64,000 nucleotides of DNA from Acidobacteriota bacterium (GCA_965263035.1 OZ253580.1:4928001-4992000), one strand, 5' to 3'; positions 1 to 64,000 are shown, counted from the stretch's first letter. The notes: generated from the sequence alone by a model not told the origin. Translations and numbers: made by a program.

Positions 1-1
1 C

Positions 2-370
2 CTCTACGACCTGGAGAGCAGCTTGAGGGAACGGATCGAGTGCATCGCCACCCAGGTCTACGGGGCCGCGAGCGTGAGCTACTCGCCGGAGGCCCGGCGC
101 AAGCTGGAGGGACTGGACAGCGATCCCCGAAACCGGTCGCTGGGACTCTGCATGGCCAAGACCAATTTGAGCCTCTCCCACGATCCGCAGTTGAAGGGCC
201 GGCCCCGGGGGTGGGACCTTCCGATTCGGGACATCCTGCTCTACCGGGGCGCCGGACTGGTGGTTCCGGTGGCGGGCGGAATCCTTCTCTTGCCCGGAAC
301 CGGGTCCCGGCCCGCCTACCGGGGGATCGACGTGGATACCGCAACGGGCCGGATCCAGGGACTGTTCTGA
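2..370 (+). CDS. fhs: formate--tetrahydrofolate ligase, C-terminal part (runs off the window start)
   Basis: IATQVYGA...CMAKTNLSLSHDP.LKGRP...GAGLVVPVAG.I..LPG....PA...IDVD..GRIQGLF is the typical Fhs C-terminus. Confidence 0.9.
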   Translation, partial: LYDLESSLRERIECIATQVYGAASVSYSPEARRKLEGLDSDPRNRSLGLCMAKTNLSLSHDPQLKGRPRGWDLPIRDILLYRGAGLVVPVAGGILLLPGTGSRPAYRGIDVDTATGRIQGLF

Positions 371-375
371 CCGGC

Positions 376-1176
376 ATGCCTGGGTCCGACCGGTTCAGTC
401 TCCACGGCAAGGTCGCGGTCGTCACGGGTGCCGGATCGGGTCTCGGAAGAGACTTGGCGCTGGCGCTGGCCGAGGCCGGCGCCGACGTGGTCATCGGGGA
501 TCTGGACGGGACTCTGGCCGAAGCCGCCGCCCAGCGAATACGCCGGCGGGGACGAGGCGGGTTGGGAGTGGAGGCGGACGTCTCCCGTCCCGGCCACGTC
601 GACCGCATGATGGCGGCGGCCGAGGACCGTTTCGGGCGCCTCGACGTTCTGGTGAACAACGCCGGAATCTCCATCGCCGTCACTACCCTGGACGCCCCGT
701 TGGAGGTCTGGCAGAGGGTCTTTGCCGTCAACTCCACGGGCACTTTTCTCTGTTCCCAGAGGGCCGGCCGGATCATGGTGCCTCAGGGTGGCGGCTGCAT
801 CATCAACATCGCCTCGGTCTACGGGCACGTGGGCGTGGACCCCTCCGTGTCCCATCCTCCCGGGAACCCGACCCGAGAGGATCTGGCTTATTCCGCCAGC
901 AAGGGAGCGGTGATCAGCATGACCCGGGCGTTGGCCACCTATTGGGCGGACTACAAGATCCGGGTCAACGCCATCAGTCCCGGGATGATCCGGACCGAGC
1001 GGCTGAAGACGGCCGTCCCCGGGGACACCTGGGCTCGACTGATTCAGCGCACCCCTTTGAAACGGCCGGGGACGGGGGAAGATTTGAAAGGGGCCGTCAT
1101 CTACCTGGCTTCGGACGCGGCTTCGTTCGTCACCGGACAGGTCCTGTGCGTGGACGGTGGCTGGCTGGCCTGGTAA
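376..1176 (+). CDS. SDR family oxidoreductase (FabG/gluconate dehydrogenase-like)
   Basis: TGAGSGLG, NNAG, YSASK, VNAISPG and VDGG motifs; ATG at 376 just after the fhs stop. Confidence 0.9.
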   Translation: MPGSDRFSLHGKVAVVTGAGSGLGRDLALALAEAGADVVIGDLDGTLAEAAAQRIRRRGRGGLGVEADVSRPGHVDRMMAAAEDRFGRLDVLVNNAGISIAVTTLDAPLEVWQRVFAVNSTGTFLCSQRAGRIMVPQGGGCIINIASVYGHVGVDPSVSHPPGNPTREDLAYSASKGAVISMTRALATYWADYKIRVNAISPGMIRTERLKTAVPGDTWARLIQRTPLKRPGTGEDLKGAVIYLASDAASFVTGQVLCVDGGWLAW

Positions 1177-1254
1177 CGGTTCTTGTCACGAAGTCTCCGA
1201 AAAGGTAAATGAGCTGTTGACGGACGAAACAACTACGGACGGGAGGTCGAAAGA

Positions 1255-1635
1255 ATGAACAAAGACAGGTCCAAGGCATGCAAACCGGTTCGTTTCGTGG
1301 ATCTGGCGGACATCGCCGCGAATCAGGAAACCCTGGAGCACAAGTCCTTCAACGACGCCTTCGGGCTCCCCGGCCAGCTGCGGATGTCGGTGGGCCGGCT
1401 GGCGCCGGGTGGAAGCGTGGAGCATCATCGTCACTTCACCATGGAGGAGGTCTACTACCTGATGAAGGGCCGCGCCATGGTGAGAGTCGATGACGACGAA
1501 TACGAGGTGGAGGAGAACACGGCCATCTACTTTCCTCCGGAGCCCATGAGGTCCGTCTACAATCACACCGACGAGGACTGCTGGTGGCTCTTCGTCGGGG
1601 CGCCTCCCGACGTGAAACCGCAGGACCGGAGATAA
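1255..1635 (+). CDS. cupin domain protein
   Basis: HHRHFTMEEVYYLMKG cupin motif 1; GGAGG RBS upstream. Confidence 0.85.
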   Translation: MNKDRSKACKPVRFVDLADIAANQETLEHKSFNDAFGLPGQLRMSVGRLAPGGSVEHHRHFTMEEVYYLMKGRAMVRVDDDEYEVEENTAIYFPPEPMRSVYNHTDEDCWWLFVGAPPDVKPQDRR

Positions 1636-1683
1636 CGACGCTCCGGCCAGGTGGCCGCGGTCCGATTCCAACGTGGAGGAGTC

Positions 1684-3300
1684 ATGAATTTGAAGCAACG
1701 GGCCTGTCTCTTTCTCTCCGTCTCACTGATCCTTGGTCTGGGTGCTGCGTGCTCCGGAGGCGGACCGGGTGGGACCGAGGCCGACGGATTCCGCTTCGAG
1801 ACGGTTCCGGGAGTGGTTCGGGGAGAGGCCCCGCTGCTGGCCATCGACGATCATCTGTTGCCGCTGCGGCGGAACGTCTCCCTCTACTATTCCAAGCCGG
1901 AAGCGAGGCTGGAGCCGGTCTTGACCCCCAGCCGTGACGATCCGGGCAAACCGGATTACATCGCGACCCATTTCTACGGGACGGTCCTCTTCGACCAGGG
2001 AAAGTACCGCATGTGGTACTACGCCCTGGGTACGGGAGAGACCGAGAGCGGGTTCACGGTGGGGCCGGTCTGCTACGCGGAGAGCGACGACGGGATCCAA
2101 TGGGTCAAGCCGAACCTGGGACAGGTGGAATACAAGGGGAGCCGCGACAACAACGCCCTGGATCTGCCGGGGGAGCGGATGTACGGCGGTCACGTCCTCA
2201 AGGACGAGGAGGAGGCGGACCCCGAGCGCCGCTACAAGATGATCTACAACCTCCACAATGGAAAGACCTGGGTCTTCCGGTCGGCCACGAGCCCCGACGG
2301 CATCCACTGGAAGGTCAAGGATCGGGACGCCGTGGACAAGTTCATCGAGATCGCAGGAGTCTACAAGCACAATGGTTTCTACGCGGTCCACGGTCAGGCC
2401 AGCGGACACAGCGAAGGAGGCCACCCCCACGGGCGCCAGGGCTACGCGGCCGTCTCGACCAACTTCGAGGACTGGGTGTCGGGATTTGCCCCCGCATTCC
2501 TGATCCGGGAACCGGAGGATCCCGCCATGCGGGGCGGCCGCAAGCCGTATGATCAGGTGCATCTGGGCATCGGCGCCCGCAGCTATGGCTCAGTGCTGGT
2601 GGGCCTGTTCGGGCTCTGGCACAACTTCCCCGGGGACACGACCCGGAACGTCCCGGCGGCCTGGTTCGGGCACGGGAAGATTTCGGCCGATTTCGGCCTG
2701 GTGGTCAGCAACGACGGGATCCACTTCCGCGAGCCGGTGAAGGGGCACGTCTACCTGCATCGCGACGATTCGCCGGTGACCAACGAGCCGGGAAAGACCT
2801 ACCCCACCATTCTCTGCCAGTCGGGCAACGGGATCCTCAACGTGGGAGATAAGACCCTCATCTACCACGGGCGCTGGCGCAACGCCGAGTATGGGGAGGA
2901 GTACTACGCCGAGGTGGCCCTGGCCACGCTGCCCCGGGATCGCTGGGGCGCCCTGGGGCTCTATCCCGAAGGTTCGACGCGGCTGGACGAGCCCCGGGGT
3001 TGGGTCTGGTCGGCTCCGGTGACCCTGCCCAAGGGCGGTTTCCACGTGGTGCTCAATGCCGATCAAGCTCGGCTCATGAAGGTCGAGATCTCGGACGCCG
3101 CTTTCAACCTGCTGCCCGAATATTCAGGGCCGGCGAGCGGCGTTCCCCAGGGAGAGGGAGGGCTCGACGTGCCCGTCCAGTGGTTCGGCGGCGATCTGGC
3201 CGCCCTGGCTGGACAGACCGTGCGCCTGCGGATCCACATGGAGCGGGAGGCGGACGCCGATCCCAGACTCTATGCCGTCTATCTGAGGGAAAACGACTGA
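1684..3300 (+). CDS. lipoprotein, uncharacterised five-bladed beta-propeller glycoside hydrolase-like family
   Basis: Lipobox LGAAC; YRMWY, CYAESDDGIQWVKPNLG.VEY.GS..NN and SPDGIHW repeats; C-terminal beta-sandwich ending RLYAVY; GGAGGA RBS. Confidence 0.75.
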   Translation: MNLKQRACLFLSVSLILGLGAACSGGGPGGTEADGFRFETVPGVVRGEAPLLAIDDHLLPLRRNVSLYYSKPEARLEPVLTPSRDDPGKPDYIATHFYGTVLFDQGKYRMWYYALGTGETESGFTVGPVCYAESDDGIQWVKPNLGQVEYKGSRDNNALDLPGERMYGGHVLKDEEEADPERRYKMIYNLHNGKTWVFRSATSPDGIHWKVKDRDAVDKFIEIAGVYKHNGFYAVHGQASGHSEGGHPHGRQGYAAVSTNFEDWVSGFAPAFLIREPEDPAMRGGRKPYDQVHLGIGARSYGSVLVGLFGLWHNFPGDTTRNVPAAWFGHGKISADFGLVVSNDGIHFREPVKGHVYLHRDDSPVTNEPGKTYPTILCQSGNGILNVGDKTLIYHGRWRNAEYGEEYYAEVALATLPRDRWGALGLYPEGSTRLDEPRGWVWSAPVTLPKGGFHVVLNADQARLMKVEISDAAFNLLPEYSGPASGVPQGEGGLDVPVQWFGGDLAALAGQTVRLRIHMEREADADPRLYAVYLREND

Positions 3301-3318
3301 GCTGCAGCGGCTTCCGCT

Positions 3319-3499
3319 GGATCAGAACGAATACTTGAGAGCCACCTGGACCTGGCGGGCAGGGGACGCTTCGCCCAGCGCCCCGAAGTCGGCCGTGCCG
3401 AACTGGTTGACCCTGGCCTTGCGCCGGAGGACGAAGTTGGTGCGGTTGGCGGCGTTGAACATCTGCAGCCGAAATTCCAGACTCTGGCCTTCGTTCAGG
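3319..3499 (-). repeat. direct-repeat copy of the 3' end of the TonB receptor gene (partner 5653-5833)
   Basis: 3319-3468 equals 5653-5802 with one mismatch; a further ~30 bp are divergent but alignable; encodes ...RLQMFNAANRTNF...LKYSF-stop. Confidence 0.95.
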
Positions 3500-3626
3500 G
3501 GCGTGGTTTCTCTGAGTGCAGTCTGCTCCATTGCCTTATCCGCATCTTTGAAACGGAGCCTATGGTGCGCTACCGAACGGAGACAGTCTGCACAGTCTAG
3601 CAACCGGAAAGAGAGTGCCAAGCTAG

Positions 3627-3785
3627 GAGCCTGCGCCGCAGAAATTGATCTACTGCGAAAGCGGTAGAATCAGTCCATATTTCCCCGATTTCTCGGCGAA
3701 TAGAACAACTATGCACCTCAAAATCGAGAAAATCTGGCCTCGATTCCCCACTTTCTCGCTACGATCATTTCTACCGCGCAGACTC
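3627..3785. mobile_element. 159-bp fold-back MITE, family 1, copy 1
   Basis: Ends GAGCCTGCGC...GCGCAGACTC, flanked on both sides by CTAG; near-identical inverted copy at 61815-61973. Confidence 0.85.
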
Positions 3786-3801
3786 CTAGCGCGGCGTAAT
3801 T

Positions 3802-4407
3802 TCAAGTGCTCGGAATGGCATTCGGGTTCCGGTGAGCGACCTGCGCCACGATCGTGTCGAAGAAATCGGTGAAGGGCTGAGAAGTCGAGACAATCGAAGC
3901 CGATGAGCCAAAGTTGACCTTTACCAGTACAAAGTCTTCGATCATTCCAGTTGCCCAAGCCGGTGGCCTTCTGCCGGACAGTGAAGTCAATCGACGCTCT
4001 GCGACCTCGGCCCAGGTCGATCCGTACTTCGGCGACACGACGTCCTGTTCGACGTTGAAGATCATGACGTAGCCAATGGCGATTTCGGGGGAGTGCAACT
4101 GAGCGTTTGCTGCCTCGCCGATCATGTCGTCGATCCTGTTGGGGACGGTTCCCGCCAAGTTTCTCAAAATGGACTTCAGCGAGATCCCGAGCCGGTATTT
4201 CCCGTGGTAACGCCACGCGACGTCCCACTGCTTGCTTCTTCCCGCTCCTGGAATCGAAGACTCCGTTTCGACGCCTCTCAGTCCTCGTCGCTCCAGTTCT
4301 TGGACACAGTAGTCCGCCAGTCTTGCCAATCGAAGGGTCGACGTGGCTTTGCCCTCGAGAACCGCAATCCGATAGAGGCGGGTTATTGCGTCTTGGAGTG
4401 AAGTCAC
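3802..4407 (-). CDS. type II restriction endonuclease, PD-(D/E)xK fold, XhoI/PaeR7I-like
   Basis: KQWDVAW...GISLKS...NRIDDMIGEA.N resembles the KxWD...ELKS...NR.EE..G pattern; directly downstream of an MTase. Confidence 0.7.
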   Translation of the reverse strand: MTSLQDAITRLYRIAVLEGKATSTLRLARLADYCVQELERRGLRGVETESSIPGAGRSKQWDVAWRYHGKYRLGISLKSILRNLAGTVPNRIDDMIGEAANAQLHSPEIAIGYVMIFNVEQDVVSPKYGSTWAEVAERRLTSLSGRRPPAWATGMIEDFVLVKVNFGSSASIVSTSQPFTDFFDTIVAQVAHRNPNAIPST

Positions 4408-4416
4408 GGATCCGCT

Positions 4417-5478
4417 TCAGACAGCAACGAGAGACGCTGACGATTTCCCGGTGTTGACGGCTGGGGTTCGCTGCCGTCCGGCAATCCGGCCAGGGCTTAT
4501 GGTCACGTCCTTCCACAGGCGGTTGGTCTCGTTGCGTAGGCGCTTGAGCGCGATCTCGAAATATGCCGGATCGACCTCGATGCCGACGCTGTTTCTTCCG
4601 CAAGCAATGGCGGCAACCTGAGTCGAGGCGGTTCCCATAAAGGGGTCCAACACGGTATCGCCCACAAAGCTGTACATTCGGATGAGCCGTTCGGCCAATT
4701 CCACCGGAAATGGAGCAGGGTGCGTGCGCGTCGAGGCGCCCCTGATATCGGTCCAAACTTGGCGAAAGAGCTTCTGGAAGTCTTCGCGCGAGAGCAGGCT
4801 CAAAGTCCTGGCCGCTACGGAAGGGCTCCGATAACCTCCGGGTTTTCTCTGCATAAGGATGAACTCAATGTCGTTTTTTATTATAGCGTTGGGCTCATAA
4901 GGTTTTCCGAGGAAACCTCCCCCGCCACGGTCGACTTCGTAAGTGGCGTTGGAAATCTTGTTCCAGATGATCGGCGCGAGATTGTCGAATCCCAGATCGC
5001 GACAACGCTCCTGTATGGAGGCGTGCAGCGGGACCACCGTATGTCGGCCCGAATTCCTGCGTCTCGAAAGACAGACATCCCCCACCACGCAGACGAGTCG
5101 CCCCCCGGGAACCAAGGCGGGGTAACACATGCGCCAGACCCGGTCGAGTTGGTCCAGGAACTCTGCGTAGTCCTCGATCCAGCCCAGCTGGCCGTCGGAC
5201 CGGCGATACTCCTTGAGGGTCCAGTAAGGTGGGGAGGTCAGAACCAAGTGGACCGACCCGGCGGGAAAGCTGGCATCCCTAGCGTCACCCAGAAACACCT
5301 TGTGCTCCGTGGGGACCCTGCTCATGGCGGACTCTATCTTCGCCATGGCGGATGGATTTTTCGCGAGGCGCGGCAACTCGCGCGCGGGGTCCTTAAGATT
5401 CCGGAGATCTTCCGGTACTAGCGCTTCAAGCATTCCGTCTGACTTGGTGTGATTGCCGTTCTTCATCCCGTGACGCAA
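4417..5478 (-). CDS. site-specific DNA methyltransferase, beta class (N4-C/N6-A)
   Basis: LTSPPY (motif IV) N-terminal; HPAPFP and VLDPFMGTAST (motif I) C-terminal; start codon uncertain. Confidence 0.92.
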   Translation of the reverse strand: MRHGMKNGNHTKSDGMLEALVPEDLRNLKDPARELPRLAKNPSAMAKIESAMSRVPTEHKVFLGDARDASFPAGSVHLVLTSPPYWTLKEYRRSDGQLGWIEDYAEFLDQLDRVWRMCYPALVPGGRLVCVVGDVCLSRRRNSGRHTVVPLHASIQERCRDLGFDNLAPIIWNKISNATYEVDRGGGGFLGKPYEPNAIIKNDIEFILMQRKPGGYRSPSVAARTLSLLSREDFQKLFRQVWTDIRGASTRTHPAPFPVELAERLIRMYSFVGDTVLDPFMGTASTQVAAIACGRNSVGIEVDPAYFEIALKRLRNETNRLWKDVTISPGRIAGRQRTPAVNTGKSSASLVAV

Positions 5479-5652
5479 GTGCCATAAGGCAGGTTCACCG
5501 CTTCAGGAACACCCGGGACGGATTTACCTGCTGCGTGTGACCGTCGTCGGAAGTGGCCTCAGTATGTCCAACGATCAAGCAGCATCAATATACGCGGTCA
5601 TGATGACATGCTGGCCGATTTTCGTCGTGCTGCCGATCGTCGCAGGTCCGTC

Positions 5653-5833
5653 GGATCAGAACGAATACTTGAGAGCCACCTGGACCTGGCGGGCAGGGGA
5701 CGCCTCGCCCAGCGCCCCGAAGTCGGCCGTGCCGAACTGGTTGACCCTGGCCTTGCGCCGGAGGACGAAGTTGGTGCGGTTGGCGGCGTTGAACATCTGC
5801 AGGCGCAGCTCCAGATTCTGTCCTTCGGTCAGG
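5653..5833 (-). repeat. direct repeat forming the 3' end of the intact TonB receptor gene (partner 3319-3499)
   Basis: Direct sequence comparison; offset 2334 bp. Confidence 0.95.
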
Positions 5834-8800
5834 CGGAAGGAGCGCCGGAGCGAGAGGTCCACGTTGGCCAGGCCGGGACCCTCCACCGTGGTCCGCCCGG
5901 CGTTGCCGTAGCGAAAGCCGTCGGGTCGGACGAAGGCGTCCGTGTCGAACCACCGGTTGGGCGTGCGCTGGTCCGGCGGCAGGTTCGGATTTCCGATCCG
6001 GTCCGGCCATTGAGAAAATTCGGAGCCCACGTCCAGAGCGTCGCCCGGGAGGTAGACGCTGAACCAGGGACCGTCCTGGAAACTGGAGATGACCTGGAGG
6101 GACCAACCACCCAGAATCGCCCCCATAGGCCCACTCTGGAAGTAGGGCTTTCCCCGGCCGAAGGGAGGCTCGTAACCGGTGGTGAGGACCAACCGGCGCC
6201 GGACGTGGAGCTCGGAGAGTCCGCGGTTGAGGTGCAGCGGCAGGTTCCGGCTCCTGAAATAGCGCCGCTCATACGACCCTTCCCAACCGCCGCCGGTGTT
6301 GATCTGGCTCGACCAGGTCAAGGAGCCGCTCAGATGGAGTCCTTCCGCTCCGGGACGCCGTTCCACCCGAAACTGCATGCCGTGATATCTGGAGTCGGCG
6401 TCGGCCATGGGGACGTGGACGGCCTGAAGCTGGGGAAAGGGACGGCGGGCCTGCCGGTCTCCAGTGCCGGGACGAGCGTCGTTGAGCGATACCGTATCCA
6501 GCTGGTTCGCCGTGTGGGACCCTAGATAACCCGCCTCCAACATCAGGAGAGGAGTGAATTTGTGCTGCATGGAGAGGCCCCAGACGTGCGTCGATGAGAG
6601 AGGCAACGGGGTCTCCACTCCATAGATGGTGGGAACGGCCGATCCGGCCAGGGTTGCGGGAAATGGGTCGGACAAGCTCAGGCCGGGAGTCTCCAAGGGC
6701 GCATTGAAGGTCGAGCGGATGGCGCCCTCGCGCGGAGTTCGGGTCAGGCGATAGAGTATCCCCGTGTCCAGTTCGTTGGCATAGATGCCGTAGCCAAGCC
6801 GCACCACCGAGTTGGAACCCACCCGCCATGCCATCCCCGCGCGGGGCAGGAAACCCTCACTTCGCCTCCAGCTCACCAGCGGAATTCCCGCCGGAAAGCG
6901 GCCGGTCTCTCCTGCCTTCAGGTCCAGATCCAAGGGGGACGCCGCAATGGCTCCCCGGTGGGGATCGAAATTGGAGACGAACCCTCTTTTGTCCTTCCAC
7001 GGGAACCTCCCCTCGTACCGGAGCCCGAGGGTCAGGGTCAGCCGCGAATTCAGTTTCCAGTCGTCCTGGACGAACAGATAGAGGGCGTTCTGGTGGAGGT
7101 TCCCCCGGTACGACTCCCCTCCCAGAGTGGTGCGGGCCGGATAGCCGAGCAGGAAATCGCCGAGCGCCCGCCCGGTGTAGCGATCGAAGAAGTCGAACTG
7201 GGACCGGGCGTCCATGTTGATGAAGAGGTAGTGCTGGCGGAACTCGGCGCCGGTCTTCAGTGAGTGGTCTCCCCGCTGGAAACTGATCAGTTCCTTGATC
7301 TGCCAGTTCCCGGTGATGGACGGTCCCTGAAGGCTGATGTCTCCCAGGTTGGTGTAGCCCTGGATCTGTACGATGGGAATTCCGATTCGATCCACTTCGC
7401 TGGCTTGGAGCTCAGGGACGCCCAGGCCCATCGACGCCTCAGGCTTGGGATTGGAGGGTGCCGCGATGTAGGGCCTTCGTGTCCAGTGCAAGCTGGCCAC
7501 GTTGGTGAGGCCGCCCGGTAGGGTCCGGGTGTTGGTGATGCTCTGGCCGTAGGCGCGGAGAGGTTGGACGGCGGAGAATGCGGAGATGAGGCGCACGGTG
7601 ACGTAGGGTCCCGAATTCCAGACGAAGCGCCCCGACCAGCGGCTCCGATCCGAATCCTTGAAATCGACTCTCGAAATGAACTGGGGGTTGTCGTAAGGCG
7701 CGAAGGAGTCGGGGCTGGTGAAGTTGAGCGCCCCTGCCGTGTTGGGCCGGGGAAAGAAGGCCAGAAGCCTCTTCGCCACCGGATTGATCCGGTCTGCAGG
7801 AATAGTGTTGTTGGGGAACGGTCGGCCCGTGGCCGGATCCATCAGGGTGGTGGAGAAACGGCCCTCCCGTTCTCCATCGGTGGGAACGACCCCCGTCAGC
7901 GGACGGATCTCCCGGATGGACTCGTGTTGGTACGAGACGAAGAACCAAGCCCGGTCCCGTCCGTCCAACAGGCGGGGAATCCGGATCGGCCCCCCCAAGG
8001 TGGCCCCTATCTGGTTGCGCTTGTACTCCTGCTTCTCGGGCTCGAAGAAGTTGCGGGCGTCCAGGTTGTCGTTGCGGTGAAACCAGAACAGGTTGCCGTG
8101 AAAGTCGTTGCCCCCGCTTCGGGTGACCGCCACGATCTGTCCTCCGGGGCGGATCCCGTACTCGGCCCCGTAGAGGCCGGTCTTGACCTCGAATTCCTGC
8201 AGGGCGTCGGTGCTGGGCTTGAAGTTGGAAAAGCGAGGAAACAGAGACCCGTCCACATAGGTGACGTTGTCCCGCTGCCGCATCCCCTGGACCCGGATGT
8301 TCCCCATGGCGCTTCCCGAGGTGCTGGTGCTGCTGGCGGGAGCCGTCCCCGGAGCCAAGGTCGCCAACTGGGTGAAGTCGCGAGAATTCAGAGGCATGTC
8401 TTCCAGTTTCTTGCGGCCGATGACCTCTCCCAGCTCGGCGTCCTCCGATTCCAATTGGAGACCCTGCGCCCGGGTGCGGCGGACATCGTCCCAGTCTCCG
8501 GACAACAGATTGAAGTCCTGGCGAACCGTCTGTCCCACTTGAAGCAGGATTCCGGTGCGCACCTCTTTCTGGTATCCGCCCAGACTCACTCCGATCTCAT
8601 AGTCGCCGACGGGCACCCCGTCCAGGCGGTAGTTGCCGTTCGCCGCGCTCAGAGCCACGAAGACTTCGTTGGTCTGAATCCGGGTGAGGGTCAGTTCGAC
8701 GCCGCTGAGGGTCCCATTCTGACCGTCCCGCACGGTTCCCAGGAGAGTTCCGGTCCCCGATTGTGCGGTGACGAGGTTTCCGGTCAGGAGCAGGAGTCCT

Positions 8801-8847
8801 GCAGCCAGAACCAGGATGAGGGAAAGGGAGTGCGGCGGCCTGTGCAT
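5656..8847 (-). CDS. TonB-dependent receptor, Oar/carboxypeptidase-regulatory-domain type
   Basis: Signal peptide, N-terminal GTVRD...G.YEI domain, AEYG...GGQI...TRSGGNDFHG, QDDWK...LTLGLRYE, C-terminal LKYSF. Confidence 0.9.
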   Translation of the reverse strand: MHRPPHSLSLILVLAAGLLLLTGNLVTAQSGTGTLLGTVRDGQNGTLSGVELTLTRIQTNEVFVALSAANGNYRLDGVPVGDYEIGVSLGGYQKEVRTGILLQVGQTVRQDFNLLSGDWDDVRRTRAQGLQLESEDAELGEVIGRKKLEDMPLNSRDFTQLATLAPGTAPASSTSTSGSAMGNIRVQGMRQRDNVTYVDGSLFPRFSNFKPSTDALQEFEVKTGLYGAEYGIRPGGQIVAVTRSGGNDFHGNLFWFHRNDNLDARNFFEPEKQEYKRNQIGATLGGPIRIPRLLDGRDRAWFFVSYQHESIREIRPLTGVVPTDGEREGRFSTTLMDPATGRPFPNNTIPADRINPVAKRLLAFFPRPNTAGALNFTSPDSFAPYDNPQFISRVDFKDSDRSRWSGRFVWNSGPYVTVRLISAFSAVQPLRAYGQSITNTRTLPGGLTNVASLHWTRRPYIAAPSNPKPEASMGLGVPELQASEVDRIGIPIVQIQGYTNLGDISLQGPSITGNWQIKELISFQRGDHSLKTGAEFRQHYLFINMDARSQFDFFDRYTGRALGDFLLGYPARTTLGGESYRGNLHQNALYLFVQDDWKLNSRLTLTLGLRYEGRFPWKDKRGFVSNFDPHRGAIAASPLDLDLKAGETGRFPAGIPLVSWRRSEGFLPRAGMAWRVGSNSVVRLGYGIYANELDTGILYRLTRTPREGAIRSTFNAPLETPGLSLSDPFPATLAGSAVPTIYGVETPLPLSSTHVWGLSMQHKFTPLLMLEAGYLGSHTANQLDTVSLNDARPGTGDRQARRPFPQLQAVHVPMADADSRYHGMQFRVERRPGAEGLHLSGSLTWSSQINTGGGWEGSYERRYFRSRNLPLHLNRGLSELHVRRRLVLTTGYEPPFGRGKPYFQSGPMGAILGGWSLQVISSFQDGPWFSVYLPGDALDVGSEFSQWPDRIGNPNLPPDQRTPNRWFDTDAFVRPDGFRYGNAGRTTVEGPGLANVDLSLRRSFRLTEGQNLELRLQMFNAANRTNFVLRRKARVNQFGTADFGALGEASPARQVQVALKYSF

Positions 8848-8900
8848 CTTCGGTGCCTGATGGCCTCCAGAATAGCACGAAACCCCCGGCACCACGGGCT

Positions 8901-9036
8901 GGAACCGGCGGTTTCCAACCGCCGAAGTCGCGATGGAGCACGGGAGAATGAGTGCAGGGGGAAACTGAGGTATGGGCGTCCGGAAGTCACCCCTCCGGAT
9001 TAGACGAAGGAGGGTGCCCAAAAGGGGCGCCCCTAC
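8901..9036. repeat. cluster of REP-like palindromes
   Basis: GGAACCGGCGGTTTCCAACCGCCG (8901-8924) and minus-strand GTAGGGGCGCCCCTTTTGGGCACCCT (9011-9036, GTAG-type); related copy at 21427-21450. Confidence 0.65.
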
Positions 9037-9091
9037 GTTTCACTTGGAATAAACAAGGTCAGATCGTTGCCTGAGCAGTACAATGTGTCCC

Positions 9092-9310
9092 ATGAAGTCG
9101 ATCGTCACATTTCGGCTCGAAACTGAGCTAAAGCGCGCACTGGACGAAGTGTGTGACAGGCTGGATCGGACCCGGAGCGACGTTGTGCGAGATGCGTTAA
9201 GGAAGCATCTCAGCTTGACGCGGTTCGAATATACTCGGCGCCGGCTCCGTCCATTCGCGGAGTCCCGAGGTTATTTGACCGATCAAGACGTTTTTCGGGA
9301 CGTTTCGTGA
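9092..9310 (+). CDS. ribbon-helix-helix (CopG-like) protein, probable orphan antitoxin
   Basis: IVTFRL...LKRALDEVC.RLDRTRSDVVRDALR RHH pattern; C-terminal GYLTDQDVF as in PIN-associated antitoxins. Confidence 0.75.
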   Translation: MKSIVTFRLETELKRALDEVCDRLDRTRSDVVRDALRKHLSLTRFEYTRRRLRPFAESRGYLTDQDVFRDVS

Positions 9311-9520
9311 AAGCCTCTCCCACTGCCGGTTCCTGGAGCGGTGCAGAAGCGGGCTTCGGTGAGAGCCTTGATCTCCTTTTGCCATGGGCCAGATGCGTTC
9401 AAGATAAAGTATTCATTCTGAAGAAAGTTGCAGGGTAGAATACAGACTCGGTGATCATCTGTTGGAATCAGTATGACTTCCTGGTTCGGATAGGATCGTT
9501 ATTGCAGGAGCCTCTCAAAG

Positions 9521-10252
9521 ATGAGCATTCGTCATCGAATCGGATTGATGGTCCCCTCTACCAACACCACCTGCGAGGGGGACTACCAACTGGTGGCCCC
9601 CAGGTCCATGACCGTCCACGGCCAGAGGCTCTGGCTGACCAACGACTCCATGGGCGAAGACGGCATGGAGCGGATGAACACGGACATCGAGAGCGGTTCC
9701 CGCTACCTGGCCACGGCCCGGGTGGACGCCATCGTCTACGCCTGCACCACGGGAAGTTTCTTCAAGGGCGCCGGCTGGGACCGGGAAATGCTCGCTCTCA
9801 TCGAGCGAACGGCGAAGGTTCCCGCCATCGGCACCAGTCCGGCCGTGGTCGAGGCGCTACGCTTTATGGGCGCCCGCAAGATATCCGTGGCCACCCCCTA
9901 CCCGGATTGGAGCAACCGGAGGCTCCGCACCTACCTGGAGACCGCCGGCTTCACCGTCCTCAACGTGGAGGGCGAGCCGGTGGCGGTGGGCGCCGGCCAG
10001 CAGGGCATCAACGATCAGGACCCCGAGTCGGTGGTGAGGTTCGCCTCCCAGGTCTGCCGGCCCGAGGCCGATCTGCTCTTCTGTTCCTGCACGGCTTGGC
10101 GGTCCGTGGAGGTGGTGGAGGAACTGGAACGAATAACGGGCCGTCCCGTGGTGACCTCCAACCAGTCCACGATCTGGGCCAGCTTCCGGAAGCTGGGGCT
10201 GACCCGGCCCATCGAAGGATTTGGCAGCCTGCTCCGGCGGATGGACCCCTGA
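9521..10252 (+). CDS. maleate isomerase / arylmalonate decarboxylase-like Asp/Glu racemase family protein
   Basis: IGLMVPSTNTTCE, YACTTGS, CSCT, PVVTSNQ. Confidence 0.88.
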   Translation: MSIRHRIGLMVPSTNTTCEGDYQLVAPRSMTVHGQRLWLTNDSMGEDGMERMNTDIESGSRYLATARVDAIVYACTTGSFFKGAGWDREMLALIERTAKVPAIGTSPAVVEALRFMGARKISVATPYPDWSNRRLRTYLETAGFTVLNVEGEPVAVGAGQQGINDQDPESVVRFASQVCRPEADLLFCSCTAWRSVEVVEELERITGRPVVTSNQSTIWASFRKLGLTRPIEGFGSLLRRMDP

Positions 10253-10331
10253 GTCGGGCGCACGGCCTGACCGCCCGACGCCTGCTCAGATCCGTTTTCG
10301 GCAGCGAACCTTTCCGTATACCCTGGAGCCC

Positions 10332-11453
10332 ATGAGAATCGATTCCATAGAAGTGGTCCACGTGGCCATGCCCCTCATTTATCCTTGGAGGACCGCCTAC
10401 GGCGAGGACTCTGCCGTTCAATCGGTCCTGATCCGGATGGAGTCGAAGGGACTGGCGGCCTGGAGCGAGGCGACTCCACTGGCCGCACCCCAATACCTGC
10501 CGGAGTGGGCGGGAGGCGTCTTCGCCTGTATCCGGGACTGGTTGGCGCCGGCCCTGGTGGGGCAAGAGATCGCCAGCGGAGACGAACTTCAATCCCGGCT
10601 CTCCTTCGTCAAGGGAAACTCGTTCGCCAAGGGCGGCCTGGACAGCGCCTGGTGGGTGCTGGAGGCCATGAGGCGGGAGATTCCTCTTTACCGGTTCCTG
10701 GGAGGGCGGCGGTCCCAGGTCGACGTGGGGGCCGACTACGGAATCATGGACTCGGTGGACGATTTGCTGGAGGCCATCGGCCGGGGCGTGGAGGCGGGTT
10801 TCAAACGGACCAAGCTGAAGTACGGGCCGGGATGGGATCTGCCCGTCCTGAAGGAGGTCCGGAAGAACTTTCCCGATCACACCTTTCACATCGACTGCAA
10901 CAGCGGCTACCGGCTGTCCGACCTGGAGATGTTCCGGGAGATCGACCGACTGGGCTTGGCCATGATCGAGCAGCCGCTGCAGTACAACGACTTGGCGGAC
11001 CACGCCCGGCTCCAGAAGGAGTTGCGAACGCCCGTCTGCCTGGATGAGAGCGTGACCTCCCCCGACAAGGCCCGGAAGGCCATCGAAATGGGGAGTTGCC
11101 AGATCGTCAACATCAAGACCTGCCGGGTCGGAGGACTGACGCCGGCCCTCCAGATCCACGACCGGTGCCGCCAGGCTGGGATCCCCTGCTGGATCGGGTC
11201 CATGTTGGAAAGCGCCGTGGGCGCCCGGGTCAATCTGGCTCTGGCCACGTTGGAGAACTTCACCTACCCGGCCGACCTCTTCCCCACCAGCCGTTTCTAC
11301 CGGAAGGATCTGGCCCGGCCCGAGGTGTTTCTGGATCGGGGTCCGTCGGGCGAGCCTGTGATGAGCCTTTCGGAGGAACCGGGCCACGGAACCGAGCCGG
11401 ACCCGGGGATGCTGGAGGAGTGCACGGTCGCCCGCAGCCGGATCTCCGCCTGA
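10332..11453 (+). CDS. menC: o-succinylbenzoate synthase / N-acylamino acid racemase (enolase superfamily)
   Basis: KLK, DCN, EQP, DES, NIK..RVGG, GSMLES motifs. Confidence 0.75.
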   Translation: MRIDSIEVVHVAMPLIYPWRTAYGEDSAVQSVLIRMESKGLAAWSEATPLAAPQYLPEWAGGVFACIRDWLAPALVGQEIASGDELQSRLSFVKGNSFAKGGLDSAWWVLEAMRREIPLYRFLGGRRSQVDVGADYGIMDSVDDLLEAIGRGVEAGFKRTKLKYGPGWDLPVLKEVRKNFPDHTFHIDCNSGYRLSDLEMFREIDRLGLAMIEQPLQYNDLADHARLQKELRTPVCLDESVTSPDKARKAIEMGSCQIVNIKTCRVGGLTPALQIHDRCRQAGIPCWIGSMLESAVGARVNLALATLENFTYPADLFPTSRFYRKDLARPEVFLDRGPSGEPVMSLSEEPGHGTEPDPGMLEECTVARSRISA

Positions 11454-11516
11454 CTCAGGGGCCAGGGAATTCACAAGACCGCCCGATCCACACCCTGCTC
11501 TCGAAGTGCAGGCCGT

Positions 11517-13403
11517 TCACGGCAGGGCAAAGGCGACGAGCTTGCCGCCGAACACCTTGTTGTACTTGTTCCCCCCGCCGGCGGCGATGACGACGAACTG
11601 CTTGCCGGTCTTGGGTCCCACATAGGTCATGGGCGTGGCGTGGCCGCTGGCCGGCAGCCGCCGGACCCAGACCTCCTCGCCCGATTTCTTGTCGAAGGCG
11701 CGGATGCGGCTGTCGTTGGTGGCGGCGATGAAGACCAGGCCGCCGGCCGTCACGATGGGGCCGCCCAGACTGGGGGTCCCGGTCTTGGGGACGCCCCGCC
11801 GCGTCAGTTCGTCGAACTCTCCCAGGATGGACTGCCAGCGGAATTCTCCCGTGTTCAGATCGATGGCGGTCAACGAGCCCCATGGGGGCTTCTGGCAGGG
11901 ATACTGGTTGGAATCCCAGAAGCGTCCATACTTGGTGCCCCGGGCCCGGAATGGGACCTTGGATCCCTCGGGCCGGCTCACCATCCGGACGAAGGCGCCC
12001 ACGTCCATGGAGTTGATGTAGAGCACCTGGGACTCGGGGTCGAACGCCGCCCCGCCCCAGTTGGAGCCGCCGTTGGTCCCCGGAAACATGACGGTCAGCT
12101 GCCGGCCGATGGGCCGAAAGAGGGGGCCCTCCACATAGGCGTCCTTGACCATTTCCAGGCACTCGGCCCGAGACTCGGGAGTGACGTCGGTGATCTCGTC
12201 CCGGGTCATGGCTTGGCGGACGAAGGGGGGCGGCTTGACCGGGACGGGTTGGGTGGGGGAGTAGTACTCGCTGGGAATGTTCCCCTGGGGCACCGGCTGT
12301 TCCTGGACTTCGAAGAGGGGCTTACCCGTCTCCCGGTGGAGCAGGAAGACGAATCCGGTCTTGGTGGTCTGGGCCACGGCCGGAACCGGCTTCCCGTCGC
12401 GCCGCACCGTGACCAGGGATGGCTGCGAGGGCAGGTCCCAGTCCCAGAGGTCGTGGTGGATGGTCTGGAAGTGCCAGACTCGTTTACCGGTTCGGCAGTC
12501 CAGGGCAACGATGCTGTCGCTGAAGAGGTTGTCCCCCTTGCGGTCCCCTCCGTAGAAGTCGGTGCCGGGGGAGGTCAGGGGGACGAAGACCATCTGGCGC
12601 TCCTCGTCCACGCTCAGGTTGGACCAGGCATTGACCCCCGACCGGTCCTTCCACGAGTCCCCCTCCCAGGTGTCGTGGCCGAACTCTCCCGGACGGGGAA
12701 TGGAGTGGAAGCGCCAGACTCGGCGCCCGGTCCGGGCGTCGACGGCCTGGATGTCGCCGCTGGGCCCCTGGGGTTCGCCGTCGCTGACCCAGCTTCCCGC
12801 CACCAGCACGTTGCCGCAGGGGGCCACCGGTGAGCCCAGCCCGAACCGGAGATGACCGTAGTCGCCCATCATTCCCTGCTTCAGGTCCACCATCCCTGCG
12901 GTCCCGAATCCCGGGTCAGCCTTTCCGGTGGCGGTGTCCACGGAAAAGAGGCGCCCCAGCTGGTCCCCCAGAAAGATCCGTTTGGCCTTTCCGTCGGTCC
13001 AGTAGGCGACGCCGCGGCTCTTGTACATGTTCACCCGCTCGCTGCGGTCGAACTTGGGATCGAACTCCCAGAGCTTCTCTCCGGTGTCGGGATCGAGGGC
13101 CAGGAGACGATGAAAGACGGTGGAGACGTAGAGGACGCCGTCCACCATCAAGGGCGTGGTTTGGAAGGAGGAGAAGGTGGGCAGCTCGGAGCCGTCGCTG
13201 AAGTCACCCGTGTCGTGGACCCAGGCCTCCTTCAGGCGGCCGACGTTCTCGCGGTTGATCTGGTCCAGGGAGGAGTACTGCATCCCTCCCGGGTCCCCGC
13301 CGTAGGAGATCCATTCCCGATCCTGGGCGGGGAGGATTCCAGGAGCCGTCAGGATGACGAGAAGGCCAAGCCGGAAAGCGGGAAGAAAGCGTGCCGTCAA
13401 CAT
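11517..13403 (-). CDS. PQQ-dependent dehydrogenase (glucose/quinate type)
   Basis: W.SYGGDPGG..YS.L.QIN..NV..L, HHDLWDWD, GGSNWGG, KPPWG, ATPMTY. Confidence 0.9.
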   Translation of the reverse strand: MLTARFLPAFRLGLLVILTAPGILPAQDREWISYGGDPGGMQYSSLDQINRENVGRLKEAWVHDTGDFSDGSELPTFSSFQTTPLMVDGVLYVSTVFHRLLALDPDTGEKLWEFDPKFDRSERVNMYKSRGVAYWTDGKAKRIFLGDQLGRLFSVDTATGKADPGFGTAGMVDLKQGMMGDYGHLRFGLGSPVAPCGNVLVAGSWVSDGEPQGPSGDIQAVDARTGRRVWRFHSIPRPGEFGHDTWEGDSWKDRSGVNAWSNLSVDEERQMVFVPLTSPGTDFYGGDRKGDNLFSDSIVALDCRTGKRVWHFQTIHHDLWDWDLPSQPSLVTVRRDGKPVPAVAQTTKTGFVFLLHRETGKPLFEVQEQPVPQGNIPSEYYSPTQPVPVKPPPFVRQAMTRDEITDVTPESRAECLEMVKDAYVEGPLFRPIGRQLTVMFPGTNGGSNWGGAAFDPESQVLYINSMDVGAFVRMVSRPEGSKVPFRARGTKYGRFWDSNQYPCQKPPWGSLTAIDLNTGEFRWQSILGEFDELTRRGVPKTGTPSLGGPIVTAGGLVFIAATNDSRIRAFDKKSGEEVWVRRLPASGHATPMTYVGPKTGKQFVVIAAGGGNKYNKVFGGKLVAFALP

Positions 13404-13534
13404 CCGTTCCTCATAGCAGCGGGCCGAGACGGAAGTCAAGAAAACACAAGCCAAGACTTATTGTCTACTGCATTCAGGCAGCCTGGAGGCAGCATCTTGG
13501 TCTTCTGCCGCTGGTCGAGAGATAATCGTGCCAA

Positions 13535-13592
13535 TTGACAGGTCTACCGTTAATTGTCATGATAATCCGCGAAACAATTGTCAACTGTCATG
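13535..13592 (+). promoter_or_regulatory. putative sigma-70 promoter with repeated AAYTGTCA motifs
   Basis: TTGACA-17 nt-CATGAT; AATTGTCATGA, AATTGTCA and AACTGTCATGA repeats up to the start codon. Confidence 0.4.
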
Positions 13593-14789
13593 AATTCCAT
13601 AACCCATCCTCTGGTTCCTCGCTACCTGAACGTGATGGACATTCTGGAGCACCGCTCCTGTTTTCTGTTCGGTCCGCGTCAGACCGGCAAGACCACGCTG
13701 ATTCGTCAGCAATTCGCCGACTATCCCACCTACAGCTTACTCGACCAGATTCTGTTCGTCCGTCTCTCTCGCAATCCCGCGTTGATCCGTCAGGAGCTCG
13801 CTGCGGACACTTCCATCGTGGTCATCGACGAGATCCAGAAGATGCCCCAGTTGCTCAACGAGGTGCAGCTTATGATCCAGGAATCCGGTGTTCGGTTCCT
13901 TCTCACCGGATCAAGCGCCCGGAGTCTGCGCCGGAAGGGCGTCAATCTCCTGGGAGGCCGCGCCCGATCGCGGGCTTTGCATCCGTTCGTCCGGATTGAA
14001 CTCGGTGAATGGTTCGATCTGGACCGAACCCTGGAGTACGGTCTCCTGCCGCCGATCTATTTTTCCGATTCTCCCACTGAGGACCTGGCCGCTTATGCGG
14101 GCGACTATCTGAAGGAGGAGGTCGCAGCCGAGGCGATCGTCAGGAACATCGGCGCCTTCAGCCGGTTTCTGGAAACGGCGGGGCACGCGCATGGAGAGAT
14201 GATCAATTTCTCCTCCATGGCCAATGATTCTCAAGTGCCGGTATCCACCGTGCGCGAGTACTACGAGATCCTCAAAGACACGTTCATTGCCCACGAGGTG
14301 CCGGCATTGACCGAGAGCCGGAAGCGCAAGGCGATCTCTACCTCGAAGTACTACCTGTTCGACGTCGGACTCGCCCGTCATCTGCAGGGCCGGCGGGGAT
14401 TGGCGCCGGGAACCGCCGAATACGGCAGCGCGTTCGAAAGCTACATTTTCCAGGAGATCAAGGCCTTCTGTGACTACCATCGGCTCGAAACGCCCCGCTA
14501 CTGGCGATCGAAATCGCGATTCGAGGTGGATTTCGTTTTCGAGGATATAGCGGTGGAGACGAAGGCAAAGAAGAACGTGAGCGCGCGAGATCTCAAGGGA
14601 TTGCGAGCCCTGAGAGAGGAGAACCTGTTCAGCCGCTACCTGCTGGTTTCGATGGAGCCGGCACCCAGGGTGGTGGACGGCATTTCGATCCTGCCCTGGT
14701 CCGACTTTCTGGACCGGCTATGGGGAGGAGAATGGGTTCGGGTTAGTTCTGAACCGACTATTGGACGGCTCCAGGGCAAGGCCCCCTGA
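13590..14789 (+). CDS. AAA_14 ATPase with DUF4143 C-terminal domain
   Basis: GPRQTGKT Walker A, IDEIQK Walker B, TGSS, KYYLFDVG, EVDF...VETK. Confidence 0.88.
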   Translation: MNSITHPLVPRYLNVMDILEHRSCFLFGPRQTGKTTLIRQQFADYPTYSLLDQILFVRLSRNPALIRQELAADTSIVVIDEIQKMPQLLNEVQLMIQESGVRFLLTGSSARSLRRKGVNLLGGRARSRALHPFVRIELGEWFDLDRTLEYGLLPPIYFSDSPTEDLAAYAGDYLKEEVAAEAIVRNIGAFSRFLETAGHAHGEMINFSSMANDSQVPVSTVREYYEILKDTFIAHEVPALTESRKRKAISTSKYYLFDVGLARHLQGRRGLAPGTAEYGSAFESYIFQEIKAFCDYHRLETPRYWRSKSRFEVDFVFEDIAVETKAKKNVSARDLKGLRALREENLFSRYLLVSMEPAPRVVDGISILPWSDFLDRLWGGEWVRVSSEPTIGRLQGKAP

Positions 14790-14990
14790 ACGGATCACTT
14801 TCTTCGGTGCGCGGAGCGAGACCCACCGGTACTCGACTGGCATGGTACTTCGGCGGGCAGCGTTGGTCATACGGCAGCGCCACTGCACCCCCAACATCAA
14901 TTTCAGTCGAATGTCCTGACTGCTCCGTAGGGGTTATTCGGGGCAATCCGGCTGGCGGGCCCGCCGTGCCTGGAGTGTAAAAACCATCAG

Positions 14991-16739
14991 ATGAGACGCT
15001 CTGGACCGCCCCGTCAGAGGGGCGTTCGCTACGAACCTCCTGAGAAGCCTCCGCACCTGCTCTCCTTGGGACTCGGCCTTCAGCTCGTGATGCTGAATAT
15101 CAGCGGAATCGTGCTGATCCCGAAGATCATCATCGAAGCTGCGGGCACCGGTGAGATCTACCTCTCCTGGGCCGTGTTCGCAGGACTCTGTGTCTGCGGT
15201 CTGATCACCATCCTCCAGTCGATTCGTATCGGAAGGATGGGAGCGGGCTACATTCTCCTGATGGGGACCTCCGGCACCTTCGTCGCCGTGTCGATCACGG
15301 CCCTGACGGAGGGAGGGCCCGCTCTGTTGGCCACCTTGATCGTGGTCTCGTCCCTGTTCCAGTTCCTGTTGGGCTCGCGTCTCGTGCTGCTGCGCCGGGT
15401 GGTCACGCCGTTGGTGGCGGGGACGGTCATCATGCTGGTGGCCGTCACGATCATGTCCATCGCCTTCAACATGTTGGCCAAGCCGCCGGAAGGGGCCCCG
15501 TCGGCTGCCGCCCCCGTCAGCTTCGGAGTGACACTCGTCTCCATGGCGGGTCTTGTGCTCTTCGCGACGGGCGCATGGCGGCTCTGGGGGCCGGTTCTGG
15601 GCGTGATCGCGGGGTGCACCGTAGCGGCGTTCTACGGGATTTACGACACCGCCCGAGTCGCCGCCGCCCCTTGGTTCGGGCTGCCCGAAAGCGGCTGGCC
15701 CGGATTCGACCTGACGTTCGGCTCGTCATTCTGGGCGTTGCTGCCGGTTTTCGTGCTCGTGGTGGCCATCGATACCGTGAGGATCATTGGTGGCTCCATC
15801 AGCATCCAGCAGGTTTCCTGGCGGCAGCCTCGGGCGACCGATTTTCGATCGGTGCAGGGCACCATTGGGGCAAGCGGCTTGGCCAACCTTCTCTCCGGTC
15901 TGGTGGGAACGTTGCCCAATACGACCTACTCATCCAGCATCTCGGTGGCCGCGCTCACGGGTGTGGCCGCCCGCAACGTGGGGGTCTGCGTCGGGATCCT
16001 GATCATCGTCTTCTCCTTCTTCCCCAAAGTGACGGCGGTGATCCTGGCGATTCCCAATCCAGTGGTTGCGGGCTACCTCATCGTCCTCATCTCGCTCCTG
16101 TTCGTCGTGGGAACTCGGATCGTGGTCCGGGACGGGCTGGACAGCCGCAAGAGCATCGTGGTCGGCGTCGCGTTCTGGTTGGGGGTCGGTTTCCAGAACC
16201 GGCAGATCTTCTCGGACCACCTGGGAGACGCGGTGGCGTCGATCCTGGAAAACGGGATCGCAGCCGGTGGACTGGCCGCGATCGTGATGGCGATCGCCTT
16301 GGAAATGTCCAAGCCCCGGCGGCGAAAGATCAAGACAAAACTGGGAGTGGAGTCGTTGCCGGAGACCGACGAGTTCGTTCGGCGATTCGCCAAACAGAAG
16401 CGATGGAACGCGACTTCGACGGAACGGCTTCGGGCGGCGACGGAGGAAGCCATCTTGAGCTTGGTTCCGGACGAGACGGGCTCGGAGCCGGAAGACGCGC
16501 GGAACCTGGTTCTGTCGTTGGGAGGGGATGCCCGGAAAGCGGAGTTGGAGTTCATCGCCGCGGCCGGGGAGGGTAATCTCGAGGATCGGCTGGCGCTGTT
16601 GGGGCAGTGGGCGGAACAGACGAGCGATCGCGAGTTCTCGCTCCGGCTGCTGCGCCACTACGCCACCTCCGTGAGTCACCGGCAGTATCACGACACCGAC
16701 GTGGTCACGGTCCGTGTGGACGCGGACAAGGCGGCATGA
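14991..16739 (+). CDS. NCS2 (xanthine/uracil/ascorbate) permease with C-terminal HATPase_c-like extension, paralogue 1
   Basis: LGLQ...P, ITILQS.RIG..G, PLVAGTVI.L, PNTTYS...LTGVA, PK...I.AIP.PV; ~135-aa soluble C-terminal domain. Confidence 0.85.
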   Translation: MRRSGPPRQRGVRYEPPEKPPHLLSLGLGLQLVMLNISGIVLIPKIIIEAAGTGEIYLSWAVFAGLCVCGLITILQSIRIGRMGAGYILLMGTSGTFVAVSITALTEGGPALLATLIVVSSLFQFLLGSRLVLLRRVVTPLVAGTVIMLVAVTIMSIAFNMLAKPPEGAPSAAAPVSFGVTLVSMAGLVLFATGAWRLWGPVLGVIAGCTVAAFYGIYDTARVAAAPWFGLPESGWPGFDLTFGSSFWALLPVFVLVVAIDTVRIIGGSISIQQVSWRQPRATDFRSVQGTIGASGLANLLSGLVGTLPNTTYSSSISVAALTGVAARNVGVCVGILIIVFSFFPKVTAVILAIPNPVVAGYLIVLISLLFVVGTRIVVRDGLDSRKSIVVGVAFWLGVGFQNRQIFSDHLGDAVASILENGIAAGGLAAIVMAIALEMSKPRRRKIKTKLGVESLPETDEFVRRFAKQKRWNATSTERLRAATEEAILSLVPDETGSEPEDARNLVLSLGGDARKAELEFIAAAGEGNLEDRLALLGQWAEQTSDREFSLRLLRHYATSVSHRQYHDTDVVTVRVDADKAA

Positions 16740-16830
16740 TGCGCAGGTACACGGGCGGCCAGGGACTCGGTCAGCTCCCTTTTCGGAAACGAACCGGAAA
16801 CGCCAGGTATTGACAAACAGGGATTCAATT

Positions 16831-18591
16831 ATGAACTCATCCGCTCCAGCCCTTCAGAAAGAAATTCGTTACGAACCCGACGAGAGGCCCCCGAACCTGG
16901 TCTCCCTGGGACTCGGATTTCAGCTCGTCCTGCTCAGCATTGGCGGAATCGTGCTGACCCCGGCGATCATCATCCGCGCGGCCGGCGGTGAGGAGGCCTA
17001 CATGACCTGGGCGGTCTTCGCGGCGCTTTGCGTCTGCGGCCTGTCCACGATCCTCCAAGCCGTCCGCATCGGAAGGTTCGGTTCCGGCTACGTCCTCCTG
17101 ATGGGAACGTCCGGCGTCTTTATCGCTGTGTCGGTGACGGCGCTGACGGAAGGGGGGCCCGGCCTGCTGGCGACGCTGGTCGTCATCTCGTCCCTGTTCC
17201 AATTCGTTCTGGCGTCCCATCTGTCGTTGCTCCGGAGGGTGATCACGCCGTTGGTGGCGGGGACCGTGATCATGCTGATCTCGGTGACCATCATGCCCAT
17301 CGCATTCGCAATGGTGGCCAATGCCGCCGAAGGCGCGGCCGCCTCCGGCGCCCCGGCGAGCGCCGTAGCGACCCTCGTCTTCACGGCGGGTCTCGCCCTC
17401 TTCGCCAAGGGCAGTTTGCGGCTCTGGGCACCCGTTCTGGGCGTGACCGGGGGGTGTGTAGTCGCTTCGTTCTACGGCCTCTACGACGTCGCCCGAGTCG
17501 CCGAGGCTCCATGGTTCGGAATACCGATAAGCGGCTGGCCCGGCCTCGACCTGACGTTCGGCTCCTCATTCTGGGCCTTGCTCCCGGTCTTCGTTCTGGT
17601 GACGGTGGTGGGCGCCATCGAGACCGTCGGCGACGCCATCGGGATCCAGCAGGTTTCCTGGCGGAGCCCGCGGGCGACCGACTTTCGCGCGGTGCAGGGA
17701 GCCGTCGGCGCGGACGGCGTGGGCAACCTCCTGTCGGGTCTGATGGGAACCGTGCCCAACACGACCTACTCCTCCAGCGTCGCCGTCACCGAACTCACCG
17801 GCGTCGCCGCGCGCTCCGTCGGGGTCTGCATCGGTATCCTGTTCTTTTCCTTCGCCTTTCTCCCCAAAGTGACGGCGGCGATCCTGGCGATTCCGGACCC
17901 GGTCGTCGCGGCCTACATCCTGGTGCTGATGGCCGTCCTGTTCGTCCTGGGCATGAGGATCGTGGCTCAGGACGGTATCGACAGCCGCAAGAGCTTGGTG
18001 GTCGGCCTGTCATTCTGGTTGGGAGTCGGTTTCCAGAACCAGCAGATCTTCCCGGACTACATGGGCGGCACGTTGGCGACGATTCTGGGGAACGGCATGG
18101 CGGCCGGCGGGTTGGCCGCGATCGTGATGACGGTGGCTCTGGATCTGGCCAAGCCGCGGCGGCGGCGAGTCAAGGCGATGCTCAGCGTCGATTCACTGCC
18201 GGAGATCGACGGATTCATCTGCAAATTCGCGGGAGACAAGGGTTGGAGCGAGGCGTCGACGGAGCGGCTCCGGGCCGCGGCGGAGGAATCGGTCCTGAGT
18301 CTGATCCCGGATGAGGAGGCGTCGGAGGAGGAAGAAGCCCGGCACCTGTTGCTCTTGGTCCGGGGAGACGGCCGGGGGGTGGAGTTGGAGTTCATCGCTT
18401 CGGCCGTGGAGGGGAATCTCGAGGACCGGCTGGCGCTCCTGGGTCAATGGGCGAGGCGATCCGTCGACCGCGAGTTCTCGCTCCGGCTGCTCCGCCACTA
18501 CGCCAGGTCGGTGCGCCACCGGCAGTACCATGACACCGACGTGGTCACGGTGCGCGTCGAAGCGGATGCCCCGGCGAAGTCGGGGGATTGA
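16831..18591 (+). CDS. NCS2 permease with C-terminal HATPase_c-like extension, paralogue 2
   Basis: Full-length tandem paralogue of 14991-16739; IETVGD in TM8. Confidence 0.85.
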   Translation: MNSSAPALQKEIRYEPDERPPNLVSLGLGFQLVLLSIGGIVLTPAIIIRAAGGEEAYMTWAVFAALCVCGLSTILQAVRIGRFGSGYVLLMGTSGVFIAVSVTALTEGGPGLLATLVVISSLFQFVLASHLSLLRRVITPLVAGTVIMLISVTIMPIAFAMVANAAEGAAASGAPASAVATLVFTAGLALFAKGSLRLWAPVLGVTGGCVVASFYGLYDVARVAEAPWFGIPISGWPGLDLTFGSSFWALLPVFVLVTVVGAIETVGDAIGIQQVSWRSPRATDFRAVQGAVGADGVGNLLSGLMGTVPNTTYSSSVAVTELTGVAARSVGVCIGILFFSFAFLPKVTAAILAIPDPVVAAYILVLMAVLFVLGMRIVAQDGIDSRKSLVVGLSFWLGVGFQNQQIFPDYMGGTLATILGNGMAAGGLAAIVMTVALDLAKPRRRRVKAMLSVDSLPEIDGFICKFAGDKGWSEASTERLRAAAEESVLSLIPDEEASEEEEARHLLLLVRGDGRGVELEFIASAVEGNLEDRLALLGQWARRSVDREFSLRLLRHYARSVRHRQYHDTDVVTVRVEADAPAKSGD

Positions 18592-18760
18592 CGCGTCTCC
18601 AATAAAGCCCGGCGAAACCAGTCCCGAGCCGATGGGTTTTCGGGTGGTTCCTCAGACGATTCTCACGGCCTGTGAGGAATAGGTTTCCCATCGCGAAAAG
18701 TGCATCTCCTGCCTTTTTGGCCGCGAACGATCCCGATGGTATCGAGTGCCGGGGACGGCT

Positions 18761-18796
18761 GACATAATGGACATACTAGACATAATGAACATGTTA
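18761..18796 (+). promoter_or_regulatory. four tandem 9-bp direct repeats, putative operator
   Basis: GACATAATG GACATACTA GACATAATG AACATGTTA, 36 bp upstream of the HTH antitoxin. Confidence 0.6.
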
Positions 18797-18832
18797 GTTT
18801 TAGAATCTTCTCCGATAGTGGGGAGGTAACCG

Positions 18833-19396
18833 ATGAGTAGAACGACCGGACCGACGACGCAGGTCGACAAATTCCGCATTGAGGGTCTTGCGGGACTTTC
18901 TAAAGCCGCGGAAGACTTTCTTCACGGGCACCCACGGGAAGCCCGTATGGCCGTGAGTGTAGCCCTGGAAACTGCCGCCGCCCAACACGAGGCGTATGGG
19001 CATAGGGCCGTCGTTGAAGTGCCCAGTCAGCTTGAGCCGTTCATCGTTCACCGACCGAAGAGCCCGGACATGATCGGGGTTTCGGCAGCCGCCAATCTCC
19101 TGGAGGTGTCGCGCACCACGGTCTATGCGTGGGTGAAACACAAGACTCTGCTCGCCTGGAAGTCGACCAAGCGTGGTCTGACGATTCCTGCCGCGCAGAT
19201 CCTTGGCCCGGGGAAGGTAGTTCCGGGACTCGCCAGGGTCATGGGTATCATTGAAGTTCCCGAATTAGCTTGGGAATTTCTGACCCAGGAATGGCCTTTT
19301 TCCGACCGTGTCGCGCGTCCCCTTGAGGAATTGATGGCAGGGCGGATCGAGGATGTCGTAGATGCAGCTCACGGCTTCGGTGCGGACTTCACTTGA
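18833..19396 (+). CDS. HTH (excisionase/MerR-like) plus MbcA/ParS/Xre-type antitoxin
   Basis: VSAAANLLEVSRTTVYAWV HTH; C-terminal AWEFL......RPLEEL..GR...V..AA. Confidence 0.7.
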   Translation: MSRTTGPTTQVDKFRIEGLAGLSKAAEDFLHGHPREARMAVSVALETAAAQHEAYGHRAVVEVPSQLEPFIVHRPKSPDMIGVSAAANLLEVSRTTVYAWVKHKTLLAWKSTKRGLTIPAAQILGPGKVVPGLARVMGIIEVPELAWEFLTQEWPFSDRVARPLEELMAGRIEDVVDAAHGFGADFT

Positions 19397-19573
19397 ACCG
19401 ACCCGCCTATCCACGCGACCGGATCGAAGCTGTACTTGTCAGGACGGAACTTCCACTCTGCTATCGGTTCGTACCTCGTCGCTATGTGGCGTCACCAATG
19501 GGCACCGCAACGGCTGACTCCCGCTTCTGCTCCAAGACTGGCGTCTACACGATCGCCCTATGCCTCGCCCGAC
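19393..19573 (+). pseudogene. truncated RES-domain toxin
   Basis: Start overlaps the antitoxin stop (TTGA); YRFVP...PMG....SRF....YT resembles the RES N-terminus; similarity ends after ~55 codons. Confidence 0.55.
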
Positions 19574-19618
19574 TCTTGCTACCTTGGAGCCTGCGCCGCA
19601 GGCTCCAAGGTAGCAAGA
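19574..19618. repeat. perfect 45-bp palindrome (22-bp arms)
   Basis: TCTTGCTACCTTGGAGCCTGCG-C-CGCAGGCTCCAAGGTAGCAAGA. Confidence 0.95.
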
Positions 19619-19808
19619 AGAGACACCGGCTGATCTCTTTTGACACACCTGGCATCCAAGCAGAGGCCGGACGCGGATTTGACGGGTTCGGGCCAGCACA
19701 CGAAACCGGGTGAGCCCCATCGTCAGGTTGTCTCTCCGGCGGTCCTCCGGCTAAGATATGCGCTCACCTCGACGAAATGGTTTAGGTGAATCTTGGAGGT
19801 GGTTTCGA

Positions 19809-21386
19809 ATGATCCGGGCACTATGTCAACAGAATAGGGTTTATCTTCTTCTGCTCCTGTTACTGGTTTCGGTGAGTTGCTCCTCCAACGTCCGGCGGGA
19901 GATGGAGGATGCGGTGGCCGCCGGCGAGGCTTCCGATGTGGAAGACCTGATCGTGCAGGGCGCCGACCCCAACCGAGTCTATGGCGGCAAGTCCCTCCTG
20001 CTCCGAGCGGCCGAGCTAGGGCATACGGGCGCGACCCAGGCCCTGGTGGCCGGGGGCGCCGACATGGCCTGGACGGACTCGGACGGCAAGACGGCCCTGA
20101 TGCATGCCGTCGAGAAGGGGCACATCGAGGCCGTGGACGCCCTCCTGGGACTGGGAGGGCCGCTGAATGGCGAGAGCCGGCGAGGCGAGCGGCCGCTCGC
20201 TTTGGCAGCCGCCGAGGGACAGACGGCGATGGTGGATTTCCTTCTGCAGAAGGGGGCTGAGGTCGGGGCCAAGGACGCCGCAGGACGAACGGCCATAATG
20301 CGCGCCGCCGAAGGGGGGTATATGGCGGTGGTCCGGGCTTTGGAAGACGCCGGAGCCAACGTCAAGAAAACGGACAACTCGGGTCGGACTCCCCTCCTCT
20401 TCGCCTCAACCGGCGGTCATACCGAGATGGTCTCCGACTTTCTGTCCAAGGGTGCCGACGTCAATGCCTACACCAAGCTGGGTTGGACTCCTTTGATGGT
20501 GGCGTCCGGTGACGGGTATATGGAGGCCGCGAAGGTGCTGTTGGAGCAGGGAGCTCGTGTGGACTACAAGGACGCGGACAAGCGCACCGCCTTGCTCTGG
20601 GCGGCGGGTCGAGGGCAGACCGCCATGGTCGATCTGCTCGCGGATAAGGGCGCTCAGTTGGATGGCAAGGACGGCGATGGCCGAAACGGCGTCTGGCTCG
20701 CCGCGAGTAAGGGGCACGACGAGACGTTGGCGCTGTTGCTGGAGAGAGGCCGCAAGAAGTGGCCGCGGTCTCTTCGCTATTTCCGGGATGCCGGCGACAG
20801 GGGGGACCAGACCCCACTTATGGCGGCAGCGGAAGGAGGGCATGTCGGGAGCATGAACCTGCTCATCGACGCCGGTTCCAGAGTCAAAAGCCGCTCCCGC
20901 CGGACCGGCTGGACGCCCCTCCTCATCGCCGCCAACCAGGGACAGACCGAGGCGGCCAAGCTCTTGATGGCCAAGGGCGCCAATGTGAATGCCAAGACCA
21001 AGGATGGCCTTCCGTGTCTGATGCTGGCCATCAATGAAGGGCATGCCGACACGGTGGAGGCTCTGATCCAGGGTGGAGCCCGGGTCAACTTCCGTCTCAA
21101 CGCCGATTGGACCCCGTTGATGCATGCGGCCTCGGAGGGGGAGGCGGAAATGGTCCGTTCCCTGATGGCGGGTGGAGCCGACCTCGCGGCCACCAACTAC
21201 AATGGCTGGACCGCACTCATGCTGGCGGTCGCGGGGAAGGAAGCCGACGTGGTCCAGGTGTTGGTCGAGAACGGCGCCGACGTCAACGTCAAGGGAAATG
21301 ACGGCCGGAGCGCCCTGAAGCTGGCGGTTCAGCAGGGTTATAGCGCCATCGTGGGAATTCTGACCGAGGCCGGGGCCACGCAATAG
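19809..21386 (+). CDS. ankyrin repeat lipoprotein
   Basis: More than ten G.TPL..AA..G...V..LL..GA.VN repeats; hydrophobic stretch followed by VSC. Confidence 0.93.
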   Translation: MIRALCQQNRVYLLLLLLLVSVSCSSNVRREMEDAVAAGEASDVEDLIVQGADPNRVYGGKSLLLRAAELGHTGATQALVAGGADMAWTDSDGKTALMHAVEKGHIEAVDALLGLGGPLNGESRRGERPLALAAAEGQTAMVDFLLQKGAEVGAKDAAGRTAIMRAAEGGYMAVVRALEDAGANVKKTDNSGRTPLLFASTGGHTEMVSDFLSKGADVNAYTKLGWTPLMVASGDGYMEAAKVLLEQGARVDYKDADKRTALLWAAGRGQTAMVDLLADKGAQLDGKDGDGRNGVWLAASKGHDETLALLLERGRKKWPRSLRYFRDAGDRGDQTPLMAAAEGGHVGSMNLLIDAGSRVKSRSRRTGWTPLLIAANQGQTEAAKLLMAKGANVNAKTKDGLPCLMLAINEGHADTVEALIQGGARVNFRLNADWTPLMHAASEGEAEMVRSLMAGGADLAATNYNGWTALMLAVAGKEADVVQVLVENGADVNVKGNDGRSALKLAVQQGYSAIVGILTEAGATQ

Positions 21387-21426
21387 AGACAGCCGGGATT
21401 TGACCGGCAATGCGGCCGACGAAATT

Positions 21427-21536
21427 GGGGGCGCCCCCTGTGGGCGCCCTCCTTTGTTTTTGGAGGAGTCGGGACTGAAGAGGGGAGACTCGGTCCCCCT
21501 AACACCCCGAATCGGCGACTGACAAGTCGCCGATTC
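21427..21536. repeat. REP / REP-doublet-like palindromes
   Basis: GGGGGCGCCCCCTGTGGGCGCCCT and GAATCGGCGACTGACAAGTCGCCGATTC; doublet layout shared with 26142-26204. Confidence 0.65.
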
Positions 21537-21671
21537 CGATTTCTTTTGAAGCGACAAGTTTTACTATCAATAGCAAATAGTGAGCCAGAATTTACTATTG
21601 ATAGCGAAAAATTCGCCAAAGACCACAAGCTGACCGCAAAGCAAGAGTGACTTTGCGTCGCCCCTCCGGAA

Positions 21672-22730
21672 TCAGCTCGGATCCCGGAACGTCAGGACCC
21701 GCTTGGGATTCTCCACCAGGATCTGGTGGAGGGCCTTCTCGTCCACCCCCAGGTTCTTCAGCCGGGGCACTATGTTCTCCAGGATGTGACCGTACCCGTT
21801 CCCGCCGTAGGCGGCCAGGTCGCACTGGAAGCAGCAGTCCTGAGCCGCGGTGACGGACCCGGCGTAGCCGTCGGCCACCAGGGTGGCGATGATGTGGTTC
21901 CGGAGGTCGTCGGGCGGGTGCTGGCGGCCCGCGCCGGCGAAGTACATTTCCCGTCCGTAGGTGTCGAATCCCAGCATGCAGCCGGTGTCCGCCAGGCGTT
22001 TGTACCGGTCCAGGTCTTCGCGATAGCGGTTCTCGATGTGGCTCATGATGACCCGGTCGGGTTGCACTCCCTCTTCCTTCAGCAGCTCGATGAGGGAGAG
22101 GGGAGAGTCGGGATCATGTCCGGGATGGACCGAGATGGGAGCGCCGGTTTCCAGGTGCGCCCGGGCGCCCGCCCGGAAGGTCTTCTCCTCGTTGGGATGC
22201 AAGGGCCACGAGGCCCCCAGCTCGCCGATGAGGCCCGAGAGGACGTCAGTTCCGTGCCCGCCCCGGGTGAGGTCCCCCACGATCTCCTCCTGGATGTCGT
22301 CGATGGTCTTGGAATCCATGTCCGGGGGGTGGGAGGGATAGATGTAGTACCCGCTTCCGGCGATCACGTGCAGACCAGTTCGCTCGGAGATCCTCCTGAG
22401 ACCGGCCGGATTGGGCTCGATGCCGTTGATGGTGCAGTCCACCATGGCGCGTCCGCCCAGGTCCATGTAGAGCCGGACTTCCGAGGCGATGACGTCGTCG
22501 TCGTAGGACCGGAGGTTGGGCAGGGAAGTCATGGTGTTGTTTCGGACCCAGCCCAGAGTGGACAGGCTCAGCTCCCGGTCCGTGAGGCGTTTGCCCTTCT
22601 CGTCCTGAGGCGGCTGGTAGTAGCAGGTGAGGTCGAAATAAAGGTGCTCGTGAATCAGCGTCACCCCCAGGTCGTCCGGTTCGATGGGACCGGTCACCGT
22701 CTGAATCCTGCCTCGAAGCGCTTCGATCAT
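21672..22730 (-). CDS. phosphotriesterase-related amidohydrolase
   Basis: IQTVTGPI...LGVTLIHEHL, GLIGELG, ISVH, IMSH, FDTYG, QD, ENP.R. Confidence 0.9.
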   Translation of the reverse strand: MIEALRGRIQTVTGPIEPDDLGVTLIHEHLYFDLTCYYQPPQDEKGKRLTDRELSLSTLGWVRNNTMTSLPNLRSYDDDVIASEVRLYMDLGGRAMVDCTINGIEPNPAGLRRISERTGLHVIAGSGYYIYPSHPPDMDSKTIDDIQEEIVGDLTRGGHGTDVLSGLIGELGASWPLHPNEEKTFRAGARAHLETGAPISVHPGHDPDSPLSLIELLKEEGVQPDRVIMSHIENRYREDLDRYKRLADTGCMLGFDTYGREMYFAGAGRQHPPDDLRNHIIATLVADGYAGSVTAAQDCCFQCDLAAYGGNGYGHILENIVPRLKNLGVDEKALHQILVENPKRVLTFRDPS

Positions 22731-22808
22731 GCTGTTTTCTCCGGTTGTCTTGAAGTTGATTTCGGGATGGCGCCGCTCTGCTGTCGCCGGTTTCCCGATC
22801 CGTAGTTT

Positions 22809-23972
22809 CTAATTTCCAAATCTGACTCGGTGCAAACGTGCCGGGGTCCGGGCCAGGGCCTCGGTCTCGTCCTCTCCCACCAGGATCGTCTGGCTCAGGT
22901 TGACGCCGTACTCGCCGTATTTGCGGACCGACATGGGGAGGTGGAAGGTCATGCCGGCCTGCAGCGGTCTCGGATTGTCGGCGCGCATGAGGAAATCCAG
23001 CTCTTCGATCCAACTGGGCGGGTAGCCGATTCCCACCGGATAGCCGAAGTTGTAGTGGAAGACGTGGCCGGGAAGGACCGGCTCCAGAATCGCCAGGGCC
23101 GTGCGGGCCACGTGGTCGGCCGGGACGCCGGGCCGGGCCTCCTCCAGGATGCAGGCGAGCGCTGTGCGGCCGGCCGCTTCCACACGCTTCATGTCGTCGG
23201 TCGGCGATCCCAGAACCGCGGTGCGCATGAGGGGCGCCGTGTAGTGCCGCACTTCCGCCGTCAGCTCCAGGAAGACGGTCTGGCCCCGGCGTAGCGGCAG
23301 CCCCATGAAGGTGCTGTGGGCGCTGCCGGCCCGGTAGCCGGCGGCCACGATGGGTCCCCAGCAGACGGTGTCGCTGCCGTTGCCGTACATGGCCTCCATG
23401 ATGGCCGCAGCCACGTCCGAGTCCCGTTGCCCCTCCTTCATGGCGGCGTAGGCCGCCTCGACCCCGAGATCGGTGAGGATGGCCGCCTGGCGCATGCAGG
23501 CGATCTCGGACGGCGATTTGACCAGCCGGGAATCTTCCACCACACCGAAGGGATCCTGGATCCGCAGGTCGGACAATGCCGCTGCCAACGACTGATAGTG
23601 GTCCGGCGAAACCGCCCGGCTGCGCCGCTCCAGGCCCAGCGTCCTGACCTTCAGCCGGCGCACCGCTTCCAGCGTGGCCCGAAGCGGGTCTTCGTACGGT
23701 CCGTAGAACACTTGGCCGCGGTGCCAGCAGGAGTTCGCGGCACGAGCCTCCTCGAAGTGGGACGTGACCAGAATCGGGTCACCGCCGGCAGGGACCAGCA
23801 GGCACTGGTAGTCGGACAGGTTCTCCGTGTCCATCCCCGAGAGGTAGAAGACGTTGTGGGGGCTGAACAGGACCAGGGCGTCCAATGACCGGGAGGCCAT
23901 GGATCGATGGACCCGCTCCAGCCGGCGCCGGTACTCGGCGACCTCGAATGCGGGGTCTCTGGGGATGGGCAT
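22809..23972 (-). CDS. M24 family hydrolase, ectoine hydrolase DoeA/EutD- or creatinase-like
   Basis: F...EY.RRL, RLVKSPSEI, HYTAPLMRT, GYPVGIGYPPSW, GMTFH; canonical metal ligands absent. Confidence 0.8.
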   Translation of the reverse strand: MPIPRDPAFEVAEYRRRLERVHRSMASRSLDALVLFSPHNVFYLSGMDTENLSDYQCLLVPAGGDPILVTSHFEEARAANSCWHRGQVFYGPYEDPLRATLEAVRRLKVRTLGLERRSRAVSPDHYQSLAAALSDLRIQDPFGVVEDSRLVKSPSEIACMRQAAILTDLGVEAAYAAMKEGQRDSDVAAAIMEAMYGNGSDTVCWGPIVAAGYRAGSAHSTFMGLPLRRGQTVFLELTAEVRHYTAPLMRTAVLGSPTDDMKRVEAAGRTALACILEEARPGVPADHVARTALAILEPVLPGHVFHYNFGYPVGIGYPPSWIEELDFLMRADNPRPLQAGMTFHLPMSVRKYGEYGVNLSQTILVGEDETEALARTPARLHRVRFGN

Positions 23973-24000
23973 GTCCGTTTTCTCCTTCGGGATCGGGGGT

Positions 24001-24771
24001 TCAGTCTCCGCCGGAGTTCGATGCCACGCAGGCGGTTCCGCGGCGGAACAGGGAACCCATGGACTCGTCCACCTGGAAAGGTCCTCCGTCGACGAGCCGA
24101 AGAGCCTGCCAGAGCGTCACCTGGTTGGCCGTCAGGACCGGCTTGCCTCCGACGGCCGCCTCCAGGTCGGCGACCCAGCCGGCCGAGTGCATGGCGGTGT
24201 CCGGGACCACGATGGCTTCGGCCTCGGCGTGATCGTTGCCGCAGACGAACTGCGTGACCTGTTCCTTGTTCAACAGGGCCACCTCCACCCCGGTGACGAT
24301 GTCCAGGCAGTCCAGATGGACGGTCCGGACGCCGGCATCCGAGAGGAACCGCTTCAGCAGAAGCGTCACCTCCCGGGGATAGCTGGCCGCAACCGCCACC
24401 CGGCGGATGCCGAGGAAGTGGAGGGCCGAGACGAAGGCCAGGGAAGTGCTGGAGACGGGGACTCCCAGGAAGTCGGCAACCGGCCGGACCTGATCCCTGG
24501 CGCCCTCCAGACCGTAGACGAAACTGCCGCTGGTACAGGCCCACATGGCGGCGGCCACCCGTTTGGAAGCCAGATCCCGGGCACCGTCCAGGAGGCGCTT
24601 CACGTCCCCCGTGGCCAGGCAGGCGTCCTCCCGGTGGGCGTCCTCCGCGATGGTCGTGTGGACGACCTCCATCTGCACCTCGGGGCGGACCATGGGGGCC
24701 ATGCGGGGGTAGTCGTCTTCCGCCGAGTGAAAGGGATAGAGGATTCCGATGCGTGGGGTCTGATCAGTCAT
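24001..24771 (-). CDS. Asp/Glu racemase (maleate isomerase / EutA-like) family protein
   Basis: IGILYP.HSAEDDY, WACTSGSF, VPDTAMH, KPVLTANQ. Confidence 0.85.
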   Translation of the reverse strand: MTDQTPRIGILYPFHSAEDDYPRMAPMVRPEVQMEVVHTTIAEDAHREDACLATGDVKRLLDGARDLASKRVAAAMWACTSGSFVYGLEGARDQVRPVADFLGVPVSSTSLAFVSALHFLGIRRVAVAASYPREVTLLLKRFLSDAGVRTVHLDCLDIVTGVEVALLNKEQVTQFVCGNDHAEAEAIVVPDTAMHSAGWVADLEAAVGGKPVLTANQVTLWQALRLVDGGPFQVDESMGSLFRRGTACVASNSGGD

Positions 24772-26023
24772 GAGACTTGGCAGGGATTGTCTCCGTCCGG
24801 GCCGGCAGGCACAACACCAGCGTCAGCGCTAAAGCCGCCATGGCCAGGCCGAAGGCGAAGCTGGCGGGAAAGCCGAAGGCGTCGGCGAGGGCGCCGTGGA
24901 GCGCCGGTGCAAAGGAGCTGACGGGAAGCACCAGTGAAAGGAAGGCGTTGTTCCGGGCCGCCGCGGCCGCCGCGGAGACGCTGATGACGTAGTTGGGAAA
25001 GTAGGCACCCGCCAGTTCCCCTCCGCCCATGAAGGCGAAGGCCATCAGGAAGGCGTGTCCCGGGACCACCCAGGCCCAGAGGATGCCTGCGGCCGTCAGG
25101 AGCACCGTCGTCACCAGGGGCGCCCGGATCCCCCAGCGGATCATGATCACCCCCAGAGCGAAACCGGTGACGGCCTTGAATCCGAAGCGGAGGGCGTTCA
25201 TGTAACCGGCGTAGTCCTTGGGATCGGCTCCCAGGGCCTCCCGGCTATATAGGGAGAGGTTGGTGGTGGAATTCCAGGCCAGGAACAGGAACAGGTACGC
25301 GATCCAGATCAGGAAGAGGGTCCGGACCTGGAGATAGGACCGGAACGTGGTCTTCATGGTCTCGGCGAAGGGCGGCTTCTTCTCGGCGATCTCTACCAGG
25401 CGGAAGCGCGTGGCGAGAAAGGCGACCCCTCCCGTGCAGCCCGCGGCCATGAGGTAGAGAAGCCCGAAGTCTCGGGGATGGGAGAGGAAGGGAATTCCCC
25501 CGTCCAGAATGAACTGGGCCAGCAGGTTCCCCACCACCGCCAGGATGGGAGTGAAGGCGAAGGTCCATTTCAGGCAGCGGGCCCGGCCCTTCAGGCTCGT
25601 GCCCCGCCTCAGGCACTGGTACATGTAGACGATGGATGACGAGTCCGCCAGGCCCAGGACGAGCCCTTGGCCGATGACGACTCCCAAGCGGATCGAATCC
25701 GCCACCGGCAGGAACAGGGAGAGCGCCACCAGGACCAGGGAGGAGGAGGTCACCAGGTTGGCCGCCACCACGACGTTCCGCTCGAAGCGGTAGGCCAGGG
25801 TCCAGGAGAGGATGACCGGAAAGAAGAATCCCAGGAAGTAGGCCGAATTGGGCAGGTTGGATACGGTGGCGCCGGCTCCCAGCTTGTCGCAAAGAGCCGC
25901 CTGAACGATCCCCACGTAGACCACCGGAGAGGCGAAGTAGATGAGGAGATGAGAGATGGCGAAGACCCAGGAGTTGTGCCGGTCTATGTCCCGGGACACT
26001 GTCTCCGGATTCATGGTCTCCAC
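24764..26023 (-). CDS. MFS-like membrane transporter
   Basis: About 12 hydrophobic segments in two halves; stop overlaps the downstream gene start. Confidence 0.7.
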   Translation of the reverse strand: METMNPETVSRDIDRHNSWVFAISHLLIYFASPVVYVGIVQAALCDKLGAGATVSNLPNSAYFLGFFFPVILSWTLAYRFERNVVVAANLVTSSSLVLVALSLFLPVADSIRLGVVIGQGLVLGLADSSSIVYMYQCLRRGTSLKGRARCLKWTFAFTPILAVVGNLLAQFILDGGIPFLSHPRDFGLLYLMAAGCTGGVAFLATRFRLVEIAEKKPPFAETMKTTFRSYLQVRTLFLIWIAYLFLFLAWNSTTNLSLYSREALGADPKDYAGYMNALRFGFKAVTGFALGVIMIRWGIRAPLVTTVLLTAAGILWAWVVPGHAFLMAFAFMGGGELAGAYFPNYVISVSAAAAAARNNAFLSLVLPVSSFAPALHGALADAFGFPASFAFGLAMAALALTLVLCLPARTETIPAKSHD

Positions 26024-26141
26024 GATCGTCTGCTCCTCGTTTCCGCTCCGCGTGGGTCGAAGGGCCTATGCTAGACCATCACCCCGTCGTCGAACACCTC
26101 TACTTTTCTCACTGGAAACCACGGATTCCAGGGGGACGGCC

Positions 26142-26204
26142 GGAGGGGGGACTTCCAGTCCCTCCCAACGCCCCAAACGGCGGCAGGCAAGCCGCCGCTC
26201 CTAC
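26142..26204. repeat. REP-doublet-like palindrome (GTAG type on minus strand)
   Basis: GGAGGGGGGACTTCCAGTCCCTCC-aacgccccaaa-CGGCGGCAGGCAAGCCGCCGCTCCTAC. Confidence 0.6.
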
Positions 26205-26270
26205 CTTGACTTTTCCAGAGTCGGACCCAAGAATTCGGGCGGAAACCGATAACCTCGAGGAGGGTGTTTT

Positions 26271-27779
26271 ATGCGGAACCCGCATCGTCTACTGCTCTTG
26301 GCGCTGGCCTTGCTCCTGCTGCCGTCGTGCAATCCGGGCACGCCGGCGGAGCCGAGCCCGGTCCGGGAGATCGACTCCAGGGTGCAGCTCTTCGTGGACG
26401 ATCACCTGATCGACAGCAGCGACCGAGTGTGGCGGACCCTGACCGGGGCCTACAACACCCGTCCCCGCAAGGTGGCCGAGAACCCCATCATCAAGGCGGA
26501 CCGTCCCTGGGAAGGCTACCTGGTGCTGCAGCCGGGGAGCGTGATCTACGACGAAGAAGAGCAGATCTTCAAGATCTGGTACAACACCTTCGGGAAAAAG
26601 AGGAACACCGACATCCGCGAGTTCCTCTGCTACGCCACCTCCAAGGACGGAATTCATTGGGAGAAACCCAATCTGGGTGTGGTGGAGTTCCGCGGGTCCA
26701 AAGCCAACAACATCGTCCTCGAGTGGTGCAGTTGGAACCACGTGGTCCTCAAGGAGCCGGAAGACCCGGATCCCAACCGCCGTTACAAGCTGGCCTACTG
26801 GCAGTCCCATGATCGTCCGCGGCACGGCATTTGGGTCGCTTTCTCGCCCGACGGTCTGAACTGGACCGACTACGAGAACAACCCGGTGGTGCCCATCTGG
26901 GGTAGCGGCGACACCTTCGGCCTGATGCGGGATCCCGGCACGCAACAGTATTGGCTCTACCACAAGACCAGTCCCGGCGGACCGCGCAAGGTGTCGCGGC
27001 TGGTGAGCGACGACTTCATCCATTGGCGCGACAGCCGCTTCGTCCTGGAGCCGGACGAGTTCGACCCGCCCCACACGGAATTCTACGGGGTTTCGGCCTT
27101 TCCTTACGGCTCTCACTATCTGGGGTTGGTCTGGGTCTTCCATACCGACATCCAGACCATGGACGCCCAGTTGGCGTCCAGCCGGGACGGTGTGAACTGG
27201 GAGCGGTCCGTTTACCGGCGTCCCTTCATGGTGCTGGGCTACCAGGTCAATGGCTACGACGGGAGCAGCTTCGACAGCGGGATGGTGTTTCCCATCTCGA
27301 CGCCCGTGGTCCATGACGGAGAGGTCTGGATCTACTACTCCGGATTCGACAACCTCCACAACGCCCCCGCGGCCGAACACAAGGGACAGATCGGCCTGAT
27401 GAAGATCCGGCAGGACGGATGGGCCGCCCTGGATGCCACCGCGGAGGGTCACGTGACCACTCATCCGCTCCACTTCGAGGGGAGCACCCTGAAGGTCAAC
27501 GTGGAGTTGCTGGCGGGAGGCAAGGGAGGGGCGGACGCGCCCTGGAAGGACATCTTCAACGACGATCCGGACAACAACGGCTACTTGCGGGTCGAGCTTC
27601 AGGACCAAGCCGGCAAGACGATCCCGGGATTCGCCGCCGCCGATTCGAAGTTGAGTGAGGAAGAAGGCGTCTACCGGACGGTGAGTTGGGAAGGAGGAGA
27701 CCTGAGTGGTTTGACGGGTCCGACTCGGCTCAAGTTCGTCTACAGCCGCGCCCGGCTCTACTCCTTCCAGATCAAATAG
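26271..27779 (+). CDS. lipoprotein, uncharacterised beta-propeller glycoside hydrolase-like family
   Basis: LLPSC lipobox; QLFVDD.LI, DRPWEG, CYATSKDGIHWEKPNLG, SRDG..W, C-terminal ARLYSFQ. Confidence 0.78.
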   Translation: MRNPHRLLLLALALLLLPSCNPGTPAEPSPVREIDSRVQLFVDDHLIDSSDRVWRTLTGAYNTRPRKVAENPIIKADRPWEGYLVLQPGSVIYDEEEQIFKIWYNTFGKKRNTDIREFLCYATSKDGIHWEKPNLGVVEFRGSKANNIVLEWCSWNHVVLKEPEDPDPNRRYKLAYWQSHDRPRHGIWVAFSPDGLNWTDYENNPVVPIWGSGDTFGLMRDPGTQQYWLYHKTSPGGPRKVSRLVSDDFIHWRDSRFVLEPDEFDPPHTEFYGVSAFPYGSHYLGLVWVFHTDIQTMDAQLASSRDGVNWERSVYRRPFMVLGYQVNGYDGSSFDSGMVFPISTPVVHDGEVWIYYSGFDNLHNAPAAEHKGQIGLMKIRQDGWAALDATAEGHVTTHPLHFEGSTLKVNVELLAGGKGGADAPWKDIFNDDPDNNGYLRVELQDQAGKTIPGFAAADSKLSEEEGVYRTVSWEGGDLSGLTGPTRLKFVYSRARLYSFQIK

Positions 27780-27851
27780 CGGCGCTACGGCGCCGCATTC
27801 AGCCCTTTCCCGGCGGACGTCACCCAGCCGGCGGCGGAGCGGAGAAAAACG

Positions 27852-28406
27852 ATGACGCAACAATTCGCCACTCTGGATCGACTGCAGGAGGATCTGGATT
27901 CCATTCTGGCGGCTCCCCGCCAGGAGGGCAGGCTGGAGGCCATCACCGCCTGTCCGGCCACGAACCTCCGGAAGTCTTTGAGCGAAGCCCGGCTCTCACC
28001 TGAGGGGGGCCTGGAAGGGGACCGCTGGCAAAAGACCTGCTGGCGAAAACTTCCCGACGGCAGCCCCGATCCCAAGGTGCAGTTGACCCTCATCAATTCG
28101 CGCCTCCTTTCCCTCATCGCCGGCAGCCGCGATCGCTGGTCCCTGTCGGGAGACAATCTGGCGGTGGATATGAACCTCACCGCTGAGAATCTCCCCGTCG
28201 GCACCCGGTTCCGGATCGGCGAGGCGTTGGTGGAGGTCTCGGAGTTGCCGCACACGGGCTGCAAGAAATTCTCGAGCCGTTACGGCGTCGACGCCCTGAA
28301 GTTCGTCAACGGACCCGGTACGAAGGACCTCCGTCTGCGCGGATGCTACGTCTTCGTGGTGGAGGCGGGGCAGGTCCGCGTCGGCGACCCCATCCGGAAG
28401 CTGTAG
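27852..28406 (+). CDS. MOSC domain protein
   Basis: GGLEGDRW, GDNL.VD..L...NLPVGTR.RIG.A.VEVS..PHTGC.KF..RYG, LRLRG. Confidence 0.88.
   Translation: MTQQFATLDRLQEDLDSILAAPRQEGRLEAITACPATNLRKSLSEARLSPEGGLEGDRWQKTCWRKLPDGSPDPKVQLTLINSRLLSLIAGSRDRWSLSGDNLAVDMNLTAENLPVGTRFRIGEALVEVSELPHTGCKKFSSRYGVDALKFVNGPGTKDLRLRGCYVFVVEAGQVRVGDPIRKL
28207..28406 (+). repeat. direct repeat forming the 3' end of the intact MOSC gene (partner 55269-55468)
   Basis: 200 bp ungapped; roughly 21 mismatches by eye; both copies end at the same TAG stop. Confidence 0.95.
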
Positions 28407-28704
28407 TCCGAATCTCTCACCAGCGGGCGCGATGATCGCGCAGGATTTTCTTCCTCGGCGGTTGCTACGTTTGAGCGAGCACGTGCACGCTGGGGGCGAA
28501 AAGACCAGCGAGGGCGCGTCCAGTGCTGTCCGTCCCCGGAAGGCTGCCGTAAAATAACCGTAAGTGCCTGAAGAAACTGACGTTTTCTTCGGGCACTCAG
28601 CGACTGGGTGAGAAATTCGCGGTAGTGCGCTGCCCCCGAGGCTCACCGGCGGCTTGCGCAAGCATGGAAGGGGATTGAGGCGATGGAGGTCACCAAGAAT
28701 CGAC

Positions 28705-29715
28705 ATGAACCGGCGTAAGTTCCTCTATGCAACGACGTTGCCGCCTCTGCTGGGGGCGAGGACCGGGATGAGTCTGTCAACCCACTTTCAGGGCCAGAGG
28801 TGGAGGAAACTGAAGCTCATTTTTGCCGACGGAGATGAAGGCGGCTGGGACCGGCGCCCGTCCGCTCCTCACGTCGTCCAGTCCGGCGATCAACTGCGCA
28901 TGTACTACATGAGCATCGAGGGTCAGCGGAGGCGAATCGGCCTTGCGGAAGCTGACATTTCCGATCCACTGAGTTGGAGGAAAGCTTCGAACCAGCCGCT
29001 TTTGGACTTCGGTGCGCCCGGGTCGATCGATTCCCACTGGGTGAGTTATCCCTGGGTGCTGCCCGTCACCGAGAAACACTGGCACATGTATTACTGTGGG
29101 TGGGGCGGAGACTATCACCCCTTCGGCAGGTTCAAAGCCTATCGGACCACTCTGGCCGAGAGCGACGACGCCGGCCTGACCTGGAAACGCAGCGGCCGGG
29201 CCCTGCTGGAATTGGGAAGGCCCTTTTCCTGCGACGAGCACGGCACTGGTTCCTGCGCCGTCATGAAGGTCGGTTCGCAGTATTGGATGTGGTATACGGC
29301 CGTCGTGCGCTGGCCTGAGACGCACAGCAAGATTTCCATTGCCCTTGCCGTTTCAAACGACGGGGGCCATACCTTCAGGCCACATCCCGCGGGCGCGTTG
29401 ATCAGTATTCCGCCCCGGCTTGACTCCTACTTTTCAACCTGTTCCAAGCCTTTCGTGGAGAAGACCGGGAGCGGCTTTCGAATGTGGTTCAGCGTAGTAG
29501 AAGACCAGCGCCGTCTCTACCGAGTTCACTATGCCGAGAGCCCGGACGGAATACGGTGGAAGTGGTGGCCCGACCCGGTTCTAGAGACCAGTGAGTCGGG
29601 TTGGGACAGCGAAATGACCTGCTATCCGTCCATTTGGCACTCCGCGGAACACACCTACATGTTCTATGACGGCAATCGCTTTGCTGGAATCGGAGTGGCA
29701 GAGCTGGTGGGTTGA
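28705..29715 (+). CDS. Tat-exported beta-propeller glycosidase-like protein (GH32/43/130-like clan)
   Basis: MNRRKFL Tat signal; repeated WD...P.V.....MYY and AES.DG..W blades. Confidence 0.7.
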   Translation: MNRRKFLYATTLPPLLGARTGMSLSTHFQGQRWRKLKLIFADGDEGGWDRRPSAPHVVQSGDQLRMYYMSIEGQRRRIGLAEADISDPLSWRKASNQPLLDFGAPGSIDSHWVSYPWVLPVTEKHWHMYYCGWGGDYHPFGRFKAYRTTLAESDDAGLTWKRSGRALLELGRPFSCDEHGTGSCAVMKVGSQYWMWYTAVVRWPETHSKISIALAVSNDGGHTFRPHPAGALISIPPRLDSYFSTCSKPFVEKTGSGFRMWFSVVEDQRRLYRVHYAESPDGIRWKWWPDPVLETSESGWDSEMTCYPSIWHSAEHTYMFYDGNRFAGIGVAELVG

Positions 29716-29723
29716 AGAGAGAC

Positions 29724-31478
29724 TCATCGAGCGGATGCGTAGAAGCGGAAGTCATCCAGAGCGCCTTTGAAAAACCTGCCCATGTCGTGGGTCAGGTCCC
29801 GGCTCAATGGTGCTCTGTTTTGGACGGGCTTCTGAAAATCCAGCTCCGCCCCCATCGAGAGAATGGAACGACCCGTTCTCCTTCCGCCCGGGTGAGGCGC
29901 CGCTGCAACGAGCTGCCCGTCCAGATACAGGCTGATCTTGGCGGCCTCTTCACTGTATTCCGCCCGGAGGTGCTGCCACTCGTGCAAGACAACTGGTCGG
30001 GAACCCCGACATCGAGTAAAGCCATCGGCAGCGTCTGACCTTCCCACCTCGAAGAAAGGCCGTCCCCGGCCGTCGATCCCGATACGCCATTCCCGGCTCG
30101 GAAAGCCCGAAAACATCCCTTCCACGTTGGACTTGCTCACCAGAGCCTGTGGGCGGCTCACGTCGCCCGGCCACAGATAAAACGAGATCCTGAAGCTTGC
30201 GCGCCCAAGAAGCGGCAGGTGGTGCGACCACAAAAAGTCGTCCTGACCGTCGAACTCGTAGGCCCTTCCCGTCTCTGGACGGGCACCCGGTCGTCCCACC
30301 ACGGCACCCTCGTTCCGGCCCCGGTGCCCAAACGCTGTTTTGTCTTCCAAATGGCTGCCCCCGGCTTCATCCAGAGGCCAGTGACAGACCAGACTGTCGG
30401 AGGGTGAGCCATCAAGGTATCCGAAGCCGTAGCCAATGGCACCCACGTACCTGGCGTTGGCCCGACCTCCCCGTTCCCGTACCCCGTTCCACCACATCTG
30501 AACCCGGCCGTCCGGCAGGATCAAGACGCCTGGCTCGTAGGTCGCCCAGTTATCCCAGCTGAAGGGAGTCGTCGCTGCCAGGGGATTCGCCGTCCCGGGC
30601 GCAAAGTCGAGTCCGTCCCGGGAAACGGCATACCCTAGATTGTAAGGTGCCGACCAGGTGCTGCAGAACAGATAATACAAACCTCCATGCCGGACGACGC
30701 AGGGACCGGCCAACCCGCGGGCCGGCTGCCAGGCGTCGCGGGCATTCCAGGCAGGAGTGTGGTTGCCATCCCCATCGGCGGGAACGGTAAAGTCTAGTCC
30801 GTCAGGGGAGACGGCATAGCCGATGTGGTCGAAGTTACCGGAAGTCTCGGCCTGAAAGTACATGATGTAGCCCCCTTCAGGCCGTTCAACGACGGAAGGT
30901 TCGCCGGCAGTGAGAATCGGCAGGCCGTTGATCTTCTTTCCCTCCAGTTGCGCCGCACCCAGGACCAGACGGTAATTCTTCCAGTGAGTACCGTCCGGGC
31001 TGTCGGCGTAGCCGATCTGCTCGATGCCGTTGGCCGAAAAGTACATCCGGTAGAGTCCCCCCTGCTTGAAGCCCCAAGGCTCCAACACCTCCTTGTTGCA
31101 CCAGGGGTAGTCCGGGTTGGGGAGAAAGCGTCGAGCAGGATCCTTGACCCAGTGAACTCCGTCGCGGGAGGAGGCATAGGCGATAGTCCACCGGTGTCCG
31201 GCGTCATAGGGGGGATATTCGATGGCTTCATACCACATCTCGTAGATGCCATCGACCAACTGCACACAGGGCTCGCCCAGGTAGCCCTCGTCATACGAGC
31301 CGGGCGGTCCATTATCGAGGACGGGGCTCGGGTATTTGAAAATCTCCAGGCTGGGTACATCCTGTCCGGCACCGTGCTCCTCCAGGCCGGGGTCCGCGAC
31401 ACAGCCTGTGAGCAGTGAAGCCGTGAGAGTGAGAGTTGCGCCTACAACGGGGATTCGGGCTGGTCTCCGGGCAGGCAT
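29724..31478 (-). CDS. lipoprotein: beta-propeller glycosidase-like domain plus C-terminal LamG/concanavalin-like domain
   Basis: LLTGC lipobox; EP.V...YEMWY..YASSRDG..W blades; HWPLDE...FDG...WQH...LYLDG...FKGALDDFRFY. Confidence 0.75.
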   Translation of the reverse strand: MPARRPARIPVVGATLTLTASLLTGCVADPGLEEHGAGQDVPSLEIFKYPSPVLDNGPPGSYDEGYLGEPCVQLVDGIYEMWYEAIEYPPYDAGHRWTIAYASSRDGVHWVKDPARRFLPNPDYPWCNKEVLEPWGFKQGGLYRMYFSANGIEQIGYADSPDGTHWKNYRLVLGAAQLEGKKINGLPILTAGEPSVVERPEGGYIMYFQAETSGNFDHIGYAVSPDGLDFTVPADGDGNHTPAWNARDAWQPARGLAGPCVVRHGGLYYLFCSTWSAPYNLGYAVSRDGLDFAPGTANPLAATTPFSWDNWATYEPGVLILPDGRVQMWWNGVRERGGRANARYVGAIGYGFGYLDGSPSDSLVCHWPLDEAGGSHLEDKTAFGHRGRNEGAVVGRPGARPETGRAYEFDGQDDFLWSHHLPLLGRASFRISFYLWPGDVSRPQALVSKSNVEGMFSGFPSREWRIGIDGRGRPFFEVGRSDAADGFTRCRGSRPVVLHEWQHLRAEYSEEAAKISLYLDGQLVAAAPHPGGRRTGRSILSMGAELDFQKPVQNRAPLSRDLTHDMGRFFKGALDDFRFYASAR

Positions 31479-31661
31479 CGTCCTCTCCGGGTTCGTCGTT
31501 ATCGACTATTTGAGAGACACGATAGCATTAAAGCCTTTCAAATCCTGACCGTATTTGAGCGGTCCGCGCTACATGGAAAAGTAGCTCAGGAAGTGGCCCG
31601 TCCTTGAGTCTTCAGTCTGGTCAGGCAGGGGAGAGGTTTGGGAACGGGTCCGGGGGCCCTC

Positions 31662-33302
31662 TCAGCGACCGGCCTCTGCTGCCACCTCAAATCTCTCGGA
31701 GACTCGAACTTCTTTTTCCTGGATCAGATCCTTCACCGTCACGGTGATCTCATAGCTTCCCGGCTCAAAGCTCTGAAGGGAGATGGGCAGGACCAGCACG
31801 ACTCTCTGCTCGGAGAGATATTGCATCGACTTACCAATGATGTCGATGAACTGCGCGACGGGGTGTCCGTCATTTGCCACCCGGTACGCGACCCTCAGTG
31901 AGGGCCTCATTGCGGTCTGATCCAGGGCAACGTTGTACACCTGGAGATAAAAGTTGAGATTCTCTGAGGGCCGGAAGACTTTGTCGAGGCTCGGTCGAAT
32001 GTGCAAGTCCCCCAGAACGAACATCGCATGGCGCTCCGGGGCGCTCTCCAGTCGTGTGATTCGATTCGAGAGCAGAATCGAGCTGACTGATAGCTCAGAC
32101 CGGTGAGGCGGTGGAATCAATACCACACGGCGTACACCCACGCGCCCACTGATGAGATCCTTGATGATCAGGTCCAGCTTGTAGCGGCCCTTTCGTTCCA
32201 GCACCAAAACTCTTTGATAGACGGAGCGGGCGGTCCGGGCCCGATAATCGCTCACCAGATCCGCTTCGAATTCGTCCACAATCCGATTCGACAAATTGGT
32301 TACGATTCCATAGACCGCCATGCGGGCCCGCCTTCCATGCTCTTCCTCACCGAAAGTGAGTTCACGATCGTGGATTTCGACACTTACGGGTACGAGGGCG
32401 CGCGTCTCGTCGAGGCCGAAATAATCGACCCGGTGAGAAAAGGGAAGGTCCTGGTAAGTGACGTCGATCTCCACGAGGCGTTTCAGATCACGATGCTTGA
32501 GGGGTTTGGCGTGCCGGATTTTAGTAAACGTTTCATAGCGGTCGAAGGCGGTGTCCCGGGATCGAAAGCTTCGGAGATTGGCGTTTCCGGGCGACGTAAA
32601 GGTCGTCCCTTCCAGGGATTCGTCGCGCTGAATCATCTCAGCGATCGTATTACCTGCGCCGGCCACATTGAGCAGGGCGTCCTTCTCGTCGGGGTTGAGG
32701 GCGAGCCTGTACTCCCCACTCCAAGAAGAGTCTACGAACTCCAGGATGACATCGGAACCAAGGCCTTCTACGAAGCGGTACCTCCAGACTTCGAACGGAT
32801 GAGCTACGGTCGTTCCTCCTCCCTCTTCAAGGGGCCGCTCATACCTCCCGCCGGAAGGATGCGCCTCGATCTCGTCGGGTGGCCCGTGAATGATGTAGAT
32901 GCGGCCTCGATCATTCATCCATCCGGGAAAGCCGCTCGCGAATCTCTCGTTGGCATAGGCGATCCGGCGATAGTGTTCCTCCTTGAACTCGTTGGCGGCA
33001 CTGCGCGGATCCGGATCTCTTTGAAACCAGAACTGTTCGATGAACTGCTCCTTTTCTTCCGGGGCGGTCAGACTCTCGAAGACTGCGCGCTCTGCCTTGG
33101 AGATTACGTAGACGACGTCCTCGTCCAACCAGCGTCGAAAGTAGTCTTCCGCCTCCTCTTTGAGCTGACCTTGAGACGGGGACTTCCCGGACTTGTTCTC
33201 CTGGGCTCCAGCCTGGATCGGAACCTTCAGCAAAGAGGACAAGAGGAAAGCAATCAGTAACCGACGGAGAATCCTTTCGAAAGAAAGAATGGGGGGGCTC
33301 AC
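31662..33302 (-). CDS. GWxTD domain protein
   Basis: RWLDEDVVYVI...FIEQFW..RDP...NEFKEEHYRRIAYANE.F....GWMNDRGRIYI.HGPPD. Confidence 0.9.
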   Translation of the reverse strand: MSPPILSFERILRRLLIAFLLSSLLKVPIQAGAQENKSGKSPSQGQLKEEAEDYFRRWLDEDVVYVISKAERAVFESLTAPEEKEQFIEQFWFQRDPDPRSAANEFKEEHYRRIAYANERFASGFPGWMNDRGRIYIIHGPPDEIEAHPSGGRYERPLEEGGGTTVAHPFEVWRYRFVEGLGSDVILEFVDSSWSGEYRLALNPDEKDALLNVAGAGNTIAEMIQRDESLEGTTFTSPGNANLRSFRSRDTAFDRYETFTKIRHAKPLKHRDLKRLVEIDVTYQDLPFSHRVDYFGLDETRALVPVSVEIHDRELTFGEEEHGRRARMAVYGIVTNLSNRIVDEFEADLVSDYRARTARSVYQRVLVLERKGRYKLDLIIKDLISGRVGVRRVVLIPPPHRSELSVSSILLSNRITRLESAPERHAMFVLGDLHIRPSLDKVFRPSENLNFYLQVYNVALDQTAMRPSLRVAYRVANDGHPVAQFIDIIGKSMQYLSEQRVVLVLPISLQSFEPGSYEITVTVKDLIQEKEVRVSERFEVAAEAGR

Positions 33303-33374
33303 TTCCTGATTCTACACAAAGCCTGAAGGTACTGGAACGGCTACCGTCCGGTTCGAGGACCGCCTTGAAGATAT

Positions 33375-33534
33375 CAGTCCGTGGTGAAAGTCGCGCGAGC
33401 ACCGAGACCGGTCCTGCGCCCGCCGGACCAGGCGCTTCGGAGGGAGCATACCGGGAGTATGTGAGCCGATAGCAACGCAGTCCGCGCACGATGCAGGGAC
33501 GGTCGAATGCCGTGACGACTTTCGCCACGGGCCG
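33375..33534 (+). mobile_element. fold-back MITE, family 2, copy A
   Basis: CAGTCCGTGGTGAAAGTC...GACTTTCGCCACGGGCCG; ATAT on both sides. Confidence 0.85.
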
Positions 33535-33772
33535 ATATGGTTCGGTGGCCGTCGGCCGAATGGCCGGCTTTTCCTGTTCTCGAAAACCGGTGTCGATCGG
33601 CCCGTCGAAAAAAGCCCCATTTCGCCCGTTAATGCTAACGTTGAGGCGGTCTAACGATAGATTCCAGGAGTGTAAATCAGAGGATCGGGCCAGCGTAGAG
33701 AAGATCCGTAATTGACATAAAGAGGGCCGTGGTTTTCTCCCCTATTCGAGATCCCGGGGCGTTTGCCTTGTT

Positions 33773-36475
33773 CTACTTCAAACTAAATGAATAGAGCTTG
33801 GGGGATCCCCCTGTGGCGGCCAGATGGAACTTGATCTGGAACGAATCCCGCTTCAGCCCATCGAGGCTTCTTCCTTGCTCCCATTCGACTCTCCAAGCCA
33901 CCGAGTCCCCCTCAAACCGGGGACTCTCCTCTCTGGAATACCCCGGCAGGGGCCGTCCGGAGGCGGGATCGATCAGCTCGAATTGCAGAGAGCCGCCCTC
34001 GCTGCAGTCGGCGTTCACGTAAAGTTCAGAAGCCGTGCCGGGGCCGATGGGAATGGTGGTGAGACTCCCTCGAGCCCGGTCCTTCACCAACTCCAGATGG
34101 GTAAAACCGTCCAGTCTCAGTGTAGCCACGCCCCCTGAGGGCTGTCCTTCCGCCCAGGGCGAACTGCGCCAGCCTCCGTAGTACAGCTTGATATCTTTGC
34201 CATCCACCAGGGGCACGGACGGTGCGACCATGTCCGAGTCCCAGGCGTCCGGAGCGCCGCGAGTGATCACCTTCTCGCCGGGCTGGATGAATACGAAGTA
34301 CTCTCCGTCACGGCTCGCGGCCAGTTCCACATCCATGTTCGTACCGCTGTGCTGGTATTGATACAGGGCCAAGTAGTAGCCGTGGTGCTTCCACACCACC
34401 ACATCATGGATCTGTTCCACCTTGCCACTTCTCACGACCGGTATGCTTCGGGCAAAGGGGTCAAAAATGGGGTTCTGAGGATGCCCCGTCCAGTGAACGG
34501 CATCCGGACTGTAGCCGTAGGCTCCCCCGCGGCGGCTGATATTCAGAGAAGTAAAACCGTAAGCCTTGTACCTCTTTCCCGGATCTTGTTCCGCCTCGTC
34601 GAAGAAAAGGGACATCGGCACGAAAGAACTGGGCTGGCCGGCAGGAAAGGAGATGTTCCCTGCCACCTGCTCCCTCCACTGGATTCCGTCGGGTGAGGTG
34701 AACAGGGTCCAGCGCTGCTGCTCCGGCAGCTGCGGCGCACTCGATTCTTGGAGGGGATCCCGGTCCCACTTAAGCAATTTATACCTCTTCGCCGGGTCCG
34801 CCTCGTGGGTGTCACGATGGATGCCCCCCGCAAAAATGGGCTTGTAAACCGGGGCCGGGGGAAGTCCCGGAACCAGATTCGTACGCTCCCGGCCTCCGAA
34901 GGGAACCATCCCCAGATCGACTTTCTTGAAATCGTAACCGTCCTGACTCTCCGCGTAACCGATCCGCCGCATTGGTACGGGGCCCGACTCAGGCCACTTG
35001 GACCCGGGCTCGCGGAAGACCCCCGAATACCACATTCGATACACGCCGTTCTCTTTCAGGACGCCCAATTGCGAGGCTCCCCCGGCATCAAAATCGCCGG
35101 CTGCTCCCCTCCCGATCACCGGGTTTCCCTCGTATTTCGTGGCCTCGTTGACCTTCAGTCGCAGACCGTCCAGGGCTTGCAACTCCTTCAGATCCAAAAA
35201 CAAAACTGTCGTTCCGGATGTGGCCGTTAGAGATGGGACCGGCATCGTGTGATAGGCCGTCGTGGGAAACCGGCTTTCATGGGTGATGGAGACACCGATC
35301 CCTTCAGCCTCCTCAGCCATCCTCTCCTCCACCGCCAGCCGCTCGATGGAGAGATGATTTTCATCCATTCTGGGCGTATTGCGCGTGAGCCAGTAGGCGT
35401 TCAAGATCGGACTCCACTGCTTTTCCAGCCAGCGGGCGTAAAACACGTGCTGGCGGGTGCCGTTGACGAAGAAAACCCAGGGGATGCCGTAGCGGTCGAC
35501 GGCAAACCTGGGCGAGTGACAGAAATCCCACGCGAATCTTTCGTCCTCACCGGTGAGAGGAAAGTTTTTCTTGTTTTTGTCCCCTGGAAACACGGATCTC
35601 AACTCCGCTGTTCCGGACTCATGGACAGCCAGTATTCCAGCGGGTGTCTCCACCAGGGCCGGCCGATACGCCCAGAGCTTCCAGGGTCCGGCGGGCACGG
35701 AAGAGGAGGTCCGGGTTTCTGCAGCAGACCCTTCGAGCGTCTCTTGCAGATCTGAAGGCTCTTTGCTGAGATAGAAACCACGCCCTTCCCGGTTATGCCA
35801 CGCCAGGTGAAAGCGTCCGACGCTGTCAATGAGGAGAGCGGGCGGAGAATGGCTGTCTCCGGCCGCGACCTCGAAAGATTCCCATTTTCCTCCCCTTGTG
35901 CTCCCCAGGTGCAGGGAAACGTCGTCCCCCGCCCCGGCGGTCCATGCCAGCCAGACGTCTCCGTTGGGCGCCTGCCTGACGTCACCCACCAGCGAATCCG
36001 CCTCAGCCAGAATCAGCGCTCCCCGCCTCCCATCGGCCGGATTCACCCAGGGTAGTTCCTCTCCGGCCTGCAGACGCTTCTTGAGTCGATCCAGTCTCAT
36101 CAAGCTGTAACCGGAAAGGCCCTTTTCAGTGCTCCAGACAAAATGAAGACGTCCGGCGCCATCAAGCGCCATGCCGGCGCCGCCCATCGATTCTCGGGCA
36201 CTCCGGGGAGGGACGAGGTCGGCCGGGGGAAGAAAGTCCTCGAGTGATCGAGGTCTGGTGTTTTTTGAGATTCGAAGTGCGAAGCCGGCCCGTCCCTCAG
36301 GTCCCCTCCTGGCCGTCAGGAGGTAGCGGATCCCCTCGCTGTCTCGCACCACCCACCTGCTGATGGCCCGATCGAACTCTCGAAGCAACAGCCTGCTGGG
36401 GCCGGCGAGAAGGGGAGAACATAGGTGTAAGAGCGCCGGAATCGCGAGCAGCAAAAGGGAGCGGACTTTCGGCAT
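33773..36475 (-). CDS. secreted protein: unknown N-terminal domain plus beta-propeller hydrolase-like family domain
   Basis: Signal peptide; YRMWYSG..GYAESQDG, SPDG..W, ASRDG, LRLDGF, KLYSF. Confidence 0.72.
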   Translation of the reverse strand: MPKVRSLLLLAIPALLHLCSPLLAGPSRLLLREFDRAISRWVVRDSEGIRYLLTARRGPEGRAGFALRISKNTRPRSLEDFLPPADLVPPRSARESMGGAGMALDGAGRLHFVWSTEKGLSGYSLMRLDRLKKRLQAGEELPWVNPADGRRGALILAEADSLVGDVRQAPNGDVWLAWTAGAGDDVSLHLGSTRGGKWESFEVAAGDSHSPPALLIDSVGRFHLAWHNREGRGFYLSKEPSDLQETLEGSAAETRTSSSVPAGPWKLWAYRPALVETPAGILAVHESGTAELRSVFPGDKNKKNFPLTGEDERFAWDFCHSPRFAVDRYGIPWVFFVNGTRQHVFYARWLEKQWSPILNAYWLTRNTPRMDENHLSIERLAVEERMAEEAEGIGVSITHESRFPTTAYHTMPVPSLTATSGTTVLFLDLKELQALDGLRLKVNEATKYEGNPVIGRGAAGDFDAGGASQLGVLKENGVYRMWYSGVFREPGSKWPESGPVPMRRIGYAESQDGYDFKKVDLGMVPFGGRERTNLVPGLPPAPVYKPIFAGGIHRDTHEADPAKRYKLLKWDRDPLQESSAPQLPEQQRWTLFTSPDGIQWREQVAGNISFPAGQPSSFVPMSLFFDEAEQDPGKRYKAYGFTSLNISRRGGAYGYSPDAVHWTGHPQNPIFDPFARSIPVVRSGKVEQIHDVVVWKHHGYYLALYQYQHSGTNMDVELAASRDGEYFVFIQPGEKVITRGAPDAWDSDMVAPSVPLVDGKDIKLYYGGWRSSPWAEGQPSGGVATLRLDGFTHLELVKDRARGSLTTIPIGPGTASELYVNADCSEGGSLQFELIDPASGRPLPGYSREESPRFEGDSVAWRVEWEQGRSLDGLKRDSFQIKFHLAATGGSPKLYSFSLK

Positions 36476-36740
36476 GGAGAATTTCAGATTCCTGTCCCTT
36501 CGATCCTCCCCAGGGCAGCCTTTTCTCAGCCGGGCAGCACTGAGCTTTGTTCTGGTACAATCTGAGTTCATAAGCCCGTGCTCCCGTGATTCCGTAAGTC
36601 GTTGTTAAAAAAGAACTTATAGCACAGAACCCGGCATATATCCAGGTTTCCGGCGAGAACTGCGGGCAAGGAGGCTGGACTCGACGTTCCGAAGAGCGTT
36701 TCAGGACCGAAGATTGTCATCATCGCAGAGGAGATGGAGA

Positions 36741-38306
36741 GTGAACGGGACCACCAATCGTCGCACCTTTTTGAATCAGATCCCCTTGATAACGGCAGTT
36801 GCTGCCATGCGTCCGGCCTTACGGGCCAGCCCGGGTCGGGAGAGCACCGATGAGGTCATTCCCATGGGGTCGCGTCGCGAGTTGTTCCTGGACGACTTCA
36901 TGATCGAGCAGCTCTCAGGCAAAGCCCAGCTTCGACTTCATCATCCGATCTTTCGTGAGGTCGTGATCGAACATGACGCACCTTGGGAAGGAAACGCCAG
37001 CGGGTGCCACACCGTACTCCAGGATGGCGACGGCTACCGCATGTACTATCGCGGTTGGAACTTCAACACCCTCCCGGGCAAACTCGTATTCGACGGCAAA
37101 CCGGTCACCTGTGTTGCCCAGAGCCAGGATGGAATTCACTGGGTCAAGCCCGAACTCGGCATTGTCGAATACGAGGGATCGAAACAAAACAACATCATTG
37201 TGGATGGAATTGGCACTCATAATTTCATGCCCGTGATCGACGAGAACCCCGCCTGCCCGAGGGAGGAACGGTACAAGGCATTGGCCGGAATCAAGAGAGA
37301 GGGCGGACTGTTCGCCTATAAGTCCCCGGATGGCATCCACTGGTCCTTGATGCACGAAGAACCCGTAATCACCAGCGGTGCGTTTGATTCTGCCAACCTT
37401 GGCTTCTGGGATCCCACCATCGGCCTGTACCGTGCCTATTGGCGAACCTTCACCGGCGGAGTCACCGAAAAGGACAATTGGAAACCGGCTGGATACCGAG
37501 CCATTCGAACCGCCACTTCCGGAGATTTCCTTGACTGGGACGACTACGCCGATTTGACCTATGTCGATTCTCCCGAAGAGCATATGTATATAAACAACGT
37601 GGCGCCCTACGACCGGGCCCCCCACATCCTGGTGGGAACACCGCAACGATATATCGAACGAGGTTGGTCAGCTTCGATGAAAGCTCTTCCGGACCTCGAG
37701 AAACGAGAATTGAGAGCCAGCTCGCATCAGCGCTTCGGGACTGCTTTGACCGAAACCCTGATCATGGCAAGTCGTGATGGTGTGAAGTTCAAGCGCTGGA
37801 ATGAAGGGTTTATTCGACCTGGCATTCAACGTGATGATTCGTGGTACTACGCACACCAGACAGTGGCCTGGAAGATGCTGGAAACGAAAGCGGCCCGAGC
37901 CGGAGCCCCCAATGAATTGTCCTTTTATGCCTCCTCGGCCTATTGGCACGGCAAAGGTGGAAAGATGAGCCGCTATACACTGCGCCTGGATGGTTTTGTC
38001 TCAGCCTCGGCGCCGATGCAGGGTGGCGAGTTGCTGACCCGAGTCTTGAAGTTTGAAGGAAGCAAGTTGAAGGTGAACTTTGCCAGCTCGGCGGCGGGCA
38101 CACTCAAGGTTGAAATCCAGGACGCCAAGGGCCGTCCAATCCCCGGCTACTCGCTGCCGGAAGCGGATGAGACCTTCGGGGATGAGATCGACCGAACGGT
38201 TTCCTGGAGCGGTTCCACGGATGTCAGCAGGATTGCGGGTCAGGCTGTACGTCTGCGCTTTACCTTGCAGGATACGGACCTGTATGCGTTTCAGTTTGTG
38301 GAATGA
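36741..38306 (+). CDS. Tat-exported beta-propeller hydrolase-like family protein
   Basis: NRRTFL; GSRRELFLDD, HDAPWEG, FDSAN..FWD, YTLRLDGFVS, DLYAFQF; close paralogue of 44250-45806. Confidence 0.78.
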   Translation: MNGTTNRRTFLNQIPLITAVAAMRPALRASPGRESTDEVIPMGSRRELFLDDFMIEQLSGKAQLRLHHPIFREVVIEHDAPWEGNASGCHTVLQDGDGYRMYYRGWNFNTLPGKLVFDGKPVTCVAQSQDGIHWVKPELGIVEYEGSKQNNIIVDGIGTHNFMPVIDENPACPREERYKALAGIKREGGLFAYKSPDGIHWSLMHEEPVITSGAFDSANLGFWDPTIGLYRAYWRTFTGGVTEKDNWKPAGYRAIRTATSGDFLDWDDYADLTYVDSPEEHMYINNVAPYDRAPHILVGTPQRYIERGWSASMKALPDLEKRELRASSHQRFGTALTETLIMASRDGVKFKRWNEGFIRPGIQRDDSWYYAHQTVAWKMLETKAARAGAPNELSFYASSAYWHGKGGKMSRYTLRLDGFVSASAPMQGGELLTRVLKFEGSKLKVNFASSAAGTLKVEIQDAKGRPIPGYSLPEADETFGDEIDRTVSWSGSTDVSRIAGQAVRLRFTLQDTDLYAFQFVE

Positions 38307-40065
38307 GTTCCGGATCCAACGTTGATCTCACCCATTGAGTTTTAGAACCCACTTGGACCGGAACTGTTGCCGCGGCTGCTGTCACTGAATGGTTGGTGCT
38401 TCCTTCCTCCAGCACGACAACCTGCCGAGGTTGAAGCTCTCGGAGATAGTCTCGGATTCCACTTGGCCAGTGAACCGCGATCTCAACCTTGCCCTGGTAA
38501 TCTCCCAGGCCAAAATGAACTCGATAGTCGCTGGCCGAGAGATAGCTGCCGGCCGAGGTGACCTGGGAGACCAGGCGTTTCTCGCCATATTTGAGCTCCA
38601 CAAGAGCCCCGAATCCGTTTCGGTTGGATTTTTTGCCGACCAGTCTCAATTGCAGCCAGGCGTTTTCGTTGCCTCCCTCGTTGCGCAGAAGCACCGGGCT
38701 TCCGCCGCAATTGCTGACCAGCACGTCCAGGTCTCCGTCATTGTCGTAATCGGCCCAGGCCAGACCCCGGCTGACCTGAGGAACCGCCAAGACTTCGCCA
38801 CGCTCGGAAGTGACGTCCTCGAACCGGCCGCCAACGTTCTCCAGTAGAAGTTTGGGTTGCCGGTAGGTTGCCCCTGCTCTCAGTTGGGCCGCGTTGTCCA
38901 TAACGTGTCCATTAGCGACAACCAGGTCCGGATCGGAATCATTGTCCACATCGATCAAACCCAGGCCAAAGCCCACAAAGGGTCGGCTGGGAGCCAGAAC
39001 ACCGGCACGGGAGCTCATGTCTTCAAAAAAGCCGTCACTCTTGTTCTTGTAAAGCGCCAGGTATTCCAAGTCCAGATTGGTCACCGCCAGATCGAGAAGC
39101 CCGTCCCCGTCGTAGTCTTCAGCTACGACTCCCATGCCTGCCTGCGGCTCCCCGTTCTCGTCAAGAGCGGTTCCGGTCAACAGCCCCACTTCGGAAAAAG
39201 ATCCATCTCCTTCGTTCTTGAAGAGAAAATTGTCGACTCCGTCGTTGGCCACGTAAATGTCGACCAGGCCGTCCCGATCATAATCCAATGGCACCACCCC
39301 CAGACCCTTTCCTGCAAACTGAGCGACGCGGGTTTTTTGACTCACCTCGGCAAAGGTGCCGTCGCCATTGTTCCGATAGAGGACATCCGGGACACCGTTG
39401 AAGGCCTCGGGACCACAGGTGGCCACGATGGGCCCGTGTTTACAGATCGGATTGTTGTTATCAAGTGAATGATCTGTGTAACTGGCCACATAGAGATCCA
39501 AGAACCCGTCATTGTCGTAATCGAAGAAGGCTGCACTCGAGCTCCATCGGCCATCGCCTCCTACACCCGCCGCCATGGACCTGTTGCGAAAGGTGCCGTT
39601 TCCGTTATTGCGATAAAGGAGATCGGGACCGGAAAAATTGGTTATAAAGATATCGTCGAACCCGTCATTGTCATAATCGCCGACGGCGACGCCCATTCCA
39701 TAATACTGATTGGATTCAATTCCGGCCCGGGTGGTCACCTCCTGGAAGCTGCCGTCTCCCCGATTTCGATAAAGGGAGTGATCGAAGGAGAGATTCTTGT
39801 CGGTACCCGGAGTCCAACCGCCGTTGATGAGCAAAATGTCCTGGTAGCCATCTTTGTCAAAGTCGATAAATCCGCATCCTGATCCCACCGTTGCCACGGC
39901 GTATCTCTTGGGAGTAGGCGAATTCCGGTGCAAGAAACTGATACCGGCTTGTTCGGTCACATCCTGAAAGGTTACTGAGGAGCCGGGATCGGGAGATTCA
40001 ACCAGGGCCCAAGCTTCGACGGCAAGTAGCGGGAAAAGCACCGCGGTCGAGAGTCGACGCCGCAT
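38260..40065 (-). CDS. CRTAC1 family protein (FG-GAP/VCBS repeats plus ASPIC/UnbV)
   Basis: Repeated DYDNDG..D motifs; SNRNGFGA, SYLSASD.RVHFGLG, WPSG. Confidence 0.9.
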   Translation of the reverse strand: MRRRLSTAVLFPLLAVEAWALVESPDPGSSVTFQDVTEQAGISFLHRNSPTPKRYAVATVGSGCGFIDFDKDGYQDILLINGGWTPGTDKNLSFDHSLYRNRGDGSFQEVTTRAGIESNQYYGMGVAVGDYDNDGFDDIFITNFSGPDLLYRNNGNGTFRNRSMAAGVGGDGRWSSSAAFFDYDNDGFLDLYVASYTDHSLDNNNPICKHGPIVATCGPEAFNGVPDVLYRNNGDGTFAEVSQKTRVAQFAGKGLGVVPLDYDRDGLVDIYVANDGVDNFLFKNEGDGSFSEVGLLTGTALDENGEPQAGMGVVAEDYDGDGLLDLAVTNLDLEYLALYKNKSDGFFEDMSSRAGVLAPSRPFVGFGLGLIDVDNDSDPDLVVANGHVMDNAAQLRAGATYRQPKLLLENVGGRFEDVTSERGEVLAVPQVSRGLAWADYDNDGDLDVLVSNCGGSPVLLRNEGGNENAWLQLRLVGKKSNRNGFGALVELKYGEKRLVSQVTSAGSYLSASDYRVHFGLGDYQGKVEIAVHWPSGIRDYLRELQPRQVVVLEEGSTNHSVTAAAATVPVQVGSKTQWVRSTLDPELIPQTETHTGPYPAR

Positions 40066-41583
40066 CTACTCGGGATTCCTTCCGCGGGTCAGTCGGAAGT
40101 AGATCTCTCTTTCTCTTTCGGCTTCCTGAACGGCTCCAATTCTAGGCAGCGCAGTGGCAAGATTCAGGTGAGGGATGGGTTCATCCGGGTCCATTTCTAT
40201 GGCCCGGCGATAAGATCGGACAGCACCCTGAAAGTCATTCTGTTTGAAGAGCAGACTGCCCAGGAGGTTGTGGTAATCCGCATTCGCCGGGTTCAAGTCG
40301 ATGGCCGTCCTGACGGCGTCGAGGGAGCCCGCGACATGCGTCTGCTCCAAGAGTCTGGCGAGCACGAAGTGGTATCGTGCGTCAAGCGGATACACCTGAA
40401 TCGCCTGGCGAATCCAATCGGCCGCACGTTGGCGGTTACCCCTCTTGTAATCGATTTGGGCCAGGCGATAGAAACCCAGATCCATGTCGGGGGAAGCCTC
40501 AACGGATTGAAGAAAGGCCGCATAGGCCTGCTCCGGCGCAGCTTGCTTGGACAAGAGGTCCATTCCCTGCGCGTAAAGCCTCGGGCCTCTGTTTTCCAGA
40601 GCCAGCCTTTCCCGGGCTGCTGTCCTCAGGGATTGGAATCGTTTCAGAGCGGCGGCCGCTTTCTCCCTCATCCCCAGTTTTCGGAATGCATCAGCCAGCA
40701 GATAATGGGGTTCCACGTAGTCCGGGCTGCCTTGCAAAGCCAGCTCCAACTGTTCAACCGCTTTCTCATGCTCTCCCAGTTTGAGGAGCACAAAGCCCAG
40801 GTTCTTGTGAACATCGGGCCGAACCAATCCTGACGAGAGAGCCAGCTTCAGATTCTCAACGGCCAGGCCGAAGGTCTTGTGATCGGCGCTGTAAAGCAAA
40901 CCCAATTCCAAGTGGGCCTCGGCGTACGAGGGAGCCAGGGCAACGGCTTGCTCCAATGCATCTTTCGCTTCCTCGAATTGCATCAGTCCCTTATGGCTGA
41001 CTCCCAAGAGGTAATGTCCGTAGCTGTCGCCGGGGTCCAGCACCAGGCCTTTCTGCGCTGAAGCCAGTGCTTGATCATGCTGGCCCTCCTGGATGTATAT
41101 CCGGCACAGGAAGCGAATACCGGGGAGAGACTTCGGATGTCGTTCCAGAAAGGTCTGCAGCACTTGAATGGCTTCTCTACGTTGCTTACAGTGAAACAAA
41201 ACCGAGGCCAGGGCCAGCGAATAAAGATCTGAGTCCTGATCCAGGCTCCTGCTTTTCCAATACTGGGCGATGGCTTTCCGGAACTGATTTTGGGCCTGGT
41301 AGAGGATTCCCAGTTGATAGTTGAGCATGGGATCTTGAGGGTTCGAGCGGAGACGATCCTGCAACAGCCGCACAGCCTGCTCTGGTGATTCCTGCTCAAA
41401 CGCCCACCTGGGGAGCGTCCGGTTCGCCGCGCCGCAGATTTCTGGTGAGCGGATGGCAAAGGAATCGCCCGGTCGATTCTCCTGAGACCAGGCCCCGGGC
41501 CCAGCCTGAACGAGGAAGACCAGCAGGCTGGACACGACTACAGGCCGTATCGAATATCTCCGGCTCTGCAGGTATCGTCGCAT
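40066..41583 (-). CDS. tetratricopeptide repeat protein
   Basis: Many A..L.P....H..LG repeats; adjacent to CRTAC1; start uncertain. Confidence 0.85.
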   Translation of the reverse strand: MRRYLQSRRYSIRPVVVSSLLVFLVQAGPGAWSQENRPGDSFAIRSPEICGAANRTLPRWAFEQESPEQAVRLLQDRLRSNPQDPMLNYQLGILYQAQNQFRKAIAQYWKSRSLDQDSDLYSLALASVLFHCKQRREAIQVLQTFLERHPKSLPGIRFLCRIYIQEGQHDQALASAQKGLVLDPGDSYGHYLLGVSHKGLMQFEEAKDALEQAVALAPSYAEAHLELGLLYSADHKTFGLAVENLKLALSSGLVRPDVHKNLGFVLLKLGEHEKAVEQLELALQGSPDYVEPHYLLADAFRKLGMREKAAAALKRFQSLRTAARERLALENRGPRLYAQGMDLLSKQAAPEQAYAAFLQSVEASPDMDLGFYRLAQIDYKRGNRQRAADWIRQAIQVYPLDARYHFVLARLLEQTHVAGSLDAVRTAIDLNPANADYHNLLGSLLFKQNDFQGAVRSYRRAIEMDPDEPIPHLNLATALPRIGAVQEAEREREIYFRLTRGRNPE

Positions 41584-41741
41584 CAGCCCTTTTCGTTCGA
41601 GGCTGCCAGTGACTGAATTCCAGGGCGAGAATAGAGTGCTCGCGAAGGACGGGTTTCCCCCCATCATATGTTGACAATATCTAGAAGGCTGGCGGTGAAA
41701 GCCCCGAGACCGCACGCGGCTTTCACCACGCACTGCGCTAG

Positions 41742-41899
41742 CAGCCCGTGGCAAAAGTCGTCACGGCATTCGACCGTCCCTGCATCCCGGCGGACTGCGT
41801 TGCGACTCGGTCACATACTCCCGGTATGCTCCCTCATCGCGCCTTGTCCGGCGGGCGCAGGACCGGTCTCGGTGCTCGCGGGACTTTCACCACGGACTG
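41742..41899 (-). mobile_element. fold-back MITE, family 2, copy B
   Basis: CAGCCCGTGGCAAAAGTC...GACTTTCACCACGGACTG; CTAG on both sides. Confidence 0.87.
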
Positions 41900-42029
41900 C
41901 TAGCATACAACCGTGGCGGTCGATTTAGCCATAAATTCGGGTAGTGCCAGCGCTGTCGATTTGTTCGACCAACAAGTTATTCATCACCACACCGGGAGAC
42001 CGTCTTCCACCACCAGGAGGGATCATCAC

Positions 42030-44156
42030 ATGAAGTCGAATGCAGCACCTCTTCTGTTTTGCGTCATGTCGGTTATGACGACGGTAGACGCTTCGGCTGA
42101 GTTCAAGGCTGGGGCGGCGGTCGTGGACGTGACACCCCTGCAGCTCCCTGTTGTCGTCAACGGCGGTCTTGTCAGCCGCACCGTCGACGAGGTGAAAACC
42201 CCATTGAATTCACGGGCGATCGTGCTCGACGATGGCCGAGTGCGTCTCGGTATTGTGGTTGTCGATAGTTGCTTGATGCAGCGTCCGTTCTTGGATGAGG
42301 TGAAGCAACTGGCGGCGCGGCGAACCAAGATCCGAGCCGATCGAATGCTGATCTCGGCGACGCATACGCACTCCGCGCCGTCGGTCGCGGATAGCATGGT
42401 GCACCCGGAGCCGACTTATTTGCCGTATCTTCCGGGGAGGATCGCTCGAGCTCTGGCCGAGGCGGAAGCGAACCTCGAACCCGCTCAAGTGGGCTGGGCC
42501 GTCGTGAACGCCGAGAAATTCACGGCCTTGCGGCGCTGGATTCGCCGGCCGGATCGAATTGCCAACGACGTGTTCGGCAACCCCACCGTGCGCGCGAACA
42601 TGCACGCCGCCAGCAACTGGGACGACGTAACGGGCCCCTCCGGGCCGGAGGATCCCGAGCTGTCGCTGATTTCGTTTCAATCGCTCGAGGGCCGCCCGAT
42701 CGCGGTGCTGGCCAACTTTTCCATGCACTACTTTTCGGGTGAGCAGGGTCTCAGCGCGGACTACTTCGGATTGTTCTGCGAAGGGCTGAAGTCCCGTCTT
42801 GCCGACCACCATGGCGACAGCGATCCGCCCTTCGTCGGGATCATGTCACACGGCTGCAGCGGCGATATCTGGCGACGCGACTACGCAAGACCCCCGTCCT
42901 CCAGGTATGAGCCTACGATCGAAGGTTACTCGGCGGAGATGGTGGACATCGTCCTGGGTGCCTATGGCACGATCGAATATCGCGAGGATGTGGACTTGGC
43001 CATGGCTGAGAGGCGACTGGAACTCAAGTATCGTGTCCCGGACGAACAGCGCCTGGAGTGGGCCCGTCGGATCGTGGAAGCGATGGGAGATCGGATACCC
43101 AAGGTGAGCGTGGAAGCCTACGCCCGTGAGCAAATCGTAATGCACGAACGGCAGTCGACCGAAATCGTGGTCCAGGCCCTCCGCATCGGCGACATCGCAG
43201 TCGCAACGACTCCCACTGAAACCTATGCCCTCACAGGCTTGAAGCTGAAGCTGCAAAGCCCGCTGCCGAAGACCATGGTCATGGACTTGGCCAACGGCGC
43301 GGATGGCTACATTCCGCCACCCGAACAGCATGTTCTTGGAGGCTACAACACCTGGGCGAAACGCGGGGCCGGACTGGAGATCGAGGCCGAGCCGAAAATC
43401 ACCGAAGTCGCCCTCCAGCTGTTGGAAAAAGTGGCCGCGCGGCCCCGGCATCCGTACCAACAGAGCCGAGGTCCCGCCTTCGACGTCCTCCTGAAAGCCG
43501 GTCCGGCGGCCTACTGGCGACTCGATGAATTCACTGGTTCCCGTGCCCTGGATTCGTCCGGTCAGGATCGTGACGCGCTGTACGAGCCGGGTGTGGCGTT
43601 CTTCCTCGAGGGTCCGCGTTCGGAGACCTTCTGCAGGGAAAATGAGCAGAATCGAGCGGCCCACTTTGCGGGAGGACGGCTGCGGGCACGAATTGCCGAC
43701 CTGGGTGAACAGTATTCCGTGGCCCTCTGGTTCTGGAATGGCATGCCGGCAGATGCTCGCAAGATCACCGGCTGGATGTTCTCGCGTGGCCGCGACCATG
43801 GTCTGGAAGGCGACCACCTCGGCCTGGGAGGCACGAGTCAGCCGGGAAAACTTATCTACCTCCGCGGTGAGAACGGCGAGGGAGGAAAGCTGGTGGCGGG
43901 TCGTACGGAGATTCAGCGCTGGAGTTGGAATCAGGTTGTGTTCGTACGCGACGATGAAACAGTGCGGGTTCATTTGAATGGCAGGCGCCAGCCCGAGATC
44001 GAGACCGAGTCACCCGCAGATTTTCCCGTCCCGTTTGACCACTTGTTCTTCGGCGGCCGCTGCGACAATCAGTCCAATTGGGAAGGCCGCCTGGATGAGG
44101 TGGCGGTGTTCGACCGGGCACTGTCGGCGGAAGAAATAGAGATAATGGCTCATTGA
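42030..44156 (+). CDS. neutral/alkaline ceramidase-like amidohydrolase plus C-terminal LamG domain
   Basis: AGAAVVDVTP, ISATHTHSAP, ANFSMH, SADYFG, ANG..GYIP...GGY; YWRLDE...EGRLDEVAVFDRALS. Confidence 0.8.
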   Translation: MKSNAAPLLFCVMSVMTTVDASAEFKAGAAVVDVTPLQLPVVVNGGLVSRTVDEVKTPLNSRAIVLDDGRVRLGIVVVDSCLMQRPFLDEVKQLAARRTKIRADRMLISATHTHSAPSVADSMVHPEPTYLPYLPGRIARALAEAEANLEPAQVGWAVVNAEKFTALRRWIRRPDRIANDVFGNPTVRANMHAASNWDDVTGPSGPEDPELSLISFQSLEGRPIAVLANFSMHYFSGEQGLSADYFGLFCEGLKSRLADHHGDSDPPFVGIMSHGCSGDIWRRDYARPPSSRYEPTIEGYSAEMVDIVLGAYGTIEYREDVDLAMAERRLELKYRVPDEQRLEWARRIVEAMGDRIPKVSVEAYAREQIVMHERQSTEIVVQALRIGDIAVATTPTETYALTGLKLKLQSPLPKTMVMDLANGADGYIPPPEQHVLGGYNTWAKRGAGLEIEAEPKITEVALQLLEKVAARPRHPYQQSRGPAFDVLLKAGPAAYWRLDEFTGSRALDSSGQDRDALYEPGVAFFLEGPRSETFCRENEQNRAAHFAGGRLRARIADLGEQYSVALWFWNGMPADARKITGWMFSRGRDHGLEGDHLGLGGTSQPGKLIYLRGENGEGGKLVAGRTEIQRWSWNQVVFVRDDETVRVHLNGRRQPEIETESPADFPVPFDHLFFGGRCDNQSNWEGRLDEVAVFDRALSAEEIEIMAH

Positions 44157-44249
44157 TCGCCAACCGGACCGTGTCTTCACTCCTCCACCAACTGGAAGGC
44201 GAAGAGCCTGGCCTCGTCCGGATGGGATTTCAGTTGAATGGATTTGCCA

Positions 44250-45806
44250 ATGAACCAGATAAGAAGAAGAGAGTTCCTACAATCTACGGCACTGGGGCTC
44301 ACAGCCCTGGCTCCCTCGACTTCCTTCGCCGGAAAGCGACAGCAGAAAACCTTGATCGACATCGGCTCGCGGCGAGAGCTGTTTGTCGATAACTTTCTGA
44401 TCGAACGATTGGAGGGGAAGGCCGAACCGCGGCTGCACCACCCAATTCCGCGTGAGATCGCACTTGTCCACGATGCGCCTTGGGAAGGCACCAGCAGTGG
44501 TTACCATACCGTTTTTCAGGATGGCGACCTCTACCGGATGTACTATCGCGGGTCACAGCTCGAAGTGAAAGACGGCCGGCTCATCACGGATCGCCACAAA
44601 ACGGTCTATTGCTATGCGGAGAGCCGGGACGGAATCGGTTGGACGAAACCGATCCTCGGTCTGATTGAGTTCAACGGTTCGAAGCAGAACAACATCGTGT
44701 GGGACGGTGTGGGCATTCATAACTTCACACCGTTCAAGGACATTCGCCCGAACTGTCCTGCCGAGGCCCGCTACAAGGCGCTGGGCGGACTCCGAGCCGA
44801 AGGCGGCCTGTTTGCGTTCAAGTCGCCCGACGGCATCCACTGGTCGCTGATCAGCGACAAACCGGTCATTACCAACGGAGCGTTCGATTCACAGAATCTG
44901 GCTTTCTGGGATCCGACACTGGGGAAGTACCGGGCTTACTGGCGGACTTTCACGGCGGGGATCACCACGGAAAAGGTCTGGAAGCCGGCCGGGCACCGAG
45001 CCATCCGCACGGGATCATCCAGCGACTTCCTCAACTGGGGTGACGAAGCCGACCTGACCTACGAGGACTCGCCCGACGAGCATCTCTACACGAATCAAAT
45101 CAAACCCTATTACCGGGCACCGCACATCCTGATTGGCTTTCCAGTGCGTTATACGGAACGTGGCTGGTCCGATTCGATGCGTGCCTTGCCGGAGCGTGAA
45201 CACCGCGAACTGCGAGCCAAGGCCCACCTGCGATACGGTACGGCGATCACGGAAGGGCTGCTCATGGCCAGCCGGGACGGCGTCAGATTCAAACGGTGGA
45301 ACGAAGCCTTCCTGCGTCCCGGAATCGAGCGGCAGGACACCTGGAACTATAGCCATCAATTCACGGCTTGGCATGTCGTCGAAACGAAGTCGGCACTCAA
45401 AGGAGCGCCGAACGAACTGTCTCTGTACGCGAAGGAGGGTGGCTGGACCGGGACCAGCAGTGCGATGCGGCGTTACACGCTTCGCCTCGACGGCTTCGTC
45501 TCGGTGAGTGCCTCCATGAGCGGCGGCCAACTGGTGACGAAACCGCTGACCTTCTCAGGAAAAGAACTTCACCTGAACTTCGCCACCTCCGGAGCTGGAA
45601 GTATCCGCGTCGCTCTGCGACATCCCGATGGATCGCCGCTACCAGGATTCTCGATGGCGGACTGCAATGAAGTCTTCGGTGACACGCATGACCGTGCTGT
45701 CACCTGGAAATCCGGCAGGGATGTCGGCAGGTTGGCCGAAAAGCCGGTCCGGCTGCATTTCCAACTGAAAGATGCGGATCTGTATGCGTTTCAGTTTGTG
45801 GATTGA
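44250..45806 (+). CDS. Tat-exported beta-propeller hydrolase-like family protein
   Basis: RRREFL; GSRRELFVD, HDAPWEG, FDSQN.AFWD, LRLDGFVS, ADLYAFQF. Confidence 0.78.
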   Translation: MNQIRRREFLQSTALGLTALAPSTSFAGKRQQKTLIDIGSRRELFVDNFLIERLEGKAEPRLHHPIPREIALVHDAPWEGTSSGYHTVFQDGDLYRMYYRGSQLEVKDGRLITDRHKTVYCYAESRDGIGWTKPILGLIEFNGSKQNNIVWDGVGIHNFTPFKDIRPNCPAEARYKALGGLRAEGGLFAFKSPDGIHWSLISDKPVITNGAFDSQNLAFWDPTLGKYRAYWRTFTAGITTEKVWKPAGHRAIRTGSSSDFLNWGDEADLTYEDSPDEHLYTNQIKPYYRAPHILIGFPVRYTERGWSDSMRALPEREHRELRAKAHLRYGTAITEGLLMASRDGVRFKRWNEAFLRPGIERQDTWNYSHQFTAWHVVETKSALKGAPNELSLYAKEGGWTGTSSAMRRYTLRLDGFVSVSASMSGGQLVTKPLTFSGKELHLNFATSGAGSIRVALRHPDGSPLPGFSMADCNEVFGDTHDRAVTWKSGRDVGRLAEKPVRLHFQLKDADLYAFQFVD

Positions 45807-45824
45807 CGAGCTCCATGCCCTTGA

Positions 45825-46904
45825 TCAGGGCGTTTGTTTTTCCAGGCGCCATCCCGATCCGTCAACGCTGAGGGCGCGGTGGCCCTTATAGCGGTCATTC
45901 AGGGCGTGCATTTCCTCGATGCTGTCAAAGTAGCCGACGATGAAGGCAGCGCTGAAGGATTCGCCGGCCTTGATCGGCCGGCCCCCAATCTCCTCGATGA
46001 AGATCACAATCCCGGGCCGCTGGTTGCACCACGCCTCGTAGACGACGGAGGGTTCGAGCGTGATACCTGCCAGCCACGGACCCTGTTTGCCCGTTTTCGG
46101 GTCGCGCAAGCGGTAGGCGCGGATGAAATGCTCCGGCATTTCGTGCGTGTCTCGCCGGTAGTTGAATTTTTCATCGGGCGGGAAGACGTCGTAGAACTCG
46201 CTGGGCGGGATACGGAGCCCGTCCGAACCACCCAGGTAACTGAGGTAGATCTCGCTGAACGTCTCGCCGCGCTGGTGGCGGACACAGCCCGGCAGGTCGA
46301 TGCGGAGGAACATTTCGTCCGAGTCGTTGACGCTGTCGATTCTGTCCATCGAGAAGAAGTAGCGCTTGCCTTTCGGGAACACCAGTAGCTGAGTCCATTG
46401 CGATCCGGCGTTGTAGCCGGGAGCGGCGTACTCGTAGCGGTAGGTCGTCTTTACGGCGACGAAATCCTTGCCCCGGATCACCTGGGGTTGGACCGGCTTC
46501 ATCCTGTGGCAGAGCTGGGGCCCCTCGATGATGCGCTTGGCCCGCTTACCGTGGTTGTCGTTGTTGTACAGATAACGAACCGTCTTTGTACCTTGCTCCT
46601 GCCAGGCCTCGTCGCTGCCGGGCTCCATGATCCAGTCCACAATGCAGAGCCCGTCGCCGGCTTCGCGGAAGCCGGTGCTCTTATCGAGAAACGATCCCTT
46701 TTCGATGCCGGTCATCCACTGCTTGGGGTTCTTCTTGGGGATGACGGCTTCGAGTTTGCCGGTCTCGATCTTGATGGTGTTGTCGTCCTCGGTAATGCGC
46801 GCCCACGGCCCCATGCCCGCCGGTTCGGCCAGCAGCGTTCCGGCGCTGGCCAGCGCCATGAGAGTCAGGACAATCAGTGGTTTGGATGAGCGATGGGTTG
46901 GCAT
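45825..46904 (-). CDS. secreted hypothetical protein
   Basis: Signal peptide; long ORF with coding-like composition; no family recognised. Confidence 0.7.
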   Translation of the reverse strand: MPTHRSSKPLIVLTLMALASAGTLLAEPAGMGPWARITEDDNTIKIETGKLEAVIPKKNPKQWMTGIEKGSFLDKSTGFREAGDGLCIVDWIMEPGSDEAWQEQGTKTVRYLYNNDNHGKRAKRIIEGPQLCHRMKPVQPQVIRGKDFVAVKTTYRYEYAAPGYNAGSQWTQLLVFPKGKRYFFSMDRIDSVNDSDEMFLRIDLPGCVRHQRGETFSEIYLSYLGGSDGLRIPPSEFYDVFPPDEKFNYRRDTHEMPEHFIRAYRLRDPKTGKQGPWLAGITLEPSVVYEAWCNQRPGIVIFIEEIGGRPIKAGESFSAAFIVGYFDSIEEMHALNDRYKGHRALSVDGSGWRLEKQTP

Positions 46905-47130
46905 GGATGTTTCCCTTGTAGTTTTGGCAGGCGTCACGCGGACCCGTCAAGCTGCCTGAGCACTTGTTTCAAAACCGGACGGTCACCATCTGGTTCATAT
47001 CCTCGTCGAAAGAGCAACTGCTTCGACGGAACTTCTGATCCGGAGTTCGGGACCGGACAGGGTGGTGAGGTATACTGTCGATAATCCAACGGTCGAAATG
47101 GAAGTCCTGTTGAAGGCCGCGCTAAGTTCC

Positions 47131-48768
47131 ATGTCTCTTCCGGGTCGGCGGCTGGTCTGTGCAGCGCTTTTTGTGCTCGGCCTCATTTATTGTGCTCACT
47201 CGAGCCGCGAGGCCTCCCTTTCAGTTCGCATCCTCGATGCCGGCACCGGTCAACCCACGCCGGTGCGGGTCTTGCTGACGGACTCGGACGGCAACACTCC
47301 CCGGGTCACGGGCGCCTTGGCGGTCTCGGAATCTGCGCTCCCCATCCCGGACGCCGCCATTCCGGTCATGTACGGGCGCTACGATCGCGCGGAAGGGTAT
47401 CTGCTTCAGCCCGACGGCTCCTTCTATGTCGACGGGTCCTTCGAGGCGCAACTGCCCGCGGGGTCCTATTCGCTCAAGCTGTCCAAGGGATATGAGTTCG
47501 TTGCGCAAACCGTGAAGCTCGATCTCGACCCGGGCGAGAGCCTTTCCCGAGAGTACAAGCTGGAGCGATGGATCGACATGCCCGGGCGTGGCTGGTACTC
47601 GGGGGACGATCACATTCACCTGCGGCGGTCGCCGCGCGACGATCCGGCCATTCTTCGCTGGACGGCGGCAGAGGATGTGCACGTGGCGCATCTTCTCCAA
47701 ATGGGGGATTTCTGGGCGACTTATTACTCTCAATATGCTTGGGGCGGCAGGGGCCGCTACCGCGAAGGGGACTACATCCTCTCGCCCGGTCAGGAAGGCC
47801 CCCGGACGCCCGAGATCGGTCACACGATTTCGCTCGGCGCGGAAGAGTTCGTTCGATTTCGGGACGATTACTATAACTACGGCCGTGTTTTCGACCAGGT
47901 ACACGAACTGGGAGGCATTACCGGCTTCGCCCATCAAGCGATGACCTTTCACGGTTATCGTGGAATGACACTCAACGTATTGCGAGGGAAGCTCGACTTT
48001 CTCGAGGTGATGCAGTTCTGTCCACAGGAAGGGCCGCTGGCGCTGCAGCACTATTATCATTTCCTGGATCTTGGATATCAGCTTACGGCGTTAGGTGGCT
48101 CGGACTTTCCCTGGTGTGGGCGAGGACCTCGCTTCGGCCTGGAAGAGGGGTGTTCGCAGATCGGCGACGCCCGGTTTTATACCTATACCGGCGACAGCCT
48201 CTCGTTTGACCGCTGGCTGCAGGGCGTAAAGGCAGGCCGCACCTTCGTTACCAGCGGACCGATGCTGGAGTTTACGGTGAACGGCCGGCTTCCCGGCGAG
48301 ACGCTGGATGTCGAATCGGGCACTGGTATAAGGATCTCAGCCAAAGCCTACGGGCAGGCGTCTCAAATCCCCTTACGTCAACTGGAAATCGTAGGACATT
48401 CCAAAACGCTGAAGAAAGTCTCTGCAGGGGAGCCGGGCCAGAGTGAAGAGTTGCTTTCTATCGAGATGGAGCTGCCGGTGCAACGTGGGATCTGGGTCGC
48501 CGCCCGGACCGATGCCGCCCACACCCAAGTCGCCCATACGACGCCAGTCTACGTCAGAGTGAACGGAGCGAGCTTCCACAACCCGGCAACGGCTGATCGC
48601 TACCTCGAGCTTTGTCGCAGCTACCTGAAGGAGTTGGAAGAGGATCTGGCCCATCCGGAGGAAAGAAACGGCAACCAAGCCGTCCGACACAAACAGAACC
48701 TGGAACGGCAGATCATTGAAACCAGAACCGCGCTCAAGCACTTGGCTTCGCGTCTGGGCCGGGAATGA
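47131..48768 (+). CDS. CehA/McbA family (PHP-like) metallohydrolase
   Basis: SKGYEF, RWIDM...GWYSGDDHIH, AH, GGSDFP, GRTFVTSGP, AHTTPVYV. Confidence 0.82.
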   Translation: MSLPGRRLVCAALFVLGLIYCAHSSREASLSVRILDAGTGQPTPVRVLLTDSDGNTPRVTGALAVSESALPIPDAAIPVMYGRYDRAEGYLLQPDGSFYVDGSFEAQLPAGSYSLKLSKGYEFVAQTVKLDLDPGESLSREYKLERWIDMPGRGWYSGDDHIHLRRSPRDDPAILRWTAAEDVHVAHLLQMGDFWATYYSQYAWGGRGRYREGDYILSPGQEGPRTPEIGHTISLGAEEFVRFRDDYYNYGRVFDQVHELGGITGFAHQAMTFHGYRGMTLNVLRGKLDFLEVMQFCPQEGPLALQHYYHFLDLGYQLTALGGSDFPWCGRGPRFGLEEGCSQIGDARFYTYTGDSLSFDRWLQGVKAGRTFVTSGPMLEFTVNGRLPGETLDVESGTGIRISAKAYGQASQIPLRQLEIVGHSKTLKKVSAGEPGQSEELLSIEMELPVQRGIWVAARTDAAHTQVAHTTPVYVRVNGASFHNPATADRYLELCRSYLKELEEDLAHPEERNGNQAVRHKQNLERQIIETRTALKHLASRLGRE

Positions 48769-48828
48769 CTTTGCTCGGGGCTTTGAACGCAATGCACCTA
48801 CCGCTCGGACTTCTTGCCGGAGGCCCTT

Positions 48829-50505
48829 TCACTGCCTGAACTGGAAGGCGTACAGGTCGGTATCATTCATGACGAACCGGAGTCGGATCGGCTTTCCGGC
48901 GAGACGACTCAGGTCCGACTGCCGGTGCCAGGTGACGATCCGGTTCATCTCGTTGGTGGTGTGAATACGGTCGCAGTCCGCCAGTCGAAAACCTTCCAGG
49001 GGATTGTCGAACTCGTCCAGTATTTCTACCCTGAGCGTGCCTAAGGCTGAGGTGTCGACGTTTAAGACCAGCTCCCTACCCTCAAATTTCAGGAGGGGGG
49101 TGGTAAACTGCCCTCCCGGGTACGATGCTCGAACGGAGATAAACCCGTCCCTCCGCAGAACCAGCCGACTGAGGGCTCGAATATTCTGAACGGGACCCAG
49201 CCCCTCCCTTCGAACCGCTTCGCTTTGAGGCTGAAAGCCCCAGGCATGTATCTGATCGCTGCCGCTGTAGTACATGTACATCTCGCGCCCGTTGAGAGCG
49301 GGAACCAGGCCGAGAATCATGTAATTGGACTTTGAATCGAATTCGCCTTTCATGCCCAAGTCCACAAAGGCGCGGCGGTCGTATCGGTGCCAGTCAATGC
49401 CATCCCGACTTGCTGCAAAACGGATGTCCAGTGGTCCCGTGTTGGCAGCCGTCTGACCTTCCCGAGGCATGGTCTCTCCTTTCTTGTCCCAGAAAGATTC
49501 GAAATCGAAGACTGAATCGTTTTCGAATTCGCGGAGGAACCTGCTGTGGTAGTGGTAATAGGCCGAGGGGAACATGTAGTAAGCATCCTGGGCCCAGGGA
49601 TACTTCACAGTGGCATTCGTATACAAATCCATGACCTGGACATTACGGTCTTCCCTCGAATCGTAGTGGTGGGGATCCAAGTGATCGACAGCCAGTACGA
49701 CGGGCGTAACCTCGGCATTCATGAACCGTTCGAGATGGTCCGATTCGCTGCGGGCCACGGCCCTGCCCTGTGATCCGGGAGGACGCAGATTTCGGCGGAT
49801 GTAGGCTGCATATTTGTGGATGCGATCATCCCAAAAGATCACATTTGGGGAATCCAGGTGGTGCTTCTTCGACTCGAAAACGATGACGGATTTGCGGGTG
49901 AGGCTCCAGTGGATTCCGTCTGGGGAAGAAAACAGGTGCAGGGCGGAAGCGGGGAGCGCAGGGGGGTTTCTGACGTAAGCCAACTGGCGAAATCTCTCTT
50001 CGGCAACTGCGTTGGGGTCCAGAAACACAGTGGTGCCGATGAGTCCCTCTTTGACGCCTCCGGCACCGTAGCCAAGAACGATGTTGTTCTCCGTGCTTCC
50101 GAAGATCTCAGCCAGACCCAGCATGGGCTTTTCCCAGTGAATCCCGTCCTGGGAGCGTGCATAAGCCAGACTCTGAAACCTCCCTTTATTCCACATCGGT
50201 TCGCCGGTGTCGGGATCCCTCTTCTTGGGAGCCCTGGCGCTGTACCAGAGGTGGTAGACATCCCCTGCCTTGATGACGGTGGAGGAGCCGGAAATTACGG
50301 TTTCCCAGGGGTGTTCCGGCGCAATCGTGATCTGGTTCGTCTTGATCGGCTGGTGAACGACCAACTCGACGCCCTCCGAAACCTCCAGCAAGCGCCCGTC
50401 GATGAACACCTGCCTTCGGCTGGCGACATCCAGAAGGTTGTTCCGGGCAGGCAGAACCGTCTGAGCCATCAGCATGGCCAGCAGTGCAAACCATATTGTT
50501 CGCAT
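48829..50505 (-). CDS. secreted beta-propeller hydrolase-like family protein
   Basis: Signal peptide; RQVFID, PWE, YARSQDGIHWEKP, DSPN.IFWD, LRRDGFIS, DLYAFQF. Confidence 0.78.
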   Translation of the reverse strand: MRTIWFALLAMLMAQTVLPARNNLLDVASRRQVFIDGRLLEVSEGVELVVHQPIKTNQITIAPEHPWETVISGSSTVIKAGDVYHLWYSARAPKKRDPDTGEPMWNKGRFQSLAYARSQDGIHWEKPMLGLAEIFGSTENNIVLGYGAGGVKEGLIGTTVFLDPNAVAEERFRQLAYVRNPPALPASALHLFSSPDGIHWSLTRKSVIVFESKKHHLDSPNVIFWDDRIHKYAAYIRRNLRPPGSQGRAVARSESDHLERFMNAEVTPVVLAVDHLDPHHYDSREDRNVQVMDLYTNATVKYPWAQDAYYMFPSAYYHYHSRFLREFENDSVFDFESFWDKKGETMPREGQTAANTGPLDIRFAASRDGIDWHRYDRRAFVDLGMKGEFDSKSNYMILGLVPALNGREMYMYYSGSDQIHAWGFQPQSEAVRREGLGPVQNIRALSRLVLRRDGFISVRASYPGGQFTTPLLKFEGRELVLNVDTSALGTLRVEILDEFDNPLEGFRLADCDRIHTTNEMNRIVTWHRQSDLSRLAGKPIRLRFVMNDTDLYAFQFRQ

Positions 50506-50552
50506 TCCAAGTCTCCTTCCAATCCCAGGGAGCAAACCTGTCGGGGCGCACC

Positions 50553-50591
50553 AAAAAAAGCCGGCCATCAGATCTGACAGCCGGCTTTTTT
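50553..50591 (-). terminator. intrinsic terminator downstream of the TonB receptor gene (possibly bidirectional)
   Basis: Minus strand GCCGGCTGTCA-gatc-TGATGGCCGGC followed by T7; A-tract on the other side. Confidence 0.75.
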
Positions 50592-50605
50592 CTTGCCGGT
50601 TATAA

Positions 50606-50763
50606 CAGCCCGTGGTGAAAGTCCCGCGAGCACCGAGACCGTTCCTGCGCCCGCCGGACAAGGCGCGACGAGGGAGCATACCGGGAGTATGTGACCGAGT
50701 CGCAACGCAGTCCGCCGGGATGCAGGGACGGTCGAATGCCGTGACGACTTTTGCCACGGGCTG
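50606..50763 (+). mobile_element. fold-back MITE, family 2, copy C
   Basis: CAGCCCGTGGTGAAAGTC...GACTTTTGCCACGGGCTG; flanks ATAA/TTAA. Confidence 0.85.
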
Positions 50764-50781
50764 TTAACCTTGTGTCCCCGA

Positions 50782-53700
50782 TCAGAAAATGAACTTCACA
50801 CCAAACTGGACGATTCGCGGGCCCGAGGAGAAGCCCTGCGTCCCAAACCCGCTGCTCCTGGGGTTGGTATTGACCGCGTTGCGGTAGCCGCCCCAGAAGT
50901 AGTGCGAATTGAGGAGATTATAGGCTTCCAACCGAAACTGGGCTTGAAACCGTTCACCGATGAAAGTGTTCTTGACAAGAGTCAACCCCACGTCCGTGGG
51001 CGCCATATCCCGGACCCCGGAAAGACGAAGGGGAAAGGTGCGCAGATTGAAGGCGGGCTGTTTGGCGGAGCTCCTCTCAAACCCGGCATTCTGGTTGAAC
51101 ATTCGCGTCGCCTCATGCTGGCCGACCGGGATTTTCTTGATGTCGCCCCGGAAAATAATATTCCCCCATTTCATGGGGATTCCACTTTGCGCGAACCCAA
51201 TGAAGGTTGCACTCCACCCACTGATCAGGTGACTGGCAAGGCCCGAATTGGGTCCAAAGCGCTGGCCCTTGCCGAAGGGGAAGCTGAAGGTGCCCGCAAA
51301 GCGAAGGACATGGGGACGGTCGTTAATGCCGATCGTCCTTTCCGGCGCCGGGTCAATTCCGAAACCGTTGAGGAACTGCAGTTCCTCCATGGTCTTACCC
51401 CAGGTGTAACTGCTCTGAACGTCCCAGCCCCAAAGGTCCTGTGCCCGGAATTCCATCTGCAGGGCGTTGTAGTCAGTCGAGCCGACCTTGTCGGCCCACG
51501 AGCGAAGCCCCGTAATATGGGGAAAAGGTCGCAGCAGAGCCTGCCGTTGGATTGTCGACGCCACTCCCAGAGAACCACCCACACCCTCAACTCCCTGGAA
51601 CGGGTTCGGGACCCGCGCCGTCATGTAGTCGATATGGGCCTGATCCCGCTCTATCGATCTGGTCAAGTACTGCCCCGGCAGCCGGTTATGGTCGTTATTG
51701 GCAATGCCGAAGTCCCTCGTCCGGTTCCCCACATAGCGCACTTCCAGGGTGGCGTTGGGCGACAATCTGCGCTGGATGCCCAACTGAAACTGGTGAGCAT
51801 AGGGGTTTGTGGTACTTCGATCGAGCCCGTGGTTCATCCAGATGAGCTGGCCCAGATTGGTCATCAGTCCATTGCTGGACCCCCTGGGTTGGTTTAAGCC
51901 ACCCGGGAAGAGATCGTCCAGAGAGCCTGAAAAGGTCAAGCCTCCGTCGGTGCTGGAAAAGGCGAATGTGCTCGTGTCGAATCCGGCAATCGGAAAACGG
52001 GCAGCGAAGTGACGCTGGTTCAGGGGGATGAAAGTACGCGAGTAGCCGCCTTTCAGGACCGTGTTGTCATTCAAACGGTAGGCCGCGCCGATCCGCGGAG
52101 AAAAGTTGTTATTGTCAGAGTCGTAGACGGTGCGGGGTTCTCCATCAACTCCGGCAAAGAGCACGCCTCCCATCAGCCGAAACTGATCCGCCGGGATTTC
52201 CCGAATCGGGTTCTTGGCATAATTTGCCTGGACCGCTGCCGAGATAGGATTCTCCACGTCAGCCGCCCATCGTGTCAGTGCCTGGTCATGCATCTCGGTG
52301 GGGGGACCTTCGCGCTCCCACCGGAGCCCGAGGTTCAAGGTGAGTCTGGGTGTGACTTTCCAGTCATCTTGGAGATAGATGCCTGTATAGGTGGAATAAT
52401 TCGCATAATCGGCACGTACGTTCCTGTTGGTGGAGGAATGGAGGCCCAACAGAAAGTCTGCCAGACCGTGGCCCCGCGGAGGGGGCGGGGAGTTGTCGAA
52501 GGGACCACTGGAAAATTGACCGGTGAAGAAAGTTCGGGCTTGATCGCTTCGAACGGAGTTGTAGACATAGCCCCTCCATTCGGCCCCAAACCTGAAACTG
52601 TGGTTCCCCGAAATCTGGGTGAAGTGGGCGGAGGCGCTTCGAATCTCATCAACCTGCAGGCCCGGATCGAAATTCGTAAACCCGTTGTGGCCACCGGGAA
52701 GGTTACTCAGCTTGGGGTAACCGGTGATTGAAACATAGGGAAAACCCGTAAACTCGACGTCGACGAACTGGGACATGTTTGTGGGGAGATCCGCCCAGGT
52801 CAGTCCCCCCGCGTTGTTCCGAGCCCTTGAGGTATGCCGATTGTTCGTGGCGCGAAAGTCAGCCACGAAAGTGGGGTTGATGGTCCAAACGTCGCCGACC
52901 GAGAAATTCCAAATCTGGTGTCGCGTACCGTGCACGTCGACGCACTCGCAGCCCGGACCTCCCGGGTGATTGTCGAACATGGTCCACCCGCTGGAAGGAC
53001 CGTCTGAATTGAGATACCTGCCAAACAGTGTGTGCGAATCGTTCAAGTCATGGTCGATTCGAAGAACCGTGTGCCGGTCCGTTCTGGGAAGCGGGGTATA
53101 GCCTTTGTCGTAAAGATAGTTGCGAAAGCCGTCCGGACTCGCCCCACTCGCATTGTTGGGGGCAAGGAAGAACCCGAGGAGGGGTGCCGAAATCGGGTGG
53201 ATGCGACTGGATGGAATGATATTGTTGGGGAAGGGTTGGCGCTCGACTCGCCCCTCCGCGTTCAGAACCGCGGTCATTGGGTCGTAGAGCTGATACTCCG
53301 GGTCCAGTGCCAGCAGGTCCGAAAAGTCGCCGGACTTATGTGCCGCTCTGGGTACGGTTGCCTGAGAGTCACCGAACCTGACCTGTTCCCAATGGGTCCA
53401 GCCCAGAAAGAAGAAGGTCTTGTCCTTGATGACCGGACCTCCTCCTGTAAAACCGTAACGCTTGTAGGGAAAACTGCTTCTATTCTGTCCAGCCCTGTTG
53501 CGGACCCAGCTGTTCGCGTTGAACATGTCATGGCGCCCGAAGTAAAAGGCCTCACCGTGATAGTCATTGGTGCCCGTTTTCATGATGACGTCAACGGTCG
53601 TGCTGCCGGTATGCCCCACACTGGCATCGAAGGTGGTGGTTTGGATGCGCACTTCCTTCACCAGTTCCGTGGTCGCATTGAAGGAAACGGCACCGCCGTC

Positions 53701-54348
53701 GACCGCATTGTTCCGCTGGGTGTTGGGAGTTCCGTCCATCGTAAACTCTGCAGTTCCCGTGGGCATTCCGTTGAACCGGACCAGACCGGATCCAGCCCGC
53801 TGATAGGGCTCCTGGTTCATACTGAAGTTGCCGTACCCTGCAGCTGAGTCGGCCGAGGGTGAAAGCAGGAAAAGATAAGTGGGGTTTCCCTGGCCGATGG
53901 GCAGCGAGGTGAGCGGCTTCTGCCCAAAGGCGACGCCCAGATCGGCATCCGCCGACTGGAGAAGCGTGGGATCAGAGGTCACCGTCACGCTGTCTTCGAC
54001 CTCCCCTACGTCGAGACTGAGGTCAACCCGCACCCGCTCGTTGCTGGCGACGGGTATGTCCTCGACCACAGCGGTTTTGAAGCCCTCGAGTGCGGCCTCA
54101 ATCCGGTACTGGCCGGGCAGCAGTCCCGGGGCCTCGTAGTAACCGCTGTCGCTGGTAATCGTATTGTGGGCAATGTTGGTGGATTGATGGATGACCCTCA
54201 CCTCGGTTCCCGGAACACTGGCGCCACTCGCGTCGACGACCAGGCCCGAGATAATGGCCCGATGCCCCTGAGCCAACAACGCCGAGCCGGCACCCATCAG
54301 GCAAAACACACAGATTGCGATCACGGTCCTGTAATTTGCGGTCCACAT
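50782..54348 (-). CDS. TonB-dependent receptor, Oar/carboxypeptidase-regulatory-domain type
   Basis: Signal peptide; ISGLVVDASGA.VPG, KTGTNDYHG, QDDWKVTPRLTLNLGLRWE, FSPRIG.AY, C-terminal KFIF. Confidence 0.92.
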   Translation of the reverse strand: MWTANYRTVIAICVFCLMGAGSALLAQGHRAIISGLVVDASGASVPGTEVRVIHQSTNIAHNTITSDSGYYEAPGLLPGQYRIEAALEGFKTAVVEDIPVASNERVRVDLSLDVGEVEDSVTVTSDPTLLQSADADLGVAFGQKPLTSLPIGQGNPTYLFLLSPSADSAAGYGNFSMNQEPYQRAGSGLVRFNGMPTGTAEFTMDGTPNTQRNNAVDGGAVSFNATTELVKEVRIQTTTFDASVGHTGSTTVDVIMKTGTNDYHGEAFYFGRHDMFNANSWVRNRAGQNRSSFPYKRYGFTGGGPVIKDKTFFFLGWTHWEQVRFGDSQATVPRAAHKSGDFSDLLALDPEYQLYDPMTAVLNAEGRVERQPFPNNIIPSSRIHPISAPLLGFFLAPNNASGASPDGFRNYLYDKGYTPLPRTDRHTVLRIDHDLNDSHTLFGRYLNSDGPSSGWTMFDNHPGGPGCECVDVHGTRHQIWNFSVGDVWTINPTFVADFRATNNRHTSRARNNAGGLTWADLPTNMSQFVDVEFTGFPYVSITGYPKLSNLPGGHNGFTNFDPGLQVDEIRSASAHFTQISGNHSFRFGAEWRGYVYNSVRSDQARTFFTGQFSSGPFDNSPPPPRGHGLADFLLGLHSSTNRNVRADYANYSTYTGIYLQDDWKVTPRLTLNLGLRWEREGPPTEMHDQALTRWAADVENPISAAVQANYAKNPIREIPADQFRLMGGVLFAGVDGEPRTVYDSDNNNFSPRIGAAYRLNDNTVLKGGYSRTFIPLNQRHFAARFPIAGFDTSTFAFSSTDGGLTFSGSLDDLFPGGLNQPRGSSNGLMTNLGQLIWMNHGLDRSTTNPYAHQFQLGIQRRLSPNATLEVRYVGNRTRDFGIANNDHNRLPGQYLTRSIERDQAHIDYMTARVPNPFQGVEGVGGSLGVASTIQRQALLRPFPHITGLRSWADKVGSTDYNALQMEFRAQDLWGWDVQSSYTWGKTMEELQFLNGFGIDPAPERTIGINDRPHVLRFAGTFSFPFGKGQRFGPNSGLASHLISGWSATFIGFAQSGIPMKWGNIIFRGDIKKIPVGQHEATRMFNQNAGFERSSAKQPAFNLRTFPLRLSGVRDMAPTDVGLTLVKNTFIGERFQAQFRLEAYNLLNSHYFWGGYRNAVNTNPRSSGFGTQGFSSGPRIVQFGVKFIF

Positions 54349-54451
54349 CTCTGCATCCTCCCTTTGGCGGATTAATATGTCCGCCCAGATGGCAAAATCA
54401 CGCTCCTGACAGACTCAGTCAGACAACGAGACGATTTTTGCCTTGTTCTTG

Positions 54452-54612
54452 CAGTCTGTGGTGATAGTCCCGCGTAGCACCGAGACGGGGGCTGTGAGCG
54501 CCGGACAAGGCGCGGCCAGGCAGCATACTTGACCGTATGTGATCAAGGAGTTAATGGAGTGCGCCGGGATGCAGTCCCGACCGAATGCCGTGCCGACTTT
54601 TACCACGGGCTG
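54452..54612 (+). mobile_element. fold-back MITE, family 2, copy D (most diverged)
   Basis: CAGTCTGTGGTGATAGTC...GACTTTTACCACGGGCTG; central CATAC-ttgacc-GTATG. Confidence 0.8.
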
Positions 54613-54671
54613 TTGGAAAAGAAATTGCTAGGTTACTAACAGTTAATAATTATCTAATTATCGTTGAGTTT

Positions 54672-54687
54672 AGCAAGAATGGTGCCA
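54672..54687 (-). promoter_or_regulatory. sigma-54 (-24/-12) promoter facing the TonB receptor gene
   Basis: Minus strand TGGCAC-CATTC-TTGCT matches TGGCAC-N5-TTGCW in an AT-rich intergenic stretch. Confidence 0.75.
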
Positions 54688-54849
54688 CGTTACTCAAGAA
54701 GCTGACTAAGTGGAGGCATTTCTTTACTTATGTCAACTGGGCAGCCCCCGCGATCAACCCTCTTGATCCAATAAATTGAATTTCCAAGAGGCAAAAAAGG
54801 AAAAAACCAAAAACTTGGATTTTTCGAGTGCTTTTGCCGCCCTCCCTGT

Positions 54850-54999
54850 CGGCCTGTGGCAAAAAGTCTGGGGGAGTCGGTCCGGTGTGTTGAATCGTGC
54901 CCTGCCGATGGGAAAGAAACCGTCCGCAGGACGGCAGCGGAAGAAGTGCGTGGCGACCGAGAAACTGCCGCGCAGCCCCGGGCTTTTTTCCACGGGCTG
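54850..54999. mobile_element. 150-bp element with family-2-like termini but a different interior
   Basis: CGGCCTGTGGCAAAAAGTCTGGGG...CCCCGGGCTTTTTTCCACGGGCTG; flanks CTGT/CTAT. Confidence 0.6.
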
Positions 55000-55009
55000 C
55001 TATGGTAAA

Positions 55010-55171
55010 CAGCCCGTGGCAACAGTCGTCACGGCATTCGACCGTCCCTGCGTCCTGCCGCTGCTGTGCGTTGCGACTCGGTCACATACTCCCGGTATGC
55101 TCCCTCCGAAGCGTCTTGTCCGGCGGGCGCAGGAACGGTCTCGGTGCTCGCGCGACTTTCACCACGGACTG
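55010..55171 (-). mobile_element. fold-back MITE, family 2, copy E
   Basis: CAGCCCGTGGCAACAGTC...GACTTTCACCACGGACTG; TAAA on both sides. Confidence 0.87.
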
Positions 55172-55268
55172 TAAAGACCGCTACCTCAATCAGACAGACT
55201 TTCCCTGTGTCAACGGGCCTTGGAAAATTTGATGTACAATTTCCCACCGAACACCTATGGGGGGCTTT

Positions 55269-55468
55269 GGTTCCGGATCGGAGAGGCGTTTCTGGAGGTC
55301 TCGGGGGTTCCTCACCGGGGCTGCAAGAAATTCTCGAGCCGTTACGGCGCCGACGCCCTGAAGTTCGTCAACGGACCCGGGTCGAAGGACCTCCGGCTGC
55401 GCGGATGCTTCGTCTTCGTGGTGGAGGCCGGACCTGTCCGGGTCGGCGATCCCGTCCGGAAGCTGTAG
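55269..55468 (+). pseudogene. displaced 3' fragment of the MOSC gene (direct repeat of 28207-28406)
   Basis: FRIGEA.LEVS..PH.GCKKFSSRYG.DALKFVN...RKL-stop; no 5' part; stop lies 12 nt before the next gene. Confidence 0.9.
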
Positions 55469-55480
55469 CCGAGGAAGACC

Positions 55481-56620
55481 ATGAAGATCATCGATGTCCA
55501 GACCTTTGGCGTGAACCTGGGGGACGGCAACCACGTCTTCGTCAAGATCCTGACCGACGAGCATCTGCACGGGATCGGGGAAGCCTACCGTGTCGGTCCG
55601 GACCATGCCGTGGAGCAGACGATCCACTACTTCAAGGACTGGATCCTGGGTCTGGATCCAACCCGGATCGAGTACATCTGGCGCCTCCTCTACAACGGCT
55701 CCAGGTTCCCGGGCGGCTCCATCCTGAACGCCGCCATCAGCGGCATCGAGATCGCCTGCTGGGACCTGAAGGGCAAGGCCCTGGGGGTGCCCGTTTATGA
55801 ACTGATCGGCGGCCGCTGCCGGGATCGGGTCCGGGTCTATCTGGGCATCGGCGGCAGCACTCCGCGCCAGGTGGCCAACGCGGCACGACGGGCCGTGGAC
55901 CAGGGGTTCACCGCCGTCAAGATGGCTCCGCAACCACCCAACGCCGAGAAGCTCCCCTGGGACCAGGTGCTCCGGGGGACGGCGGCCAGGCTGGAGGCGG
56001 TTCGCAAGGCCGCAGGCGACGACCTGGACGTGGGCCTGGATCCCCATGCCCGCATCTTCGAACCGGTCCGGGCCCTGCAGATGGCCGAAGCGGTCGAGCC
56101 CTATCGGCCCATGTTTTTCGAGGAGCCGCTCCGGCCCGAGAACATCGAGGCCATGGGGAAGCTGCACCGGAAGATCCCCATCCCCATCGCCACCGGAGAG
56201 ATGCTCTACACCAAATACGAGTTCCGGGACGTGATCGCGGCCGATGCCGCCGACATTCTGCAACCGGACCTGCTGCTGTGCGGCGGGCTCATGGAGGCCA
56301 AGAAGATCGCCGCCATGGCCGAGGCCGAGTACCTGACCATCGCACCGCACAGCCCGCTGGGTCCCGTTTCTACGGCCGTGTCGACCCACTTCGCCGCCTC
56401 GACGCCCAACTTCATCGTCCTGGAGTACCGGGACGACAGCCGGGGTCCCATGCGAAACCTGGTATTGGAGCCCATGAAACGGGTGGGCGGCTACCTGGAA
56501 TTGCCCCAGGATCCAGGCCTGGGAATCGAACTCAACGAGAAGGCCTTTGCCGGCAATCCGCTCAAGAAATGGCATCGGCCGTTCGTCATCGAGCCCGACG
56601 GCAACATCGCCTACCAATGA
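55481..56620 (+). CDS. mandelate racemase / galactonate dehydratase-like acid-sugar dehydratase
   Basis: AISGIEIACWDLKGK.LGVPVYEL.GG, GFTAVKM, DPH, EEP, TGE, QPD...GG..E.KKIA.MA, APH. Confidence 0.88.
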   Translation: MKIIDVQTFGVNLGDGNHVFVKILTDEHLHGIGEAYRVGPDHAVEQTIHYFKDWILGLDPTRIEYIWRLLYNGSRFPGGSILNAAISGIEIACWDLKGKALGVPVYELIGGRCRDRVRVYLGIGGSTPRQVANAARRAVDQGFTAVKMAPQPPNAEKLPWDQVLRGTAARLEAVRKAAGDDLDVGLDPHARIFEPVRALQMAEAVEPYRPMFFEEPLRPENIEAMGKLHRKIPIPIATGEMLYTKYEFRDVIAADAADILQPDLLLCGGLMEAKKIAAMAEAEYLTIAPHSPLGPVSTAVSTHFAASTPNFIVLEYRDDSRGPMRNLVLEPMKRVGGYLELPQDPGLGIELNEKAFAGNPLKKWHRPFVIEPDGNIAYQ

Positions 56621-56705
56621 GCGAGAGTCCGGCTCCCAATCCCCAATCTATTCACACCTGCCTCCGGTTCAGGCCGGAGGGCATTCACCAAAAGCGAGGT
56701 CCATC

Positions 56706-57755
56706 GTGAGCCGAATCTACCTGATCTGCATCCTGGTCTGTGGCATGTTCACCCTTCTTCCGGCCGAGCCGCTGGAACGGTACGTGGCGGTGGACAACGT
56801 ATGCGCCTGGCCCAACCTGACGCTGCTCAAGGACGGCACCCTGACGGCCACCATCTTCAACCAGCCCCATCACGGCAAGGGGGCGGGAGACGTGGAGTCG
56901 TGGGTCAGCACCGACGGGGGCCGCATGTGGGAACTGGGAGGTGTCGCGGCCTCACGCGCCCCCGGCTCGAACCGTATGAACGTGGCCGCCGGCGCGGCCC
57001 ACGACGGTTCGGTGGTGGTGCTGGCCTCGGGCTGGGGGGGCGCCGGCTTCCGGGAGCGGATTCTGCCTTCACTGGTGTGCCGTTCCAGCGACGGTGGGCG
57101 GACCTGGGAGCAGAGTTCCGGCGTCACGCTGCCCGACGGGGTCCAAAACCTCATCCCCTTTGGAGACATCGTCCAGGCGCCAGGGAACATCCTGGTCGCT
57201 CCCGGCTACTCCTGGAGACTGCCTCATGTCCCGCCCGCCGGTTCTACCGCCTACGTGATCTTCAGCCGCGACGACGGGCGGACCTGGACGGAGAACGCCG
57301 TCATCGCCGAGGATGACTACAACGAAACGGCCCTGATCCGTCTCAGGAGCGGCCGCTGGCTGGCGGCGATCCGGACTCATCGAGACGGTCACCTGGAACT
57401 CTTCGGCTCGGAAGACGAGGCCAGGAGCTGGGCGCCTGGAGGAACGCTGACGCCGTCGCGTCACCACCCGGCTCATCTGGTGCAGCTCCACGACGGACGC
57501 GTGATCCTGACCTACGGGATCCGGGAGGCAGGCCACAAGGGAGTCGGCTACCGTGTCAGCTCCGATGACGGCAGGACCTGGGGGGCCCCCGAGCATCTGA
57601 TCCATCTGGAGGGAACCGGAGACGGCGGTTATCCCGCTACGGTCCAGTTGGCGGATGAAATGTTGGTGACGGCGTACTACAGCGACGGAATTCATGACCA
57701 CCGCCGCTACCATATGGGGGTGGTCCGGTGGCTGCCGCCCAAGAAACGACGCTGA
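56706..57755 (+). CDS. sialidase-like BNR/Asp-box repeat protein
   Basis: Signal peptide; five S.D.G.TW-type Asp boxes; NET, GGYP, YY. Confidence 0.85.
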   Translation: MSRIYLICILVCGMFTLLPAEPLERYVAVDNVCAWPNLTLLKDGTLTATIFNQPHHGKGAGDVESWVSTDGGRMWELGGVAASRAPGSNRMNVAAGAAHDGSVVVLASGWGGAGFRERILPSLVCRSSDGGRTWEQSSGVTLPDGVQNLIPFGDIVQAPGNILVAPGYSWRLPHVPPAGSTAYVIFSRDDGRTWTENAVIAEDDYNETALIRLRSGRWLAAIRTHRDGHLELFGSEDEARSWAPGGTLTPSRHHPAHLVQLHDGRVILTYGIREAGHKGVGYRVSSDDGRTWGAPEHLIHLEGTGDGGYPATVQLADEMLVTAYYSDGIHDHRRYHMGVVRWLPPKKRR

Positions 57756-57794
57756 CGGTCCCGGAGTCGAGTCCGTTCGAGCCGCTAGGAATCC

Positions 57795-58841
57795 GTGAAG
57801 GCCATCCCAAGTTGTAAGTTGAAGAGCGGTGAAACGCTCTCGGTCGAGTATTTCGAGCCGGGACCCCAGGTTCCCGCCTCCCTGGCGGAGGAAATCACCC
57901 GATTCGTGATCCAGGTGGAGACCCTGGACTCGTGGGCCTCGGTGGCCGAGTCCCTCTACCTGAAGCGGTGCCTCCAGGGCCGGTTCGCCGAAACCGGCTT
58001 GGATCCCCTCTTCCTGGGGCGCCTCGACGGGAGGATCGTCGGGGATGTCGGCTGCCAAGTCTCCCGGGACTGTCCCGAGGTGGGGAGCCTCGGCTGGGTC
58101 TTCACCGATCCGGCGCAGCGGGGGAAGGGAATCAGCTCGCATCTGACCCGGCTGGCAGTGGAGTGGTTCCAGGATCGGGGCGGAGTCTGCATGCTGCTGG
58201 GGACGGGGAATCCCATCGCCCATCACGTCTACGAGAAATACGGGTTTGGGGATTACAATGGACACGTGATGCGGCGTCTGAGTCCCGGCGCCGAGGCGAA
58301 GGATTTCGAAGAGAGGCTGTTTGCCTGCACCGGACCCGCCGCCGTTCGGCCGGCCGTCTGGGGAGACGCCTCGCGGGTCGCGGCCCTGTACGCCGCCCCC
58401 CATCCCTGGCTCGTCCAGGACCACCAGGAAGGCCTCATCACTCATCCCTCCCTGAAGAAGGTCCGGTATTTCTCCATCTTCCCCGCGCTCATGCTCCGGG
58501 CGGAGCGCCCGGGCGGTTCCGTGCAGGTGCTGGAGACGAGCCGGAAGCGAATCGTGGGGCTGGCCGCTCTGTTTCCCGAACCCGGGCCGTTCCAGGCGCA
58601 CGTGGGCCGTCTCGACTTCCTGATCCGGCCCGAGTTTCTGGATCAGGGGCGTGACCTGCTGGCGGCGGTATTGAACCAGGGCAGCGCAGGAGGCGTCCGG
58701 TTGGTAGAAGCCCGCTTCGCCTCCTGCGATGTAGAGAAGGTGAAGTTGGCCCGTGAAGCCGGATTCCGGCGGGTCGCCCGGTTCCCGGACCGGTTCCGGA
58801 TCGGCGCCGAGAGTGTCGATCTGGAGCTTTACGTCTCGTAA
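57795..58841 (+). CDS. GNAT family N-acetyltransferase (tandem domains)
   Basis: VFTDPAQRGKGIS, N..A..VYEKYGF; second degenerate GNAT half. Confidence 0.8.
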   Translation: MKAIPSCKLKSGETLSVEYFEPGPQVPASLAEEITRFVIQVETLDSWASVAESLYLKRCLQGRFAETGLDPLFLGRLDGRIVGDVGCQVSRDCPEVGSLGWVFTDPAQRGKGISSHLTRLAVEWFQDRGGVCMLLGTGNPIAHHVYEKYGFGDYNGHVMRRLSPGAEAKDFEERLFACTGPAAVRPAVWGDASRVAALYAAPHPWLVQDHQEGLITHPSLKKVRYFSIFPALMLRAERPGGSVQVLETSRKRIVGLAALFPEPGPFQAHVGRLDFLIRPEFLDQGRDLLAAVLNQGSAGGVRLVEARFASCDVEKVKLAREAGFRRVARFPDRFRIGAESVDLELYVS

Positions 58842-58884
58842 CGAACTTGAAGCTGGGGCGCGGTTGCCCAAGAGGAGATTTTCC

Positions 58885-61728
58885 ATGATCTGCAGGTCGC
58901 GGCGCATCGTCTGGATTCTGGCGTTCTGGCTGCTGGCGGGAGGCCTGGGTTCCGCACCCGTACTGGCCCTGGAATCACATCAAACACCGTCCTCCGACGC
59001 GCTGCCCCTGGACCCGGCCGTCACCAAGGGGCGTCTGGACAACGGCCTGAGCTATTTCCTCCGGGTCCACCGGCAGCCGGAGAAGCGGATGGCCCTCTGG
59101 CTGGCGGTCAACGCCGGGTCCATGCAGGAAGACGACGATCAGCAGGGTTTGGCCCACTTCCTGGAGCACATGGCCTTCAACGGCACGCGCCGGTTCCAGA
59201 AACAGGAGATCGTGGACTACCTGGAGACCATCGGGATGCGTTTTGGCCCCGACGTCAACGCCTACACCTCGTTCGACGAGACGGTCTACATGCTGGAGGT
59301 CCCCACGGACAACCCTGAATACATGGAGAAGGCCTTTCTGATTCTCCATGAATGGGCCCAGGGGATCGTCCTGGACCCGGAGGAGGTGGAGAAGGAGCGA
59401 GGTGTGGTCCTGGAGGAGAGGCGCGCCAGCCTGGGGGCCCAGTCGCGGATCCGCGACCAGCAGTTTCCCGTTATCTTCAAGGGGTCCCGGTATGCAACTC
59501 GGCTCCCGATCGGGACCGAGGAGATCCTGAAGGCGGCCCAGCCCGAGACCCTGAAGCGCTTCTACCGAGACTGGTACCGGCCCGGCCTGATGGCGGTCAT
59601 CGCGGTGGGTGACTTCGACGGAAAAGAGGTGGAAAAAGCGATCCGGGAGCGTTTCAGCGATCTGAAGGGGCCGGAGAATCCTCGTCCCCGGGTCGTGCAT
59701 CCGGTTCCGCCCCATGAGGAGACCCTGGTCAGCATCGTCACCGACCCGGAGGTTCCCGGCACCTCCGTCTCTCTTCTCAAGAAGCTTCCTGCGCTGCCCC
59801 AGAACAGCCGGGCCGCCTACCGGCAGATGGTGATCGAACGCCTGTTCCACGCCATGCTCAATGCCCGCTTGGAGGAAAAACGGCGCACCGCCGCCGCCCC
59901 GTTCCGCTTTTCCATGTCTCAGACCGTTCGTTCCATGGTCCGGTCCGCCGACATCCTGGTCCAGGCGGCCATGGCCAAGCAGGACCGGATCGCCGAGAGC
60001 ATGGAGACCCTCCTGACCGAGGTGGAGCGGGCCACCGTCCATGGTTTCCAGCCCTCGGAGCTGGACCGGGTCAAGAAGGAGATGCTGCGCGGCTACGAGA
60101 CCAGCGCCCGGGAGAAGGACAAGGTCCGGTCGCGGCGCTACACCTCGGAGATTCTGCGCCACTTCCTGGTGGGCGAGGGAATGCCCGGGATCGACTATGA
60201 GCTGAAGTTGCTGAAGGAGCTCCTTCCCGGAATCGACGCCGATGCCCTGAATGCAGTGGCTCGTGAGTGGGGCCGGCCGGGAAACCGGGTCGTCACCGTC
60301 ACCGCCCTGGAGGGGACGCAGGTTCCGAAACAGGAGGCGCTGCTGGCCCTGATGGACCGCGGCGACCGGAAGGTCGAGGCCTATCAGGACCAAGCCAAGG
60401 CCGGGCCTCTGGTGCCCGAACCGCCCGCGGACGGCCGCATCGCCGAGGAATCCCGGATCCCGGAGCTGGGGATCACCGTCTGGAAGCTCTCCAACGGGGT
60501 TCAGGTGATCCTGAAGCCCACCGACTTCAAGAACGACGAGGTACTTCTCTCCGGCTTCAGCCCGGGAGGCCATTCCCTGGCCTCCGACCAGGACTACCCG
60601 TCGGCCCTTTATGCCGACTCGGTGGTCGGGACGGGCGGAGCGGGAGGCTTCAGCGCGGTGGAGCTGGGAAAAGCCCTGGCCGGCAAGGTGGTCCAGGTCT
60701 CCACCTCCATCTTCGAGCTGGAGGAAACGGTGCGGGGGCGGGCATCGCCCCAGGACCTGGAGACCATGCTCCAACTGGTCTACCTCCGGCTGACCGCTCC
60801 CCGTCTGGACCCGGATGCGATCGCCGCGTGGAAGGCCAACGCCCTGGAATCGGTGCGCAACCGCCTGGTCATGCCCCAGGCCGTTTTCGGCGACCGGCTC
60901 CAGGAAGTGTTGAGCCGGAATCATCTCCGGCGCCGGCCCCCCACCGAAGAGAGCCTGGGCCGGATGGACCCGGAGAAGGCGCTGGAGATCTACCGGGAGC
61001 GGTTTCAGGACGCCAGCGACTTCACCTTCGTACTGGTGGGGAACCTGGATCTGAAAGCTCTCCGGGGACCGCTGCTCACTTATCTGGGCGGGCTGCCCTC
61101 CAGCCGGCGTGACGAGAAATGGCGGGACGTGGGCGTCCAATCCCCGAAGGAAGTGGTCCGTTTCGAAGTGAAGAAGGGGCTCGAGCCCCAGAGCCGGGTC
61201 CACCTCCAGTTCCTGGGTGAAGCCGGCTGGAGCCGCCAGAGCCGGCACGACCTCACGTCCCTGGCGCGGGTCTTGAGCATCCGCCTGCGAGAGGTGCTCC
61301 GAGAGGATATGGGAGGCACCTACGGCGTCCGGGTGCGGAGCCGACTCCGCCGCCGGCCCACCGAGTCGTACTCCTTCACCATCTCCTTCGGCTGCGCCCC
61401 GGAGAACGTGGATCAGCTGGTGAAGGCTGCCCTCGACGAGATCGAGAAGCTCCGCGAGCACGGCGTGGACGACGAGATCCTGGTCAAGGTCCGCGAAGGC
61501 CAGCTCCGATCCCGGGAAGTGTCCCTCAGACGCAACGGCTTCTGGTTGAACCGGTTGGCCGGTCACTACCGTTACGGTACCGATCCGCGCCTGGTCCTGG
61601 AATACCAGCCATTGGTCGAGAGCGTGACTTCCGACCGCATGCGGGACACGCTGAGTCGATATCTGAACCCCGAGCGCTACGTGATGGGCGTGTTGAATCC
61701 GGAAAAGACCGCTCCGGCTGCGGATTAG
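58885..61728 (+). CDS. pqqL: M16 family zinc peptidase, PqqL-like
   Basis: GLAHFLEHMAFNG inverted zinc motif, NAYTSFDETVY, ERGVVLEE, second half LSNG.QVILKPTDFK, LRE..GGTY. Confidence 0.85.
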   Translation: MICRSRRIVWILAFWLLAGGLGSAPVLALESHQTPSSDALPLDPAVTKGRLDNGLSYFLRVHRQPEKRMALWLAVNAGSMQEDDDQQGLAHFLEHMAFNGTRRFQKQEIVDYLETIGMRFGPDVNAYTSFDETVYMLEVPTDNPEYMEKAFLILHEWAQGIVLDPEEVEKERGVVLEERRASLGAQSRIRDQQFPVIFKGSRYATRLPIGTEEILKAAQPETLKRFYRDWYRPGLMAVIAVGDFDGKEVEKAIRERFSDLKGPENPRPRVVHPVPPHEETLVSIVTDPEVPGTSVSLLKKLPALPQNSRAAYRQMVIERLFHAMLNARLEEKRRTAAAPFRFSMSQTVRSMVRSADILVQAAMAKQDRIAESMETLLTEVERATVHGFQPSELDRVKKEMLRGYETSAREKDKVRSRRYTSEILRHFLVGEGMPGIDYELKLLKELLPGIDADALNAVAREWGRPGNRVVTVTALEGTQVPKQEALLALMDRGDRKVEAYQDQAKAGPLVPEPPADGRIAEESRIPELGITVWKLSNGVQVILKPTDFKNDEVLLSGFSPGGHSLASDQDYPSALYADSVVGTGGAGGFSAVELGKALAGKVVQVSTSIFELEETVRGRASPQDLETMLQLVYLRLTAPRLDPDAIAAWKANALESVRNRLVMPQAVFGDRLQEVLSRNHLRRRPPTEESLGRMDPEKALEIYRERFQDASDFTFVLVGNLDLKALRGPLLTYLGGLPSSRRDEKWRDVGVQSPKEVVRFEVKKGLEPQSRVHLQFLGEAGWSRQSRHDLTSLARVLSIRLREVLREDMGGTYGVRVRSRLRRRPTESYSFTISFGCAPENVDQLVKAALDEIEKLREHGVDDEILVKVREGQLRSREVSLRRNGFWLNRLAGHYRYGTDPRLVLEYQPLVESVTSDRMRDTLSRYLNPERYVMGVLNPEKTAPAAD

Positions 61729-61814
61729 CAAGGAAAGAGAATGTTCTTCGAATAGCGGAGAGGAGACCGGGATGGGGTCGTGTATGGAATGCGCAATTCA
61801 ATCCGTCTCGCCAG

Positions 61815-61973
61815 GAGTCTGCGCGGTAGAAATGATCGTAGCGAGAAAGTGGGGAATCGAGGCCAGATTTTCTCGATTTTGAGGTGCATAGTTGTTCTAT
61901 TCGCCGAGAAATCGGGGAAATATGGACCGATTCTACCGCTTTCGCAGTAGATCAATTTCTGCGGCGCAGGCTC
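61815..61973. mobile_element. 159-bp fold-back MITE, family 1, copy 2 (inverted relative to copy 1)
   Basis: Reverse complement of 3627-3785 with one visible substitution; flanks CCAG/CTAG. Confidence 0.85.
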
Positions 61974-62123
61974 CTAGGCAGTTCCTACCATGAAATAAGC
62001 GGTCTCCCGCTGGTGGAATAACTCCTCATCTTCACGCTTTTCTTTTTCCTCATTTCCTCTTTCCTGGTCCAGCCTTTCTTGACCCCCGCACAACCCTCAT
62101 CCTATGATGGCGGAACGCGCGAA

Positions 62124-63503
62124 ATGACTCGTTTGATTGCCGTTCTGAGCATTGCCGTCCTGTCGGTGCCCGGCCTCTTCGGAGGGGGCGAGGCAGGGGA
62201 GAAAGCGGCTGCGGGGGTGAGTTACTCCCAGGAAATCCAACCCCTGCTGCAACGCAGCTGCCAGGGTTGCCACCAGCCTTCCAGCCGTCAGGGCGCACTG
62301 GACGTCACCAATTTCGAGAGTCTTCGAACCGGGGGCCAACATGGAGAGGCCTTCGTCGCGGGCGCCCCGGACAGGAGCCTTCTCCTGGCGCACCTCACCG
62401 GGGACCGGGAACCGCGGATGCCGCTGGGTCAGCCGCCCCTGGATGCTTCCGATATCGAACTCTTCCGGAAATGGATCGCTTCGGGGGCCCGGGACGACTC
62501 CTCGGAGATGGCCACCCGGCTGGCCGGCGGGGAGCCGCCCGTGTACCGGCAGCCACCCGTCATCACCGCGCTGGCCTACTCTCCGGATGGCGGCACCCTG
62601 GCGGTTTCGGGCTACCGTGAAGTGCTGTTGCACCGGGATTCGGACCCGGAACCCGATGCCCGGCTGGTGGGGACCGCCGATCGGATCCAGTCGCTGGGCT
62701 TCACCGCCGACGGCAAGACCCTCATGGCGGCAGGGGGCAGGCCGGCCAGCTTCGGAGAGGTCCAATTCTGGGACCTGGACTCCGGACGCCTCCTGAGGGC
62801 AGTGCGGAGCTGCCACGACACCCTCTTCGGGGCGTCGCTTTCTCCAGACGGGACCCGCGTGGCCTTTGGTTGCGCCGATCACACGGTCCGGATCGTGGAA
62901 GTGGCCACGGGCAAAGAACTGCTGAAGATGAGTCATCACGAGAACTGGGTCCTGGGGACCGTCTTCGGAGTGGACGGAAAGCGGATCATCTCGGTGGGCC
63001 GGGACCGGGCGGCCAAGCTGGCGGATGCCACCAGCGGTGCCTTTATCGAGAACGTCAATCTGCTGAAGGGAGAGTTGACGGCTATTGCCCGGCATCCCAG
63101 CCGCGAGACCGTCGCCATCGGCGGCGAGGACCGGACGCCCTTTCTCTACCGGGTGGACAAGGCCGCCAAGATGTTGATCGCGGACAACACGAACCTGCTG
63201 CATGAGTTGGAGAAGCAGGACGGCGAGATCTTCGATCTGGCCTTCAGTCCGGACGGCAGGACGCTGGCCGTGTCCGGCGCCACGAGCCGCGTGTCTCTAT
63301 ACGACGTGGAGAGCGGAACCGCCTCGGGAGTCTGCGACGCCGGCTACCAAGGGGTCTACGCCGTCGCCTTCCAACCGCAGGGTGGCCGGCTGGCCATGGG
63401 CGGTTTTGACGGCAACGTGAGAATCTGCGAGTTGGACTCGGGCCGGACCGTCTCCGAGTTCATCCCGGTGCCCATCCAGGAGCCGCTGGTCTCGTCCCGG
63501 TAG
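62124..63503 (+). CDS. planctomycete-type cytochrome c domain plus WD40 repeat protein
   Basis: Signal peptide; IQPLL..SCQGCH, S.LL....MP...L.......WI..GA; repeated AFSPDG WD40 blades. Confidence 0.88.
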   Translation: MTRLIAVLSIAVLSVPGLFGGGEAGEKAAAGVSYSQEIQPLLQRSCQGCHQPSSRQGALDVTNFESLRTGGQHGEAFVAGAPDRSLLLAHLTGDREPRMPLGQPPLDASDIELFRKWIASGARDDSSEMATRLAGGEPPVYRQPPVITALAYSPDGGTLAVSGYREVLLHRDSDPEPDARLVGTADRIQSLGFTADGKTLMAAGGRPASFGEVQFWDLDSGRLLRAVRSCHDTLFGASLSPDGTRVAFGCADHTVRIVEVATGKELLKMSHHENWVLGTVFGVDGKRIISVGRDRAAKLADATSGAFIENVNLLKGELTAIARHPSRETVAIGGEDRTPFLYRVDKAAKMLIADNTNLLHELEKQDGEIFDLAFSPDGRTLAVSGATSRVSLYDVESGTASGVCDAGYQGVYAVAFQPQGGRLAMGGFDGNVRICELDSGRTVSEFIPVPIQEPLVSSR

Positions 63504-63574
63504 CGCGGGATTCTGACACTCGTCCGTAGTAAACTGGGAGCTACCATCTTTAATCCAAGTCCATGGATCCAACC

Positions 63575-64000
63575 ATGATCGACTCTTGCCTCCATTTCCC
63601 GGCAGGGCGGCGATCCCGCAGTATGACGGCGTTGCTGGCCCTGGTCTGTGGGTCTTTGCTGGGGGCCGAGGCACCGTTGCTGGAACAGATGCATCCCCCG
63701 GGCGCCCAAAAGGGGTCGGCCGTGACCCTGACCATGTCGGGAACGGGGCTGGGCGGGAATCTGAAGGTCCTCTCATCGCTTCCGGCAAGTTTCACCCCGC
63801 TGGCGGCGCAGGCCCCGGACGCCCCAGCCCAGGACGTGGACTCGGCGGCCTTTCTGCTGGAGGTCCGAAAAAACGTGGCTCCCGGCCTCTACCCCATTCG
63901 CGTCCACAGCGACCGGGGACTCTCCAACGTCCTGCTCTTCTCCGTGGGTGAGTTTCCCGAAGTCAATGAGAAGAAGGGAGGATCCAACGACACCCCTGCG
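63575..64000 (+). CDS. PPC-domain (pre-peptidase) secreted protein, runs off the window end
   Basis: Hand translation: ...PPGAQKGSAVTLTMSG...APGLYPIRV.S.RGLSN.LLFSVGEFPEV.E...ND; start uncertain. Confidence 0.75.
   Translation, partial: MIDSCLHFPAGRRSRSMTALLALVCGSLLGAEAPLLEQMHPPGAQKGSAVTLTMSGTGLGGNLKVLSSLPASFTPLAAQAPDAPAQDVDSAAFLLEVRKNVAPGLYPIRVHSDRGLSNVLLFSVGEFPEVNEKKGGSNDTPA

Follow-up and report, generated by a model that had tools for sequence, protein, structure and literature searches.

Two genes in a 64,000-nt stretch of an Acidobacteriota genome (the window; genome G000) are each followed by foreign cargo and then by an orphan copy of their own 3' end. These two loci, cases A and B, are probably relics of old insertions with long target duplication that were subsequently shaped by decay, gene conversion and exchange between relatives. 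Neither a dedicated enzyme nor a MITE-based system is needed for this explanation, and on present evidence the loci do not reveal a new mobile system. A first-pass annotation of the window had proposed them as an undescribed system, a proposal that fails since the class of insertions with long target duplication and no mobility genes has already been described in several phyla.

Duplicated gene tails around foreign cargo

The 43 ORFs of the window were scanned with Pfam, and the loci were compared with those of eight congeners from the same genus (G001-G008) and four genomes from a sister genus. The species tree is effectively unrooted, as the rows of the sister genus fell below the 60% coverage filter. 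The features of case A are:

1651..3300, + strand: convergent neighbour gene, 549 aa, from the ORF list; its stop and that of orphan A are 21 nt apart
3313..3499, - strand: orphan copy A, the last ~178 nt of a TonB-receptor gene plus part of the spacer
3500..3622, strand not given: 123-nt piece between orphan A and MITE-A
3623..3789 (fold-back start also given as 3606): MITE-A, 167 nt, CTAG ends
3802..4407, - strand: 201-aa partner gene of the methyltransferase
4417..5478, - strand: type II N6/N4 DNA methyltransferase (Pfam N6_N4_Mtase, 1.6e-35; PADLOC MTase_II, 1.3e-55)
5647..5833, - strand: repeat copy A at the intact TonB-receptor gene
5656..9021, - strand: intact TonB-dependent receptor, 1121 aa (Pfam)

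Those of case B are:

27852..28406, + strand: intact MOSC gene, 184 aa; repeat copy B occupies its final 200 nt (28207-28406)
28407..55268: case B island, ~26.9 kb, with lower GC and GC3
33371-33532, 41739-41902 and 50590-50780: other MITE-B copies in the island
50782..54348, - strand: TonB receptor within the island
54452..54614: old MITE-B copy (78% identity with the reference copy)
55004..55180: MITE-B copy, 89 nt from orphan B
55269..55468, + strand: orphan copy B, corresponding to the final 200 nt of a MOSC gene
55481..56620, + strand: downstream MR_MLE (enolase-superfamily) gene, starting 12 nt past the orphan B stop

The case B island also holds FG-GAP/ASPIC, TPR, LamG, GWxTD and CehA/McbA hydrolase genes together with several genes without a family, and no R-M genes were found in it. 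True tandem paralogues are present in G000 as well, for example at 14991-18591.

Repeat pair A (3313-3499 vs 5647-5833) comprises 187 nt with 95% identity and pair B (28207-28406 vs 55269-55468) 200 nt with 90% identity; both were low-copy in a self-BLAST of the genome, pair A having an E value of ~1e-79. The orphan ORFs still match the Pfam families of the respective intact genes, OMP_b-brl_4 (positions 785-838) for A and MOSC (positions 55-120) for B, and the cargo has a GC content of 0.54-0.62 compared to ~0.64-0.68 elsewhere, and a GC3 of ~0.70 compared to ~0.83. Repeats, Pfam matches and lower cargo GC thus agree with the first-pass annotation that both orphans lie downstream of foreign cargo behind an intact gene, and the close contexts that it gave for them (21 nt from the convergent stop in A, 12 nt before the next gene in B) are also correct. 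The case A cargo is 2,147 nt long, which is under the 20-kb insert limit of the described class, and contains one MITE and neither an integrase nor a transposase; with 26,857 nt, the case B cargo exceeds that limit.

Mis-assembly can be ruled out as an explanation, because the case A junctions were recovered in contigs from independent runs and the case B architecture recurs in the assemblies of G007 and G006. No empty-site or circle junction across the cargo was present in the contigs of four public runs, although contigs cannot reveal rare forms. The absence of a recombinase gene from both cases was confirmed for the 43 ORFs scanned, and of the 27 PF00589 (integrase) matches in G000 none falls within the window. 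Nor was an integrase found in the homologous islands of G007, G005, G006 and G001.

Case A across the genus

Exact empty sites were found in G003, G001 and G004, three of the seven congeners in which the locus was recovered, and the single copy present there aligns to both repeats of pair A. These sites show that orphan A does sit in the ancestral context, as had been suspected. The cargo occupies the same place in G007, G002, G008 and G005, in all four without the orphan, and its identity among the filled congeners parallels that of the flanks (84-90%). The 549-aa convergent gene, which has no Pfam or NCBIfam match, is 88-91% identical in seven congeners. Repeat A extends beyond the stop codon into the 21-nt spacer, and similarity past the repeat into the convergent gene is at chance level (621 and 290 of 1000 shuffles reached the score).

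The 201-aa partner gene of the methyltransferase is conserved (203-208 aa in G007, G002 and G008) and is kept in G005 too. It gave no match in Pfam, NCBIfam, PADLOC or PDB; in the Atlas, one cluster with XhoI on 13% of its members provides a weak lead. We regard its product as a candidate restriction endonuclease.

Orphan A is confined to G000, and the sister G007 carries the cargo without it. The right junction, from cargo to TonB gene, is colinear in G000, G007, G002 and G008, and the left junction differs in every lineage. Since the orphan is specific to G000 and the left junction to each lineage, orphan A possibly stems from a later, second event in G000. The 123-nt piece at 3500-3622 occurs in G000 only among the 31 genomes searched, with no donor seen, and neither this piece nor orphan A resembles the spacers of G007, G002 or G008 beyond chance level. 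Spacer sharing with G005 was seen for G007 and G002 only, over about 65-73 nt.

The mismatches within pair A are unevenly distributed: there is one in 3319-3468 compared to seven in 3469-3499, and over the whole repeat they are clustered as 3/150 vs 7/37 (Fisher p 5e-4). The inner 31 nt of orphan A represent a diverged allele. Orphan B is 90% identical to the intact copy of its own genome in G000, 82% in G007 and 94% in G003. As judged by these patterns, the orphans show apparent gene conversion from the intact gene.

One-sided homologous recombination (homology-facilitated illegitimate recombination) might also have produced orphan A: R-M DNA of a relative would have crossed over in the TonB gene, its other end being joined illegitimately 187 nt inside the TonB tail of the recipient. 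The colinear right and variable left junctions are what this predicts, the orphan is unique to G000 and ends in a diverged allele of 31 nt, filled blocks do move between species, and the model has been published for orphan-leaving displacement at Vibrio T6SS and Rhs loci (PMC5361080, as far as the consulted part of that paper goes). However, a separate event would be required for each locus, case B, in which both sides of the unit are duplicated, would be left unexplained, no donor is visible in the 31 genomes for the 123-nt piece, and the near identity of the outer 150 nt would still call for gene conversion. We therefore consider this origin of orphan A quite improbable.

Case B across the genus

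The MOSC and MR_MLE genes are 24-41 kb apart in all eight congeners, and in the two examined for synteny (G007 and G005) the island is syntenic with 83-100% protein identity. Orphan B is full-length in G007 and G006, reduced to ~77 nt in G003, G008, G001 and G004, and absent in G005 and G002; its length follows the tree in so far as the effectively unrooted topology goes, the full copies falling in the G000/G007/G006 clade. Derived bases in common indicate that the B orphans are orthologous.

The copy that follows the intact MOSC gene in G001, G004 and G008 does not stop at the end of the gene but continues through the spacer and a 126-nt MR_MLE piece (corresponding to 55730-55861), so the duplicated unit in case B must have been at least 593 nt long. 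No such MR_MLE remnant was found behind the MOSC gene of G000 itself. It follows from the length of the unit that the apparent end of the similarity at the stop codon is a product of later decay. The layout described by the first-pass annotation, with orphans ending at or near a stop codon, is thus real, but it cannot serve as a signature of mechanism, as the B copies of three congeners run on. No empty site for case B was found in the eight congeners or the four sister-genus genomes, and in the latter neither MOSC nor any other island gene occurs within 4 kb upstream of MR_MLE.

MITEs beside the orphans

MITE-A is present at 175 loci in G000, mostly with 95-99% identity, and MITE-B, which has 21-nt inverted ends, at 184 loci. 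The two families are unrelated, their best mutual match being 8 nt. MITE-A is absent from the case A locus in all seven congeners with the locus recovered, and the MITE-B copy at 55004-55180 is absent from that place in G007, G006 and G005; this copy is, from such comparison, apparently a later insertion in the G000 lineage. In the same island, the old MITE-B copy at 54452-54614 has orthologues in G007, G005 and G006. At C11, a third case just outside the window, both MITEs are lacking in congeners that have the cargo, and gaps of 23 and 7 nt are found in G006. The same element was not found at both ends of the cargo: case A has one MITE, and case B has none at its left end.

According to the first-pass annotation, a new system acting in trans may take up cargo at the 3' ends of genes, one boundary being possibly defined by hairpin MITEs. 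A fold-back MITE does lie near each orphan (107-124 nt away in A, 89 nt in B), MITE-A sits exactly where homology with G007 and G005 stops, and the C11 cargo is bracketed by two MITEs. In three of the 17 catalogue entries a MITE lies within 120 nt of the orphan (89-117 nt); as background, 7.9% of genes carry one no more than 500 nt from their stop. The boundary role, however, does not hold. Unrelated families are found at A and B, relatives with both cargo and orphan lack the copies adjoining the B and C11 orphans, and the other 14 entries have no MITE within 2.5 kb. The supposed enrichment beside orphans (3/16 loci vs 8%) is not significant by our own estimate (p ~0.13), all three loci falling in one 70-kb stretch. 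Moreover, the insertions are older than the recent bursts that gave MITE copies of 95-99% identity. Such a system is highly unlikely.

Recurrence in the genome

Recurrence was assessed from a table based on gene calls, from orientation tags and by eye. The arrangement does recur: 16 low-copy direct pairs consist of the tail of a long gene and an orphan. Most of the cargo consists of toxin-antitoxin, restriction-modification, defence or RAYT-like genes, and a transporter also occurs in this layout. The orientation tags gave 14 intact-gene-first and no orphan-first cases, but were derived from automatic frame assignment, with the strand wrong in several pairs including A and B. The 16 gene-tail pairs compare with at most a few convincing gene-start cases; 11 pairs were flagged as gene starts, and the ten inspected were, in our reading, mostly paralogues or miscalls.

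Direct low-copy repeats outnumber inverted ones by 83 to 4, which, like the tandem paralogues at 14991-18591, is what ordinary tandem gene duplication followed by decay would leave. Nevertheless, this explanation, or assembly error, is very improbable: the cargo comes from families with no relation to the flanking genes and differs from these in composition, empty sites exist (A and C5), and the junctions recur in independent contigs (A) and in other assemblies (B).

The cases are not recent. Each of the four integrase-free cases compared (A, B, C1 and C11) is no younger than the genus, and at C1 and C11 the orphan has been lost to differing degrees. Young events with identical repeats did not turn up; the highest identities between repeats are 97% (a pair of 476 nt with an integrase) and 96%. 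At C5, the filled block shares 97-99% identity among four species compared to 90-94% for the flanks, and the site is empty in four species. The cargo at C8, a hot spot, differs from species to species. Gene conversion and the C5 block identity above that of its flanks indicate that homology plays a part, as had been proposed. Direct repeats of 60-240 nt flank 13 of the 26 RAYT-like Y1 gene copies examined.

G000 also contains integrase-bearing segments with the same layout. In one, the 476-nt repeat (97%) covers the tail of a DUF7133 gene and an integrase adjoins the orphan; in another, an island at tRNA-Ser, the repeats are 289 nt, and further such segments exist. Cases A and B could accordingly be decayed islands of this type, a tyrosine-recombinase element having brought a replacement tail and later lost its integrase and most of its length, so that cargo and displaced native tail remain. 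All 14 tagged cases being intact-gene-first speaks for this, as does the dominance of gene tails, a bias that a random process does not predict and that fits integrase-type targeting; toxin-antitoxin or restriction-modification cargo would also resist deletion. On the other hand, no integrase is found in A or B of G000 or in the islands of G007, G005, G006 and G001, cargo of 0.7-2 kb is too small to hold one, and the B unit extends across the spacer into the gene next to it, which a tail-restoring attachment site would not do. We regard this origin as rather unlikely.

A model for the origin and fate of the repeats

In the preferred explanation, insertion with long target duplication, foreign DNA would enter the short spacer behind a gene and duplicate a stretch of target DNA, no shorter than 200 nt in A and 593 nt in B, giving the order intact upstream gene, cargo, second target copy and intact downstream gene. 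The duplication might originate from fill-in of a long staggered break, or from single-crossover integration of a circle carrying the cargo and a piece of the target region. Duplicated pieces that are not under selection would decay or be deleted, such that similarity seems to end at the stop codon, and gene conversion may occasionally replace the orphan sequence with that of the intact gene. A crossover between the repeats would excise the cargo precisely and restore the empty site, filled and empty alleles could be swapped between related species by homologous recombination in the flanking genes, and MITEs would land later in the non-coding DNA beside the orphans.

A bolder possibility is an integrase-free cassette cycle, in which the cargo loops out by RecA as a one-repeat circle and re-enters a relative by a single crossover at the same gene, recreating the repeats, with conversion keeping the orphan as a landing pad. 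We hold this to be distinctly doubtful; if true, this would be how the genus moves its toxin-antitoxin, R-M, defence and RAYT-like genes, and even cargo of metabolic genes. In a sharper variant that we propose, the RAYT-like Y1 genes themselves would make the long staggered breaks.

With ~16 such loci in one genome, and sister species that are empty, filled with an orphan or filled without one, the genus offers a natural data set for how long target duplications arise and are lost, the mechanism of the class having been open since 2000. The loci also illustrate that a random-looking duplication can come to seem targeted to stop codons through selection and decay, and that MITEs settling in leftover non-coding DNA can mimic element boundaries.

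Comparison with known systems

Integrative elements aimed at gene 3' ends bring a replacement end with them, as in tRNA-gene islands and in e14 and phage 21 at icd. Cases A and B share with these the order of intact gene, element and displaced partial copy, and imperfect repeats of 100-500 nt. They differ in having no integrase, here or in four congeners, and in that the B unit includes part of the neighbouring gene. Insertion of restriction-modification genes with long target duplication was reportedly described by Nobusato et al. in 2000.

In the consulted part of a later survey, insertions with long target duplication have repeats of 46-423 bp, occur in several phyla and have no known mechanism (Furuta, Abe & Kobayashi 2010, PMC2853133). 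Case A resembles the cases presented there in its methyltransferase cargo without a mobility gene, in direct target repeats far longer than transposon duplications (187 nt) and in a repeat that is single-copy in empty-site relatives (G003, G001 and G004); several of the published repeats likewise overlap the last bases of a gene, and many are less than 100% identical. In contrast, that part of the survey reports no Acidobacteriota case, the nuclease partner in case A is a candidate only, and case B, with ~26.9 kb of metabolic genes and no R-M genes, exceeds the 20-kb limit applied there. The layout in G000 also holds toxin-antitoxin pairs, a transporter and RAYT-like genes; a limited literature search returned no report of toxin-antitoxin genes with long target duplication, which is not to claim their absence from print.

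Vibrio T6SS immunity arrays and Rhs C-terminal displacement leave orphans by homology-facilitated illegitimate recombination (PMC5361080). As far as the consulted part of that paper describes them, they have in common with the present loci one conserved and one variable junction, orphan 3' pieces downstream and spread between relatives. The incoming 3' part there is a new toxin tip, whereas here the tail of the same gene is duplicated around unrelated cargo.

Gene-tail repeats in the window

The window (bases 4,928,001-4,992,000) lies in a single-contig genome of 6,198,070 bp and 62% GC, and its gene content is Acidobacteriota-like, with CarboxypepD_reg + OMP_b-brl_4 TonB receptors, GWxTD and PSCyt1 among the Pfam matches. 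A repeat search returned two long low-copy direct repeats, each joining the tail of an intact gene to a short orphan ORF that still matches the same Pfam family as that gene:

3313-3499 vs 5647-5833: repeat A, 187 nt, 95% identity
28207-28406 vs 55269-55468: repeat B, 200 nt, 90% identity
5656..9021 (-): intact TonB-dependent receptor gene, its tail one member of repeat A
27852..28406 (+): intact MOSC gene, its tail one member of repeat B

The stop of orphan A is 21 nt from that of the convergent gene 1651..3300, and the MR_MLE gene 55481..56620 begins 12 nt past the stop of orphan B. The DNA between the copies (2,147 nt in case A, 26,857 nt in case B) is lower in both GC and GC3. Pfam scans of 43 ORFs revealed no recombinase in the window, and all 27 PF00589 matches in the genome fall outside it, which confirms the repeat-and-orphan architecture without a recombinase that the first-pass annotation had described.

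Cargo A consists of a type II DNA methyltransferase (Pfam 1.6e-35; PADLOC 1.3e-55) and a conserved 201-aa gene for which no family was found, with a weak Atlas lead to small restriction enzymes. Cargo B encodes a second TonB receptor, FG-GAP/ASPIC, TPR, LamG and GWxTD proteins, a CehA/McbA hydrolase and several products without a family. Among the latter are two paralogous proteins of ~525 aa (36714-38306 and 44238-45806), whose matches in the congeners G007 and G005 cross-hit at ~60% identity and whose common C-terminal ends give rise to repeat D6. Elsewhere in the window, two tandem Xan_ur_permease paralogues (14991-18591) account for repeat families D1 and D5, and a DUF4143/AAA_14 ATPase in a local GC dip (13578-14789) matches the PADLOC candidate system PDC-S01 (7.9e-52); a paralogue of this ATPase is the cargo between two PhyH-gene orphans at 1.80 Mb of the genome.

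Case A in three states among sister species

Eight same-genus genomes (G001-G008; G000 denotes the genome studied here) were searched for case A, the locus not being recovered from G006. Exact empty sites, which the first-pass annotation had suggested seeking in relatives, were found in G003, G001 and G004, where the convergent gene is followed by the same short spacer and a single TonB tail that aligns to both G000 repeats. In G007, G002 and G008 the site is occupied by the methyltransferase and its partner, which are colinear with the TonB gene; orphan and MITE are lacking, and the convergent gene is followed by ~100 nt of other sequence. In G005 the cargo includes two more genes, a NERD/helicase-like defence gene of 571 aa and one of 136 aa. 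Cargo identity to G000 in these four filled congeners (90, 90, 84 and 86%) parallels flank identity. An effectively unrooted tree from six flank segments (supports 0.98-1.0) gave the groups ((G002,G003),(G006,(G007,G000))), (G001,(G008,G004)) and G005, and presence of the cargo differs between close sisters (G002 vs G003; G008 vs G004).

With regard to the repeat itself, orphan A differs from the intact copy by 1 mismatch in 3319-3468 and 7 in 3469-3499 (3/150 vs 7/37 over the whole repeat; Fisher p 5e-4), and its inner stretch has the look of a diverged allele resembling those of G003 and G001. The adjoining 123 nt (3500-3622) had no match in the 31 genomes searched, which include G016, flagged unpublished. 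Contigs from independent public runs lead from the orphan through this unmatched stretch into the MITE (3439-3650), and likewise from the MITE through the cargo into the TonB tail (3763-5682); as they bridge the junctions, assembly error is ruled out for case A.

Most simply, case A would go back to a single old insertion that made a long duplication and then met three fates. In G003, G001 and G004 the repeats would have recombined and so removed the cargo precisely, or an empty allele would have replaced the filled one; in G007, G002, G008 and G005 the orphan would have been lost and the cargo thereby fixed; and in G000 both repeats would have been kept, with gene conversion acting on them recently. 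The left junction is distinct in G000, G007/G002, G008 and G005, and a one-sided homologous event in the G000 lineage is a rival to be taken seriously, albeit a rather improbable one.

Case B and the extent of its duplication

In every one of the eight congeners, 24-41 kb separate the MOSC and MR_MLE genes. In G007 and G005 the island keeps its synteny gene for gene (protein identity 83-100%), and the G007 island is longer by ~13 kb, which holds a second copy of each gene of the 33773-38306 pair. Orphan B has its full length in the clade of G000, G007 and G006, is reduced to ~77 nt with a common left end in G003, G008, G001 and G004, and is absent from G005 and G002. Because the orphan copies have derived bases in common against all intact copies, the duplication predates the genus. 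The orphan is 90% identical to its own intact copy in G000 vs 82% in G007, and the G003 remnant is 94% identical, values that point to probable gene conversion in G000 and G003. No empty site was found for case B in the eight congeners; in the four genomes of the sister genus that were examined, MR_MLE has no MOSC gene within 4 kb.

In G001, G004 and G008, moreover, the intact MOSC gene is followed by a 12-nt spacer and then by 126 nt of MR_MLE (window 55730-55861). This piece implies that the duplication spanned at least 55269-55861, and the duplicated unit, of at least 593 nt, would thus have taken in a gene tail, the spacer and the start of the following gene. The first-pass annotation had noted copies ending at or 3 bp past the stop codon and had proposed a route that captures cargo at gene 3' ends; copies running through the spacer into MR_MLE do not fit such targeting, and the neat end in G000 is a residue after decay of unselected pieces and no mark of targeting.

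Genome-wide survey and other loci

Among the low-copy pairs of a self-megablast (length 80-1000 nt, spacing 0.2-150 kb), 83 are direct and 4 inverted; they were sorted with our own, rough gene calls (4,888 genes). In 16 of the direct pairs one member is a long gene's tail and the other a fragment that is short or uncalled, so that the layout is indeed recurrent, as had been proposed; the order was tagged intact-gene-first in 14 cases and orphan-first in none. Another 11 pairs were flagged as gene starts, and the 10 inspected were by our own reading mostly paralogues, promoter repeats or miscalls, with one further tail case and another with an integrase in its cargo. Catalogue cargo, by Pfam, includes type ISP and type I R-M systems, toxin-antitoxin modules (HicA, ParE, Phd/PIN, DUF433/DUF5615), a DUF4143 ATPase, a BCCT transporter, a P450 and, at three loci, a RAYT-like Y1 gene of 326-383 aa. 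Three of the loci compared with relatives lie as follows:

Genome 4998221/5000615: C11, third case, 6 kb past the window
Genome 2697399-2700799 (L024): C5, HicA cargo and orphan, adjoining a tRNA-Ala gene
Genome 4290699-4293899 (L027): C8, hot spot in the spacer behind an amidase gene

Both C11 and C1 (a RAYT-like gene after an ABC_ATPase gene) occur in all eight congeners with graded orphan loss, which, together with the age of the case B duplication, tells against the events being recent. C5 is empty in G005, G002, G004 and G001, and its filled block is 97-99% identical in G000, G007, G006 and G003, with flanks at 90-94%; as the block exceeds its flanks in identity, this indicates that the filled allele was probably exchanged recently between species by homologous recombination. 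C8 holds different cargo in nearly every species: G000 and G007 have the DUF433/DUF5615 pair, five congeners have 1.2-4 kb of different DNA, and in G001 and G006 the site is empty.

The G000-specific locus C13 has a tyrosine integrase beside the orphan and several nested partial copies of the gene tail, the signature of serial integrase-mediated integration. Since integrase islands with long imperfect repeats thus coexist with integrase-free cases, we grant a minor but real chance to the explanation that the latter are decayed integrase islands; no integrase was found in the island B counterparts of G007, G005, G006 and G001.

At 5536-5597 kb (L029) the tail of a DUF7133 gene recurs in four or more partial copies, and between these lie IS copies and genes for a tyrosine integrase and a group II intron reverse transcriptase; the arrangement resembles islands stacked in tandem at a single attachment site. 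The RAYT-like Y1 gene is multi-copy in G000 (800.8, 1560.7, 1832.0 and 5961.1 kb; L019, L101, L022, L031) and also occurs in G007, G003 and G006 (L062-L063, L082-L100). It matches NCBIfam REP_Tyr_transpos below cut-off (5e-12) and Pfam Y1_Tnp weakly, and its flanks carry inverted REP-like motifs around GGGACAGTC. Direct repeats of 60-240 nt flank 13 of the 26 copies examined, and in three of the four G000 copies these are tails of neighbouring host genes. A third short repeat family, of ~120 nt (copies 95-99% identical), is present in L024 at 2401-2521 (genome about 2698900-2699020) and at 12 or more other G000 loci; in G007, G006 and G003 the same cargo lacks it.

MITEs near the orphans

Both MITEs are fold-back elements. 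MITE-A, beside orphan A at 3623-3789 (the match to some copies begins at 3606), occurs at 175 loci genome-wide, mostly 95-99% identical, and MITE-B, near orphan B (55004-55180), is a separate family of 184 loci with 21-nt inverted ends; the two have nothing in common, their best match being 8 nt. All five MITE-B copies in the window lie within island B. An additional MITE-A copy (61809-61977) occupies the spacer ahead of gene 62079..63503. In G007, G006 and G005 an old MITE-B copy (window 54452-54614) is the sole one at the orthologous place and the orphan-adjacent copy is absent, yet orphan B is present in G007 and G006. The C11 cargo is bracketed by two MITEs in G000; the same cargo and orphan occur in G006, but there the gaps measure just 23 and 7 nt. 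Throughout the catalogue, a MITE lies 89-117 nt from the orphan in 3 of 17 entries (A, B and C11) and none within 2.5 kb in the remaining 14; as background, 340 of 4,318 genes (7.9%) have one within 500 nt downstream of the stop.

Unrelated families, orphans whose adjacent copy is missing in relatives and 14 entries lacking a nearby MITE are at odds with the proposal that hairpin MITEs bound the element, and we read them as later settlers in non-coding DNA left by insertion events. In case A the MITE sits exactly where homology with G007 and G005 ends, so its arrival there may have been accompanied by a local deletion.

Comparison with known insertions

Furuta, Abe and Kobayashi 2010 (PMC2853133) define insertion with long target duplication by R and M genes, an insert below 20 kb, a duplication above 30 bp, the absence of other mobile elements and a relative in which the site is empty. 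From proteobacteria, cyanobacteria and actinobacteria they report repeats of 46-423 bp, some of which take in a gene's final bases; they call the mechanism unknown and propose a virus-like cycle that uses the repeats. Homology-facilitated illegitimate recombination is invoked for orphan-leaving displacement in a passage of Kirchberger et al. 2017 (PMC5361080). Case A agrees with the definition as quoted in everything except proof of a nuclease, the 201-aa partner being only a candidate; case B is alike in layout, but its cargo is a large metabolic island.

Given this match the kind is already known, and the first-pass annotation's 'undescribed system' was in print. Its account holds insofar as the events are recurrent, currently integrase-free and use homology; they are not MITE-bounded, aimed at stop codons or recent. 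Old insertions with long target duplication, followed by decay, conversion and exchange, are probably what produced these loci; decayed integrase islands have a minor chance, a one-sided homologous event in case A is rather improbable, and each of the other rivals is very unlikely. Novelty lies in the lineage, in the breadth of the cargo and in a set of sister species in which one locus exists in three states.
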